A DNA stretch of 64,000 nt from Prorocentrum cordatum. Taxonomy: Eukaryota. Positions 1 to 64,000 of the stretch are shown here, one piece after another (within the stretch, counting starts at the first letter, position 1; each line of letters starts with the position of its first letter). The position numbers were made by a program, and so were the translations under genes. A model generated the notes under the pieces. That model was given only the letters and a program-made list of their open reading frames with translations. It was not told the origin of the DNA and did not search any database. The stretch covers positions 992,001-1,056,000 of the forward strand of contig CAUYUJ010000225.1 in NCBI GenBank assembly GCA_963575745.1, in the 5' to 3' direction.

Positions 1-80
1 GGAGGAGGAGGAGGAGGAGGAGGAGGAGGAGGAGGGGGAGGAGGAGGAGGAGGAGGAGGAGGAGGAGGAGAAGGAGGAAG
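1..80. repeat. (GGA)n microsatellite, possibly the (CCT)n 3' tail or target site of the adjacent minus-strand LINE
   Basis: Near-pure GGA run at the window start, directly downstream of the LINE 3' region. Confidence 0.85.
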
Positions 81-244
81 AGCATTTAGTACTCCGCTGG
101 CCGCCCGTCGCCACAGCACACACCGAGGCCCGCGCCGCGACTGAGGGGAGGCGGAAGAGGAAGGAGGGAAAGGAAATGGCGGCCGCCAGCTCGCGACCGA
201 GCCCGCGCCGTCCTCGCAGAAGCCGAAGAGGACAACGACTCATC

Positions 245-665
245 AGGGGCCAGGAGCACAAGACACCAGCTGGCTCTGTTATAACCAATAACACAAGAAG
301 GGCCAATATCACCAGACACCAGCTGACTGTCACAACCCTTAGGGAAGTAATACATCCATGCACCAAAAAATCCATACGCCACAGACCACGTAGGGATCAG
401 ACAGCACGGGCCAAGATCACCAGATACCCGCCGGCTCTGTCATAACCCATAGACACTGCAAGGGCCAAGATCGCCAGAGGCCAACTGGCTCTGTCACATC
501 CCAGGGACGGAAATACCAGGAGCCACGTGAAACGTAGCGACCGGAGAAAAACCACCAGCGGAAATGCCGCGCATGGAGGCCCGAGGAGCGGGACCACATC
601 TGATAGCCCAAGGATTCTGCTGCGAGGTGGGCCAGGATCACCAGCAAGGCTGGCTCGGTCACGAG
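245..665. repeat. Degenerate ~55-bp repeats in the probable LINE 3' UTR
   Basis: Recurring GGCCAAGATCACCAG...CTGGCTCTGTCA motif at ~248, ~301, ~409, ~463 and ~629. Confidence 0.6.
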
Positions 666-1039
666 AATGCAGTAGAACAGCGCCAGTCCCAATCAGGAGA
701 GAAGGCCACGTAATAATTACGTCAAGTAGTCGGCCTCTTACAAGGGTCCTCGCTGTGGGCAAGATCCCACGGGCCAACTCACGAAGGTCCCGACTGCCGC
801 AATGTCCCAAATGTCCCGGACATGGCTCCGCCAAGTCCCTGAGATCACGCTTCCCAGCACAGCCGCATCGAAGGCGCGCCTGCACCTGGAGGCCACTGAA
901 GTAGCCCAACACATGCAAGACATGCACAGGAATTCCTTGCACCATCACTCCAACATCACGGACCCTTTGAACGGCACCTCTGGCCGGGCCTCCCATACAG
1001 GGTGCGCCCAGGAACTTCCCCAGCTTCCCGCCAATGGCG

Positions 1040-4000
1040 CTGCGCCCGCGCGCGACACAGTGAAAGGAGGAGCCAGTGCCCGCGTGGACCTGGTGCTCCG
1101 GGAACTTGACCGTCGAGAAGTAGTCCTGCGCCATTGCGCGAGTCGGCGCAATCCTCTTCGACTCGGCCGCCGTCGCTGCATGGAGAGACCCCCCCAGATG
1201 CAAACGCACAAACCTGCCAATAGCTCCTGCATGCTCCTGCGCCCCAACGAAAGATTCCGCCACCGCGCACTCCTCTGCCCAACGCTCAAGGGCCTCATCA
1301 GCCAGGGCGTCGGCCAGGTGGCGGCGCAGCCTGACCCCGCGTCTCTGGGCCCCCTCGACCGCGAGATGGCCCCCGATCTTGACCAGCATCAGAAAACGAG
1401 GGGCGGGAACCAACGCCGCCTGCAATTCACGCCGAATCCAAGTTGGTCGCGGACGCACGGCGCTCTCAGATATTGTTCCAACCTTTCATGACGTAGCCTG
1501 GGACCGTGACAAAGGTGATCGGCACCTTGGATCCTCGACGGCGCGCAGTCAGGCAGTCGCCCCCCCCCCCCCCCCCGCATCGATCGCCTGCTTCCCCGGG
1601 ATGCCACCGCCGCGCGAAACAAAGAAAACCGCGCCAAACTCAGGCGGGGCCCCAACGCGCATCACTTGGCAACACCACCCTTTCCCGCGCGGACGCGGGC
1701 CAGGGCTGCGAGCGCCACCAGAAGCATCTCCCGCAACAAGGAGGTGATCACGCCGCCGCAGGCCTGCCAATCGCCCAATCCGCTCATTCAGGGGGTCATC
1801 CGCGGCCTCCGCGACGCGCGTCAAAGGGGCAGGTAGGACGCCTCGGTCCCAGGGACAGGGCGACGCTTCATGATGCCCCATTGATCTGCTGACATCAGCT
1901 GACCTGCCCAGGGGGTGCGGTCGCCAACTCCTCGTTGCACGCGAAAGACCAGCTCCTGCGTAAGTGAATGTCCTCTTGGCCGCGCGAGCGCCTCGGGCGC
2001 TCCACCGACTCCATCTTGCTGCTGCTCAGAGAGGCGATTCTAGATCTGGTCCTAGCCGCACCCGCCACCACCGCCTCAATGACGCCAGCCAGCTCGCGGT
2101 TGCCCTTCTTCGTGAACGCAGCAAGGCGTCGACGCGCGCCCCATGCGTCTGCTCCGCCTTCAAGACCTCTGCCATTCCAACGGTTGGCAGCCCTGTCCAG
2201 CGGTCTTTCGTCGATAGCATCTGAGAAAACATCATCAAAAGCACTCATGTCTTGCGGCCCGTTCGCGATCACGGCGCCTGGTGCAGCATATTGATCACCG
2301 ATACCAGACACCCAGCTCCATGGCCCACCCGGAACCCCGACCAATGCCCATGAGCGTCGCAATCAGAGCCGACGCAACGCCCGCAATGCCACGCCAACTG
2401 TCTCTCTTGGGTTTGCTGACCAAGCCCCTCCGTGCCGTTCACCAGGTACGACGTGCCACCTCCAAATCAAAGCCCTCCTTGAACATGAGCAACTCCCCAG
2501 ATGCCACCAATCCGTGAACCATCGGGTAGCGTGGATCTTCCCTTCCAACTCGAAGCCGAAACAATGTCGCAAATAATCGACCTGGCCACTTCCGCGCAAG
2601 GGTTCGTCACAGAGGCTTCCTCCAACCATCGATGACAGCAAGCGCCACGCCGAACACCTTGTCCGAATAATCCGCCATCGGAAGAACTCCCATCATTGCG
2701 AGCCTAGTCCCAATGCGTTTCCAGGCCACTCCTTGCGTAAACCTCTTCACAAGAGTAAGCCTACTCTGCGCACCCCTCCTCCTGGTCGCTTGCTTTGGCC
2801 GAATGAAAGGGACCTTCCCACGATCGATGTCTAGATCCGTGGCAACCTCCTCGGCTTTGACCACGAAGTTCGCCTCAAGGAATGCCTTCTGGAGCTCTTT
2901 CCGATCGTAGACATGGGAGAGATCGTAAGGTCCGCGTCGGTGCAGCCTTGCGCGAAGGTAACGCACGTTTGCTTAGCCAACCACAGAACGATTTCGTATT
3001 CGGCTCGCTGAGACACCTCATCCACCCAGGATTTGGCGGCAACTGACGGGGTACTCTCGCCGTTTTGCCCGAGATACGGTACGTCGACAAAGTGTTGCAC
3101 CACCTGGCGCTGACAATGGATCACATCGCTGTTATATCAATCGTTTGTTTCCCCCCCCCCGCCGCCCCCCGATCTTATATTGGGTTCGGTCTGGGCTGGT
3201 CGAAACAGCTCGGTGGTGCAACATTTTGTCGGGAGCCCCCGGGCGGAACAGGGGCTTTTCGCCGTGCGCCCACTATGAAGATCGGGGGAAAGAGGGAGCA
3301 AGAGCAATGCAGTACAGGTGCCAATCCACAGCAAAAGTGGTGCAACATTTTGTCGATGCACGGTATTATAAGGTGCGCGTCTCGAGAAATCCATTGCACC
3401 ACCAAGCCCAGCAATCATGCTTTTCTCAGGGACGATCGGGTCAGAGTAATAACTCCCGTCGCACAGGAAGCGGACACCCATGTGCACGAGCATCTCGAGC
3501 CTGAGGATCATCGGGGGGAAATGGTGCTCGACCCCAGACTTCAGGAGCAAACCCCACTGCAGCGCATCGTAGAAGCCCTCGATGTCCCACAGCACGCTAG
3601 CCTTGACCCAGCCTTGCATCGTAATAGGCGCCACGGCCTCGTCCAGGTAATTCCTCAGAAGAAATGCCCGGAGCGCTGACGAGACTGCAGCAGCTGCGTC
3701 CCACTGCCCAGCCTGTTGTAGCGTCCACGTCGCGCGATAACTCCCACGACGGCTGGACCACAACCTCGCAAAACTGGCTAGAACACCAATCGCACGATCT
3801 TCCCCATTTGCTTTACGAGTGAAGGTAACCAATACGACTGTCAGCTGCCATGGCCAAGCCATTTCATATGCAACACATTGGAATAAGTGGACCAGCTCCC
3901 ATTTACCAGTGCCCAATAGCCAAAGCAACTCCTTCTTACTCAGCTTTTCGATACCCTTGGCCGACGTCCACTTCATCCTCATCCAGCGTTTCCATATCAA

Positions 4001-4118
4001 AGCCAGGGAAAGGGTCGTCCTCAGCCGACTCCCGATAGAGATCATTGGGAAGTGCCGTGACCCCATACAACTTGGCACTGCTATTCCCAAGGACGGGCCA
4101 GTCAGCGCCCAGCGCGAG
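1040..4118 (-). mobile_element. Decayed, 5'-truncated non-LTR retrotransposon (RT, Zn-knuckle remnant, RNase H)
   Basis: RT motifs RKANGEDRAIGVL, LWDIEGFYD and SMIAGLGGA in ORF 3137-4576, and QHFVD in 2831-3124. Degenerate knuckle region in 1895-2362. RNase H motifs VAGDASGG (1549-1881) and LVKIGGH...LADALA (397-1458). Many frameshifts and stops. Confidence 0.8.
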
Positions 4119-6040
<1,922 letters not shown>

Positions 6041-9000
6041 AATAAAGAGATATCGTCTATCGCAGGTTTTGGCCGGAGAAAAGCACACAGCCTAAGAAGG
6101 GGGACGTCGAGTCGCGAGTCCCCGATCTTGCCCCCCCCGCCCCAGGCGCAAAAACAGAGGGCGGGCCTGCTCCTCGGGTGATGGGGTAGTACGCCCCGAT
6201 GGCCCAAATTCCGTCGCGACTCGTACCCGCCCAAACCGAATGCGAGGATGACGAAGGAGGAGGAGGAGGACGACGACGAGTCGCCGGCGACGGCACGAGG
6301 GACGGCGACGGCGGGCGGACGAGACCGACAACGACACGACAACGACGACGGGGAGAGACTGCCCCGGCATCCTATTCCCTCCATGCTACTCCCACCCCAT
6401 TGTACGATCATGGAGCGTGAGCATTCGTTCCTGGCTTCTGCTGCACGCGGGACGGGGTCTGGGAGTCGGGAATGGAAGGATCTAGGCCAGACTACTTCAG
6501 AGAAGTGAAGCGGGCTCAGGGTAGGGCTCAGGACTTGGTGGTAGAGAGGATGGAGGGTAGGTGTCTGGCCGTGCTTCTCCCCGGATCGAGGCTGTGGCCA
6601 ACGCTTTGTCGAGTGCTCTGTCCCAGAGACGTCGTCTGAAATTCCAATCAATTGGGTGTCATCTTCCACACCACTGACCACGTTCAGTGGCCCACCATCA
6701 GCGCCACGTTCAGCAATCAAGTTCGACTGAGAACTACCGCCAGCGCCAGGAGTCACGTTTGGAGTGCGACCAGCGCCAAGACCTGCAATCAAACGTTATG
6801 AGTAGTGCTGCCTACTCTGGCACTCTTCGTCCGGACATCAGTGCCACCATGCACTGACGAGGCCCTCGCAAACGATTGTGAGAGAGGGAGGTCGGGTCTA
6901 CTCGCTGCGCTCCTCAACCCACGCCGACAGCTGGCGCTCCATGAATCCTGGCGGCTCAGGCGCGCACGAGTGGACGAGCTCGACCTACTTCAGCGCGCTG
7001 GTGAGCATCAGGGCACGGTGGGGGCGTAGGCACAAAGCGTTGCTCAGCTTACACGCGTCGCTTTCGAAAGACTTCTCGATCCTTGTTTGTTTGCCCCGCC
7101 AACGTCGGCATCGCTTAGCATAACTGCTGACCCGCGCGCGCGCGCTTTGCAACGGGCAGGTGGAGCTGTCATGTGTTATTGTGCTTTGGCGGCGTCCACG
7201 CTCTTCTTGCGTTCCACGGAGGTGTCTTCTTGCATCGGAACGTGTCCATGGCCGCCGGCTGGATCCTGCGAATTTCTGCGTGATGATGCGTGCGACTTGC
7301 TTCGCCATCACCGTCGGAACACGCGCTTGACGGTCTCGTCTTCGATGGCGGCGACGTCCACCTGGGGCCCCTGCTGCGCCCGCGGCCCCTTGCCGCCTCC
7401 CTCGCGCATTTTCCTGGCCTTGCCCTCGGCCTCCATCGGGGCCATTACTTTGGCGGCCAGGCGGCTCATGATAGACGCCGATCTCGCGAGCAAAAGACAG
7501 GGATGCGCCAGCGGATACCCGGGCTCAACCTGGCACAGGTTCGACGTGACAAACAGGGCGCGTGAGGTCAGCTGGCCGCCGGACAGGACAACTCTCAGAA
7601 TACCGATTAGCAAGACATCTCTGATAGACTACAGCGCATTCAACATGGTGCTTAGCACAACTGGAACCACATGCGGGGCACTGGCTTGTCACTATGGCCT
7701 GAAGAGCAGCGCTTCGAACTCCGCGCGTTGGCATCTGGCGTGTTTACGAACTTTGCACGTAGCGAGTCGAGCATCACATTGACACCCATCTTCCAATAGA
7801 ACGGCAGACCCATACATCGGTTCTAAAGCTGCACCAGGATCAGGGACAGGGTGATGAGCGACTACATCACAGGCAGGCAAGCATCATGCGCTCCCCCTTC
7901 GGAGCGTACCTTCAAACTCCGCGAGGATCCCCATCAAGCCCAGATCGGCACACTCCCGATGGAAAATTTGCATTTGAAGCACACTCGCTCCGACGCCCTG
8001 CCCCGCGACCCGCGACGGCCCAAGAAGCCTCCAGGCAGGCCCCACGACGCCTCCCGGCAGGCCCGAGGCGGCCCGTGGGGCGCCCAAGACAGCCCAAGAG
8101 GACCCCGCGACGGGCCCAAGATCGTCCAAGACAAGCCGACGGCGGCCCAGCACGGGCCCCAGCCAGCCCAAGACGGCCCCAGGACAGCCCGCAGGGCGCC
8201 GCGGGCAGTCCAGGAGGGCCCGCGGAGGACCCGCAGAGGCTCCAAGGCCCCTCCTGGCCCAAAAAGTGTCCCACTCCTCGTGGGCATGTGGCATTTCTGG
8301 CAGAGACTCGCTCCGGCGCCCTGCCCCGCGACCCGAGACGTGCCAAGTGGCCTCCCGGAGGGCCCCACGACGGCTCCTGGCAGGCCCCAGGGCGGCGCAG
8401 GAGACGCCCGAGACGGCCCAACAGAACTCTCAGGCCGGCCCAAACGCCCAGGATGGCCCCGACGCGGCCCGACGCGGGCCGCACGCGAGTCCCACAGATG
8501 GCCCTGTGGCGGACGCAGGGCGCCGCAGACGGCCCAAAGAGGGCCCCCGGAGGCCCCGTAGACGCTCCCAGGCGGATCCGAAAGGACCCCCCGCGAGAGC
8601 CCCCTGCTCTCCTCCCGGTCACGCCTCCTTGTACACGCTGCCCCCATGCGAGCAGCGCTAGGGCGCCAGGGTTGAGTCGGGCGTGTCCCCCTCTACAGGG
8701 GGAGTACTCAAAAGCAGTAAAAAAACAGTCTGGGGACGGTTTGTGTCGTATGTTTGAATTTTTGTTTTTGCATTCTGGTGGTGATTCTAATTTTTCGTCC
8801 CAGAATCCCTTGTATGGGGGACATGCCCGACCTAACGCCAGGGACGCTTTCCTCTGAAACACTAAAGGGTCGGCGGATGTGGCGCAAACCTATTGAACCC
8901 ACGTCCGGAAGTGACGTGTTGTCGGAAGCAGGTCGCGTAGCGGAGCGGAAGCCCTAATGCAACGTATCCAATGTATCCAATGATTGCGTAATTGCTACAT

Positions 9001-11379
9001 ACTGCATTGTGTTACATTGTTATCTCTCCCCCCTAACCCCCCCCCGGAGTCGCGCCACTTCCGTCGACCCAAAGGTGGAGGGCCCCTTGTGGGCCTGAAA
9101 ACCAACAAAAACCAATGGAAAATCAATGATTTCGGCTCCTTGGGCCTCCTGGGGGTCCAAGAGGGCGTGAAGACGGCTCAAGATGGTCTCAAGACGGGAC
9201 AAGACCGCCCCAAGACGGCCCAAGATGGCCCCAAGAGGGCCCATGAGGCCCCCAAAAAAGTCCAAGAGGCCCCCAAGAAGACTCCCGAGAGCGCCTCCGG
9301 AGGCCAAAATCTCTGATTTTCCTACAGTTTTGGGACAATTTCAACGTTCTCGCCTTTTTCGGCTCTCAGAAGGCCATGACGGCCCAAGCAGCCTCCAAGA
9401 CGGCCCAAAGATGCCCCCAAGACGTTCCAAGAGGTCTCTAAGACGGCCCAAGAGGACCCCAAGACGGCCCCAAGGCGGCCGCGAGAGGCCCCCAAGACGG
9501 CCTCCGAAGGGGCGACACAACAGAAAAACGCCCCAAGACGGCCCAGGACGCCCCCAAGAGACCCCAAGAGGCCCCCAAGAGGCCCCCAAGGGGCCCCAAG
9601 AAGTCCCCAAGAGACCCCCAAGAAGTCTCCAAGAAGCATCCAAAAGGCCCCATAGAAACCCCCCAAACCCACACAGCGACTGGAGTGTACTGTCATTTTT
9701 CCCTCCTGGGCGAATTGCGGCGCAGCGCCAGCCAGGTGGAAATTGGTCACGGCGGCGCCCATGATTAGAGCTGGCGCTGGAAGGGGATATGGGGAGGGAG
9801 TATGAAAAGGAGGGAGGGGGGAGAGGCCCCAAAGACGTCCCCAAGAGGCTCAAAGAAGCTCCCAAGAGGCCTCCAGGAGGCCCCCAAGAGGCTCCCAAGA
9901 GGCCCCGCGACGACGTGACCAAGACGGTACAGGATGGCCCCAAGAGGCCCCCCAAAAAAACCCAGACGCCCCAACAGGGCGCCAAGAGGACCTCCAAGAG
10001 CGCTTCTAGAAACAAGCATCATTGATTTCCCATTGAGTTTTGAAAGATTTTGGCATTCTCGCCTTTGTCGACTCCCCGAGCCCCAGGACGTCCCAAGAAG
10101 CCTCCGACATGGCTCCAAGACGGCCCAATCAACCCTCAAGAGAGCCCTCAAGAGGGCCCGCAGGCGGCCGAAGAGGGCTCAAGCCGGCCCAAATAGGCCC
10201 TCCCAACACCTCACTGTACGACCACACTGTAAGTACTCCGGACGTGCACCCCGCGAAGCGAGAGGAATCCACGTCCAGGGGTGACGTGCTGAGCGGCAGC
10301 GCTTTCCGGCGAACGCCTCAATGCAACGTATCTAATGTATCCGATGATTGCACAATTGCTACATATTGTAATACTTTACATTCGAATGTCTCCCCCTCTA
10401 ACCCCCATCCCAAGGGGCCACGCCACATCCACCGACCACAAAAATGGTTGACCCACCTGGGCTTCAAAACCCCCCCGAACCTGTGGAAAATCAACGATTT
10501 CGGCCCGTGGGGCCTCCCTGGGGGTCCAGGGGTGAGGTCAGGACGGCGCAAGACGGCCTCCAGACGGGCCACGACGGTCCCGAGACGGCCCAACATGGCC
10601 CCAAGAGGGCCCCCAGAGCGCCCAAGACGGCCCAAGAGGGCCCCCAGAGGAGCCCCAATAACGCCTCTGCAAGCCCAAATCATAAATTTGCTGGAGGAAT
10701 TTGCAGGATTTTCGCGTTCTCGCTTTCTTCGCCTCCTGACGACCCAAGCAGCCTCCAAAATCGCCCCATGACGGCTCAAGAATCGCCCCAGAGGCCCCCG
10801 CCCCGAGACGGCCCAAAGAGGCCCCCAGGACGGCCCGAGGGGCCCCCGAGGCGGCCCACGAGGACCCCAGGAGAGCCCCCAGGCGGCCGCGAGAGGCCCC
10901 CAAGACAGCCTCCGCAGGGGCCAAACGGTGCAGCGGCGCCCAATACGGCTGAAGACGCCCCCAAGAAGCCCAAAGGGACCCCAAAAAAGTCCCCCAAAGA
11001 CCCCGGGAACCCCCAAAACGACTTGACTGTACGTACTCCGGACGTGCACCCCGCGAAGCGGGAGGAATCCACGTCCGGAAGTGACGTGTTGCCGGAGGCA
11101 GGTCCGCGGATGCTAAAATTGCAATGGATCCACTGTATCCACCGACTGCATGTCTGGAGGTGACGTGCTGAGCGGCAGCATTTTTCGGCGAACGTCTTAT
11201 TGCAACGTGTCCAAGATATCCAATTATTGCACACTTGTAATGTATCGCATTCGTGCGTAATTTCTACATATTGTACCGATAGGACCACCCTACGGGTGAT
11301 AAGGAGGTTGGGGGTGGAGGGGGATGCGGTCGATTTGCGATGGCTATGGGCTCTTTGGTGGTTTCTTCCATGTTTCTAT

Positions 11380-11790
11380 TATATGCTCCTCTATGTTTCG
11401 ACCTACATGTCTAGTTATCTAGTTAGGACAACCACCTATCTCCATCTTTCTATTACCAATAGCTCAGCCTATCAGTCTATCAACCAAGTGATCAAATAAT
11501 CAACCAATCAATCGAACTACCTTTCTCTCTGTATATACCTCTCTATGTTGATATATCACTATATATGTATATGTATATATGGAAGCATATTTATATATAT
11601 ATATATATAACGATTTCTATATTCATACTCACATATATATATGCCTGTAAATCAAATAGTTATGTACATATATATATATATATATACATATGTCTATATA
11701 TATATATATCAACCATCGGGACAACCATCGGGACAACCATCGGGACAACATCGAACAACATCTCTCTATCTTTCTATCTATCTATCAAGC
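11380..11790. repeat. AT-rich (TA)n/(TCTA)n tract
   Basis: Directly visible against a GC-rich background. Confidence 0.85.
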
Positions 11791-12090
11791 ATCGGGAACC
11801 ATCGGGACAACCATCGGAACAACCATCGGGAAAGCCATCGGGACAACCATCGGGATAACCACCGGGACAACCAACGGGACAACCATCGGGACAACCATCG
11901 GGACAACCATCAAAACAACCATTGGGACAACCAACGGGGGACAACCATCAGGACAACCATCGGGACAACCATCGGGGCAACCATCGGGACAACCATCGGG
12001 ACAACCATTGGGACAAGCAACGGGACAACCATCAGGACAACCATCGGGACAACCATCGGGACAACCGCCGGGACATCCGCCAGGACAACC
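11710..12090. repeat. 12-bp minisatellite (ACAACCATCGGG)n
   Basis: Tandem copies; the same unit recurs at 55560-55770. Confidence 0.9.
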
Positions 12091-13064
12091 AGGGGGCACG
12101 CCCGGTGCTCGGGGAGCGGCCCTTTTGGCAACAGATGGCCTCTATCATGGACGGTCCTCGCGCAGCTTCGCCTCGCCCGCACGCACGACACGAACCGAAA
12201 CCGAAACCGATTTCCCGGTTGGAATCACTTCCATTCCAAATCCCAACCTCCGATGCTTTTACATTACTATCCCCCCCACCCCCCCGGGGCCACCCCACAT
12301 CCGTCGACCCTCACGAGAAGAACCCCTTTCTAGGCCTCAAGACTTACAAACACATATGGAAAATCACTCATTTGGGCCCTTGGGGCCCCTTGGGGGTCGA
12401 AGAGTGCGTCACGACGGCTCAAGGTGGCCTCAAGACGGGCCAAGACGACCACAAGACGGTCCAAAATGGCCCCAAGAGGGTCCAAAAAACTCCCAGGAAG
12501 GCCCAAGAGGGCCCCAAGAGGACCCCCCAGAGCGCCTGCAGGGGCAAAAATCATGAACTGTCCGTTGGTGTTTGCAGGATTTAAACGCTCTCGCCTTTTT
12601 CGATTCTCAGGGGCCCATGACAGCCCAAGCAGTTTCCACAATGGCCCCAACACGACCCAAAAAGCCCCCAAGAGGGCCCCAAGACGGCCAAGGAGGGCCC
12701 CAAAACAGCCCAAAGACGCCCCCAAGACGGTTTTCGAGGCCCCCAAGACGGCCCAAGAAGACCCCCACAGACCCCCAAAGCGGCCGCGAGAGGCCCACAG
12801 GACGACCTCCCGAGGGGCCAAACCACGCAAGAGCGCCTCAAGGCGGCCCAAGACGGCCCCAAGAGGCCAAACTGCCCCAAAGCAGCTCCACAGAAGCCCC
12901 AAGAGGCCCCCAAAGGGCCTCCAAGAGGCCCCGAAGAGGCTCCCATCAGGCTCCGCAACGACTGGACTGCAAGTGCTTTGGACGTGCACCCTGCGAAGCG
13001 AGAGGAATCCACGTCCGGAAGTGAAGTGTTGCCGGAGGCAGGTCCGCGGATGCTGCAGTGCAAT

Positions 13065-13083
13065 CTGGCTTGATTTAGGGCGG
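13065..13083 (+). repeat. Left terminal inverted repeat CTGGCTTGATTTAGGGCGG
   Basis: Exact reverse complement of 43324-43342. Confidence 0.85.
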
Positions 13084-13437
13084 GGTTTTCTGACTCAACC
13101 GACTCAACCTGTTTTTGCATCATCGTCATCATCATCGTCATCATCGTCGTCATGATATTCATCATCGTCCGCGTCATCGCCATCATCATCACCATCTCCC
13201 CATCATCGTCATCATCATAATATCCATCATCATCTCCTCGTCATCGTCATCATCATGTAGTGATGATGATGATTAAATCAAGACCCGCATGACGATGATG
13301 GCGGCGTGAAATGATGATGATGATGACGATGATGATGAAGCCGATGATTGCGATGATGATGGCGATGAAGCTGATGATGCTGGTGATGCTGAGGATGACG
13401 ATAACCTTCTTTCGGACTGCGCGGGCCGTGCTGAGTA

Positions 13438-16400
13438 CTAATCGGAAAGCCCCACAGCCTCCGTGGAAGCGGGCCACCGCATTTCGTCAAGCACCTCCGC
13501 GAAGTCGGGCAGCGCTACGGGGGCCCGTGCCAGGTGATCGGCCACGACGTGGTTCACGACGTTGAAGAACTCCTTCGGGCCAGGCGTGGCGTCGATCCTG
13601 CGCGCCCTGAACTCCCGAAAGACGTCGGAGCGGATCGCGACGGCGATCTGCAGCCTGCAGTCGTCTACGCGCTGTTGCACCTCGTGGTGGGTCGCGAAAC
13701 AGTCCTGGCAGTCCGCGGAGGCGCGGTGGTGCACGTTGTGCTCGAGGGAGGACAGGGTGCCATGTAGAAGGACCCAGGCTTTTGCTCGAGGGTGACGACC
13801 CTTCCGCAGGAGGCTGTGCTCGAGGGTGACGCCCCATCATGTGCTCCCAGGACCCCTGGGATCCCCACGTGCACAGGGCGCATCCCGAAAATCGTCACGG
13901 CCGCGTGCCACAGGGAGCATCCGCCATCTGTGTGCCAACCATCGTCCCGTGCGCCTGGTTGCATGAGCTGGATCGATGCGTGCGCGAACGCGTTGTCGGC
14001 GAAGTGCTCTGTCATGATGGGCTTTCCGTTCTGCTCGACGATGGCAGGTGGCATGCCGTCGGCTTTGACAGCCTCGCGCATTTTGTCTCCCAGCTGTTGC
14101 AGCCACGGGCGCATCTTCTTCCGCAGCGCTCGCACGAAGGCGGCCATGTGGGGCGAGGGGGTGATCTGCAAATTCCCGCCCTTGTTGAGGCTGCGGCACT
14201 TCGGGGGGCTTTCGTCGTCCACGATGCCTGCGACCTCTGTTTTCAAGCCCTTTGCCGCCTCGTCGCCTCGGACGCATTCGGCGACGGTTGCCCCCGTGTC
14301 CAGGCGCTCCTCGGCCAAGTTCTGCCAGCACGGGTCTCTCTGCAAGAAGCGGGGCAAGTCTGGGTCCAGCTCCGCCTCCGCTATCGTGCCCGCGCCGTTT
14401 TTTCCCCTGCGCCATGGAGATGCGCACGTCGAGCTGGGCGCCAGCCGGCTGCAGGAAGCGACGAGCCCTTAGACGACTGATTGTCGCTCTGGCGCCAGGG
14501 TGCCAAAGCAGGCAGCTCTCGGCGGCCTTCAACAAGTCTGGGGGGCAGTCTGCAAGTTCGTCAACGGGCCAGCGTCTTCGGCCGTCGAGTGCCTTCGCTG
14601 TTTCAGCCTTTAGCCAATCCTCGCCCGACCGCTTGAACCACTTCTCAAAGAAAGGCAGGTTGTCCAGCCACGGGGCGGGTTCCTGGTCCTCGTACTTGTA
14701 GAGGTCTCCCAGCCCTGGCTCCTTGCCTGGGACCCCCGAGACCCCCCTGCAGAAAACCACGAAGTCTTTCGGGCGCCCCCCCCCCCCCCCCTGGATGCCC
14801 GAGCGCGCCGCAAGGCTCTGGTTGGAACAACGCCTTGCGCGTGCACAACTCCGCCATCAGGCACCCGATGGACCACGCGTGCAGGTCCTCTGAGTAGCGC
14901 TGGTTCCCCAAAAAAACGTCTACCGCTCTGTAAGCGGGCGTGCATGCTCCGAGGTCATCGCAGGTCGGGCTGTAGCGCAGTTTCTTCTTCAACCTGCCGT
15001 GGGGATCCGCCATCTCCACACAGCCGAGGTCGGCGAGCACCACCTGCGGAGAGGGGCGGATGGAGGAGAGGGGAGCGACGGCGACTGAGCTCCCCCTGGA
15101 GGGAAGGGCGGGATAGAGGGCACGACGACGGCATCTCGGGGGAAGGGTGGAACCTCCCTTGTTAGAACTCAGTGTAAGACCTAACATGAAGGCTAGTGAG
15201 ATAAGCTGAGCTCTGACCTCATCTATGAGGGCGTCGTCGGAGCTCTAACATGCTATGTTAGAGCTCCATGGGAGCTCTAACACGCTATGTTAGAGCTCCA
15301 TCGGAGCTCTCACATGCTATGTTAGAGCTCCCTGGGGAGATCTGACATGCTAGGTTAGAGCTCCCATGGAGCTCTAACATGGTAGCACGTGCCATGTCAG
15401 AGCTCCCAGGGAGCTCGAACATACTATGTTAGAGCTCCATGTGAGCCCTGACAACTCGGGGTCTTAGTCGAAGGAACGACGATGATGACGAAGATGACGA
15501 CGACGACGACGAGGATGACGAGGATGACGATGATGACGAGGACGACGAGGACGACGACGACGAGGACGAGGAGGACGACGACGAGGACGACGAGGAAGAC
15601 GAGGATGACGAGGACGACGAGGACGACGACGACGAGGACGAGGAGGACGACGACGAGGACGACGAGGACGACGAGGACGGCGAGGACGACGAGGGCGACG
15701 AGGACGAGGAGGACGAGGAGGAGGAGGACGACGACGACGACGGCGACGACGACGGCGACGACGACGTCGACGACGAGCGCCTCGAAGGAACTCGGGATCT
15801 GCCAGTCGAACTGCAGCTTGCTCTTTGGGCACGGCGCGACGGGGTCCCATTCGCCAAGCTCACGTGATACAAGTGCCTGCTTCTCGAAGCAGCCGCGCGT
15901 CTGCGGCGATCCTCGCATCGGGATGTTCGCGGGCTTGATGTCGCAGTGAATGGGGCCCCTGTCGTGCATGTACTGGTGCCCTTCGAGAACGCTGTTCAGG
16001 ACGTGGCGCATCCCTCTCTGCGCGAAGGAGGACTGCTTGAGGCATTGGCGGGCATCGATCTCGAACAACTCGTACACGAGGCCGATGTGCTCCGTCCATT
16101 TCCAATCTATCCTTGGTACTGACTGTTGCAGTTCTCGGCGTGCTTTCTTCGGGACTGTTGCAGTTCCTGGGCACAACCTCCTGAAAAGGCCCACGTCGAG
16201 TAAGCGAACGAGACGCGGCGTGGCGCGTGACCTCCTCCAGAGCCCCTCCGACGGCATCCGTATTGAACCCCTTCTGCGCATCGCTGGGGTCGCCCCGCAG
16301 CATCTTGATCGCAAGGCCGGTCTTGTCGCCCCGTCGCGTGCCCAAGTAGACCTTGCCGAAAGAGCCCTGACCGAGCTCCCCTCCTTCCCGCTGCACGTCG

Positions 16401-17005
16401 TACTCGAGCGGCAGGTCCTCGCACTTGCCATTCTGTTTGTTTTGGCGCGCGTGCCCGACCGCGTCGAGCTTCAGTGCAAGTAGATTCACACGACCCTCGT
16501 CGTGGGACACCGCTCTTGGACCAGCAGACCCGCGACGAGCAGCTGCCGGTGGCGTAGGCTCCGATACCCCGTCCGCGGCGGGAACGAGCACCTTCCCCAG
16601 CGCGTCCTCTAGGGTTTCTCCTGCGACACCGTGGCCCTCGGCGACAGCTGGCTCATCTTCTGCAGCGTTAGCTGTTCCAGCCCATTTCGCGCACCCTGGC
16701 ACCCCCGCAGGCTTGCTCACATAGTCTTTCCAGTTGGCGCCCAGCGCAATCTTGAGGAGCCGCGTGCAGGTGTCATGCGAAACTGGCTTTGGCCACGTCA
16801 ACACACATTTGTTCTTCGTTACCTTCTCCAGCGTCACTTTTGCGGTCGGGGCCCCTTTTGCCACCCTGGCCATGCTATTGCTGCAGGTCTCCCTCAGCTT
16901 CTTGTTGATCTTGTCGTTGTTCGACCCGTCACCCTGCAGGTAACAGCCCCACTTATAGAAGAGAACCTTGTTCCTGTCGCGACCGCTGCCGCCCGAGGCA
17001 GCCAT
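13438..17005 (-). pseudogene. Ser/Thr protein kinase fused to a C-terminal 2OG-Fe(II) dioxygenase (AlkB-like); one intron, several frameshifts
   Basis: Kinase motifs: LGQGSFGKVY, AIK, HCDIKPAN, ADLG, TPAYRA, WSIGCLMAEL, CLLWHPGARAT. Dioxygenase motifs: GWHTD, AAVTIFGMR, PGSFYM-(G)TLSSLEHNVHH, IAVAIRS. Spread over ORFs 15860-17005, 15424-16431, 14645-15187, 13837-14760, 13665-14357 and 13438-13734. Confidence 0.75.
15044..15780 (-). other. GC-AG intron in the kinase gene
   Basis: Borders GAG|GCGCTC...CCGCAG|GTG. Removal joins SSFE|VVLADLG in frame. The intron is filled with (GAC)n and the GAGCTC satellite. Confidence 0.75.
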
Positions 17006-17579
17006 CGCCGCGGAGGCCCGCTGACGGCAGTGTCGCCCCTGCGGGCCCGCTAAGTTTCAGTGAACCGAGACGCCTGCGGGCCCCTCCTCCGTCCTCCTCC
17101 TCCCCCTGCGGCCGCTCCTCGGAGCGTTGCTTCCCGCGTCTTCCCTGCCCTGCTGCATCCCCATCCTGGCCCGCCCCTACAGAGCGCCGTAAGGATGCAA
17201 GGGCCTTGGCGGCATGGTATCTGTTGTTTATCCAGCTCCCCAGCTTCGGAACGGAAAGCGTAGGATGCAAGGGAACCCTTTGGAAAGGTAAACATCCTGA
17301 CTCTGCGCCCTGCCTGCGCCGCGGGCCAAGTGCGACGGATGGCGACGAAGGGATGACGGAGGACTATGTTCCTATCTGTACGCAAGGTGCCGTGTACTGC
17401 ACAGGCCAGAATGTGGCGCGCGTCCCATTACGAGAACGGAGGCGACGCCGCCAGCGCGCGACTGTTGCAGTCCAAAGTCAAACAAGTGGCAGCTCCACGG
17501 GAACAGGAGCGCGCGGGCTGGCTCCTGCGTCGGAGCTGTCGAATGATGTTGCAGCCGGTGCTCAAGCCTGTGCTCTGTT

Positions 17580-20500
17580 TCAGCCTGTATTCGGCTTCTT
17601 CTTCTTCGAGGCCGAGGAGTCGTCTGAGGACGAGGAGTCTGAGGTCGAGGGCGCGTCGGCGTCGCGCTGCTTACCCTTCTTACCCTTCTTCTTTTCATCC
17701 TTCTTGTCCTTCTTCTTATTATCCTTATTGTCCTTCTTCTTGTCCTCCTTCTTGCCCTCCTTCTTGTTGTCGTCCTTCTCCCCATCATTCGGGCCCTCCT
17801 TCGGGTCCTCCTTTGTCAGGCGCAACTGCACAGAGCGTGCAAGCAGGTCCTCGCTCACGAACACTATGGTGCTGCTCCCGAGCATGGCCTCGACGACACG
17901 ATCCACGAGAAACGGCTTGAGCACCTTCGCGTGGTGGTCGTCGAAAGTCAAGGCCAACACACTGCACCCGCTCTCGATGCAGCCGCGCGTGCCTGCGCCG
18001 CCCGCAGGCGCGCCGAAGTGCACCCACCTGGGCTTCCCCGCCTCGTGGCAGAGCTCCTTGAGGAGCTCGATGTCGCTGTCGTGCGGGAACCACGGCACCT
18101 CCGTTCCCGTGAGCTGGCGGTAGAGCTTCCGCTTCTTCACGGCCGCAGCCACGAGGGCCTTCTCGGGGCGGACGGCTGTTGCAGCTTCGTCGCGCGCCTC
18201 GGCGCCACAATCAGCGCCCTCGTCCTCCTGGAGAGGCCGGCAGTGCCCCCAGCTTCTCTCGCTCCTCGGCCTCCGCCTCGGTGACGCACTGGCCGACAGT
18301 GCTGGCCAAGCTGGTCTCCCGAACCTGCTTGGGCACGAGGGCGTGGCTCTTCTGCGGCAGGACAGGCACGTTCCTCATCACTTCGTTGAAGAGGGGGCTG
18401 CCCGCGTCCACGAACTGCCTGATCTTGGCCATTTGCTTCGGCTTCCTGCCCTTGTAGCAGAGCAACATGACCTCGTGCGAGCGCGAGTTCGCCAGGCCTC
18501 GCTGCCTCTGGAAGTGGCCGTACTGCTGCATCTGCTTCGTGTTGTAGGCGAGGTGGCATGTGACCGTGCGGAACTTGTTTGCGGCGAGGATCTTCTGGAT
18601 CTTCGGGAGGTTCGACTGCGCGCGACCCGTCAGCACCCACAGCACGCCCCGTCCACCGACCATCAGCGGTTCCAGGGACTTCAGGTAGCGTGTGAAATCC
18701 AACTCGTCCAGCGCGGGCTCACGGCGCGTGAGGCCTTGCCCCTCGAAGACGCAGCACAACTTCGCATGCTTGGCATCGTAGAAGCCCATCACTGATGCAT
18801 TATCTGTGAGGTTCTGGTATAGGCGGGTCTTAGTAACCGAAGCGTTGATACCCATGGCGCTGCCCTCCGCCGTGATCATGACGACCCGCGTATCCAGCAC
18901 AGTAGAGCACTGCTGCTCGCACAGCGCCTTGAAGTTATTCGCGTCGCTCGGGGAGACGTCGATCTTCTTCTTGTCCTCGGAGGCCGCCTCCGCTGTTCCA
19001 GCACCGCCCGCTGTTGCAGCACCGACCGTGTCGCTGTCTGCAGGCTTTTGCTCTGACGGTTCCTGGGGGTTTCCCACGAGGGAGTCGTACGCGATTTGGA
19101 ACTTCTCGAAGAACCTCTTGTTCACTCGCACGCTCCTGTGGAACTTGTCCATGTTGTAGCGCTCGGCGCACGGCTGGGTGAGGGCGCCAGAGATCTCCTG
19201 CTTGTAGAAGTCCTGGCCTATTTCGAGGAAGCGTTTCATCGCCAGGCGCAGCGCCTCGGTCGGCAGTGACTGCACCCAGGTCGGGTCCTTGTCAGGCCCC
19301 TCAGTCTTCTCGAAGAACTTGAGCGGCGAGTCGAGGTATTGCCTCGCCATGACCATGACTTTTCTCTCGGCGGCGTTCTCCTGTGTGTCTGTTGTTTCAG
19401 TGCTGTTGCAGCCAGTGCTCCCTTTGAACAAGTCTGGGTACTGTTTCAGAAAGTTCGCCACGTACTTCTTCGCCCACAAGATCTCGCCCACTGCCTGGCC
19501 AATGGTGGAGGCGCTGTACGGGTCCTTCACGCTTTTCCGCCACATCCGCGTCCGTCTTTGCGATGATCGTCCCAAGCTGTGTGGGCCTGTCCAGCAGATT
19601 GTCTCGCCCCCAACGGTTCACGGCGGCATCCAAAAGCAGCAATGCCCCCGGGCACTTTTCGAGAGCGACCCAGTTGACCATGTGCGCCTTGACGGTCCTC
19701 AGGCTGGGGCAGCGCAAAAGTCCACACTTTATGTTTTTTTCTGCAACCACGCCTGCACCTTCTCTGCCGAGGGGTTCCCGCCACCTGGCCCGCCGCTCTT
19801 CAAGATGTCCGCCGCACGCGCCGCGATGCGTATGAGGTTCTGGTTCTCGACCCCGAGAAAATCGCGCAGGCGCTCGTTGCGGGATCTCTGGTTGACAGAC
19901 CACTTGAACTTGTTCTCCTCGGCCTCCTCAGCCGCGCGCCCCGGGATCAGCGCGAACTCGAAGGGCCAATCCAGAATCAAGTCCTCCACCGCTTCTACGG
20001 CCTGCCCGTTGCCTTCCTCTTTCGCCCAGTAGTAGGCCAGCCAGACAGCGTTGACCACGACGTCACTGCCCAAACGCTTGAACTTGCCGATCTCGGGCAC
20101 AGCGGTCTGGTTCACGCTGGTGATCATGATGGGGATCTCGAACCCTTTTCTCAACCTGCTTCGGGATGTTCCAACGCCTGCCACCCTTGACCTGGCTTAG
20201 CGTCTCCACGATGCGCCGCTGTGGGTTACCCTGGGCTGTGCACTCGACGTCGCCAGCGACCTCAAGAGAGTCGTTCGCTGTTTCAGCCGCGTCGTCCGTC
20301 GGCACGTTCCGCATAACATGTCCGCAGCCACGTTCTCCACCTTGCCCACCGTGATATTCTCCTCCAGGAAACTGTTGTCGATGGGCGCCGTATACGCCAT
20401 GTTCAGATAGGCATTCCTGCGCTCGCCCTTCTCGTTACACTCTTCGATGATCCTGGCGAGCTTCTCCTGCAATGGAGTTCTCTCCTTGCTGTCGTTATTC

Positions 20501-20679
20501 GAGATCTTCTTCGACTGGTCCTCCTGCGACTTGTCTGGCTTCTCCCTCTTCGCCTGCGCGGCCCTCTCGGCGACGCGCTTCGGAATGGTCTTGAGAAACC
20601 GTTTGAAGTCAGTCTCGATGAGGGGGGAAACCTTGTCGGCCCAGAAGTCCTTGCACGGCTGCGCCGCGAAGCCGCTCAT
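17580..20679 (-). pseudogene. Large (~1000 aa) frameshifted gene; C-terminal half resembles a divergent beta-class N4C/N6A DNA methyltransferase fold, followed by a K/D-rich tail
   Basis: Chain of overlapping ORFs: 20197-20946, 20063-20314, 19729-20184, 19397-19903, 18211-19575, 17580-18152. Segments FTRYLKSLEPLM..GRGVLWV, HEVMLLCYKG, FPHDSDIELLKEL and VHFGAPAGGAG..GCSVLALTFD follow MTase motif order, but no canonical DPPY is present. Confidence 0.5.
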
Positions 20680-21034
20680 CGCGCTCAAGCGGGCTGGTTC
20701 AGCTGCGGGCTGGCCGTTCCACCTCGCGCGCCTGTTGCAGGTCGGGCTGGAGCCGTGGCGGGAATGGAATTGGGCAATGATGGAAGAAGAGAGGCCGTTG
20801 CAGCCGATGGAACGTCCAGAGGGCGGATAGGAAGCAGAGCGAAAATAGCCGCAACCAATTCTAGACGAACTTACGGATGTCGGAAGCCGCCCATTCCCTC
20901 GAAACAATGCGAAGATTAATGCATTTTCAGCGAGCGAGGGCGCCAAGAGCCTGTCGAGTTCTCCCCAGATGGCCTACCAGCTCTCGATGGGTGGGCCCAG
21001 AGATTTTGCAAGACCCCAACGGCACCAAGAAATT

Positions 21035-21225
21035 CTAACTACCCTAAGGGCCTCAAGAGGAGATCCCAGAAATTCTATCTCCCCACAGGGCCTCAAGAGA
21101 GGTTGCCAGAAATTCCTCGCCCCTCAGGGCGTCAAGAGGAGATCCCAATCTTCAACGCACTCATTTTTTGAGTCCTAGTAGACCCAGAACCCCATAAATC
21201 TGTTATTCTTTCGAGATTCGCTGCC
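21035..21225. repeat. ~190-bp dispersed repeat, copy 1 (copy 2 at 25226-25415)
   Basis: CCCTAAGGGCCTCAAGAGGA...CCCCATAAATCTGTTATTCTTTCG is shared between the two sites. Confidence 0.85.
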
Positions 21226-21671
21226 AGGCCGAAGGTTTCGACTGACTGCGCTAGCCGCTAGAACAGAGAACAGCTACAGCGCGCCCCCCCTCCCCCCCCC
21301 GCCCTCGCGGCGGACAGCGTCGGATAATTCATGTAGTCGGGGGGGGGGGGGCTGGGGGGCCCTGGAGCCATGGGGCGTTGATCCGATCGGCATAAGCCCG
21401 ACACTTGCGCAAACGTCCAGCGGTGCCAGTGCGGGGGGGGGCGGGCGCGCTGCGGGACGGGGGATGAGACGGCACGCATGCTGCAGCTCGCGCGGCCTCG
21501 CATGGAGCGCGCGCGCGGCATCGGGCCGACGGACCGAAAGAAGCAGCCGCGGGGGCGGCGTCCTGCAGGGCACAGAATGCAGATGAGGCCTAAGGATTAA
21601 GGGCGAGTCGGGTCGGGTCGTCGTCGCGTCGTCGTCGTCACGGTCGTCGTCACGGTCGTCAAAATCTCTGA

Positions 21672-22407
21672 TCATATCGCCTCGCCCCCATCTCCCCCCA
21701 CCCCTCCTCCCCCATTTACTCCAACGCGCGGCGCGTGGCGGGCCCTCACCACGCTAGCAGCCCGCAAAATCGCGGTTAGTTTTGGGGTGGTGGCCGACGC
21801 GCATGTGAAGAAGGTTGCGCCTGCCATAGTGATCACTGCGGATCCCTGAACAGGGCGCGCAGAGCTTCCTGGATGCACGCACGCTCAGCAGAAGCCGCCG
21901 CATACGGTGCAGATGTCAACGCTGCGATAGCGGGCCATCGCGCGGCTGCTGCGGTACCCGAGCGCGCCAGCCGCGAGGGGCAAGATCCGCCGCGAGGGGC
22001 AAGATCCGGCGGAAGCGCGGTGCGATCCACGGCGCAGTGGCTGGCCAGCCGAAGTCGTTGGCCTCAGACCCCTCGGGCACCTCCAAGGCTTGCCCCGCTG
22101 GTGCCCGCGGAGGCAGCCCCGGCTGCCCAGGCTGCGCAGCGACAGGAGGAGGCTGCCCAGCGGCAGCGACAGGAAGTGCTGGGGGTGGGAGTGGGAGCGC
22201 GGCCCCGGCGCCACCCGGAGCTGCAGCGGCGCCCACAGGGCCTGCGGCCGCAGCGCCACCACCGCCAGCAGCTGGCACATGAACCGCATGCTGGAACACG
22301 GCGGCGGCCCCCGGGGCGCGCTGGTCGTCGCCGCCGCCGCCCACCACGACTCGCTGGAGCTGGATGCGAATCGTCGTCGACGGCCCGGATTCTGCCATCG
22401 CGGCCAT
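21672..22407 (-). pseudogene. Possible hypothetical Ala/Pro-rich gene, frameshifted
   Basis: ATG-initiated ORF 21916-22407 continued by 21833-22030 and 21672-21878. Same strand as its neighbours. No recognisable domain. Confidence 0.3.
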
Positions 22408-22709
22408 CGCGGCGAGCGTCGACGCCTGAGTCCGAGGCGGGGGGGGGTCGCCTGCTCAGGCTGAGGAGGAATACAGCCGAAACACTGGACCTTCGCACTG
22501 CAGACGGCTGAGGCTGAGGCAGCGACGCCGACGGACGGTGACGACGACGACGGGTCACGGGCCATGGGCCACCGGCCACGGGGGAGACCGTCGGACCGTC
22601 GGGGGGCGCCGCGCGATGACTCATCTGCGAGGGCCCTCCGTCGGGAGGCCCCTCGACCACTCGGCCCTCCCGACGGGAGTCGACAGCCAGGGCCCGAGAA
22701 TCCGATCGT

Positions 22710-23730
22710 ATGTTAGAGCTCCAATGGAGCTCTAACATCGTATGTTAGATTATGTTAGAGCTCCCTGGGAGCTCTAACATCGCATGTTAGAGCTCCGTGG
22801 GAGCTCTGAGGCGGCGGCGGCGGCGGCGGGTAGGTTAGAGCTACCAGGGAGCTCTAACATAGCATGTTAGAGCTCCCAGGGAGCTCTAACATGCTATGTT
22901 AGAGCTCCCATGTTAGAGCTCCCAGGGAGCTCTAAAATACCGAGCTCCAACGGAGCTTTAACGTAGCATGTTAGAGCTCAGTGGGAGCTCCCTGGGAGCT
23001 CTAACATGGTATGTTAGAGCTCCGTGGGAGCTCTAACATGGTTTGTTAGAGCTCCAACTGAGCTCTAACATAGCATGTTCGAATATGTTAGCTCCAGGAG
23101 TTCAAACATGGGTATGTTAGCCTTGAGCTCTAACATAGGATGTTAGAGATCCCTTTGAGCATCGCTCTATCATGGCATGTTAGATTATGTTAGAGCTCCC
23201 TGGGAGCTCTAACATCGCATGTTAGAGCTCCGTGGGAGCTCTGAGGCGGCGGCGGCGGCGGCGGGTAGGTTAGAGCTACCAGGGAGCTCTAACATAGCAT
23301 GTTAGAGCTCCCAGGGAGCTCTAACATGCTATGTTAGAGCTCCCATGTTAGAGCTCCCTGGGAGCTCTAACAAACCAAGCTCCAACGGAGCTCTAACATA
23401 GCATTTCGAGTATGTTAGAGCTCCTGTAGCTCCCTGGGAGCTCTAACATGGTATGTTAGAGCTCCGTGGGAGCTCTAACATGTCATGTTAGAGCCCCCAG
23501 GGAGTTCTAACATGGTATGTTAGCCTTGAGCTCTAACATAGGATGTTGTTAGAGATCCCTTGGAACTCTATCATGGCACGTTAGAGCTCCCATGGAACTC
23601 TAACATGCTATGTAAGAGCTCCTTGGGAGCTCTAACGTGTTATGTTAGATTTCGATGTGAGGGTTGTGAACTCTAACATGCTATGTTAGAGCTCGATGGG
23701 AGCTCTAGCATAGCATGTTAGAGCTCCCAT
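22710..23730. repeat. Palindromic ~32-bp satellite (ATGTTAGAGCTCCC-W-GGGAGCTCTAACAT-nnn)n with an internal ~435-bp duplication
   Basis: Tandem hairpin units. The GAGGCGGCGG..GGGTAGGTTAGAGCTACC landmark occurs at ~22808 and ~23243. Confidence 0.9.
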
Positions 23731-24149
23731 CGAGCCGCCCCCCCCCGTCGTCGTCGTCGCCGTCGTCGTCGTCATCGTCGTCGTCGTCGTCGTCCCATCG
23801 GCCCCCCACCCCCCTCCTTTTAAGCGCACATAAGTAAGGAAACATGTCCGAACACGGCCGCGCTCTCGCACGCACCGTTGCCCTGTCCTCGACCTCGAGA
23901 ACGAAGGCTTCCCCCTTGAAAGGCGGGGGCACAGGGGTGGGGCCCTGTCTTCGACCACGGTGAAACATGGGGGTGGGGCCCTGTCTTCGACCACGGTGAA
24001 ACATGAATAGGGCGCGGCCCTCCCCGCCCTCGCGGGGCGGCCTTGCTCCCTGGGGCGCGGTCGGGGATCAGGGGCGGAGGGGATTCAGGGACTTCTGAAT
24101 TAGAACTAGAAGGTGGGGAGGAGGAGGAGGAAAGGAGGAGGGGGGAGGA

Positions 24150-24443
24150 AGGCTTCACCGCCCTCCACGCACCGCCGACTTTCATCATGTATCCGTCCCG
24201 TGCTGGCGAGCTCTTCACTGAGAAAGTACCCACTCCTGGCAATATGAAGACACGCTTCTCGTTGAGCTCCGTAATGAGTGCTATGGCCAGCGATTGAAGC
24301 ATGGCCGCCGTGGTAACCAAGTTGGCGCCGCTCCCAACCGATATCCTCTTCGTCAACGCCTGAGGGGAGATCGATTTATGGCCGTGAGCGCGGTATACCG
24401 CGATTTCGCTCTTGCCACGGAGGTTCAAGACCTTCGGGGCCAT
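24150..24443 (-). CDS. HU/IHF-like histone-like protein (dinoflagellate HLP type); 3' end truncated or spliced
   Basis: MAPK...ISPQALTKRIS...MLQSLAIALITELNEKRVFILPGVGTFSVKSSPARDG matches the HU pattern (l.l.GfGtF.v..r.AR.G). Confidence 0.7.
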
Positions 24444-24807
24444 CGGAAAGAAAGGCGGCAGGCCCTCGATAGAGCAAACTCGCCAACAACTTCTCGAGCC
24501 AAGCGAGACTACGTACAATCAGATGGTGCGGGCCAGGAAGCTGGAAGACTCCAGAGCGGTTGTGGATACTTCAGGCCAGGGTCAGGATGAGCATTGGAAG
24601 AGCCTACTGGGGGACCCAAGGATGAGCCAGCACAGGAAGGCCTCAGCATAATTGCGCGAGGCTGCTGCGAGAAGCCTGATGGGGACTGTGACAAGGGAAT
24701 GCGGCGGCACGCCGCTGTGAGAAGACTTATACGACAACGCTACCCGTGTGAGAAGCTACTGCCGCAGGCAGCGGCCCGCGTGAGGTCACTCGGTCATCCT
24801 TCTTCGT

Positions 24808-24950
24808 ATGGTAGCTTGGTTTCTTATGGTAGTTTGGTTTCTTATGGTAGCTGGGTTTCTTAGGGTAGCTTGGCTTCTCATGGTAGTTTGGTCTCTTATG
24901 GTAGCTGGGTTTCTTATGGTAGAGGCCTATCATGGTAGCTTGGTTTCTTT
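24808..24950. repeat. 18-bp tandem repeat (ATGGTAGCTTGGTTTCTT), about 8 copies
   Basis: Directly visible. Confidence 0.9.
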
Positions 24951-24974
24951 ATCTGGCATCTGTCCTGACATGTT

Positions 24975-25225
24975 CGAGCCCCCACGGAGCTCTAACATGC
25001 GATGTTAGAGCTCCCAGGGAGCTCTAACATAATCTAACATGCTATGTTAGAGCTCCCTTGGAGCTCTAACATACGATGTTAGAGCCCCCAGGGAACTCTC
25101 ACATCATCTAACATGCTATGTTAGAGCTCCCAGGGAACTCTAACATAATCTAACAACATGCTATGACAGAGCTCCGTTGGAGCTCTAACATGTCATGTTA
25201 CAGCTCCCTGGAGCTCTAACATCAT
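24975..25225. repeat. GAGCTC palindromic satellite block
   Basis: Same unit as 22710-23730. Confidence 0.9.
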
Positions 25226-25532
25226 CTAACCACCCTAAGGGCCTCAAGAGGATATCCCAGAAATTCTATCTCCCCACAGGGCCTCAAGAGAGATTGCCAG
25301 AAATTCCTCGCCCCTCAGGGCGTCAAGAGGAGATCCCAATCTTCAACGCACTCATTTTTTCAGTCCTACTAGATGCAGAACCCCATAAATCTGTTATTCT
25401 TTCGAATTCGTTGGCCCGCTGCACGGGCGCACCGCGTGAGCGCGGCGAAGGAGCCAGCACGCGAGCCAGGCTGCGCGCCTCCGACATCGGCTACCAGACG
25501 CCCATGCGAGGTCACTTGTCCTGCTGCTGAGC

Positions 25533-26323
25533 TCACTGGTCCTGCTGCTTGTCCTGCTGCTTGAGCTCCTCCACTTTCTGATCGAGCTCCTCGACTTTCT
25601 TCTGCAGGTCCTGGAGCGCCTGCCCCTGCGCCCGCAGGAGGTCCAGAATCTGATCCATCTTCTCGCCATGTTCTGTGCCATAAGGTTTGGAGCAGCGTTG
25701 GTCAAGAAATTGAGCATCGAGGTGATAACGGTGGTTAGCCCGTCCTGCTGCTGCTGCTGCGTAAGCTTCTGCTGCCACTGCTGTGCTCCTGCTGTTGCAG
25801 CTCCTGCTGTTGCAGCTCCTGATGACGCAGCTCTTGAGCTGTTCCAGCTTTTCCAAGTGTTCTCTCCTGCAGCTGTTCCAGCTTCTTGCTGATAGCCTTC
25901 ACTTTGCCATTGCTCTCTGCTCTCTCTGCTGCCCTTGAGCTTGGGCTTCTTCGACGACCTCCAATCATCCGCTTCATCGTTTTTCCGCTTCGGGGCGTAG
26001 CTCGAGTGGAGCACCACAGCGTTCATGATCTTAGAACACCATGCGGCCTTCTCCTCATCAGAACCCTGTGGACAAGCATTATGCCACCAGAGATGCTTAT
26101 TCTTTACATTCTTGATGTGGTCCGCCGAAATCTGGTGCGCCGGGGCTGCCCATTTCTCGCGCGGTAAACAAAACCACCAGGGCTCCTTAGGTTCTCCACT
26201 CGCCTTCGAAACGTACCCGCGAACTTCTAGCCATGGCGCATTAATGGGTCCAGTGTCAGGGTCCATGATGACGGTTTCTGGACATGGGCCAGGCCCCCCT
26301 GCGCTGGCCCCCATTTCTGACAT
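25533..26323 (-). pseudogene. Zn-finger-like/coiled-coil protein, copy 1 (frameshifted)
   Basis: WWFCLPREKWAAPAHQISADH resembles a matrin/U1-type finger. C-terminal LQKKVEELDQKVEELKQQ lies in a shifted frame. Paralog of 29777-30577. Confidence 0.6.
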
Positions 26324-26494
26324 GGCAGCCTGCAGGCGCCGCAAGAAATGCCTTGAGCCGAGGTGCCTGCGCTGCAGGAAAGCTGGGTGATCTGATAAAT
26401 GGAACCAAGAGGGGTCCAGGAGGCTATTTTGTGGGTTCCCGAGGGGCAGGGCGATTTGAGGGATCCCCCTTCGTTGATCGATTTCCCTCACATG

Positions 26495-26955
26495 GTAGAG
26501 CTCCCAGGGAGCTCTAACATGGCATGTTCCCTCACATGGTAGAGCTCCCAGGGAGCTCTAACATGGCATGTTAGAGCTCCCAGGGAGCTCGAACATGGTA
26601 TGTTAGAGCTTCAGGGAGCTCGAACAAGCTATGTTAGATCTCCCTGGGACCTCTAACATAGGATGTTAGAGCTCCCGTGGAGCTCTAACATGCTATGTTA
26701 GAGCTCCCGTGGAACTCTACCATGGCATGTTTGATCTCCCATGGAGCTCTAGCATGCTATGTTAGAGCTCCTACGGAGCTGTAACATACGATGTTATAGC
26801 CCCCAGGGGGCTCTAACATACTCTAACATGCTATGTTAGAGCTCCGTGGGAGCTCTAACATGCCATGTTAGAGCTCCCTGGGAGCTCTAACATAACATGT
26901 AAGAGCCCCATGGAGCTGTAACATACCATGTTAGAGCTCCTTGGGAGCTCTAACC
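26495..26955. repeat. GAGCTC palindromic satellite block
   Basis: Same unit as 22710-23730. Confidence 0.9.
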
Positions 26956-27604
26956 TACCCGCCGCCGCCGCCGCCCCTTAACCGTTTTACAATCGATTGC
27001 GCAACGGTTAAGACCCCCCTCTCGCCAGGGGGGTCTTAACCGTTGCACAATCGATTGTGAAACGGTTAGGCGCTCCGCCGCCGCCGCCGCCGCCGCCGCC
27101 ACGCCGCCGCCCCTTAACCGCACACAATCGATTGTGCAACGGTTAAGACCCCTCTCGCCAGGGGGGAGCCTAACCGTTGCGCAATCGATCGTGAAACGGT
27201 TAAGCGCCGCCGCCGCCGCCGGCCCCTTAACCGGTTCACAGTCGATTGCGCACGGTTAAGGCCCCCCCCCTCTCGCACAGGGGGGGGCCTTAACCGTATG
27301 CGCATCGATTGTGAAACGGTTAAGCGCCGCAGCCGCCGCCGCCGCCGCCGCCATCTGCTCCGTAACCGCTTAACCGTTTCACTCACAATCGATTGCGCAA
27401 CGGTTAAGACACCCCTCTCGCCAGGGGGGGCCTTGAACCGCTGCGCAATCGATTGTCAAACGGTTAAGCGCTCCGCCGCCGCCGCCGCTGCCGCCGCCGC
27501 CCCTTAACCGTTTCGCAATCGATTGCGCAACGGTTAAGGCCCCCCCCCCTCTCGCCAGGGGGGGTCTTAACCGTTGCGCAATCGATTGTGAAACGGTTAG
27601 CGCA

Positions 27605-27647
<43 letters not shown>

Positions 27648-27948
27648 TCCTTAGCCGCTTCACAATCGATTGCGCAACGGTTAAGGCCCCCCCCCCCCTG
27701 GCGAGAGGAGGGGGTCTGACCGTTGCGCGATCGATCGCGCAACGGTTCAGACCCCCTCCTCTCGCCAAGGGGGGGGCCTTAACCGTTGCGCAATCGATGT
27801 GAAACGGTAAGGGGTGGCGGCGGCGGCGGCGGCAGCGGCGGCGGCGGCGGCGCTTACGGTTGGACAATCGATTGCGCAACCGGTAAGCCCCCCCCCGGCG
27901 AGAGGGGGGGGGGTCTTAACGTGCGCATTCGATGCGAAACGGTTAGGG

Positions 27949-27983
<35 letters not shown>

Positions 27984-27985
27984 GT
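26956..27985. repeat. Second palindromic array: TTAACCGTT-GCGC-AATCGATT-GTGA-AACGGTTAA units separated alternately by CCCCCTCTCGCCAGGGGG and (GCC)n linkers
   Basis: About 15 imperfect palindromes. Linkers switch from (GCC)n to (GGC)n near 27700-27800. Confidence 0.9.
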
Positions 27986-28662
27986 GAGAGCTCCCAGGGG
28001 GCCCTAACATAGCAAGTTAGAATATGTTAGAGCTCCCTGGGAGCTCAAACATGTAATGTAAGAGCTCCCAGGGAACTCCCTGGCACCTCTAACCTAGCAT
28101 GTTAGACCTCCGACGGAGCTCTAACATGGCATGATAGAGCTCCAGGCAGCTCTAACATGTGATGTTGGCACTCCCAGGGAGCTCTAACATGGCATGCTAT
28201 ATTATGTAAGAGCTCCCTGGGAGCTCCAACATCGTATTATAGAGCTCCAATGGAGCTCTAACATAGCATGTTATATTATGTTAGAACTCCCTGAGAGCTC
28301 TAACATCGTATGTTCGAGCTCCGGGGGAGCTCTAACATCGTATGTTCGAACTCCGTGGGACCTGTAACATGTCATGTTGTAGCTCCCTGGGAGCTGAAAC
28401 ATGTCATGTAAGAGCTCCCAGGGAACTCCCTGGCACCTCTAACCTAGCATATTAGACCTCACAGGGAGCTCTAACATGGCATGATGGAGCTCCAGGAAGT
28501 TCTAGCATGCTATGTTGGCACTCCCAGGGAGCTCGAACATGGCATGTTAGAGCTCCAACGGAGCTCCAACATAGCATGTTAGAGTATGTTAGAGCTCACT
28601 GGGAGCTCTAACATGGTATGGTAGAGCTCCGTGGGAGCTCTAACATGGCATGTTAGAGCTCC
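27986..28662. repeat. GAGCTC palindromic satellite block
   Basis: Same unit as 22710-23730. Confidence 0.9.
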
Positions 28663-28692
28663 CGGCCTCCTCGTCGGAAGCGGCCCCCTCGA

Positions 28693-28745
28693 CTGGCTGG
28701 GATTAGGGCTGGTTTAGGTTGATGTTTTTGATGTGTTTTTGATGT
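28693..28745 (+). repeat. Diverged internal copy of the element terminus
   Basis: CTGGCTGGGATTAGGGCTGGTTTAGGTTGATGTTTTTGATG resembles the reverse complement of the right end. It is followed by the same (GAT)/(CAT) tracts seen inside both outer ends. Confidence 0.55.
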
Positions 28746-29059
28746 GATTATGGTCTTTCCTGTTGTTTGATGTTTTTTTTGATTGTGGTTATGGCGATGT
28801 TATGTTTTTCTGATTGTGATGATGACGATGCTTATGACGATGATAATGATAATTTCGAATGGCGACTATCCGATCGTATACATATACAATCAACATCATC
28901 TCCGTCACCATCATCACCATCATCCATCACCATCATCACCACCATCATCACCATCATCATCACGACGACGACGACGACGACGACGATGGCGGGGGGACGG
29001 CATGCGGACGTGCCCAATGGGACGACGACGACGACGACGACGACGGCGGGGGGGACGGC

Positions 29060-29482
29060 TCGATGGGAGCTCTAACATGCTATGTTAGAGGTCCCATCGA
29101 GTATGGGAGGCAACTCTAGCATGCTGTTAACATAGCAAGTTAGAGTATGTTGGAGCTCCTTGGGACTTCTAACATCGTATGTTAGAACTCCGTGGGGCCT
29201 CTAACATGTCATGTTATATATAGCTCCCTGGGAGCTGAAACATGTGATGTAAGAGCTCCCAGGGAACTCCCTGGCACCTCTAACCTTGCATGTTAGACCT
29301 CCCTGGGAGCTCTAACATTACATAGCACGTTCGATTATATTAGAGCTCCCTGGGAGCTCTAACATCGCATGTTAGAGCTCCAGTGTAGCTCCAACATAGC
29401 ATGTTAGATTATGGTAGAGCCCCAATGGAGCTCTAACATCGTATGTTAGAGCTCCGTGGGAGCTCTAACATGATATGTTAGA
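29060..29482. repeat. GAGCTC palindromic satellite block
   Basis: Same unit as 22710-23730. Confidence 0.9.
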
Positions 29483-29489
29483 ACTTCGT

Positions 29490-29660
29490 GGACGCACGAA
29501 GCCAGCGCCTGAAATCAATATAGCAACACCTGCTCCCAAAACGAAGTAGTCGAGGATCGAGCTCGAGGTGGGGCTCCGACAGGTGGGCGCTGTGGGGGCC
29601 ATAAGGAGCATACCCAATGTGCGAACAAATCCAGAGCCTCCCAAAACTTCAGGAGCCATA
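29490..29660 (-). mobile_element. Short fragment of a LINE APE-endonuclease region
   Basis: MAPEVLGGSGFV...PTAPTCRSPTSSSILDYFV resembles the PT...iDYf segment of APE domains. Confidence 0.4.
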
Positions 29661-29776
29661 TTCCAGCCCCCTGCGCCGCGTCAGCGCGGCGAAAGAGCCA
29701 GCGCGCGAGCCAGGCTGCACGCCTCCGACATCGGCTACCAGACGCCCATGCGAGGTCACTTGTCCTGCTGCTGAGC

Positions 29777-30577
29777 TCACTGGTCCTGCTGCTTGTCCTT
29801 CTGCTTGAGCTCCTCCACTTTCTGATCGAGCTCCTCGACTTTCTTCTGCAGGTTGCCCTGTGCCCGCAGGAGAGCCGCGAACATTTGTCCCTGTGCGCGC
29901 AGGAGAGCCAGAATCTCATCCATCGTCTCGTCCTTGTTCTGTGCGTTGGTCAAGAAATTGAGCATCGTGGTGGTAACGGCGGTTAGCCCGTCCTGCTGCT
30001 GCTGCTGCTGCGTAAGCTTCTGCTGCCACTGCTGTGCTCCTGCTGCATCAGCTCCTGCTGTTGCAGCTCCTGGTGACGCAGCTCTTGGGCTGTTCCAGCT
30101 TTTCCAGTTGTTCTTCTCTCCTGCAGCTGTTCCAGCTTCTTGCTGATGGCCTTCACTTTGCCATTGCTCTCCTCTGCCCTCTCTGGCCTTGACCTTGGCC
30201 TTCTTCGTCGACCTCCAGTCCTTCGCTTCATCGTCTTCCCGCTTCTGGACGTAGCTCGAGTGGAGCTCCACAGTGCTCATGATGGTAGAGCACCATGCGG
30301 TCTTGTCCTCATCAGAACCCTGTGGACAAGCATCATGGAACCAGAGATGCTTATTCTTTGCATTCTTGATGTGGTCCTGCGAAATATGGTGCGTCGGGGC
30401 TGCCCATTTGTCGCGCGCTGAACAAAACCACCAGGGCTCATTAGGTTCTCCACTCGTCTTCGAAACGTACTCCTTAACTTCTAGCCATGGAGCATCAATG
30501 CGTCCAGTGTCAGGGTCCATGATGACGGTTTCTGGACATGGGCCAGGCCCCCCTGCGCTGCCCTCCATTTCTGGCAT
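29777..30577 (-). CDS. Zn-finger-like/coiled-coil protein, copy 2 (open frame, ~266 aa)
   Basis: Intact ORF with WWFCSARDKWAAPTHHISQDH, poly-Q and a coiled-coil tail. Near-copy of 25533-26323. Confidence 0.65.
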   Translation of the reverse strand: MPEMEGSAGGPGPCPETVIMDPDTGRIDAPWLEVKEYVSKTSGEPNEPWWFCSARDKWAAPTHHISQDHIKNAKNKHLWFHDACPQGSDEDKTAWCSTIMSTVELHSSYVQKREDDEAKDWRSTKKAKVKAREGRGEQWQSEGHQQEAGTAAGEKNNWKSWNSPRAASPGAATAGADAAGAQQWQQKLTQQQQQQDGLTAVTTTMLNFLTNAQNKDETMDEILALLRAQGQMFAALLRAQGNLQKKVEELDQKVEELKQKDKQQDQ

Positions 30578-30969
30578 GGCAGCCTGCAGGCGCTGCAAGA
30601 AATGCCTTGAGCCGAGGTGCTTGCGCTACAGGAAAGCTGGGTGATCTGATAAATGGAACCTCGCAGCGGTTGCCATTTAGAGCTCCCTGGGATGTCTAAC
30701 GTACCATGTAAGAGCTCCTGGTGGCGTCTCCGAGCCCGGACTGGTTGTGTAACATGCTATGTGTCAGATCTGGTTCGAGGCCCCAGGGATCTCTAACATG
30801 CTGTGTGTGCTCTGCTAATATAGGACGTGGGAAAGACGGCGCGAGGGAGGAGAAAGGAAAGGTGATGCGATCTGTTGCTGCCGCGAGGAAACGCTTAGGG
30901 GACCTGGCGCAGACTGGGTCAGCGGCTGTTGCAGCGCACTGGCGATTCTGTCACTTCTGCATCGCAGCC

Positions 30970-31534
30970 TCAGTCGTCCCAGAGGTGAGGTCGAAACGGG
31001 AGATCGTCCTCACGCTCGCCAGTTTCTGGGTTGAGATAATGCATCTTCGTCGACGCGCCTGGTACAGAATCGTAGTACGACACCCAGCCTAGCGGAATAA
31101 GGTTATCATTCTCCACGGTGGTTCTCACTGGTTGCACGTTTTTTGAACTCCACTGGCAGCTTGGCGAATATTGTCTTGCTGCCCTTGAGCTTCTTGCCTG
31201 GACATTTCCAACGATAAATATCTTCGAGCAGGTCGTTCCGTCTGCTGAACTCCGCTGGAGGGGCATTTTTAGGATATGGAAGCAAGCAATCCAAATCCAT
31301 CCTTTCTGCCCTCAGCAGTTGTTGTGCAGTTTGTTCAATCACCACTAAAGATGATCCCCGTCGCCGTCCAGTCGAATTGTTACGATTTCTTACGATTTCC
31401 CGTTGGAACTGGTACATCACTCTCCCAGATCTGCGTGACCTGTCTGTTGCAGCAACTTCGCTAACGAATGTGCGGTGCCCGCGCGACTCTGCTTTTGAGA
31501 CATAATAGCCAGTGAGAACTACACAGGTAGCCAT
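30970..31534 (-). pseudogene. Small protein with a C-terminal WW-like domain (frameshift near 31130)
   Basis: LIPLGWVSYYD...KMHYLNPETGEREDDLP. Lower GC than its neighbours. SL-like AGCCATTTTGGCT upstream at 31744-31756. Confidence 0.5.
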
Positions 31535-31986
31535 ATGCAGAACGTGAGATGAGGCAGCAGGAGATGGCTCGGATGAGATGGCGAGGCAGGGGCAGAGGCA
31601 GTGGCAGAAGGACTTGGAACTCGAAACTCTGGGCCGATCGGAAACGAAATCCATGTGCTGATTGCGCTTTACTTATCTTATCCAGAGCGTAGCGCGTAGC
31701 GCGTGACGCTTGCACTTGAAACTTGAACTCTGAACAGCGTGGAAGCCAAAATGGCTTGCTGCTTGCTGGCTTGCTGTGGAGCTGCGAGTTACTTTAGGAA
31801 TTCTGTAATGTTTCGCTGGATGCGCTGGCGCACTGGCGCACTCGAGGCCCTTGCCCCTTGTCCCAATGTCCCTTGTTGGTCAACGGCCAACGGTCAACGG
31901 GGCAGCTTCCCCCACCACGTACCACGTCTGGGTAGTGCCCACTGCGCGCACAAGACAGCGGAGCTGGGCAGCTTCGCAAATGGCGC

Positions 31987-33200
31987 TCAGAATGTCCAAC
32001 AGACATATAGGAAGCTGTATGCGCAGTGCCTGACCGCAAGCCCCTGCTGCGACGCGACCTTGTTGTCAGCACGGGGGAAGTGCGCGATCACATCCTTCTC
32101 AACCTCTCCGCATTGTTTGTCGGGGAAGGACGCGACCACTTGCATCTCATCGTAGCTGAGCTTGTGCCCGCGCATGAAGCTTCGGTCGTTTCCTCGCCAC
32201 CCCCATCCTCCATTCCATCGCCATGAAGGGTCGCTCGTCGTGCCGATGTAGACGGAGCGCCCAGAGGCGATGGCACGATCGTGGAGGTGCCGCACGCGCT
32301 TCACCACTAGACCAACGTCGATGTCGATTGAATGCCGCGACAATCGCTAAGCACCTGTCGAGCGTCCTCCCGGGCGCCTTCCCACATCTTCTTAAGCCGC
32401 GTCTCTCGGCTGCGCGAGCGCATGCGACGCCTGGCAGGCGCTGTCACTCTTTTGCCGTTGTCGTCGAAACAAGCGACCTTCGCGAACTGAAATGCGCTGC
32501 CGCCATCGACCCCTGCAAAGGCCCTCGGGCTCCGAACTCCAGAGGCCTTGTCGCCACCGTCGCCGCATCCTGCTCGGCCCTCGACAGCGTCGGTAGGCGG
32601 TCCCCCGCGTGAAAGGTCGAGCCCCAGGCGATCTGTGATGAACGAAAATGTTTCATTGTTCCCCTTGCCCATGCCACCACCATTGACGCCCTCGGCGCTG
32701 ATGGTGTCATTGGCCATGACCTTGACCTTGACGTTCGCGCCGCAAGGCCCTCGAGCTGCTCCGCCGTCGCCGACGCTCCCTGGAGGAAGCGACGATGCTG
32801 ATGCTGGATGCACCTGTGCTGGAGAGGGCGATGCTGTCTGGATCTCGCAGGCCCTGATCTCTGGAGGCGATGCCGACGGCTCTTGCAAGCCCTTATCTCT
32901 GGAGGAAGCGATGCTGTCTGGATCTCGCGCTGCTCTGTGGGTGCCGCCAGCGGCGCCAACGCCCGCTGCAAAACCTCTCTGGTTGGCTTGTTGCGGACTC
33001 GCAGCGGCGGCGGCCACGGTCCGAACGTCCACAGCAACTCTGGCTTCAACATAGAGCGTCATACCTTCAGTGGCCTCGTCATCCGAGCCGCCGAACATGT
33101 CTCGCAGAAGGCAGGCAGACACCGACTGCGAGTCCGCGCTGGGAGACCCCTGGGATGAGGTGCTGAATAAAGGATCCCCCATGGCTCTTGCCCCAGCCAT
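31987..33200 (-). pseudogene. Protein with a low-complexity N-terminus and a C-terminal GIY-YIG-like nuclease domain (one frameshift near 32320)
   Basis: VYIGTTSDPSWRW...GH...EVEKDVI...DN...FLYV in ORF 31987-32343, which overlaps ORF 32307-33200. SL relic 10 nt upstream of the ATG. Confidence 0.65.
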
Positions 33201-34732
33201 GGGGAACTAGCTTGGGCCAATATGCCAAGATGATGTAAGGATGCGAATCCTGTCGCGGATCTGCTGGGGTGCTCGGGGCTCTGTGGGGTCCTGGGTGTGG
33301 TGCCCTAGGGCCCTAGGGCCCTCTCTGGTGGCCTCTTCCTCCTCGCTTGCTGCTTCCAGCTGGTGGCGACCAGGGAGGTACTGGGCACCAGAAAGCCGAA
33401 GGCTAGAGGCTAGAACAATTCGAACCAGGCAGCCCAAGCATCCAAGCGCCTAGCGCCTAGCGGCCTGGAGAGTGAGACAATCTGCATAAGGAATGCAGTT
33501 GATCTGAATGGGCGTCTTTCTCCTCATCTCTGAGATCAGGGATGCATGGGAGCGCCTGCGCTCGCTGTTCCAGCCATGCGCAGCACATGCGCGAGTCCTA
33601 TCGTGGGCCCATTCCCACTCGCGCCAGTAACAGATGCTCTCGCGGGCACCTTAGCTCAGAGCGTGATGCGCTCCACCCCCCTCCTCCCACCTGGACTCCT
33701 CCTCCTGACCTGGGGGGCGGGGGGGCGGGGGGGCTGTTGCAGCGGAGGCGCAGCAGGCGGCGAGGGGAGACGAGTCGGAGAAGCTCGCCGTTTTGTTGTC
33801 ACGCTTCTCTGCATAAACAGCTGTTCCTACGATGCCTAGCCCTATCGAACCTCGGGCGCACACCCGCATGCCTATCACTAGGAGCCTAGTGGACAGGCTT
33901 CTGCACGCCGAGAGACGGAGGGCGGCGCTCCTCTGGGGAGAGCCTGAAAGGGAAACTACAAATTACCTGCCTCCAGCACGACAACGGCGGCACGCCGAAC
34001 GGAGGCGCTGTTGCAGCGGAGCGCTGGCCACAAAGACTCTGCCGATTCCGTACAACCGTCCCCATCCCAGCCCCTTCCCATTCCCCTCGCTGCCATCCCC
34101 CTGAGTAAGTCAACTGGCAACCGGAGGCCAGCGAGCTGGATGCCAGGGTCCCTGAACGAGTGGCACGCTCCTAAGATGAGACGCGCGAGAGGACAATACC
34201 ACGCACAATACATGTACTTCGCGTTGACATGTGTGCTTATCATATACAAACACACACACCTCAGTCGTGCAGCCGGCTCAGCATCAAGGAAAACCGCAAG
34301 ACAAACCCAGTACGCACAGCGTCAAAGCGTATGCGGTGGGCCGCACAGGCGTGCCACTGTTACAATAATAAGGCAAACTTCAGGTCACCCGCGCCGAAGG
34401 GTATCTGACAGACAGTCACCACCCGACGCGACTGGAAGCACTTCGCCGACCGGGTCAGGCGCTCGAGAACTTGCGGTGTTCCGTCATGCTAGCCGCCCGC
34501 AACCCCACTCGAAATGTGTGCGAGGGTGCCGCGTGCTCGAATTGCGTGCGCATCTGTTGCATAGCGGAAAGCAGGGCTCATCCGAGAGGCGCATCTGTTG
34601 CAGGTCGGCCAAAACTGGCGCTGACAGAAGCAATGCCTAACCAGAACTGGCGCGTCGCAGTCGACTGTTGCAGTCTACCAGAAGCGCGCTCGGAGAGGCC
34701 CCGCGATTTACTGTGACAGTCTGTGCAAGCTG

Positions 34733-37071
34733 TCAGCTGCTCCCAGACGCGGGCTCGTCCCACCGAGGCTCCCAGAGTTGCTTTGCCTCGTCAGGGTGCG
34801 CGTAATACATGGGCGCGACTCTGTCGTGCAGCGTTTTTGGGTGCGGGCGACTGTAGTAGTTGCCATTGTACTGCACCTGCGCGTCCACGAGGATCCCGAA
34901 GATGTGCTCCCTGAAACAATAGCCATTGATGTTCTGCCTGATGCCGCCGATCCAATACTTGTACTGGCGCCTGTGGAAGTCCCATTCTGCCTGGATCACA
35001 ACGTGCGCGTAGTATTGGTGCTGCGGTTGCACCAGGCAGAAGACGATGTCTCCTTTCTGCACGGTGGACGCCTCCTTCACGACGCAGCCAGGGCCCGCAT
35101 CCGCTGTTACAGCTTCGATGGGGTGAAAGGTGCAGAAAACGTGCGACTGCACCAGAGGCCACATGGAGTTTCCCGAGCTCGGGTACCACACGGGGAAGCC
35201 GGCTGCGAGGTACTCACGTATCATCTTGTTCCTCTCTCCCCGCAGCCTTAATTCCAGAACTAACTTGTCGGGGTCCCACGCTGCACCCTCGACCAGCGTC
35301 CAGTCCTTGTGGAGCACGGGAATGGCCTCGTGCGGGGACGCCAAAACAAAGGGTGGAAGGCGCTTCGGCGTGCTCTGCTCGACGACTGCGGCCTCCTCGG
35401 GGGGCAACTTGGCGATGGACTTGCAACCTTTGGACTGCTCCGCCGTCTGACCGACCTTGCACGTAGTGAGAAGGCTGCCTTGGCTCTTGCAGCTATGCGG
35501 GCATTCGTCGTCTGTTCCGCCTGCCGCTTAAGAAGTCTCCCGCGCTCGATAGGCTCCTCGCTGTGCTCCATGGTGGCAGAAACCGTCGTCGCCCGTGTGG
35601 CTGACCCACGTGGAGCCTGGGATAACAGCTGGCGCTGCTCAGCCTCCATGTGTTCCTGCCGCGCTCGCTCTGGCTCGGGCTTGCAGTGGTCCGCCTCTTG
35701 TCGCAGCTGCTCTCTCGTCATCGGCGGCGGCGGCGGCGCGACCCTGCCCGATAAATCGATTGGCCGTGGCGGGCGGGCGGGCATCCGTTTCGGAAGAGGC
35801 TGGCCCTCCGTGGGCGTGTCACTGACCCTCTTCGCCGGCGCGCGCTTGGCCAACGGAGTCTTTTGTCCCCAATCATCCTCCTCCTGCCGAAGCGGAGACG
35901 TGAGAGGAGCACCCATCCCACGCCGTGCATGGCTTTCTGGCCGCGTCCGTGCCGTGACGGGAGCATCCCGCGCCGCGCTGCGGGCGCGCTCTCTGCCTCT
36001 GCGGGTACGGTCACCAGCCTCTCGGGGGGAGTCGCTGTCGGAGATCACAATCGTGTGGTGCGGATCACCCGGCTGCTCGGCCTGGGCCCGCGTTCTGTCG
36101 GCCTCCGACGGAAGCTCCGCCAGCCTGAGCCCGCTCCTCGCCGCCATCGGCGGGCCACTAGCGCCTGCTCCCTCACGAGCTGTTGCTGCCTCTCGCCGCC
36201 CGCTTGACGCTGTTGCAGCCAACTGGCGCTGGCGCGGCGACGCCTCTCTCTGGCGACTCCGGGCGTTTGACAGGCGCCGCTGCTGCCTCACCCACCGCTG
36301 CAGATCCCACTGGTACCGTACACAGTCTTCGATCCCAGTCGCCCCTGGCGGGTTCCGACGCTCCCAGTCTATCATCTCAATGTTCCACCTGATCTCCTCA
36401 TCGCTCAACTGCCTGCGTGCGGTCGCGTATAGGCATCCGTAGGGTCTCTCCTGGCCCTCCCAGACTCCTGGACGGTCGAAGATCATGATGCCGTCATTGT
36501 CCAACTGCTGCTGCTTATGTTGGACCCAGCGCAAGCGGCGCTCATGATCCAACGCCTCATCGTGTTCGCCCTCCTGACGCGCTAACTTTATATTCAACTC
36601 GCACCGCTCCCTCTGGCTCCGCAAGCCTTTGCGCTGGTTGTGCAAGTAATCCCAGGTGCCGACCTGAAGACTAGCCAAAACTGGAGAAGCTGTAGTACAA
36701 TTCGACGTCTAACTTGATAGGTTACACCTCCCTGGGGATATCCGACATGCTATGTTAGAGCTCCCTGGGATATCCAACATGCCATGTAGGAGCTGCGTGG
36801 GAGCTCTAACATGGTATGTTAGAGCTCCCTGGGAGCTCTAACATCCTCTAACATGCCATGTTAGATCTCCATGGGAGCTCTAACATGATATGTTAGAGCT
36901 CGAATGGAGCTCTAACACCCTCTAAGATGCCATGTTAGAGCTCCAGGTGAGGTCTAACATGGCATGTTAGAGCTCCAATGTAGCTCGAACGTCCTCTAAC
37001 CTGCCATGTTAGAGCCCCATTGGGAGCTCTAACATGGCATGTTAGAGCTCCATGGGAGCTCTTATCAAGCA

Positions 37072-37114
<43 letters not shown>

Positions 37115-37230
37115 ACTACAGCTAGCCCAGATTTGGCTGGTCTGACCTGGCGCCCGTTGCCCTTGCCCTTGCGCGCGTCGTCGTTGCCCTTGCCCTTGGC
37201 GCCCTTGCCCTTGCCGCCATTGCCGACCAT
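34733..37230 (-). pseudogene. Two-exon gene with a C-terminal S24/S26 (LexA/signal-peptidase fold) peptidase domain; frameshift near 35400-35470
   Basis: Exon 1 is 37147-37230 (MVGNGGKGKG...NGRQ) and exon 2 starts at 36663 (VGTWDY...). Motifs SSGNSMWP, GDIVFC, YYAHVV and EHIFG in ORF 34733-35407. Confidence 0.65.
36664..37146 (-). other. GT-AG intron containing the GAGCTC satellite and a poly-G/C run
   Basis: Borders CAG|GTCAGA...CTTCAG|GTC; phase-0 in-frame join. Confidence 0.7.
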
Positions 37231-37829
37231 CTGCGCTGTTGCAGCTGGGGCGGGCTGGGAACAGCGCGCGCGCGGCGCGCGGGCAGAGTAAGGAGTCGAG
37301 CCGACAGCTACGGAGACGAGGGAGACAGAGAGAGGGAGAGAGATCCCCAAAGCTTTCGGATGAGATCACTGCAGAGGTTTCGATGGGGATGGGAAGGTTG
37401 AACTGTCTCAGCCGCGGCAAAGGGGGGGGGATCATCGCTCTGGAGGTTTCGATGGGGATCGCTCGCATGCACGCGAACACGTAGGTGGACTGGGGGCTGG
37501 ACTGGACAAGTGCGGTGGAAGATGGCCTCGTCGCTACTCCTGCCTCGTCCTGCTCCCCCCTCCTCCTTCAGCCCCATCACCCCCCTCATCCCCCTCCTCC
37601 TGAGGGCGGCCCTGGGCGCCCGATGCTTCCCGCCCCCACCCTTTCACCCTCGCCGCCGACAACCGCCGCCACGGGCAACGGCAGCCCCCCCCCCCCCCAT
37701 CGGCGACCTTCAGGTCCCCAGCGGCGGGCAGCGCCGCCAACGGCAGCGGCGCCCACTGGGGGGCGCAGGGGAGGTAAGGTCGGACGACGTTGGGCGGCGC
37801 TCTTTTTAAACAAAACTGGCACGATCGCA

Positions 37830-38290
37830 ATCTATGGGGCGGGCTACTTACTCACGCTGTCACAGCCTTGGTGCCCGGGCACAGTGCTTCAACCGTCGCG
37901 TCGAAACGCAGAACCCAATTCCTCGGGCTGTTGTGGAGCTGCTTGACGGCTTTGTCGACACCCGCTTCTTCTCCCTAGCGGCACAGCACGCAAGTTCGCT
38001 GCGCCAGGCGGGGATTGGCCTGCTTCTTGAAGAACTTGCAGAGCTTCCTGGGGCTCTTGTAATAGATCACACACCCACTCGGCGTCTGGGCAAGCGCTTG
38101 CAAAACGCGGGGGCAGTGTAGGCAGGTCTTCCGCGAGAGCCTCTGTTACAGCCACGTGGTAGCTCTTGCTCGAGTTCCGAAGCTTCTCCGTGTACTGGAT
38201 GCCTTTGGGAGAATCCTCCCGTGCAAAGTCAGTCGGCGTTGTGGAGAAAAAAATATCCCGGCAAAACAACCTAACAGCCATGTGTAGGAC
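37830..38290 (-). pseudogene. Coding-like fragment, possibly the last exon of the transposase gene
   Basis: TTPTDFAREDSPKGIQYTEKLRNSSKSYHVAVTEALAEDLPTLP... with a CAG|G at 38291; it follows a repeat-filled gap. Confidence 0.3.
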
Positions 38291-38309
38291 CTGGCCGGGG
38301 CAGCCGGCC

Positions 38310-39170
38310 GCCCTCCCCTCCTGCTCGTCCTCCTCCTCCTCCTCCTCCTGCTCGTCCTCGTGTTCCTCCTGCTCGTCCTCTTTCTCCTGCTCCTCCTCCT
38401 CCTCCTCCTCCTCCTCCTCCTCCTCCTCCTCCTCATTTTTCTCCTGCTCCTCCTCCTCCTCCTCCTCCTCCTCCTCTTCCTCCTGCCGTCCTCTTCTCTC
38501 CTCCTCGTCTTGCTCGTCCTCCTCCTCCTGGTGCTCTCTCCTCCTCCTTCCTCCTCCTCCTCCTCTCCTCCTCCTGGTGGCCTCGTTCTCCTTCTCCTTC
38601 TCCTCGTCTCCTCCTTCCTCCTCCGTCCCTCCTCCTCTCCTCCTCCTCCTCCCTCCTCCTCCTCCTCCTCCTCCTGGTAGTCCTCCCCCTCCCCTCCTCC
38701 TCCTCCTCCTCCTCTTCCTGGTCGCCCTCGTTCTCGTCCTCCTCGTCTTGCTCGTCCTCCTCCTCCTCTCTCCTCCTCCTCCTCCTCCTCCTCCTGCTCC
38801 TCCTCCTCCTCCTCCTCCTCCTCCTCCTCCTCCTCCTCCTCCTCCTGGTGGTCCTCCTCCTCCTCCTGGTGCTCTCCCCCCCCCTCCTCCTCCTCATCCT
38901 CGTCCTCCTCCTCCTCCTCCTCCTCCTCCTCCTCCTCCTCCTCCTCCTCCTCCTCCTCCTCCTCCTCCTCCTCCTCCTCCTCCTCCTCCTCTCCTCCTCC
39001 TCCTCCTCCGTCCGTCCTCCTCCTCCTGCTCGTCCTGGTCGTCCTCCTCCTCTGCTGTCCTCCTCCTCCTCCTGCTCGTCCTTCTTCTCCTGCTCCTCCT
39101 GCTCCTCGTCCTGCTCCTGCTCGTCCTCGTCCTCCTGGTCTTGCTCGTCCTCCTCCTCGTCGTGCTCTTG
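38310..39170. repeat. (CCT)n low-complexity tract
   Basis: Directly visible. Confidence 0.95.
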
Positions 39171-39184
39171 CCCCTGCTGAAAGT

Positions 39185-39595
39185 GTGGTCCAGGAATGGG
39201 AGTTCTGGGAAGTCGAAGAGCACGAAGTTGCCTACAGTTGGCTACGGGCATCCAAAATCTGGCCCGGGAATGGAGTTCTGGGAACTCGAAGACCACGAAG
39301 TGGCCTACAGTTGGCTCCGGGCATCCAAAATGTGGCCCGGGAATGGAGTTCTGGGAACTCGAAGAGCACGAAGTGGCCTACAGTTGGCTCCGGGCATTCA
39401 AAATGTGGCCCGGGAAGGGAGTTCTGGGGACTCGAAGACCACGAAGTGGCCTACAGTTGGCTCCGGGCATTCAAAATGTGGCCCGGGAATGGAGTTCTGG
39501 GAAATCGAAGAGCACGAAGTGGCCTACAGTTGGCTCCGGGCATTCAGAATGTGGCCCGGGAATGGAGTTCTGGGAAGTCGAAGAGCACGAAGTGT
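39185..39595. repeat. 73-bp tandem repeat, about 5.5 copies
   Basis: Unit GGAATGGAGTTCTGGGAACTCGAAGAGCACGAAGTGGCCTACAGTTGGCTCCGGGCATTCAAAATGTGGCCCG. Confidence 0.9.
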
Positions 39596-39607
39596 GTGAC
39601 TGTTGGC

Positions 39608-42600
39608 TTAAAATGAGCTCTGCGGCACCCTGTCCGGCACCCGCCCAGACCCCCCTGTGGAGTGATCTGTGAGCTCTTTTGAGACCACTAGAAACCTATC
39701 AGTCTTCGCTGTTAGGTAAAAAGCTCCCGCGAACGCTGCTACAATCTGGGCGGCGATGCAATAGTCGGTGTCAGCTGTTCCCGCCCAGACTACGTTTCCC
39801 TTCTTCCCCTGGGCCGTATGACGGGCAAGATAGTCCAGGAAGTCCACCGGGTCCTGAAACACCTTGAAACGCAAGCGCTGCGCCTTGTTGCGAGCGCCCA
39901 CATCTACCATGCGAGCCAGCATGAGCCCAGCGGGGCGCGGGGGGGGGGGCAGCAAGTAAGCGTCACGGCCCGCAGCTGGCCTGGCACTGCGCGGGACTTT
40001 CTTCTCTCGGGTACTCCTGGCCTTGGCGGCGGCCTTTGCCCCTCCAAGATTGCGCTCTCGGATCTTGGCCTCCCGCTTGGCGACGGCGGCGACGACTTTT
40101 ACAGCGGGCCCGACTGGATCTGCGCCGCTCGCCTGGGCCGCCCCCTCAGCCAGCGCAGCGAGATCGGGGGCGCCCTCCGCGAGAAGGCGGGCGCGCTTGC
40201 TCGGGGAAGCGGCCGCCATGGCGTCGACGGCAGCTGCTCGCCTGCGCCCGAAGCCTACCTCTGTCCGACGTGCTGCCCCAGGCTCCCGCGTGCTTCCCAT
40301 GTCGCGCCTCTCGGCCCTCCTCAGCGGCACGATCTTCCCCTGCGCGACCTCATGTAGCTTGAGCACATGCCTGTACCAACGACTGGCGGCAGAGCTCTCA
40401 TTGTCGTCCAGCCACGCGCGCAGCAACCTGCTGGAGGGCGCCTGGTCCACGAGCGTCCACTCCTCGACGGACACGTCGAGGAGCCGCGCCCTCTCGGGGC
40501 AATGCACCTCCGAGAAACGGCGGAATCGCCTCTCCACGCTGCCCGTGCTCGTTTTCCATACAGAGGAAGAGCTCCACGAGGCGACGGCCGCTGGGGAGCT
40601 CGGGCCACTCCGCCGCAGCGCGGCCCCAAGCCTGCCGCGTGGTGCCCCCGTCTCGATGATGCACCTCGGCACGCAGCAACATGTGCCGCAGCTGGGAGAT
40701 TGCCTCCTGCTCGGGGAGGTCTGCCGCCTGGCAGATGCGCTTCAAACAGGCCTCGGCTTCTGTTGCATGCTCTGTTGCAGACGGGGACAGGGGGGAAGGC
40801 AAGCGAAAGGCTGTAAAGGCGTGCAACCAAGAATGCTATGGCCGATATAGCTTCACGTTCTCCTTCACATTGGCCGCGACCCCCTGCGCTCGTCGAAGAG
40901 CCGCGTGGACGGCTTCGCGGGCTCGGGGCTCCGTTCCCCAATCGCCGATGCCAACGGTCTGGACGCCAGTGCCGCACGCGAACCGCTTCGTGGCCTTCAG
41001 AAACCTGAGGGTGACGCCAGTAAACGCGTTGGGGATGGCCAGAATATCCCCCTGGACGAACAATGTATCCAGCTTGGAGAGGAAAGCGGCGGCCCTGGAT
41101 TGAACGCTGGCAGCGTCGGGGTTGCTCTTGTCTCCGGTGGCGACCCAGGAGTAGTGCTCCGCGCTCAAGTCGGCCAGCAACCCCCCCAGGAGCAGGCGCG
41201 AACTGTTCTCGCCCCCGAGCCCTTCCAGAATCTGTCGGGCGAGAATGCGCCGATCTTTGTCCTTCCCCTGGGACTCCACTCCGAGCGCTTCGAAAATGAC
41301 TTCCCAACGCCGACTTTCCCGTGCTGAGGGCCTCGCCCGACTGTTGAAACGCTGGGGGGCCCAGCCGAAGTTTTTGACGAACGCGACGCCGTCTGCCACC
41401 AGCTGCTGCTCCCCGAGTGTGTTGCGGAACACGGTGGAGGTAGTCAGGAACTTGGCCAGACTTGGCGGCTTCTTGCCCGTTACCAGCAGCTCGTCCGTGG
41501 CCGTTATTTCGCTGTCTCCTTTCATCGAATTGGCCAGAACCTTCTGGGACGAGTGAGACTCGTCCCACGCGTGAAACGCCAGCCCAGGGAACGTAGCTGT
41601 TGCAGCCAGGGGTACACTTAGATCCGCCCCATCGCTGCACCACGCCCGAGTCTCCTGTCGCACATGCTTGTGCAAGTCCCCGTCCAGCTCCCCGCCTGCC
41701 GTCTGGCACGCGCGACGGGCGCACTCCTCCAGCATGGAAGCCTTGCCGTCGCAGCCCATGCCCCGCGGGAACTCCCGCGCCCCGATCGCCCGATCCACGA
41801 TCCAGGGCCCTCTGGGGCCCAGCTGTTCCAGCCAGCCTGCCTTGAGACCGTAGCTTGGGCGGAAGTCCAAAGCCTTCGGGATCGACCGCAGCGCGGTGCC
41901 AATTTCGACCTGGTACGTGCGGTCGAGGCCGTCCGCAGCCAAACGAGAAACAGCACCATGGTTGAGGATCCTCTGCGTGATGATCTTCTCGTGCTGAGCC
42001 ATGGTGGTCACCAGCCTTCGGCGCTGCCGACTAGACTCCAAAACTTGGCGGTCGCCCCCAACGAACGCATCCCGCCACGCGTCGAAACTACTGAAGGAAC
42101 TGGTTGTCTCCAACATTGCACGGGTGGCGACCGCTGCGCGGCGACCAGGGCGCTGGTCGGCGGCGCGGACGACGGCGGGCGCAGGCGCCACGGCTGTTGC
42201 AGCTGCCGCAGCTGATGCAGACGTTGTGGGGAACACAGACACGGGGAGACCCTGGTGCGCACCTTCCGCTCGAATCCGCTCTTTCCACGCCGCTTCTGCT
42301 GCCTGGTGCTCCTCGCACTGTGCGTGGCGCACGAGGTTTTCCTTGCGTTGGAAACTCGCGGATCCCTGGCCCATGGTGGAATGGCAACGAGCGCCCTTGA
42401 ACGCCGAGCAGAACAAGCAGACTGCAAATCTACCACCTACGCAGCCTATCCAAGTTTCACTCTTCAGTGTTACTGGATTCGTCGCAGACATCGAGGCGCT
42501 CCACTTCTCCTTATTCTTCCAAAATTTGCAAGCGCCGCAGGTGGAGACGTGCTTTGGGTAGTCGTGGCTGGCGACGCGTTCCTCCAGGGTCATGGACAAC

Positions 42601-43040
42601 GAAGGCGGGAACTTCTCGACTACTTTGCTCAGGGCGGCCTTCGCCTTCGCTCTTGCAGCCGCGGCTGCCTCGCTGCTGGAGCCGCTGTCCTCTTCGGAGC
42701 CGCTGTCGGAGCCGCTGTTGGAGCCGCTGTCCTCTTCGGAGCCCGCTGTGTCGGCAACTCCGTCGGCGCCGTCGGCGTCGGACCCTGCGTCAGCATCGGC
42801 GTCCGAGCTGTTGCAGCTGCCACGACTTGGCGAAGCTGCCCTCGACGAGGCCGCCGAGGCCGCGCGGCTCGACGGGGCCGCTCTCGACGAGGCCGCGCGG
42901 CTCGAAGAAGAAGCAGGGCTCGGGGAAACATGGCTCGGGGAAATCAAAGAAGAGGACGAGGCCGCAGGGCTCGGCGAGGCCGCAGGGCTCGGGGAAACCG
43001 AAAGAGGGTTCGGGGAAACCGCCCCAGCGGACGACGACAT
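39608..43040 (-). pseudogene. hAT-superfamily (ZNF862-like) transposase, split by frameshifts near 40670-40840
   Basis: N-terminal finger CLFC...RHAQCEEH. Catalytic-like LAADG and WCSDGA. WDESH at the CxxH position and PQRFNS at the TRW position. Dimerisation-domain-like TSTGSVERRF...ERARL in ORF 39608-40672. Located ~300 bp from the right TIR. Confidence 0.75.
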
Positions 43041-43323
43041 TATTTTGAGCCAAGTCCTACGGGCCACAACGGTGACGATGGTGATGGCGATGGCGATGCT
43101 GATGGTATGGATGATGATGATGATGGGGATGGTGATGATGGTATGGTGAGGGCGGTTGTGGTGATGATGGTGATAGTGATGATGCTGATTCTGGATGTGA
43201 TGAGTACCACCATCATCACCATCACCATCGCCACCACCATCAGCACTACGATTTGATAACCACCATCATTACAATCGTCGTCGGCATCAAAACACAAAAA
43301 CACTCAACCGACTCAACCAAAAT

Positions 43324-43342
43324 CCGCCCTAAATCAAGCCAG
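43324..43342 (-). repeat. Right terminal inverted repeat (CCGCCCTAAATCAAGCCAG)
   Basis: Exact reverse complement of 13065-13083. Confidence 0.85.
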
Positions 43343-44040
43343 CCAAAAGCCGCCTGCCCCAGGGCCGCCCGCAGACAGCAAGGTGGCCTTGCTGCGAAGA
43401 TCCACTCGCTGCTTGACAGCAGCGTGAGTTGTCTTGTGGATAATCGCAACGACCGCCTTCTGTCGCGTCTCCTCGCGTAGTGAAGCAGCTAGCGGGGCCC
43501 CCGGGGAGGGCTCGGCGCCCTGGCGCCCCAGCTCTGCGCGCGCCTCTTCGAGCTTCGCGCGCGTCTGCGGGAGCGTCTCCAGGGCGTCCGCAAGCGAGGC
43601 GGCGCCGAGGCCGCGCTGCACCTCGCCTGCCGCCTGCGTCCAGGCCGCCCAGTACGCGGCCGCCCTGCGCGTGGCCGCCCACTGAAGCCCCACGCCACCC
43701 AGCTTCGCCGGCAAGCCTAGTATGTCGCGAGCCTCGGGCCCGAGCGGCCGCTCCGCCAGGTCTTCCCAGCAAGCGCGGAGCGCGGTGTCGTAGCGGAGCG
43801 TCTCGTCGTCAGCTGCCAGCGCCAGCTGCAGGTTGTGCTGGCTGGCGTTGCCCGCGTAGGTGCGCAGGAGCGCGGCGGCGGCCTGCCGAGGGAGGCCCCC
43901 GTGCTGCAGCTGGCGCAGCCGGCCCCAGAGCTGCTCCAAGCGCTCCCGGGCCCCGTCCAAGCCGCAGTTGCTTCCGCCGAGGTGGAGCGCGGCGCCGGCG
44001 TCCGTCTGCGGGTCCCCAGGCGCGCGGAGGTGGGCGCGGG
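43343..44040 (-). mobile_element. Non-LTR retrotransposon fragment (post-RT region), cut off by the TIR
   Basis: LGLPAKLGGVGL...AAAYWAAW...LLSAGGPGAGGF in ORF 43334-44047. Confidence 0.6.
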
Positions 44041-44269
44041 CTGGCATGGCATGTTAGAACATGGTAACATGATGTTTGCACATGAAAGGGCGGAAGGCAG
44101 GGCGCGCATGACGGAAGCTGAGGCGGCAGAAACGACGACGGCGGGGACGGGGAGGCGGAGGCAGAGGCGCAGCAGCGGGAGGCGGGAGGCGGGAGGAGGG
44201 AAGAGGAGCCAGGCGGGAAGCGGGAATAGGGAGGCGGGATAAGGAATGAGAGAGGTTGTGATTGGAGCC

Positions 44270-46350
44270 CCTGTGCTACGAAACGTCTCAGGCAGAACGG
44301 GCCAGACCATCTCGCGCTTAACATCTTCGAGCTTCGCATTGTGAGGATGGCTCAAGCGAAACGGGCCGGACCAGCTCGCGAGCGACATCTTCGAGCTCAG
44401 TATTTGAAGGATGTCTCAAACGAAGCGGGCTGGACAACATCTTACACACGTTCTGACAAGTCCACGTCACATTCGCTTCCCGTTGGGTCCTCTCCTGCAA
44501 CTCCCTTCCTTCTCCCTCCTCCCTCCTCCTCCTCCTCCTCCTCCTCCTCCTCCTCCTCCTCCTCCTCCTCCCCCTCCTCCCCCTCCTCCTGCCTGCTCCC
44601 TCATCCACATCCTCCTCCTCCTCCTCCTCCTCCTCCTCCTCCTCCTTCTCCCTTCCATCTCCTTCTCCTCCTCCTCCTCCTCCTCCTCCTGCTCCACCTC
44701 CTCTTCATCCCGAACGGCATCTTGGAGCCCAGAGTTGCGAGGATGCCTCCAGCGTAACGGGCTGGACCACCTCGCGCGCAGCATCTCAGAGCCCAGAGTT
44801 GCGACGATGTCTCGGGCGAAACGTGCTGCGAAGAAGTCTCAGGCGAAGCGGGCCGGACCACCTCGAGCGCGGCGTCTCAGAGCTCCGAGTTGCGGGGACC
44901 TCCTGGGGCCTCCTGGACCCCACCTGGGGCTTTCTAAAGCCTCTTGGGGCTCCCAGGGGGGATATCTAACATGTGGCCGTCTGGGCCCCCCAAATGGGGG
45001 GGGGGGGAGCACAAGAGCAGGAGAAATCAACGAATCGACACCGGATGTGTATTAACTTGACACGTGTTGATAGGGAGCCTCCTGGGGCCTCCTGGGAGCC
45101 TCCTGGGAATCTCCTGGGGACCCCTGGGGCCTGTTATGGGCGTCCTGCGGCCTCCCCTGGGCGTCCTGTCCTGGGAGCCTCCTGGGAAGCTTTCTGGGGC
45201 CTCCTGGGGCTCCCAGGGTCCCAGGGGGGATATGTAACATGTGGTCTTCTGGGCCCCCAGGCTGGACCACCTCTTGCGCGGCATCTGGGAGCTCAGAATT
45301 GCGAGAATGTCTTGTGCGAAACGGGCTGGAACACCTTGCGCACGGCATCTCAGAGCTCAGAGTTGCAAGGATGTCTCAGGCGAGACGGGCCGGACCACCT
45401 CGCGAAGGGCATCTCCGAGCTCAGAGTTGCGAGGATGTCTCAGGCGAAACGGGCTGGACCACGTCGCGCGCGGCATCTGGGAGCTCAAAGTCGCGAGAAT
45501 GTCTTGTGCGAAACGGGCCGGACCACCTCGCAAGCGGCATCTCAGAGCTCAGAGTTGCGAGGACGTCTCAGACGAAACTGGCCGGACCACCTCGCAAGCG
45601 TCATCTCGGAAAGCAAAAGTGCGAGGATGTCTCAAGTGAAACGGGCCGGACCACCTCTTGGGCGGCATCTCGGGGCTCAGAGTTTCGAGGATGTCTCAAG
45701 CGAAACGGGCCGGACCACCTCTCGCGCGGCATCATAGAGCGCAGAATTGCAAGGATGTCTCAGGCAAAACGGGCCGGACCATCTCGCGCACGACATATCA
45801 GGGCTCAGAGTTTGGAGGATGTCTCAGGTGAAACGGGCTGGACCACGTCGCGCGCGGCATCTCCGAGGTCAGAGTTGCGAGGATGTCTCAGGCGAACTGG
45901 GCTGAATTACCTCTTGCGCGGCAGCTCAGAGCTCGAAGTTTTGAGGATGTCTCAGGCGAAACGGGCCGGACCACCTCGCAAGCGGCATCTCGAAGCCCAA
46001 AGTTGCGAGGATGTCTCAGGCGAAACGGGCTGGACCACGTCGCGCGCGGCATCTGGGAGCTCAAAGTCGCGAGAATGTCTTGTGCGAAACGGGCCGGACC
46101 ACCTCGCAAGCGTCATCTCGGAGCCCGGAGTTGCGAGAATGTCTCAGGCGAAACGGGCCGGACCACCTCTCGCACGGCACCTCGGGGCTCAGAGTTTCGA
46201 GGATGTCTCAAGCGAAACGGCCCGGACCACCTCTCGCGCGGCGTCCTGGAGCGCAACTTTTCGAGGATGTCTCAGGCGAAACGGCCAATCCTGGCCAACT
46301 CAGAAACGAGAGTTGTGAGGATGTCTCAAGCGAAACGGCCCGGACCATGG
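44270..46350. repeat. 64-bp minisatellite (interrupted at ~44460-44710 and ~44900-45260)
   Basis: Unit GAGGATGTCTCAGGCGAAACGGGCCGGACCACCTCGCGCGCGGCATCTCGGAGCTCAGAGTTGC. Confidence 0.9.
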
Positions 46351-46377
46351 ATGTTTGGGGAAAAACTGTTTGGGGAA

Positions 46378-46765
46378 AAAATGTGGCTCTCGCCTTAGCG
46401 CCGCGTACATTCGTTTCAAATATTTGCAAGAGTTTCACGGATTGAAGGCGGTTCCTTTTCAACATGTGGCTCTCGCATTAGCACCGCGCACCTTCGTTGT
46501 AAAAACTTGCAAGAATTTCACGGATTGAGGGCGGGTGGTTTTCAACATGTGGCTCTCGCCTCACCGCTGCGCACTTTCGTTTTAGAAATTTTCACGGATT
46601 GAGGGTGGATCGTTTTCAAATGTGGCTCCCACCTTTCTGCCGCGCGCATTCGCTTCAAACATTTGCAACAATTTCACAGATGTTGGGCGTTTCCTTTTCA
46701 AAATGTGGCTCTCGCCTTAGCGCCGCGCACATTCGTTTTAACAATTTGTGGGAAGTTCCACGGAT
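46378..46765. repeat. ~80-bp tandem repeat, about 5 copies
   Basis: Recurring ATGTGGCTCTCGCC...TTTCACGGATTGA. Confidence 0.85.
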
Positions 46766-47929
46766 CCCCATGATCAACGTACCAGAAGTGGTGCTTTGGA
46801 AAGATTCAGGATTATGCGGGCGCAACAGGTAGGTCGATTCGCGGTGTTGAAATCCCCCAAATGGCGTTATGACACGATCCCGGATCGACAAAACGCAGCA
46901 CTCAGGTTGATACGTGGCGTCGAAATCCCGAGACCAATGTTTTGGCATGCTTCAAGATCTTCAAACGGTTGTCTTCCAACGAGGCATTTCCCCCAGTGGA
47001 AATGAACCGTTGTAGGGGCCTACGAAGAAGAAGCTTGGAGGGAGGGTTAATTCCAACATCGTTGATGACTCTTGGGTTTACACTGGTCCTCCTCCTCCTC
47101 CTCCTCCTCCTCCTCCTCCTCCTCCTCCCCCACCCCCCTGGCCTCGGAATCAGGGACAGCGACCCGACGGGCGGAGCTGCCCCCGTGGCCGAGGCTCGCT
47201 CGAAGCATATAGCGCGCGGACGGCCCCGGCGCGCCAACCGCCGCGGCCCTCTGCACGCCCTAAAGGAAGCCGAGGGAGGCGAGCGGGCGCCAGCGGCTAG
47301 AGCAGGGGATGTCTGATCCAAGGTTGCCCCCCCTCCCCCCCCTTCCCCCCCCCCCCCCCCCCCCCCCCACGTGTATGGGATCGAGCCCCCCCGGCTGGAT
47401 GGGTACGCCCGTGAGCCTCGCGAAGGCCTCGCGAACAGCGTTTCCTCCGCCCTCCGCCCGCGAGCCTCGCGAAGGCCTGGCGAATGGGATCGCTCCCCCC
47501 CCGTGGTCGAGGTCCTGTGGGCGTGGCGCGGTGAAGGGTGACGCCTCCCTGCTTTCGCCGAGAGGTTTCTGAGACCAAGGTCGCAGGGCCTCGCGAATGC
47601 GAATGGGATCGCCCCCCCCCCCCCCCCCCGTGGTCGTGGCCCTGTGGGCGTGGCGTGGTGGAGGGTGGACGTTCCGCTGCGGGGTCGGACTTGTGCAGAC
47701 GCTTACGCTTGGTCCTTCATGGCGTGGCATAAGCCAAACCAAGCCATCTGCACACAAGGGACGGGGCCCCTCTGCCTCAGCGCAGACCCTCGAGACTAAC
47801 GCCACTTTGTTGTTTTGCCTGTTGTTCAGTCGTTTGATGATTGTCCATCTGGCGGACGCGACTGAGGAGCAGGAAATGCGGCAGAAGGTGGAGGAGGAGG
47901 CGGAGCGTCCTCTGGAATGTCTGAACTCC

Positions 47930-50900
47930 TTACCTAGCCACCCTACGGGCCCTTCGGGCCGAATTGCCTCCAGAAGGGAGGTCCACAGCTTGGCGCGCAG
48001 CCCTGGCGATCGAACGGGCGACCGCGGCAGGAACCGCTCCGCTGGGGCCTCACGCTTCTCAAGATGGAGAAGACGGTGCAAGTGGAACATCAACGCCACT
48101 CCTCGAGTCGAATCCAGCGTGGGGACGACGAAGGCAAGGGCAGAGAGCGGGCCACTGGGCAACGGACGACCTAGGGCCACCCGCACCAGCTCGCGAAAGT
48201 GTTGACACCAGAAATAGTGCTTCAGGCTATCTGGGGCATCACAACCCAGACAGCACCTACGGTCCCGATTCTGGAGACGGGTGTCAGTGACCCATCCCCC
48301 GAACCAAGTCTTGATGCATGCGCACCTCCAGCTCGGGGGCGCACGCATCAGTACCTGCTCCGCGTCGTGCCACACTGCAGCCGCAGCCTCCATGGGGGGG
48401 CACTCCGAACCGTTTGGGGAGCCGCGACGAAATTAAGCCCCTCAGATCCCCATCCCTGGAGGCCCGCAGGCCCACTAAAAGTTCACGCTGAAGACGCCTC
48501 CCCCGCCCGCCCCCCCACCGCCCCGCCCCGCCTTGGCTGGGGGAAGGAAGGTGGAGCGCCGCTCTTTTCGAGCAGCTCGCGCCCCGCCACCTCCGCACGC
48601 GCCAGCGTGACGGCGGGGGCGGGCGACTCCCACCAGGATGGCCAGGGCTGGCCTGTCGTGCACCGCACCAGCGGCAGCCTGCGGGAGGCCACCTCACTCA
48701 GGCGCGCAGCAGCCCTCCGCCAGGTCTCGAGCGTCGAGAGGGCCGAGCGCATGAGGGACGCCGCCAGGATGTCAGACGTTGGCACACATCTTGGGCCCCC
48801 CAGCGTCTCGAGGTCGAAGAACGTGTTCTTCTTGAACAGGCTTCCCGAGCATCTGGCCAGCCGGCACAGCAGGAAGCGCTCATCATCAATCAGCTCGGAC
48901 GGCATCGGCCAGAGCTGCGCCTTGTAGGCCAGGACGGGCTGGCACCGTCGACTGTGCTCAAAGAAGACAGCCGTCATGTCCAGTGGCGAGGCCGCGAGCG
49001 CCAGGACCCTCTCGCGCATGCGCGCAAGTGGCGCAGCCCACTGGGCCGCAAGCGATGCACCAGGGCCCACAAGGCACCCCAGCAGCTCCACCGCCGAGGC
49101 CACGGTGAAGGAGCCCCACCCGCAGGCCTCCTCCAGACACTGCCTCATCGCGTCCTCCACCTCCGCCGAGAACGGGGCCCAGAGCGGGGCGGCCGCGCAC
49201 TTCTTGGGCTGGGGCTGGAGGCCAGCGAGGCGCTCTGCGAGGCGGAAGATCCTCGCCAGGGTGCGGAGCCCCCGCCTGCAGTAGATCAGGGCCTGGATGT
49301 CATCAGCACACCAGCGGGTCATGCCAAGAGCCTTGGCCTCCAGCTGCTGCAAGTGCGCCTCCACGAACGGCTGCGCGCCGATCACGAACATCGCCCCAGA
49401 GAGCGGGTCCCCCTGCAAGATCCCGCACAGGATGACAAAGAGGACCCAGTGGCAGGGCCCCGCCTCCACGACCTCGACGTTGGCGTAGGACTCCTTCAGC
49501 AGGTGCCCCAGGCCGAGCGGCACCGCCCACGCCTCCAGAACCCGCCACATCCAGCCGTGGAGGAGCGACGGGAAGGCGTGGGCGAAGTCGAAGCTCAGGA
49601 GGGTCGGCCCCTCCCAGCCACGAGCCTTCTCCAACGCGCACATGGAGGCGACGCGGGACATCGCGTCCAGCTCCACCAGGTTCTCCAAGAAGTTCCGCCC
49701 CGTGATGAAGCCACGCTGCGCCTTTGATGCGCCACGGTCAATCATGCCCTTCAGCCTGAAGTTCACCGCGGAGGCGATGGCCTTGGGGCCCGTGGAGCGC
49801 AGCATGAGTGGTCGGGTCTCATTCGGCTTCCTGATCACCTCCATACCATCACCATCCAGCACCTTCTTCGGCGGGAAGATGGCGATGCTCATGTTGAACT
49901 CCCTACGCATGGGGCGGCCCAAGGTCATCCACCTCATGGCCGCGAGGAGCACCTCAGAGCCCGCCGAGTGCATCAGCCACGCCCGCGCAGGCAGGCCATC
50001 AACCTCAGGTGCAGCAGGCCGCGCACGTCGCAGAGCCTCCTCGATCCGCATGGCCGAGGGGGGCGCCAGGGAGCTCCACTCAACCTCCTTCATGCCGTAC
50101 TCCGCGATGAAGACCTTGGAGTCCCGCTCACGACGGCAGCGCTCCGAGGAGATGCCCTCGGCTGCCAGGCGCGCAGCGCGTGCAGGGGGGCAGAAGACCT
50201 CGCCCCAGTGGTTCGCCAGCGCCTCATGGATCTCGGCGGGCGAGGTGAGCAGCCTGCCGTCAGGTGCTTCCACGGCAGCGAGATGCCGCCGCGGTAGGAA
50301 CGACCAAAGAGCAGCACGACGTTCCAGGGCACGGCGCTGACCAAGGAGACGACGGCGATCAGAGACACGTAGCTGCTCTTCATCAACTTCAAGCTCCGCC
50401 TGGATCTCGGCACGCCTGGCCCTGGCCACGCGCCACTGCGCCAGGGCAAAGCGTCTGAGGAACTCCGCATGGTTCTTCAGCACCACCACGCCCTTCACCA
50501 CATCTACAGTCATCAGCTCCTCCAGCCACGTGTGCCGCACGAGGGGCTCCTCCGCCAACGATGCGTGTTGGCGCGCCACCACCCTTGCCACTTGCCTGAA
50601 GATCAGCGCCGCGCACCGCTTCGACCATGCCATGCCCTGCAGCTGCGCGTCCCGAGTCTCGGCCGCAGCCGCCTGCATGGCTCTCACGTGCGTGCACCTG
50701 GTACATGTCGGGCGGGGCGCGCATCGACAGGTCCAGCACCTCCACATACTGGGCCAGCTTCTCCTTGAACATGGGGGAGTTCACGATGTCCTGGGGGATC
50801 GGGGCAGGCCTGAGCGGGTCACGAGGACGCAGGGGGCGCCACATCCACGTGATCAATACAGGCGCGTGGTCGCTGATGTCCCTCCTGTGCAGCTCCTCTG

Positions 50901-51760
50901 GATCACCAAGTACCTCACACTGCTGGTAGCGCTGGGCCACCAGCCAGGATGGGGCGCCCAGGAAGACCCGATCGATCCTAGTCTCGAGCTGGAGGCCAGG
51001 ATGCCAGTGGGTCGCACGCGGCGCCACCATCTCCACAACATCACTCAAGCAGCGCTGCCAACGCTGCTCTGGCGGGTGCCGAGCAGCAGCAACAGAGCGT
51101 GGAGGAGCGTCATCGCCAAAATGGCAGTGCTCCAGCCTGTCGCCGAAGTTGAAGTCACCCACCACAAGTACCGCCGCCCTGACGGGGTCCCGCTTGGCCT
51201 CGAAGAGGTCGGCCGAGATCTTTGCCTGGACCCGTCGTTGCAATCCGCAGTCCAGACCATGGTTGTGAATGTTCCAGTGTGTAAGCGTGCATGGCCTCCC
51301 CCTGTCATCACTGAACTTGGCACATATACGCATAACTCTGCCAGGCACCAGTATAGACGATTCCCGCGCCACGCTCTCATCATCATCAGCCCTACGCATA
51401 GGGAATAGAGTGGCCAGCCCTCCAGTATCTTCACGTTCTCCCTCACAGAACGAGGTAAATACTCGGGCTCGAATTCCCGCATGTTTGAGCAGCTCAGTCA
51501 AGCGGATGTGCGAGCCATGCACCTCCTGCAGTCCCAAGATGACCGAGTCGCGCTTCCAAAACTTGGCAAGGTACTTCGCCCTCGCTTTCGCCGTAGCAGG
51601 CTTGAAGTGGCACAGCGCTCTAGCATTCCAAGTGGCAGTGGTGAACACGAAGTCAGCCGCAGCAGCGCGTGGACCTACAGGGGCAGCACGTCCATGCCCC
51701 ACACCAGCTCCCAGCGGGCTGATCTCATCCCTTGCTTTAAAGGCCAGACGTCCGGCCGGG
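47930..51760 (-). pseudogene. LINE ORF2 (APE endonuclease, reverse transcriptase, Cys/His knuckle), frameshifted near 50720 and 48450
   Basis: APE motifs TWNARAL, LQEVHG, VGDFNF, RIDRVF, SDHAPV. RT motifs RPLML, QRGFITGR, DFAHAFPSL, GILQGDPLSG, CADDI. C-terminal CCLGCDAPDSLKHYFWC. Confidence 0.9.
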
Positions 51761-51883
51761 GGGAAATTCGAAGAGGCCACACCAGCTCCCTCTTGACCCC
51801 CATCTCCGTCTCGCCGTAGTCCTCCCCCAGCCTCCGCAGCGCCGTCATCCCTCCTCCGCCGACCCCAGCGAGCCGCTGCCTTG

Positions 51884-53086
51884 TCAAAGGCACCACTCCG
51901 CCGTCGACGGCGCCAGGATGGGCGCCACAATCTGCTCCAGCTGCTCACGAGGAAGTTGGTGTTGGCGCAGGACAGCAGCGTTCCACTGGACTACCGGTGG
52001 GGGGCCTGGGCCCTCGATCGCAATCTTGACCAGGGGCTGCCACGCCATGGAGAGGGTTCCCTCCAGCTGGTCGGGGCCGACAGGGTCGACGAAGATACGC
52101 TTCGAGAGACCCTCCTCGAGCACCCTCCGCATCTTCTTGAGCGTGATCTCGTAGGACGCCTGCCGCGAGTTCTTATCCTTGCTGAGGGACAACGGCGTCG
52201 AGTGGCCAGTCGGTGTCGAGGCAGCAATCTGACGCCAAGTGCCTCCAGGCCCTCCACCTCGAAGTGTGGGCACCAGCTTGCGCACCCTACGTTCGGCCAA
52301 TCCCACATATCCCTCCATCCTGACCGCGAAGCGCTGGCCCAAGTCATCGCCCTCGACCTTCGCGACCTCTGCGAGCTGCGCGTCCGCCAACACAGGCGCC
52401 ATGGCGCGCTCCACCGCCGCGCGCATGAGCGGGGCCTTGGAGGTGACGACCATGACCGCGCGGTCGATCGCCCTGCTCCAGGCAGGCCCAGCCTCAGGCG
52501 GGGGTGGAACACCCGCAGCAACCACTCCGAGCTCACGTTGAAGCTGCGCCAGGTCCGCCGTGTGCTTCGCCATGATTATGTCCGACTCCTTCTGCCTCCT
52601 ACACATATCGTCCTCGAGCCGCCTGATGTCCTCCTCTTGCTGCTGTTGGACGCGCTCGACCTTCCCCTGTCTGCTCTCGAGGAGGGCCGTGCGGCGCTCA
52701 AGAGCGCGCTGGATGCCGTCGAGAGTCTTGTCCATGTTCTGCAAGAGGCGCTCCTGGCTGGAGCGCACCTCAGCGAAGAGCGACTCCCGCAGGAGGGCGA
52801 TGGCCGCCGCAGCCTCGGGTGGCGCGCCATCCAGCCCAGCGGTGTCCTCCCCCAGGACGGGCGTGGCCATGCCGCCCACAGGAGTGCAGGGGGCCATCCG
52901 CTGCGCACCGTGCCCCACGGGGGCAGCACCAAGGCCAGCAGCAGCCGCCGCCCACGGGTCGTGCGAGGTCGCCGCCGTCTGCGAGGGCAGCGTGGGGCAG
53001 GCCGCCTCCGCCTCCAGGAAGGCCGCCTCCTCAGCTTTGAGCGCAGCCAGGGCCGCCCTCTTGGCCTCCTCTCGCTCCGCCTCCAC
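51884..53086 (-). CDS. LINE ORF1-like coiled-coil protein (~400 aa; true start uncertain)
   Basis: Open frame upstream of the APE domain, with a long heptad-rich segment (LERRTALLESRQGKVERVQQQQEEDIRRLE). Confidence 0.7.
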   Translation of the reverse strand: MEAEREEAKRAALAALKAEEAAFLEAEAACPTLPSQTAATSHDPWAAAAAGLGAAPVGHGAQRMAPCTPVGGMATPVLGEDTAGLDGAPPEAAAAIALLRESLFAEVRSSQERLLQNMDKTLDGIQRALERRTALLESRQGKVERVQQQQEEDIRRLEDDMCRRQKESDIIMAKHTADLAQLQRELGVVAAGVPPPPEAGPAWSRAIDRAVMVVTSKAPLMRAAVERAMAPVLADAQLAEVAKVEGDDLGQRFAVRMEGYVGLAERRVRKLVPTLRGGGPGGTWRQIAASTPTGHSTPLSLSKDKNSRQASYEITLKKMRRVLEEGLSKRIFVDPVGPDQLEGTLSMAWQPLVKIAIEGPGPPPVVQWNAAVLRQHQLPREQLEQIVAPILAPSTAEWCL

Positions 53087-53411
53087 GTCTCGGGGGACTG
53101 GCGCCCGCTGCGCCTGCGGCGGCGCCTCTCCCCGCTCCTGGACTTCTCACGGGAAGACGAAGAGGAGCCGCCCGAGGAGGGCGCACGGCCAGCAGCACCA
53201 GGAGCGCCGCCATCACCCACATGCGCACCATCCCTCGCAGGACCCATGGCTTCTCAACTGGAAGCGTTCGGGCCGACAGGAACGGGAAAGGCCTCCGTTT
53301 ACCCACCGACCTGAGCGCTGGTGAGGTGGGCCCGAGATGACGCCAGACTTCAGGAAGTCTTGCCAGCCGCGGACTAGCGGTATCCGCTTGGTTCCCTGGG
53401 GAAACCCGCAT

Positions 53412-53433
53412 CTTGAGCCAAAATGGCTACGGA
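53412..53433 (-). other. Perfect dinoflagellate spliced-leader sequence (retro-copied), TCCGTAGCCATTTTGGCTCAAG
   Basis: 22/22 match to DCCGTAGCCATTTTGGCTCAAG. It is not followed by a GT donor, so it is not an SL RNA gene. Confidence 0.95.
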
Positions 53434-54229
53434 AGAAGGTGGAGGAGGAGGAGGAGGAGGAGGAGGAGGAGGAGGAGGAGTAGGAGGAGGAGGAGGAGGA
53501 GGAGGAGGAACCGCCGTCGTCGTCGTCGTCGCCGTCGCCGTCGTCGTCTTCCCCACCCATCCCATCTGGGGGGGACCGATGTAACCCTGGGACCCATCCC
53601 ATCTGGTCGGAGGGCCTGTGAACCAGGAGCCCCGGATCATCTATGTCGACCCCGATCTCCGACTTCGCGGTGTCTTCGAATGGACCGAACATGTAGGGCC
53701 CAACTCGCAGATATACAATCATGGAGGCGCCCATCCTCGATAGGGGTGCGTCCGAGCCTCATGGGGGTGTATCATCAAGGGGTGTCCAACGGAATCAAGA
53801 TTTACAACACGATTAAATCTAAATTTAACTGTAGTTTGTCTGTGCGTCAGGGTAGTACGTGTGCGCAAATGGTGAAACAATCAAGTCTAGATCGCATTGT
53901 TGAAAAATCATGATTCGATTGATTCTCATCGCCGAAGTTCCCTCCCTTTCTGAGCGGCTTGATCCTTCGTGCACAGGTCGGCGGCTGCGGGGCGAGAAAA
54001 CACCTGCGAGTCAAAGCCGCGCTCCCGCCCGCGCAGGTCGGGGCGACCCGTGCGCCGCTCGTGCCCGCCCACGAGGGAGCGAACACAAGACGGCCAGAAG
54101 AAGTACTCTGGGTTTCAAGCGTGGGGGGGTAACCTCGCGTCGTCGTCGCGCCGCGACGGGGGTCGGAGCGCCTTCGGCGCGCGGTGGCTGCCCGCGACGG
54201 GGGTCGATGTGGGGCTGTCGGCGGGGATT

Positions 54230-56830
54230 CCTATCCCGTCAGCACAACACCCATCATGCGAAGGAGCACAGCGCGCACGGGCGCGCTCGCGCGCGGGCCC
54301 GCCCTGGCAATTTGCGAATCAAGACGAACTCAAACAATGCCCTTAACCTGTTCTTCTGGTTTCCAGACGACTTTCATATCCCGACAGCACAACGCTTACC
54401 ATGCAAAGCAACGCGGCGCGCACGAGCGCGGGCCCGCGAGCCCGCCCTGGCACTGGGCCGATAAAGAACAGCACGCGAAACGCGCATGCTAAAGTCAACA
54501 TCATTTGCTCCCTCAAGGTATCCTTTGGTTTTCCACGGCCGACGTGGCGACTGCCCCATTCCGACAATACGACACACACCATGCAACACGGCGCGCACAG
54601 CTGGGACCCGACAGCCAGAAACCTTTCACAAGAAACCCAACCCTAAGACCCCAAAACGTCCATGGATTTGTGGCGCGGGCACGTCACGCTTTCCATCGCA
54701 CAACCATCAAACCCAAGAAACCCAAAGCACCCTGGAGGCAAGCAAGGTGCTTCTTGGCACGGCCCCCACTGCATGGGCGCGCGCGCGGGGCCCGCCCTGG
54801 CAATTGACCAATGGAAATCGCATGCGAAAACGCGCATGTTGAACTCGCGATGTTTATTGTTTCTCCCGTAAGGGTTCTGTTGTTGGTGGTGTTGTTGTTG
54901 TGTTGTGTTTTTGAACATTATTTATTTTAAAGAATAATTATTGTTGGGCCCCCTGGTGCGCGCCCCCCCTGCGCCGCCTAGGCCGCAGCTACATTTTCAT
55001 CATTTTCGTGAGGAAGCCTCAGAAAAGAGGGTGTGTACAGGATCCGGTTGTTTTGTTGTAATCCGCTTTCCCTTGCAAAAAACAATAGAAAATGACATTT
55101 CTTGTTCTAATATAATCAAATTTCAAGAATCCCTTGCAAAAAATAAGGTAAAGTGGACATTCGCGCGCGCAAGACGAAATCCTTCCAAAACCTTAGTGTT
55201 CGCAGCGATTTTAACATAAAAACATCAAAAAAACCAATGGTTTTTCAACAAAAAATTGTCAAAATCTCATCCCGCGCGCTCTTGCGGATTCGTAGGAAAC
55301 CCAACACTTTTTAAACATTTCTGTCAAACGGGCTTTTGCGAGCAACTTTTTCGAACTTCTGCGACAACGGTTGCGCACCTGCCAGGGCCATCATCCCTGT
55401 CAAATAATACCATGCGGGACACATTCGTTTTTTCTTCGCGCGCGCACGCCGAAATCTCCAAAAACCATTGGGCTTCTTAAGAATTTTAGCACCGCGCATC
55501 ATAAAATCACACGAATCGCACCGTAGGTCCTCGAAAAACACCGGCGGGGACGTGAGGATCAACCATCGGGACAACCATCGGGACAACCATCGGAACAACC
55601 ATCGGGACAACCATCGGGACAATCATCGGGACAGTCATCGGGACAACGATCGGGACAAGCACAACCATCAGGACAACCATCGGGACAATCATCGGGACAA
55701 CGATCGGGACAACCACAACCATCAGGACAACCATCGGGACAACCATCGAGACAACCATCGGGACAACCATATCCTCTCTCTCTTGTGTATTCCCACATCC
55801 CTCAGGAATTTGCCCTAAAGATGTGATCAACTATCTTGTGAGTACGTATCATGTGTATCATGTGTATCATGTACCATATGCATCATATGCAACAGATGTT
55901 CTGTGGAAGGCTTAACAACTTCTGTGGGTTAACAAGGCTTAACAACTTCTGTGGGTGTACGAACGTAGGCTTAACAACTTCTGTGGGTGTGTACTCCACG
56001 CCAGTGTAGTAGCCACGGTCGTCCGCAGGCCACGAAGTGAAGTGTCCGAACGTCATAGGGCGGGAAGCTGGGTGTGGGTGGTGGCGAAGAGTCGTGTGGA
56101 TATTTGGTAGAGCTTGCACTGCCCCCCCACAAAGTGGGGGTATTGGCTGGCGTCGCATGAAAACCCTGGCACTGGTGAGAACACTGAGCGTTCGGGTAAA
56201 GTGATTGTTGTTGTTGTTGTTGTTGTTGTGGTTTGTCCGCGCTCACATGCTGGGCGGGTGCATCGCGACCACCTGCGGACCCCCTCAATAGTCACCCGCC
56301 GCGCCGCTTCCAGCGGCGGAGGGGGCGGAGGGCACGATGGAGGGCACGCGCTGCGAGTGCCCTCCCTGAAACAAGAAGACGTCCGACGATGGTCGAGCGT
56401 CCAGAGCCAACGCAGCGACATGCCTGTCCCGACAATGCAACACCGACCACGCGAAAGAACATGACGCGTATGAGCGCGTGCGCACGCGGGCCCGCCATGG
56501 CAATGTGCCAATGCCCGCCGCGTGCGAAAAGCGCATGTCGACGTCAAAAGTTGCATTTAGTTGTGTACTTCCAGAGCCAACATAGCGAAATGCGCATTCT
56601 GACCATGCAACGCTGACCATGCGACGAAGCACGGCGGACACGAGCGCGGGCCCGCCAATTGGCCAATCCAAGTCGCATGCGAAAAACGCATGCTGAAGTA
56701 AATGCAATATTTCTCTATATTAAAGCTTCCTTCGGACTCCCAAAACCAACATGGCGACGCTCCTGCTCCGACAATGCATTGTTGCACCCCCTGCCATGTC
56801 ACGGAACAGGGCGCGCACCAGTGCGGGCCC
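54230..56830. repeat. Degenerate dispersed repeat region (GCGCGGGCCCGCCCTGGCAAT / GCGAAAACGCGCATG motifs) with an AT-rich core and short tandem repeats
   Basis: Motifs recur at ~54290, 54425, 54780, 56485 and 56643. AGGCTTAACAACTTCTGTGGGT occurs three times at 55908-55990. Confidence 0.6.
55560..55770. repeat. 12-bp minisatellite (ACAACCATCGGG)n
   Basis: Same unit as 11710-12090. Confidence 0.9.
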
Positions 56831-57079
56831 TCCTCGTTTCGCTGCTAGCCCTCCGAATCTGCGCGGGTGCCAATCATTCAATGTACCTTCGGCGCAGTGG
56901 GGTTTCGTCGATGGCGGGGCGTTCTAGCGATTTCGCCGCTGGCTCTCCAAACCCGCGCGGGTGAAACAGACTCAAAGAACTTTCGGCGAAATGTTATTGT
57001 TCGGCGGCGCGAAATTCTAACAAATTCGCCGCTGGCCCCCCGAATCCGCGCTCCCCGGCAAAACCTATACATTAGAACC

Positions 57080-57432
57080 AGAGCAACTCTTTTTCCCTAC
57101 AGCAGGGACATGATTCGGACGAAAGCCTCGAAACGTCTTGGCCAGAGGTTAAAGTTTGCACGCTCTCTCACTCCTCCCAGGGAGGGCCGAAGACGGGCTA
57201 TGGAGAGAGGAGGAGAGGGGGCAGACCAGGGGGAGAGCGAAGTTCCAATGTTTAAACTCCTGGATCGTTTAGCAAGTCGGATTGAGGCTATACATCGCCG
57301 AATTACAAAAGCCCAAGCTCAAACCGTTCAAGAACATATAGAGCAACTCTTTTTTCCACACAGCAGGGCCATGATTCTGACGAAAGCCTTGAAACGTCTT
57401 GGCCAGAGGTTAAAGTTTGCACGCTCTCGCAC
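57080..57432. repeat. Pair of ~90-bp direct repeats (57080-57170, 57340-57432); likely split-direct-repeat terminus
   Basis: AGAGCAACTCTTTTTCC...GAAACGTCTTGGCCAGAGGTTAAAGTTTGCACGCTCTC occurs twice. Confidence 0.85.
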
Positions 57433-57499
57433 TGCTCTCGCGCTCCTCCCCAAGTGCCGAATTCGGGAGTTCACTAGGGTTGGGCAGGGTGGGGGCATT

Positions 57500-58200
57500 T
57501 GACAGTGCGCAAGCAATGGCGGATAAGCGGCAGCTGGACGAGCACGGGCACTTCCTTCAAGCTGAAAATGAGGAAGTCCCGTGAGCGAGCATCTTCCATT
57601 ACGGCCACGGCATTTCCTACAGAGGTCTCTGAGATCGTCCTCTACTACATGGCAAAACATCAGTCTAGTCGGCTTCTTGCATGGGGCCCCGAATTGACAT
57701 TGATCTAGTTCTACAAGGTTGACCCCGGGAAGAAAGGCCAGGGCTTGGATTTCGCGCGTGGGGCACAGCCGAGAAGTGAGCGGGTGCTCAAGAAAGGCAG
57801 GGACCTTGAGCTGCTGAAAAACGGCAAAAAGACCTATGGCGGCTTTGGCGACACGATTGCCCTCGAGGACCTTCTCCGCATCCGGTCCGCTCAGCAGCGG
57901 CCTGGGCAAACCCCAGGGACTCTCTTGATAGCGAATCTTCGAGGCGCGGTCGCGTGCGATCGAGAAAGTCTGGCACGAGGGGGCAAGCGCGGCCGCCAAG
58001 GTGCGGCCGCGCCGAGCCTCGCGCCGGATCGGGGCAAGGACTCGAGGGTCAGCGAGGCCTTGCCAAACTGCGTCGTGAGCCTTGTCCCAACTACGGCATC
58101 TGAAGCCAAGTGTCTCGCCAGCCCTCGAGATGCATCTGCTGCCAGCTAAGATCGGCTTTGTACCGCCCTTTCAGGGCGAAGCGTTGAGACGCAAGGCTCT
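57500..58200 (-). pseudogene. C5-cytosine DNA methyltransferase-like domain
   Basis: LAPSCQTFSIAR (PC motif), LEHPLTSRL (ENx position), DQCQFGAPCKKPTRL, AAAYPPLLA. N-terminal motif I is frameshifted. Confidence 0.7.
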
Positions 58201-58227
58201 TGCTCCTACTACCACGGTACGTGTGTC

Positions 58228-59328
58228 TCAGCTTGGAGCGCGGGCCTGCCAAGCCAACATCTCCTGACGGAAACGGACGGGATGAGCAAGGCCCAGCATG
58301 ATCTGCATGAGGTGAGCTTCGCAGGACTCGTACAGCCGCCTCTGGTCTGGCGGGTAGCGCTCGTACTCGGCGCTGAGACGGCCGCTGTGCTCGCGCCGGT
58401 GCATGCTCCGCGCCTGGGCCCAGCATCCGCGGCGTCGGACTTCCTCGAACGTCCGTGCACGCCGGCCCACGTTGATGCTGGCGCCCGAGTGGCGCAGCTG
58501 GTGCAAAGTTATCTTCCCAGCGCCGACCTCGGCAGCGGCCAGTGACACGGCCTCCGAGAGCACCAGGTAGTTGAACGGCCACAGCTTCTCTGTCCCCCCG
58601 GCAGCTCGCAGATGGGCGGAGAGGGGGCCCAGACCTCGCAGGTAGCTCGAGTCCAGCAGGCAGCCCTCGTCATAGCGGTTCGTCTTGCTCGGCCTGCCTT
58701 CCTCCTCCAGGTGTGCGAGGAGGCTCCAGCTGTCCACCGCTGCGCGAGACGGAGGCACCAGGTCGCATTTCCGAGCGGCCAGGAGGGAAGAGGGCCTCGA
58801 ATAGGCCGAGAGGCCGACCGCCAGGAACAGGGCCACGAGCGCCAGCCCCTTGTCCACCAGGCGCCACATCACGGCCGCCCAGACTGCGAGGGGCAAGGCC
58901 CGGCGGGTGCGAGACGGCGTCAGCCGCCTCCAGGCCTTCAGAGCCCGCCAGGTGCGCGGCAGGGACCGACCCCCCCGACGGCCGAAAGCCGGGTGCCAGT
59001 CCAGCAGCGCGGCCCCGGTCTGGTCCCCGAGGCTGCTCTGCTCGCCCCCAAGGTACATCGCGGTGAAGTAGTCGCAGAGGAGGCAGTCCACGCGCTCGTC
59101 CTTGGCCTGCGCCAGCTTCTCGTCGGACAGGCCTGCATGCGAGTAAAAGCGATCGAGATGCTTGGCGTAGCGGTCCCTCGTGCGGCGCGTCACCGCCAGG
59201 CGCTCCAGCAGTGTTCCCCCCTCCGAATTGCTCTGCATGATCAGGTCCGCGTAGAGCGCCGCTCGCCGTCGGCGCCGGGAGTCCTGGAGGACGCGGGACC
59301 TCCGCTGAGCCGCACTCGCCTGGTTCAC
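58228..59328 (-). CDS. Tyrosine recombinase (probably inactive)
   Basis: YSRPSSLL (R), PSKT (K), HQLRHSGAS (HxxR), RRGCW. The expected catalytic Tyr appears substituted (SMHRRE). Confidence 0.85.
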   Translation of the reverse strand: MNQASAAQRRSRVLQDSRRRRRAALYADLIMQSNSEGGTLLERLAVTRRTRDRYAKHLDRFYSHAGLSDEKLAQAKDERVDCLLCDYFTAMYLGGEQSSLGDQTGAALLDWHPAFGRRGGRSLPRTWRALKAWRRLTPSRTRRALPLAVWAAVMWRLVDKGLALVALFLAVGLSAYSRPSSLLAARKCDLVPPSRAAVDSWSLLAHLEEEGRPSKTNRYDEGCLLDSSYLRGLGPLSAHLRAAGGTEKLWPFNYLVLSEAVSLAAAEVGAGKITLHQLRHSGASINVGRRARTFEEVRRRGCWAQARSMHRREHSGRLSAEYERYPPDQRRLYESCEAHLMQIMLGLAHPVRFRQEMLAWQARAPS

Positions 59329-59681
59329 GACGCTGTCGGAACCGCTCGTGTCGAGCTCGCCCTCGCCTTCCGCCGCGTCTGCGCCAGCGGGGGCCTCGGG
59401 CGCGAGGTCGGCGAGCGTCAGCGGGGCGGCAGCGGTGGCGTTGCAGAGCTGGTCTCCAGGCGGGCCCGAACGCTCCTCACTTTCGGTGGGGGCGGGCCCG
59501 GCCTCTCCAGCGTTCTCGTCTTCGCCTTAGCGGCCGGCAGCGCCTTCGAGCACGCGGCAGGCATCGCGCCCGGCCTCGGGAGGGCCCGCCGCCGCAAGCG
59601 GCCGCGGGGGCCGCAGCACCCGAGCCCGCATCTAGGACACGATACTCTTCGGGGATGCTGGCGAGGCGAGCTGAAACATCG

Positions 59682-59703
59682 CTAGGGCCAAAACGGCTAC
59701 GGA
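59682..59703 (-). other. Spliced-leader relic inside the DIRS-like element
   Basis: TCCGTAGCCGTTTTGGCCCTAG, 19/22 identity to the SL. Confidence 0.8.
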
Positions 59704-61700
59704 AGGGAGACGCGGCGGCTGAAACACCGTGCAAAACTTTGCTGCAAAACCTGCTGATCCAGGACATCGGTTAACAGTTTAGACGAGACTTCGGAATGAT
59801 CACGGCTCCCGGCATCGCTCTGGTTGAATTCCGAAGGGGCCCACCTAAAGTACGGGGCGATACCGAGGGCCAGGGCGCACATATTGAAGCGACGTATCTG
59901 TACTAGCAACTTAAAACCGCGACTCCTTGAACGGGCGAAGGCGAGAACAACGGCCATGCTTTCGCACGGGAAGAGCTGTCTGATGCATGCGCCGTACCTG
60001 GTTCGAGCGAGCCTACGCATGGCCTTCACCAGGGCCCGGGCTTCCAGCACTAAGATGCCCTCCTCTAAAGCCCAGACACCCTTTCGAGCCGTCTTCCATG
60101 CGGAGGCGCGGAGGAGCTGCCAGGGGGCCAGGAAAATCCGCCACGACCTCCCAGTTGCCAAGGCGACACTCGTCCCCGACAATACTGCTTCTCCACTCGC
60201 CGTCTTCATGGTGGAGGAGGTGGGCGGAGGCGAGTGCGGACTCCCGAGCCGAACGGTGGCCAACGCGTTTAAACCGAGCTCGCTCGCAGACACGGCCCAC
60301 GTGGGCCACCTGCGAGGGGCCCCAGAAGCTTTGAGCCATCGCCCAGCCCGCCAGGCTAGCGTCGGTCTCCAGGACACACGGGTTCCAAGGGATCCACCAA
60401 TCACGACCCAACAGCAGAAGGGCCCCTCTGAAGGCCCGGAGCTCCTCGACCACTTCGGGCCATAGGGGGCCTACTACTAGATACTGCGTCAAAATATATT
60501 TATACACCGTGTGAAAAATTGAAAGAGACTCAGAAGGCACAGTGCCCGATTACTTGTTCAAGGGCTCGGCCGCTGCAGCGGCCCCGCCGAAACAACAGTC
60601 CCGTCAGGCCGCGCTCCAGCTTCCAGAAGCGGGCCGACGTCGCGGTCGACCAGAGGCGCCCCCCGTCGAGCTCCGTGCCGAGGGCCTCCCCCCAGCCGCC
60701 GTGGGACCCCGACTTGTGTAGGGCCAGCCCGACCTGCTCGAACAACTCGCTCCACTCGGACGCCATCCTGTCGCTGAGGGCGACGTCGCCGCTAACGGCG
60801 CCCAAAATGTCGACGTAGACGCAGGCCCCGCCCTCGCCTCGGTCCGAGGCGCGAAGTGCAGAAGCCTCCGCCTGGTCCTGCGTCAGGGGCTGCTCTCGGC
60901 CAGCCGGCACAGCCTCCTGGAGGCTGACGCTCCGGCAGACCCTGTCCTCGTTGGCGGCCTGGGCCAAGTGCAAGGACCACGCGAAGCCCATCGGCAGGAC
61001 CCCCAGGCAGGGGTGCACCATCGCGTCCGAAGCCGCCTCGGCGGGGAGGCCGGCGACCGGCAGCCCCTCGAGCACATGCCAAGGGACGGCCGGCAGGCAG
61101 AAGTACCGGCCGAGGTCCTCGTGGATACGCATCCCGTAGAAGCAGCCCTTGACGTCGGTCGCGGTCACGCACGCGGTGAAGGCGTCCAGCAAGCGACGGC
61201 CCTCCTCGGAGGAGGGGTGGATCCCGGGCGGCATCTCCACCTCGATGCGCCCGAACCCCTCGCTGCTCAGAAGCCGCGCGGATGGCGGCGCCCTAAAGTG
61301 GCCGTTGCTGCGCCTCGCGTCGATGATCCGCCGCAGAGCGGCTGGCAGAGCGCCGCTCGACTTTGCCACGAAGAAGATGCCCGCCGACTCGGCGGGCCTC
61401 GAAGTCACTCCAAGAAGTCCACGTCTGGCAAGATCCCGCACGAAAGTGCGGTAGCATTTGGAATTCCTCTTCAGCACAGGGTCCATGTAGACACACGGCA
61501 CGCTGTCGAAGTCAACTGCCTCCGGCTCCAACCTCATTCGCTTCTGATCCTCCTCCAGGAAGAGACGGCAGTCGGGGCTCACAATGTCCTCGAGGAAGCG
61601 GCACTCCAGCGCGCTCTCGGGAAGCGCGATTTTGCCGGGCTGGTTGGAGACGAGGTTCCTCGGGGCGACGTCCGTCTCGTACACGGACTGCCCCCGGAGC
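59697..61700 (-). pseudogene. DIRS-type reverse transcriptase and RNase H (frameshifted)
   Basis: RT motifs GIFFVAK, RIIDARRSN, DVKGCFY, LPMGFAWS, VYVDI. RNase H motifs TDASLAGW, LVLEARA, RWAPSEFNQSDAGSR. Confidence 0.85.
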
Positions 61701-61966
61701 AGCTCTCTGGGGGCTGCCTCCGCCTTCGGCAGCGTCGGGGGGGGCTGCGGCCTGGCGCCGATGAGCCTCGCACCACAGATGCTGCTGAAGGGCCGCGTGC
61801 TTGGCCAGGGTCGAGGCGCCTGGCTGCGGTGTCGACAACGCGCCCATGAAACCGGCCATCCAGTTCAGGCTGGCCAAGGCGCGGTTCACCAATTCAACCC
61901 CATGTAGCCGCACATGTGCCTTACGCTGAGACCTGCACCCGTGGGCCAGAACAGCCGGCACCTGCA

Positions 61967-62896
61967 TCAGCGGCACCGGGAACAGGTCTCTCTCAAAATC
62001 GGACGGCGGCAACGGAGAGGCGCGGGCCCAGTCCTGCTCCCAGCCGGAAGGGCCCAATCCCCCGGCTGACCCGTCTTGGTCATGATTGGACCGGGCCCTG
62101 GCGTGCGACCGCGGCCGCGGCCGCGTCCCCGCCCCTTGGCACCCCCTCCGCCGGCCCCCGCGGCGCCGCCGCTACTGGTGGTCTCTGTGGCCGCGGCACC
62201 CGACGTGATGCGGGAATCGGCGGCCTCCGCTTTCTTCATGGACTGCTCTACCTCCCAGTCCTCCTTGGCACGGCGGGAGACGTGCTGCCTCAAGGCCGGT
62301 GCCAGCAGCTCGTCCGCCTCGCCGAGCGGCGTCAGGTACTTGGCGTTGGCGAACGACGGGGCCCCGCCGCGCTCGTAGGCGCCCACTATGGCGTTGAGCC
62401 GGCGGGTGGGCGCGATGTTCTTCTCTCTCAGGAACTTCTCGAGCAACGCTCGTGGGGGGCCCCACGTGCGGTACATCATCTTGCACGTGTGGAGGCACGT
62501 CAGGCCCCCCTCGAGTCGCTGATGCCCCCAGTCGTGGCTCACCGACTCGTTGGTAGCCTTCCTGAACTCCTTGAACCGCTCCCCCTGGTCGCCCCACTCG
62601 ACCCAGAAGGTTCTCGTGTCGTCGCCACTCCGCTCCTCTGGTCTCGGGCCTCCATCACCGGCGTCGGCCCCCGCGTCGCAGTCGCCTGGCCCTGGCGGTG
62701 GTGCCTCTCCGCCTGGAGCAGGTCCGGCACCAAGGGCCAGGGGCCCATCACCAGGAGCAGCGGCCGGCGGCACCATCTCCAGGAGACGGCGCAGCTCCTC
62801 CACGCGACGAGACGCCCAGTCGACCACCTCCGCCTCTGGCATCTGCTCCGCTCGCCATGCTCGGCCGCGCCGGTGCCAGAGGGCGTCGATCCCCAC
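61967..62896 (-). CDS. gag-like ORF of the DIRS-like element (partial)
   Basis: Position upstream of RT; DTRTFWVEWGDQGERFKEFR segment and a basic Gly-rich tail. Confidence 0.6.
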   Translation of the reverse strand: MGIDALWHRRGRAWRAEQMPEAEVVDWASRRVEELRRLLEMVPPAAAPGDGPLALGAGPAPGGEAPPPGPGDCDAGADAGDGGPRPEERSGDDTRTFWVEWGDQGERFKEFRKATNESVSHDWGHQRLEGGLTCLHTCKMMYRTWGPPRALLEKFLREKNIAPTRRLNAIVGAYERGGAPSFANAKYLTPLGEADELLAPALRQHVSRRAKEDWEVEQSMKKAEAADSRITSGAAATETTSSGGAAGAGGGGAKGRGRGRGRGRTPGPGPIMTKTGQPGDWALPAGSRTGPAPLRCRRPILRETCSRCR

Positions 62897-63263
62897 CCCA
62901 ATCAGGGTCTGTCGTGGCGTCCACGATGGAGCCGATCGGCAGCCCAGGCGCGGGCTCCGCCAAGGCCCACACGCAGTTGAGAATAGGAATGGGATGTAGG
63001 AGAGATCTTTTCCAGTACGTGTGAAACAAAGCTTGATTCTCTGACTCGAGCCTAATGGTTACGGTGAGGGCTGGCCGCAACGCGCGCGTAGCAGAGGTCA
63101 CCTGGCTGGGAATATACCTTTCGACTCTGGTACTTCTCCTTTGGTGGCTGTAAGCGCCACAGACACCACAGTTCCTTGGAAAATATCGCTGCGCTCTCTG
63201 TTCCAAAAACACAGCAAAGGAAAATGGCATCCAGCACTCAGAAAAGGAAGCTCCAGCCATCAC

Positions 63264-64000
63264 TCACATGTACCTCTGTTTCTTCTTCGGATGCATCGAC
63301 GGGTTGCTCCACGGAGCCCTCGTGGGGCACTCATTACCCCAATGGCCCAACTTGCCGCACACGCGGCACTGGCCCGGCTGCAGCGCCCCACTCGGCTTCG
63401 AACCGTCGCTGGGCGCAGGGCGCTTCGGCGCTGCGCGCGTGGCCCACGGGGACGCCGTTGGGCCAGGCGCGGCCTTCGGCGCTGCCGTCACCACTGGCCG
63501 GAGCGGCACCGATCCGCTCGTGGCCTGGCCGGCCTTCGGCGCAGCAGTCGGGCCAAGCGGGCCCAACCGGAGTGGGTCCGATCCACTCTCGGCGTCTACG
63601 CGCCTTGGCTGCGCCGGCCGAGACTTAGGCTGAGTCCCGACAAACTCCGGAGCTTGCTCCTGCTTCGCCGCTGCCCGTGCGCGGAGTCGGTTGTACAGCT
63701 CCCGGAGGTCGGTGTCGTGCTCGTTCTTCTTGTCGTCGACGTCGCGGTCGTACTTCCGCTTCTCCTCTTCGTGCCTCCAATGCCTGACGCGGTTGTTGGC
63801 TGGCTCGCCGTCCGTGTCGGAGTCGCACTCGCGCTTGAGGTCCGCCTCGTGCATGTGCTTCTGCCGCTTCTCCGGGTATTTCTCCACGAGCGCTGTCAAC
63901 CACGTGAACTCGTCGTCCCGGTACTTCCGCAGCAGACTGTCCAACCTCGATACATTGTCGGGGTTGAGCTTTTCGTAAGCGACGGTCATCACCTCGCGCC
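63264..64000 (-). CDS. CCHC zinc-knuckle protein, 5' end probably outside the window
   Basis: CRVCGKLGHWGNEC near the C-terminus; N-terminal YEKLNPDNVSRLDSLLRKY helical motif; 242-aa open frame. Confidence 0.6.
   Translation of the reverse strand, partial: REVMTVAYEKLNPDNVSRLDSLLRKYRDDEFTWLTALVEKYPEKRQKHMHEADLKRECDSDTDGEPANNRVRHWRHEEEKRKYDRDVDDKKNEHDTDLRELYNRLRARAAAKQEQAPEFVGTQPKSRPAQPRRVDAESGSDPLRLGPLGPTAAPKAGQATSGSVPLRPVVTAAPKAAPGPTASPWATRAAPKRPAPSDGSKPSGALQPGQCRVCGKLGHWGNECPTRAPWSNPSMHPKKKQRYM

Follow-up and report, generated by a model that had tools for sequence, protein, structure and literature searches.

Two copies of a 19-bp sequence, CTGGCTTGATTTAGGGCGG, lie in inverted orientation at the two ends of a 30.3-kb interval of the Prorocentrum cordatum window (the whole 64-kb stretch of DNA that was analysed). 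The left terminal inverted repeat (TIR; end L1) occupies 13065–13083 on the plus strand and the right one (end R) 43324–43342 on the minus strand. Short terminal inverted repeats are a trait of hAT elements; these two are identical at 19 of 19 positions, and with three mismatches or fewer the window holds no other match (expectation by chance 0.04; two or more matches in 0 of 100 shuffles). Next to each TIR lies a 17-mer, ACTCAACCGACTCAACC, with two ACTCAACC units, at 13093–13109 and at 43302–43318 (chance 0.01). Both copies are on the plus strand, so that its orientation to the TIR is reversed at one of the ends. The octamer occurs six times in the window, four of these at the two ends, and its doubled form may be a transposase-binding site. 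Further inward are unstranded fold-backs, (CAT)n/(ATG)n on the left (13117–13405, with 82-nt arms at 13117–13198 and 13308–13389 that are 73% complementary) and (GAT)n/(CAT)n on the right (43072–43290, with arms within 43072–43189 and 43200–43246). The inverted pair 30 kb apart, the common subterminal sequence and the (GAT/CAT) tracts inside both ends had been noticed in the initial annotation, and all three hold. The 19-mer had no match in metagenome contigs or in viral contigs; one match in a cyanobacterial MAG is regarded as a chance match.

Both outer edges of the TIRs are exact breakpoints in pre-existing sequences. On the left, copy C of a local tandem repeat (12357–13064, unstranded) is truncated at the TIR, and its homology to the paralogous copy B ends exactly at the 13064/13065 junction. 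On the right, a minus-strand fragment of a LINE-like (reverse-transcriptase element) ORF (43343–44053) is cut at the TIR: residues 97–326 of P0126 and 224–451 of P0127, the latter carrying Pfam RVT_1, align to 44035–43346, the homology stops one codon from the TIR (43343), and the window lacks about 240 residues of its C-terminus. L1 and R are real transposon-type termini. The two broken targets are unrelated, and the missing half of neither was found in the window, the interval included. The flanks read AGTGCAAT and CCAAAAGC, with no duplication at any length. The 8-bp target-site duplication (TSD), already reported as not visible, is missing because the two edges sit in different targets, and any original duplications are unreadable from this copy. 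The interval therefore did not arrive by one simple insertion, and the proposal of one large mobile unit keeps its termini and loses the single insertion event, the more so with the third end described below.

This third terminal module (L2; 28692–28965, plus strand, left-end orientation) is decayed, its TIR-like 19-mer matching at 15 of 19 positions, whereas L1 and R do not differ at all over 19 + 17 nt. It also has GGTTGA, two copies of GTTTTTG and a (GAT)n/(CAT)n fold-back. In a tile scan with 75 nt of the right end, L2 gave the best non-self score (27); L1 scored 20 and the background no more than 17. Its start at 28692 is 14.65 kb from the right end. No inner right-type end was found inside the interval, nor was target continuity or a TSD found for the L1/R or the L2/R pair. 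Because of the decayed end inside it, the L1–R locus reads as a composite.

The gene next to R (37852–43040, minus strand; 76% identity to P0003 by tblastn) starts with an ATG at 43040, inward of the right TIR by 284 bp, and reads inward. It is a pseudogene with two TAG nonsense codons (40838–40836 and 37977–37975), both substitutions and not indels, 1-nt frameshifts near 40550 and 38111, and a 1466-bp repeat insertion at about 38249–39710 that is absent from the related loci L001, L010 and L025; with these lesions, the copy is evidently no longer able to supply the enzyme. An AlphaFold model of the family, built from 137 sequences (pLDDT 89.1), predicts the fold of the Hermes hAT transposase. 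The top 11 Foldseek matches were all Hermes (E 1.4e-5 to 2.1e-4, probability 1.00), and VIA-align gave Z 17.8–19.9 over 400–421 residues, the next fold reaching Z 7.1. The best alignment (Z 19.9, rmsd 3.3 Å, 400 residues) places model residues 29–586 on Hermes 110–609 and spans the RNase-H-like core, the helical insertion domain and the C-terminal part. The transposase assignment made from the right-end sequence thus gains the backing of structure prediction, for a gene that is dead here. The catalytic residues of Hermes are D180, D248 and E572; nearly invariant in the present family, as a candidate triad, are the D of ADGLDR, the D of SDGAD and the E of (L/V)ERRF, and the window copy keeps ADGLDR, CSDGAD and VERRF.

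The family is invisible to Pfam hAT models and has an uncharacterised C-terminal extension. Dimer_Tnp_hAT (PF05699), the model of the C-terminal hAT dimerisation region, matched weakly in one of 18 members (E 0.023), and no Pfam hAT domain was found in 31 further members; the structural alignment reaches Hermes residue 609. An N-terminal zinc finger of BED type is a further trait of hAT transposases; a zf-C17orf113 zinc finger was matched in 10 of the 18 (best E 4e-7; in the window copy E 1.7e-4 and 21.8 bits, under the cut-off of 29.5), and by its N-terminal finger the transposase would be of Buster type. The family comprises 1061 clusters at 50% identity, many with ORFs intact at 1100–1290 aa including the conserved extension of about 350 aa, and the genomic relatives are intronless. 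In-frame stops occur in L004 (three), L007 (four), L010 (seven), L009 (two) and L013 (one), so that disabled relatives at several loci fit a mobile family that decays. Neither TIR 10-mers nor ACTCAACC were found in any of 34 related loci. Around the gene in six near-full-length loci, whose flanks are short (0.1–2.4 kb), no bracketing inverted repeat was found apart from a 15-nt pair (87%) in L007, the left arm of which lies on the first matched codons. Homologues of the window ORFs were not found in these flanks of up to 2.4 kb, and cargo synteny was not seen there. In L006, L007 and L010, the next downstream gene carries a spliced-leader relic and is unrelated to the window ORFs.

The remaining ORFs of the interval, all on the minus strand, constitute the putative cargo. 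Closest to L1 is a pseudogene (13441–17056) for a fusion of a CMGC-type protein kinase with a C-terminal domain that has conserved WHTDGG...H motifs; it shows at least four frame changes and a repeat-filled gap of about 760 bp at 15124–15886. Its kinase label stands on matches to Pfam Pkinase fragments and to CDK8/MAPK profiles (1e-19 to 1e-20); 60 homologues (transcript-like clusters) of about 520 aa were found. The C-terminal domain, earlier called a dioxygenase, has H365, D367 and H414 invariant in 45 sequences, and it matched no Pfam family, 2OG-Fe(II) dioxygenases of the TET/JBP or another kind included, and no PDB sequence beyond the kinase part. A run of ORFs with coding-like codon usage (17583–20973) includes an open 468-aa ORF at 18214–19617 (codon model score 100.7), for which the MTase label found no match in Pfam at E≤5 or in PDB at E≤1; the same thresholds gave nothing for the ORF with an SGNSMWP motif at 34736–35527 (score 42.8), first called an S24/S26 peptidase. 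The supposed GIY-YIG protein (31990–32346) reached E 0.13 in Pfam and had no relevant PDB match. A possible HU resemblance of the ORF at 23823–24518 survives in part, as a weak match to Bac_DNA_binding (E 1.8e-3; 18.9 bits, below the cut-off of 22.4) and to HU-beta in PDB (E 0.4). The paralogous genes D1 (25397–26557) and D2 (29780–30625) lie in DNA that is 88% identical between 25429–26406 and 29673–30660, and a 482-aa ORF of unassigned function occupies 35263–36708. The initial view of these genes as a writer/eraser/cutter/packager toolkit mostly fails, with the kinase supported, the HU likeness weak and the other labels unsupported.

Scattered among the ORFs are seven arrays of an unstranded 32-bp palindromic satellite (15239–15453, 22709–23728, 24970–25206, 26483–26958, 27991–28663, 29067–29491 and 36708–37062). 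All 56 matches to its unit fall within 15240–37050, and the 33.7 kb beyond the interval hold none, as the claim of a confined satellite family had it; in L001, this satellite also comes after the transposase gene, which is the closest relative of the one here. A 12-mer repeat common to both flanks is, conversely, absent inside. Inside the interval, no reverse transcriptase/endonuclease ORF or strong leader relic was found, versus several in the right flank, where a perfect spliced-leader relic lies at 53412–53432 (minus strand) and weaker ones at 59682 and 63045. The perfect relic marks the window as DNA of a dinoflagellate.

The best explanation, held at slightly under even confidence, is that one or more large DNA transposons of the hAT superfamily left the interval behind as a dead remnant. 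Two intact, cognate-looking termini and a Hermes-fold gene reading inward from the right end form the layout that such an element would have; it would measure no less than 14.6 kb and might reach 30.3 kb. The present L1–R interval would be a composite or recombinant, produced by recombination between two long copies, by events like those of Ac/Ds (an adjacent deletion or alternative transposition), or by recruitment of the upstream end L1 past the decayed L2. With a transposase supplied in trans, cutting would take place at the TIRs and, as is usual for hAT enzymes, leave hairpins on the flanks; any DNA enclosed by two functional ends would move. We infer that the ORFs other than the transposase gene, together with the satellite specific to the interval, are putative passengers and not host genes in situ.

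Dinoflagellate genomes are known for tandem unidirectional arrays, and throughout the window, coding ORFs (by the codon model) and spliced-leader relics are found on the minus strand. The cargo is indeed all on the transposase strand, as first stated; since minus-strand coding continues throughout, the shared strand is not evidence of cargo. Together with the 60 transcript-like clusters of the kinase family, as in a host gene family, this speaks against an element. It leaves room for a less likely, though serious, alternative, in which an ordinary unidirectional gene array was hit separately by two or three members of a shorter hAT family that have since lost their inner parts; the ORFs now enclosed may then be host genes in place and the right element may be 28692–43342 or shorter. 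The different targets at L1 and R, the third end at 28692, and relatives of the transposase gene that sit beside genes with leader relics and have no TIR nearby agree with such a history. It needs, however, several separate deletions removing one inner end and both target halves, and the identity of L1 and R next to a changed L2, the satellite confined to the interval and linked to a transposase gene in L001, and ends that abut the first and last gene of the interval with no spare DNA all stand against it.

The dead-remnant reading has a more ambitious form, which is unlikely at present: the L1–R interval would be one member of a family of ~30-kb hAT 'macrotransposons' moving pieces of dinoflagellate gene arrays. 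The left end of a 14.6-kb element, L2–R, would have decayed, and the transposase would then have turned to the upstream L1, capturing the intervening 15.6 kb.

Slamovits and Keeling are said to have described, in 2008, dinoflagellate retrogenes with relict spliced leaders. The relics in the right flank recall these, as does a possible degenerate one (43044–43062, minus strand) 3 nt upstream of the transposase ATG, differing from the 21-nt leader by three substitutions and two deletions. It is improbable, all the same, that the transposase-like gene arose by retro-copying from an expressed and possibly domesticated host family of hAT origin, as a pseudogene that lies beside an unrelated transposon end by coincidence. 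The relic, another upstream of the family gene in L005, the many clusters with long intact ORFs and the size of the intronless family would suit it. The leader match is weak on its own, such loose matches numbering four in the window versus a mean of 1.85 in shuffles; no poly(A) remnant was found after the stop; and a hAT-fold gene directed inward, at this distance from a breakpoint TIR, is the arrangement that autonomous elements normally have. Retroposition does not account for the TIRs, nor for the precise breaks at their outer edges. Least probable is an assembly chimera of a real long element, entered via the copy flanked by the tandem repeat and left via the one flanked by the LINE, with flanks and possibly interior mixed from two copies, for which the mismatch of the flanks despite perfect ends, the repeat-rich interval with its satellite arrays and long homopolymers, and frame changes often at homopolymers can be cited. 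Nothing speaks directly against it, though the two nonsense codons are substitutions, which means that some of the decay at least is real.

In nature, hAT elements normally measure a few kb, and their TIRs usually start with CAG or TAG. The remnant proposed here shares with hAT transposons such as Hermes the whole-length fold, a short TIR (19 bp), repeated subterminal motifs and an inward transposase gene. It differs from the norm in its size (14.6–30.3 kb), about eight extra ORFs, internal satellite arrays, the missing 8-bp duplication, the ~350-aa extension, the blindness of Pfam hAT models to it, and a TIR starting with CTGG. ToxhAT of wheat-pathogenic fungi, described as a 14-kb hAT-like cargo transposon (PMC12506042), is likewise far longer than its transposase and carries other genes; its movement and horizontal transfer are documented in that account, whereas the present locus is one copy in a dinoflagellate, of perhaps double the size. 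Alternative transposition and macrotransposons of Ac/Ds are described in maize and rice (PMC4270019, PMC9910405, PMC3744419, PMC3239180). There, termini of separate nearby hAT elements cooperate, giving deletions, duplications, composite units and mismatched flanks (PMC4270019), and L1 ... L2–R looks like the layout reported there, in which a fractured end accompanies a full element. Those cases were followed genetically, whereas the history of this locus is read from a single sequence. Fungal Starships and other giant cargo transposons also span tens of kb with many passenger genes (PMC11623301, PMC13004909). Starships use a tyrosine recombinase 'captain' in place of a DDE hAT transposase and are not known to have TIRs of this architecture.

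If the preferred reading is true, a dinoflagellate hAT element of 15–30 kb with several passenger ORFs would extend the size range of cut-and-paste transposition, the best-known cargo-carrying hAT relative, ToxhAT, being given as 14 kb (PMC12506042). The 19-bp TIR, the doubled 8-mer, the decayed third end and the two broken targets are the handles that the locus offers. In the macrotransposon form, this would be the largest natural hAT element known, spreading multi-gene blocks that include a fusion of a kinase with a possible dioxygenase and an HU-like gene. In either form, the locus would point to a DNA-level route, beside retroposition, for moving blocks of genes in the very large genomes of dinoflagellates.

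The interval from 13065 to 43342 is bounded by a perfect 19-bp terminal inverted repeat (TIR), CTGGCTTGATTTAGGGCGG at 13065–13083 (+) and its exact complement at 43324–43342. Allowing up to three mismatches, the window has no further match; 0.04 would be expected by chance. On the inner side of each TIR lies the 17-mer ACTCAACCGACTCAACC (at 13093 and 43302), which is on the + strand at both ends and therefore flipped relative to the TIR at one of them; four of the six copies of the octamer ACTCAACC in the window fall within the two 17-mers. An imperfect (CAT)n/(ATG)n fold-back of 200–290 bp is found inside each end. The initial annotation had noticed the inverted repeat pair, the common subterminal sequence and the similar (GAT/CAT) tracts, and all three are borne out. 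Its caveat also holds, as the 8 bp outside the ends, AGTGCAAT and CCAAAAGC, do not match at any length and show no 8-bp target-site duplication. The 19-mer has no match in metagenome contigs or in viral contigs; a single match in a cyanobacterial MAG, with no 17-mer beside it, was taken as chance. With high confidence, we take both ends to be true termini of a mobile family.

An 809-aa open frame at 40839–43265 (−) adjoins the right end and has 61 relatives, mostly of 1000–1290 aa. Its closest relative, the database protein P0003 (76% identity), places the gene by tblastn at 42626–40539, 40555–39710, 38248–38111, and 38112–37855, with an ATG at 43040 and the natural stop at 37854–37852 (−). 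Pfam hAT models do not detect the family beyond one Dimer_Tnp_hAT match (E 0.023), the zinc finger zf-C17orf113 is weakly matched by 10 of 18 members, and searching PDB sequences with the family profile yielded nothing at E ≤ 10. A first full-length model of P0003, built from 18 sequences, was of low quality over the catalytic part (pLDDT 61) and had no Foldseek match at E ≤ 1e-3. It was superseded by a core-only model from 137 sequences, drawn from the 1061 transposase-family clusters identified by a profile search of 1.84 billion representatives. The core model has a pLDDT of 89.1, Hermes transposase accounts for every one of its top 11 Foldseek matches, and VIA-align superposes it on Hermes at Z 17.8–19.9 over 400–421 residues along the whole chain, the next fold reaching Z 7.1. 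From these matches the protein is predicted, with high confidence, to be a hAT-fold transposase, in agreement with the transposase-like gene proposed earlier at this end.

The family has a conserved C-terminal extension of its own of about 350 aa (P0003 residues about 770–1119; window 39710–37852, −). The extension ends in an alpha/beta domain; in the first, poor model, Foldseek matched this domain weakly to a BRCT domain (7qro, probability 0.66). The window copy carries five lesions: nonsense TAG codons at 40838–40836 and 37977–37975, where the metagenome locus L001 has GAG and TCA, respectively, one-base frameshifts near 40550 and 38111, and a 1466-bp repeat block at about 38249–39710 that is absent from L001 and from two other related loci, L010 and L025. 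A 73-bp satellite (5.7 copies, 93% matches) and a long (CCT)n tract at 39180–39594 make up this 1.47-kb insertion.

Relatives of the transposase are encoded in 34 metagenome loci with flanks of at most 2.4 kb. TIR 10-mers and ACTCAACC occur in 0 of the 34, and in six near-complete loci no inverted repeat brackets the gene except a 15-nt, 87% pair in L007, the left arm of which lies inside the coding match. L001 is the closest locus (80% DNA identity), has part of its 3′ flank in common with the window, and ends in the same palindromic satellite as is found in the interval. By tblastx of all 34 loci against the window, no credible match was found outside the transposase gene except low-complexity repeats and the L001 3′ flank. 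In L006, L007, and L010, the transposase gene is followed by a spliced-leader relic, and the gene that comes next is no relative of the window ORFs; in L010, the C-terminal part of the transposase recurs at 6566–6790, after a leader relic, as if in a second, shorter gene. In-frame stops, one to seven each, in L004, L007, L009, L010, and L013 indicate that many copies of the family are pseudogenes. Among the matches listed are 24 sequencing runs, the best of which contains 0.38 of the words of 39700–43400, and no RNA run.

Both outer edges of the interval coincide with breaks in homology. A local tandem repeat borders the interval on the left: copies A and B lie at about 9.0–10.4 and 10.5–11.4 kb, and copy C forms the flank itself. 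Aligned to copy B, the homology of copy C continues through ...GGATGCT..TGCAAT and ends exactly at 13064/13065, and copy B beyond this position reads GGATCCACTG...; this continuation, looked for right of 43342 as an empty-site test, was not found there. The right-flank ORF (43337–44053, −) has a good codon-model score and matches two database proteins, P0126 and P0127, one of which carries Pfam RVT_1. Residues 97–326 of P0126 and 224–451 of P0127 align to 44035–43346, and homology ends one codon from the TIR. Both proteins extend about 240 residues further, and the C-terminal 240 residues of this LINE-like ORF are nowhere in the window, including left of 13065 and of 28692. Since homology ends at the TIR edges on both sides, both are exact breakpoints in older sequences, as is typical of transposon termini. 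The missing half of each target is not on the opposite side, in the interior, or in the rest of the window. The left and right targets are unrelated, which explains the missing target-site duplication and means that the interval is not the product of a single simple insertion. The in-phase joining of two open frames on removing 13065–43342 was given no weight, because the left frame is the tandem repeat in translation and scores poorly for codon usage. The left-flank repeat (10130–10400, 11010–11280, 12950–13064) also has a 79-nt segment in copies B and C, absent from A and bounded by the direct repeat GG(A/G)GTGACGTG(T/C)TG, as if a small duplication or insertion.

A looser search identified CTGGCTGGGATTAGGGCTG at 28692 (+), a 15/19 match to the TIR, with GGTTGA, two GTTTTTG, and a (GAT)n/(CAT)n fold-back downstream, as in the architecture of the ends. 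When the 75 terminal nt of the right end were compared with all 120-nt tiles on both strands of the window, this site was the best non-self match (score 27; left end 20; background ≤17). Two intact ends and a decayed one are thus present at the locus. The third end has left-end orientation and lies 14.65 kb from the right TIR; its subterminal motif has the right-end orientation, and its flanks show no target-site duplication. Two paralogous genes (25397–26557, −, and 29780–30625, −), 88% identical, lie one on either side of it.

The interior genes had been read as a DNA-modification toolkit, which adds nothing that the evidence supports. The kinase label is sound: Pfam Pkinase matches the kinase-gene fragments in the window and 45/45 aligned members of a family with 60 homologues of about 520 aa, and the profile matches CDK8 and MAP kinases at about 1e-19. 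The window gene has at least four frame changes. The C-terminal 300 aa have conserved WHTDGG and two histidines and no match in Pfam or PDB; the "dioxygenase" label is a motif-level guess. As seen at 13441–14468 (−) and in the kinase-family alignment, the proteins of this large family combine a CDK/MAPK-like kinase with an uncharacterised domain of ~300 aa with invariant W-H-x-D-G-G and histidines, which may be of 2OG-Fe(II) oxygenase type. The HU-like label is reduced to a weak resemblance (PDB E 0.4), GIY-YIG (E 0.13) is not upheld, and the ORFs labeled MTase (468 aa) and S24/S26 peptidase match nothing in Pfam or PDB; one 33-residue match of the 468-aa ORF to viral contigs carries no weight. 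A 15-G run (14790–14805) lies inside the kinase gene at a frame change and about 40 G (+ strand, about 37063–37105) beside the last satellite array; these long homopolymers may be real or assembly-error hot spots.

By a codon-usage model trained on confirmed coding parts, minus-strand ORFs score as coding both within the interval and outside it, the latter at 5542–6795, 43337–44053, 51887–53146, 58231–59526, 60533–61864, and 63267–63998, together with a reverse-transcriptase ORF at 48486–50780 (−). The shared strand thus characterises the region as a whole rather than the interval: the minus-strand ORFs proposed as cargo on the transposase strand are present, but their strand is no evidence for cargo. 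A LINE-like element with Exo_endo_phos and RVT_1 ORFs occupies 48486–51990 (−), and the ORF at 63267–63998 has a zinc knuckle. Window GC is 51–67%. With the dinoflagellate spliced-leader motif, a perfect 21-nt relic was found at 53412–53432 (−) and weaker, degenerate ones at 59682–59702 (−) and 63045–63065 (−); they mark retro-copied genes in the right flank. Taken with the GC content and the one-strand coding, the relics identify the window as nuclear DNA of a dinoflagellate. Reverse-transcriptase and endonuclease ORFs and strong leader relics are absent from the interior; the right flank has several. The 32-bp palindromic satellite is confined to the interval, as noted initially (56/56 matches between 15240 and 37050). 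At several arrays the borders consist of (ACG)n/(CGT)n microsatellites and G/C homopolymers (15453–15777, 23728–23800, 28965–29045), suggesting that the repeat unit is larger and compound. A tandem repeat of the 12-mer CAACCATCGGGA lies on both sides of the interval (11786–12091 and 55560–55770) and not inside.

Tentatively, and at a little short of an even chance, we read the locus as a dead composite large hAT element, the interior being element content. That the 30.3 kb may once have been one mobile unit is favoured by several observations: the intact ends are identical while the internal end is decayed, no inner right-type end or target remnant is found, the satellite is restricted to the interval and accompanies the transposase gene elsewhere, and the outermost genes lie directly against the ends. 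Counting against it are the two different targets, the presence of a third end, the absence of any second copy and of shared cargo order among the relatives, and a kinase family that resembles a host family. The last of these would suit a host gene array with separately truncated ends, the foremost alternative, which we consider less likely given the identical intact ends and the confined satellite. A retro-copied pseudogene beside an unrelated end is improbable. Least probable, by a shade, is an assembly chimera, in which the assembly would have joined two copies and so produced the mismatched flanks.

For a composite hAT element, the mismatched flanks might also have arisen if two long copies recombined, or by adjacent deletion or alternative transposition of the sort reported for Ac/Ds (PMC4270019; PMC9910405). 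No giant or cargo-carrying hAT element in dinoflagellates is described in the literature searched, and for Alexandrium the portion consulted of one paper reports only short RepeatMasker hAT fragments (PMC3229502). The nearest known system in that literature is the fungal ToxhAT of 14 kb (PMC12506042), whereas the dinoflagellate interval, possibly a dead composite hAT element, measures 30.3 kb between intact ends.
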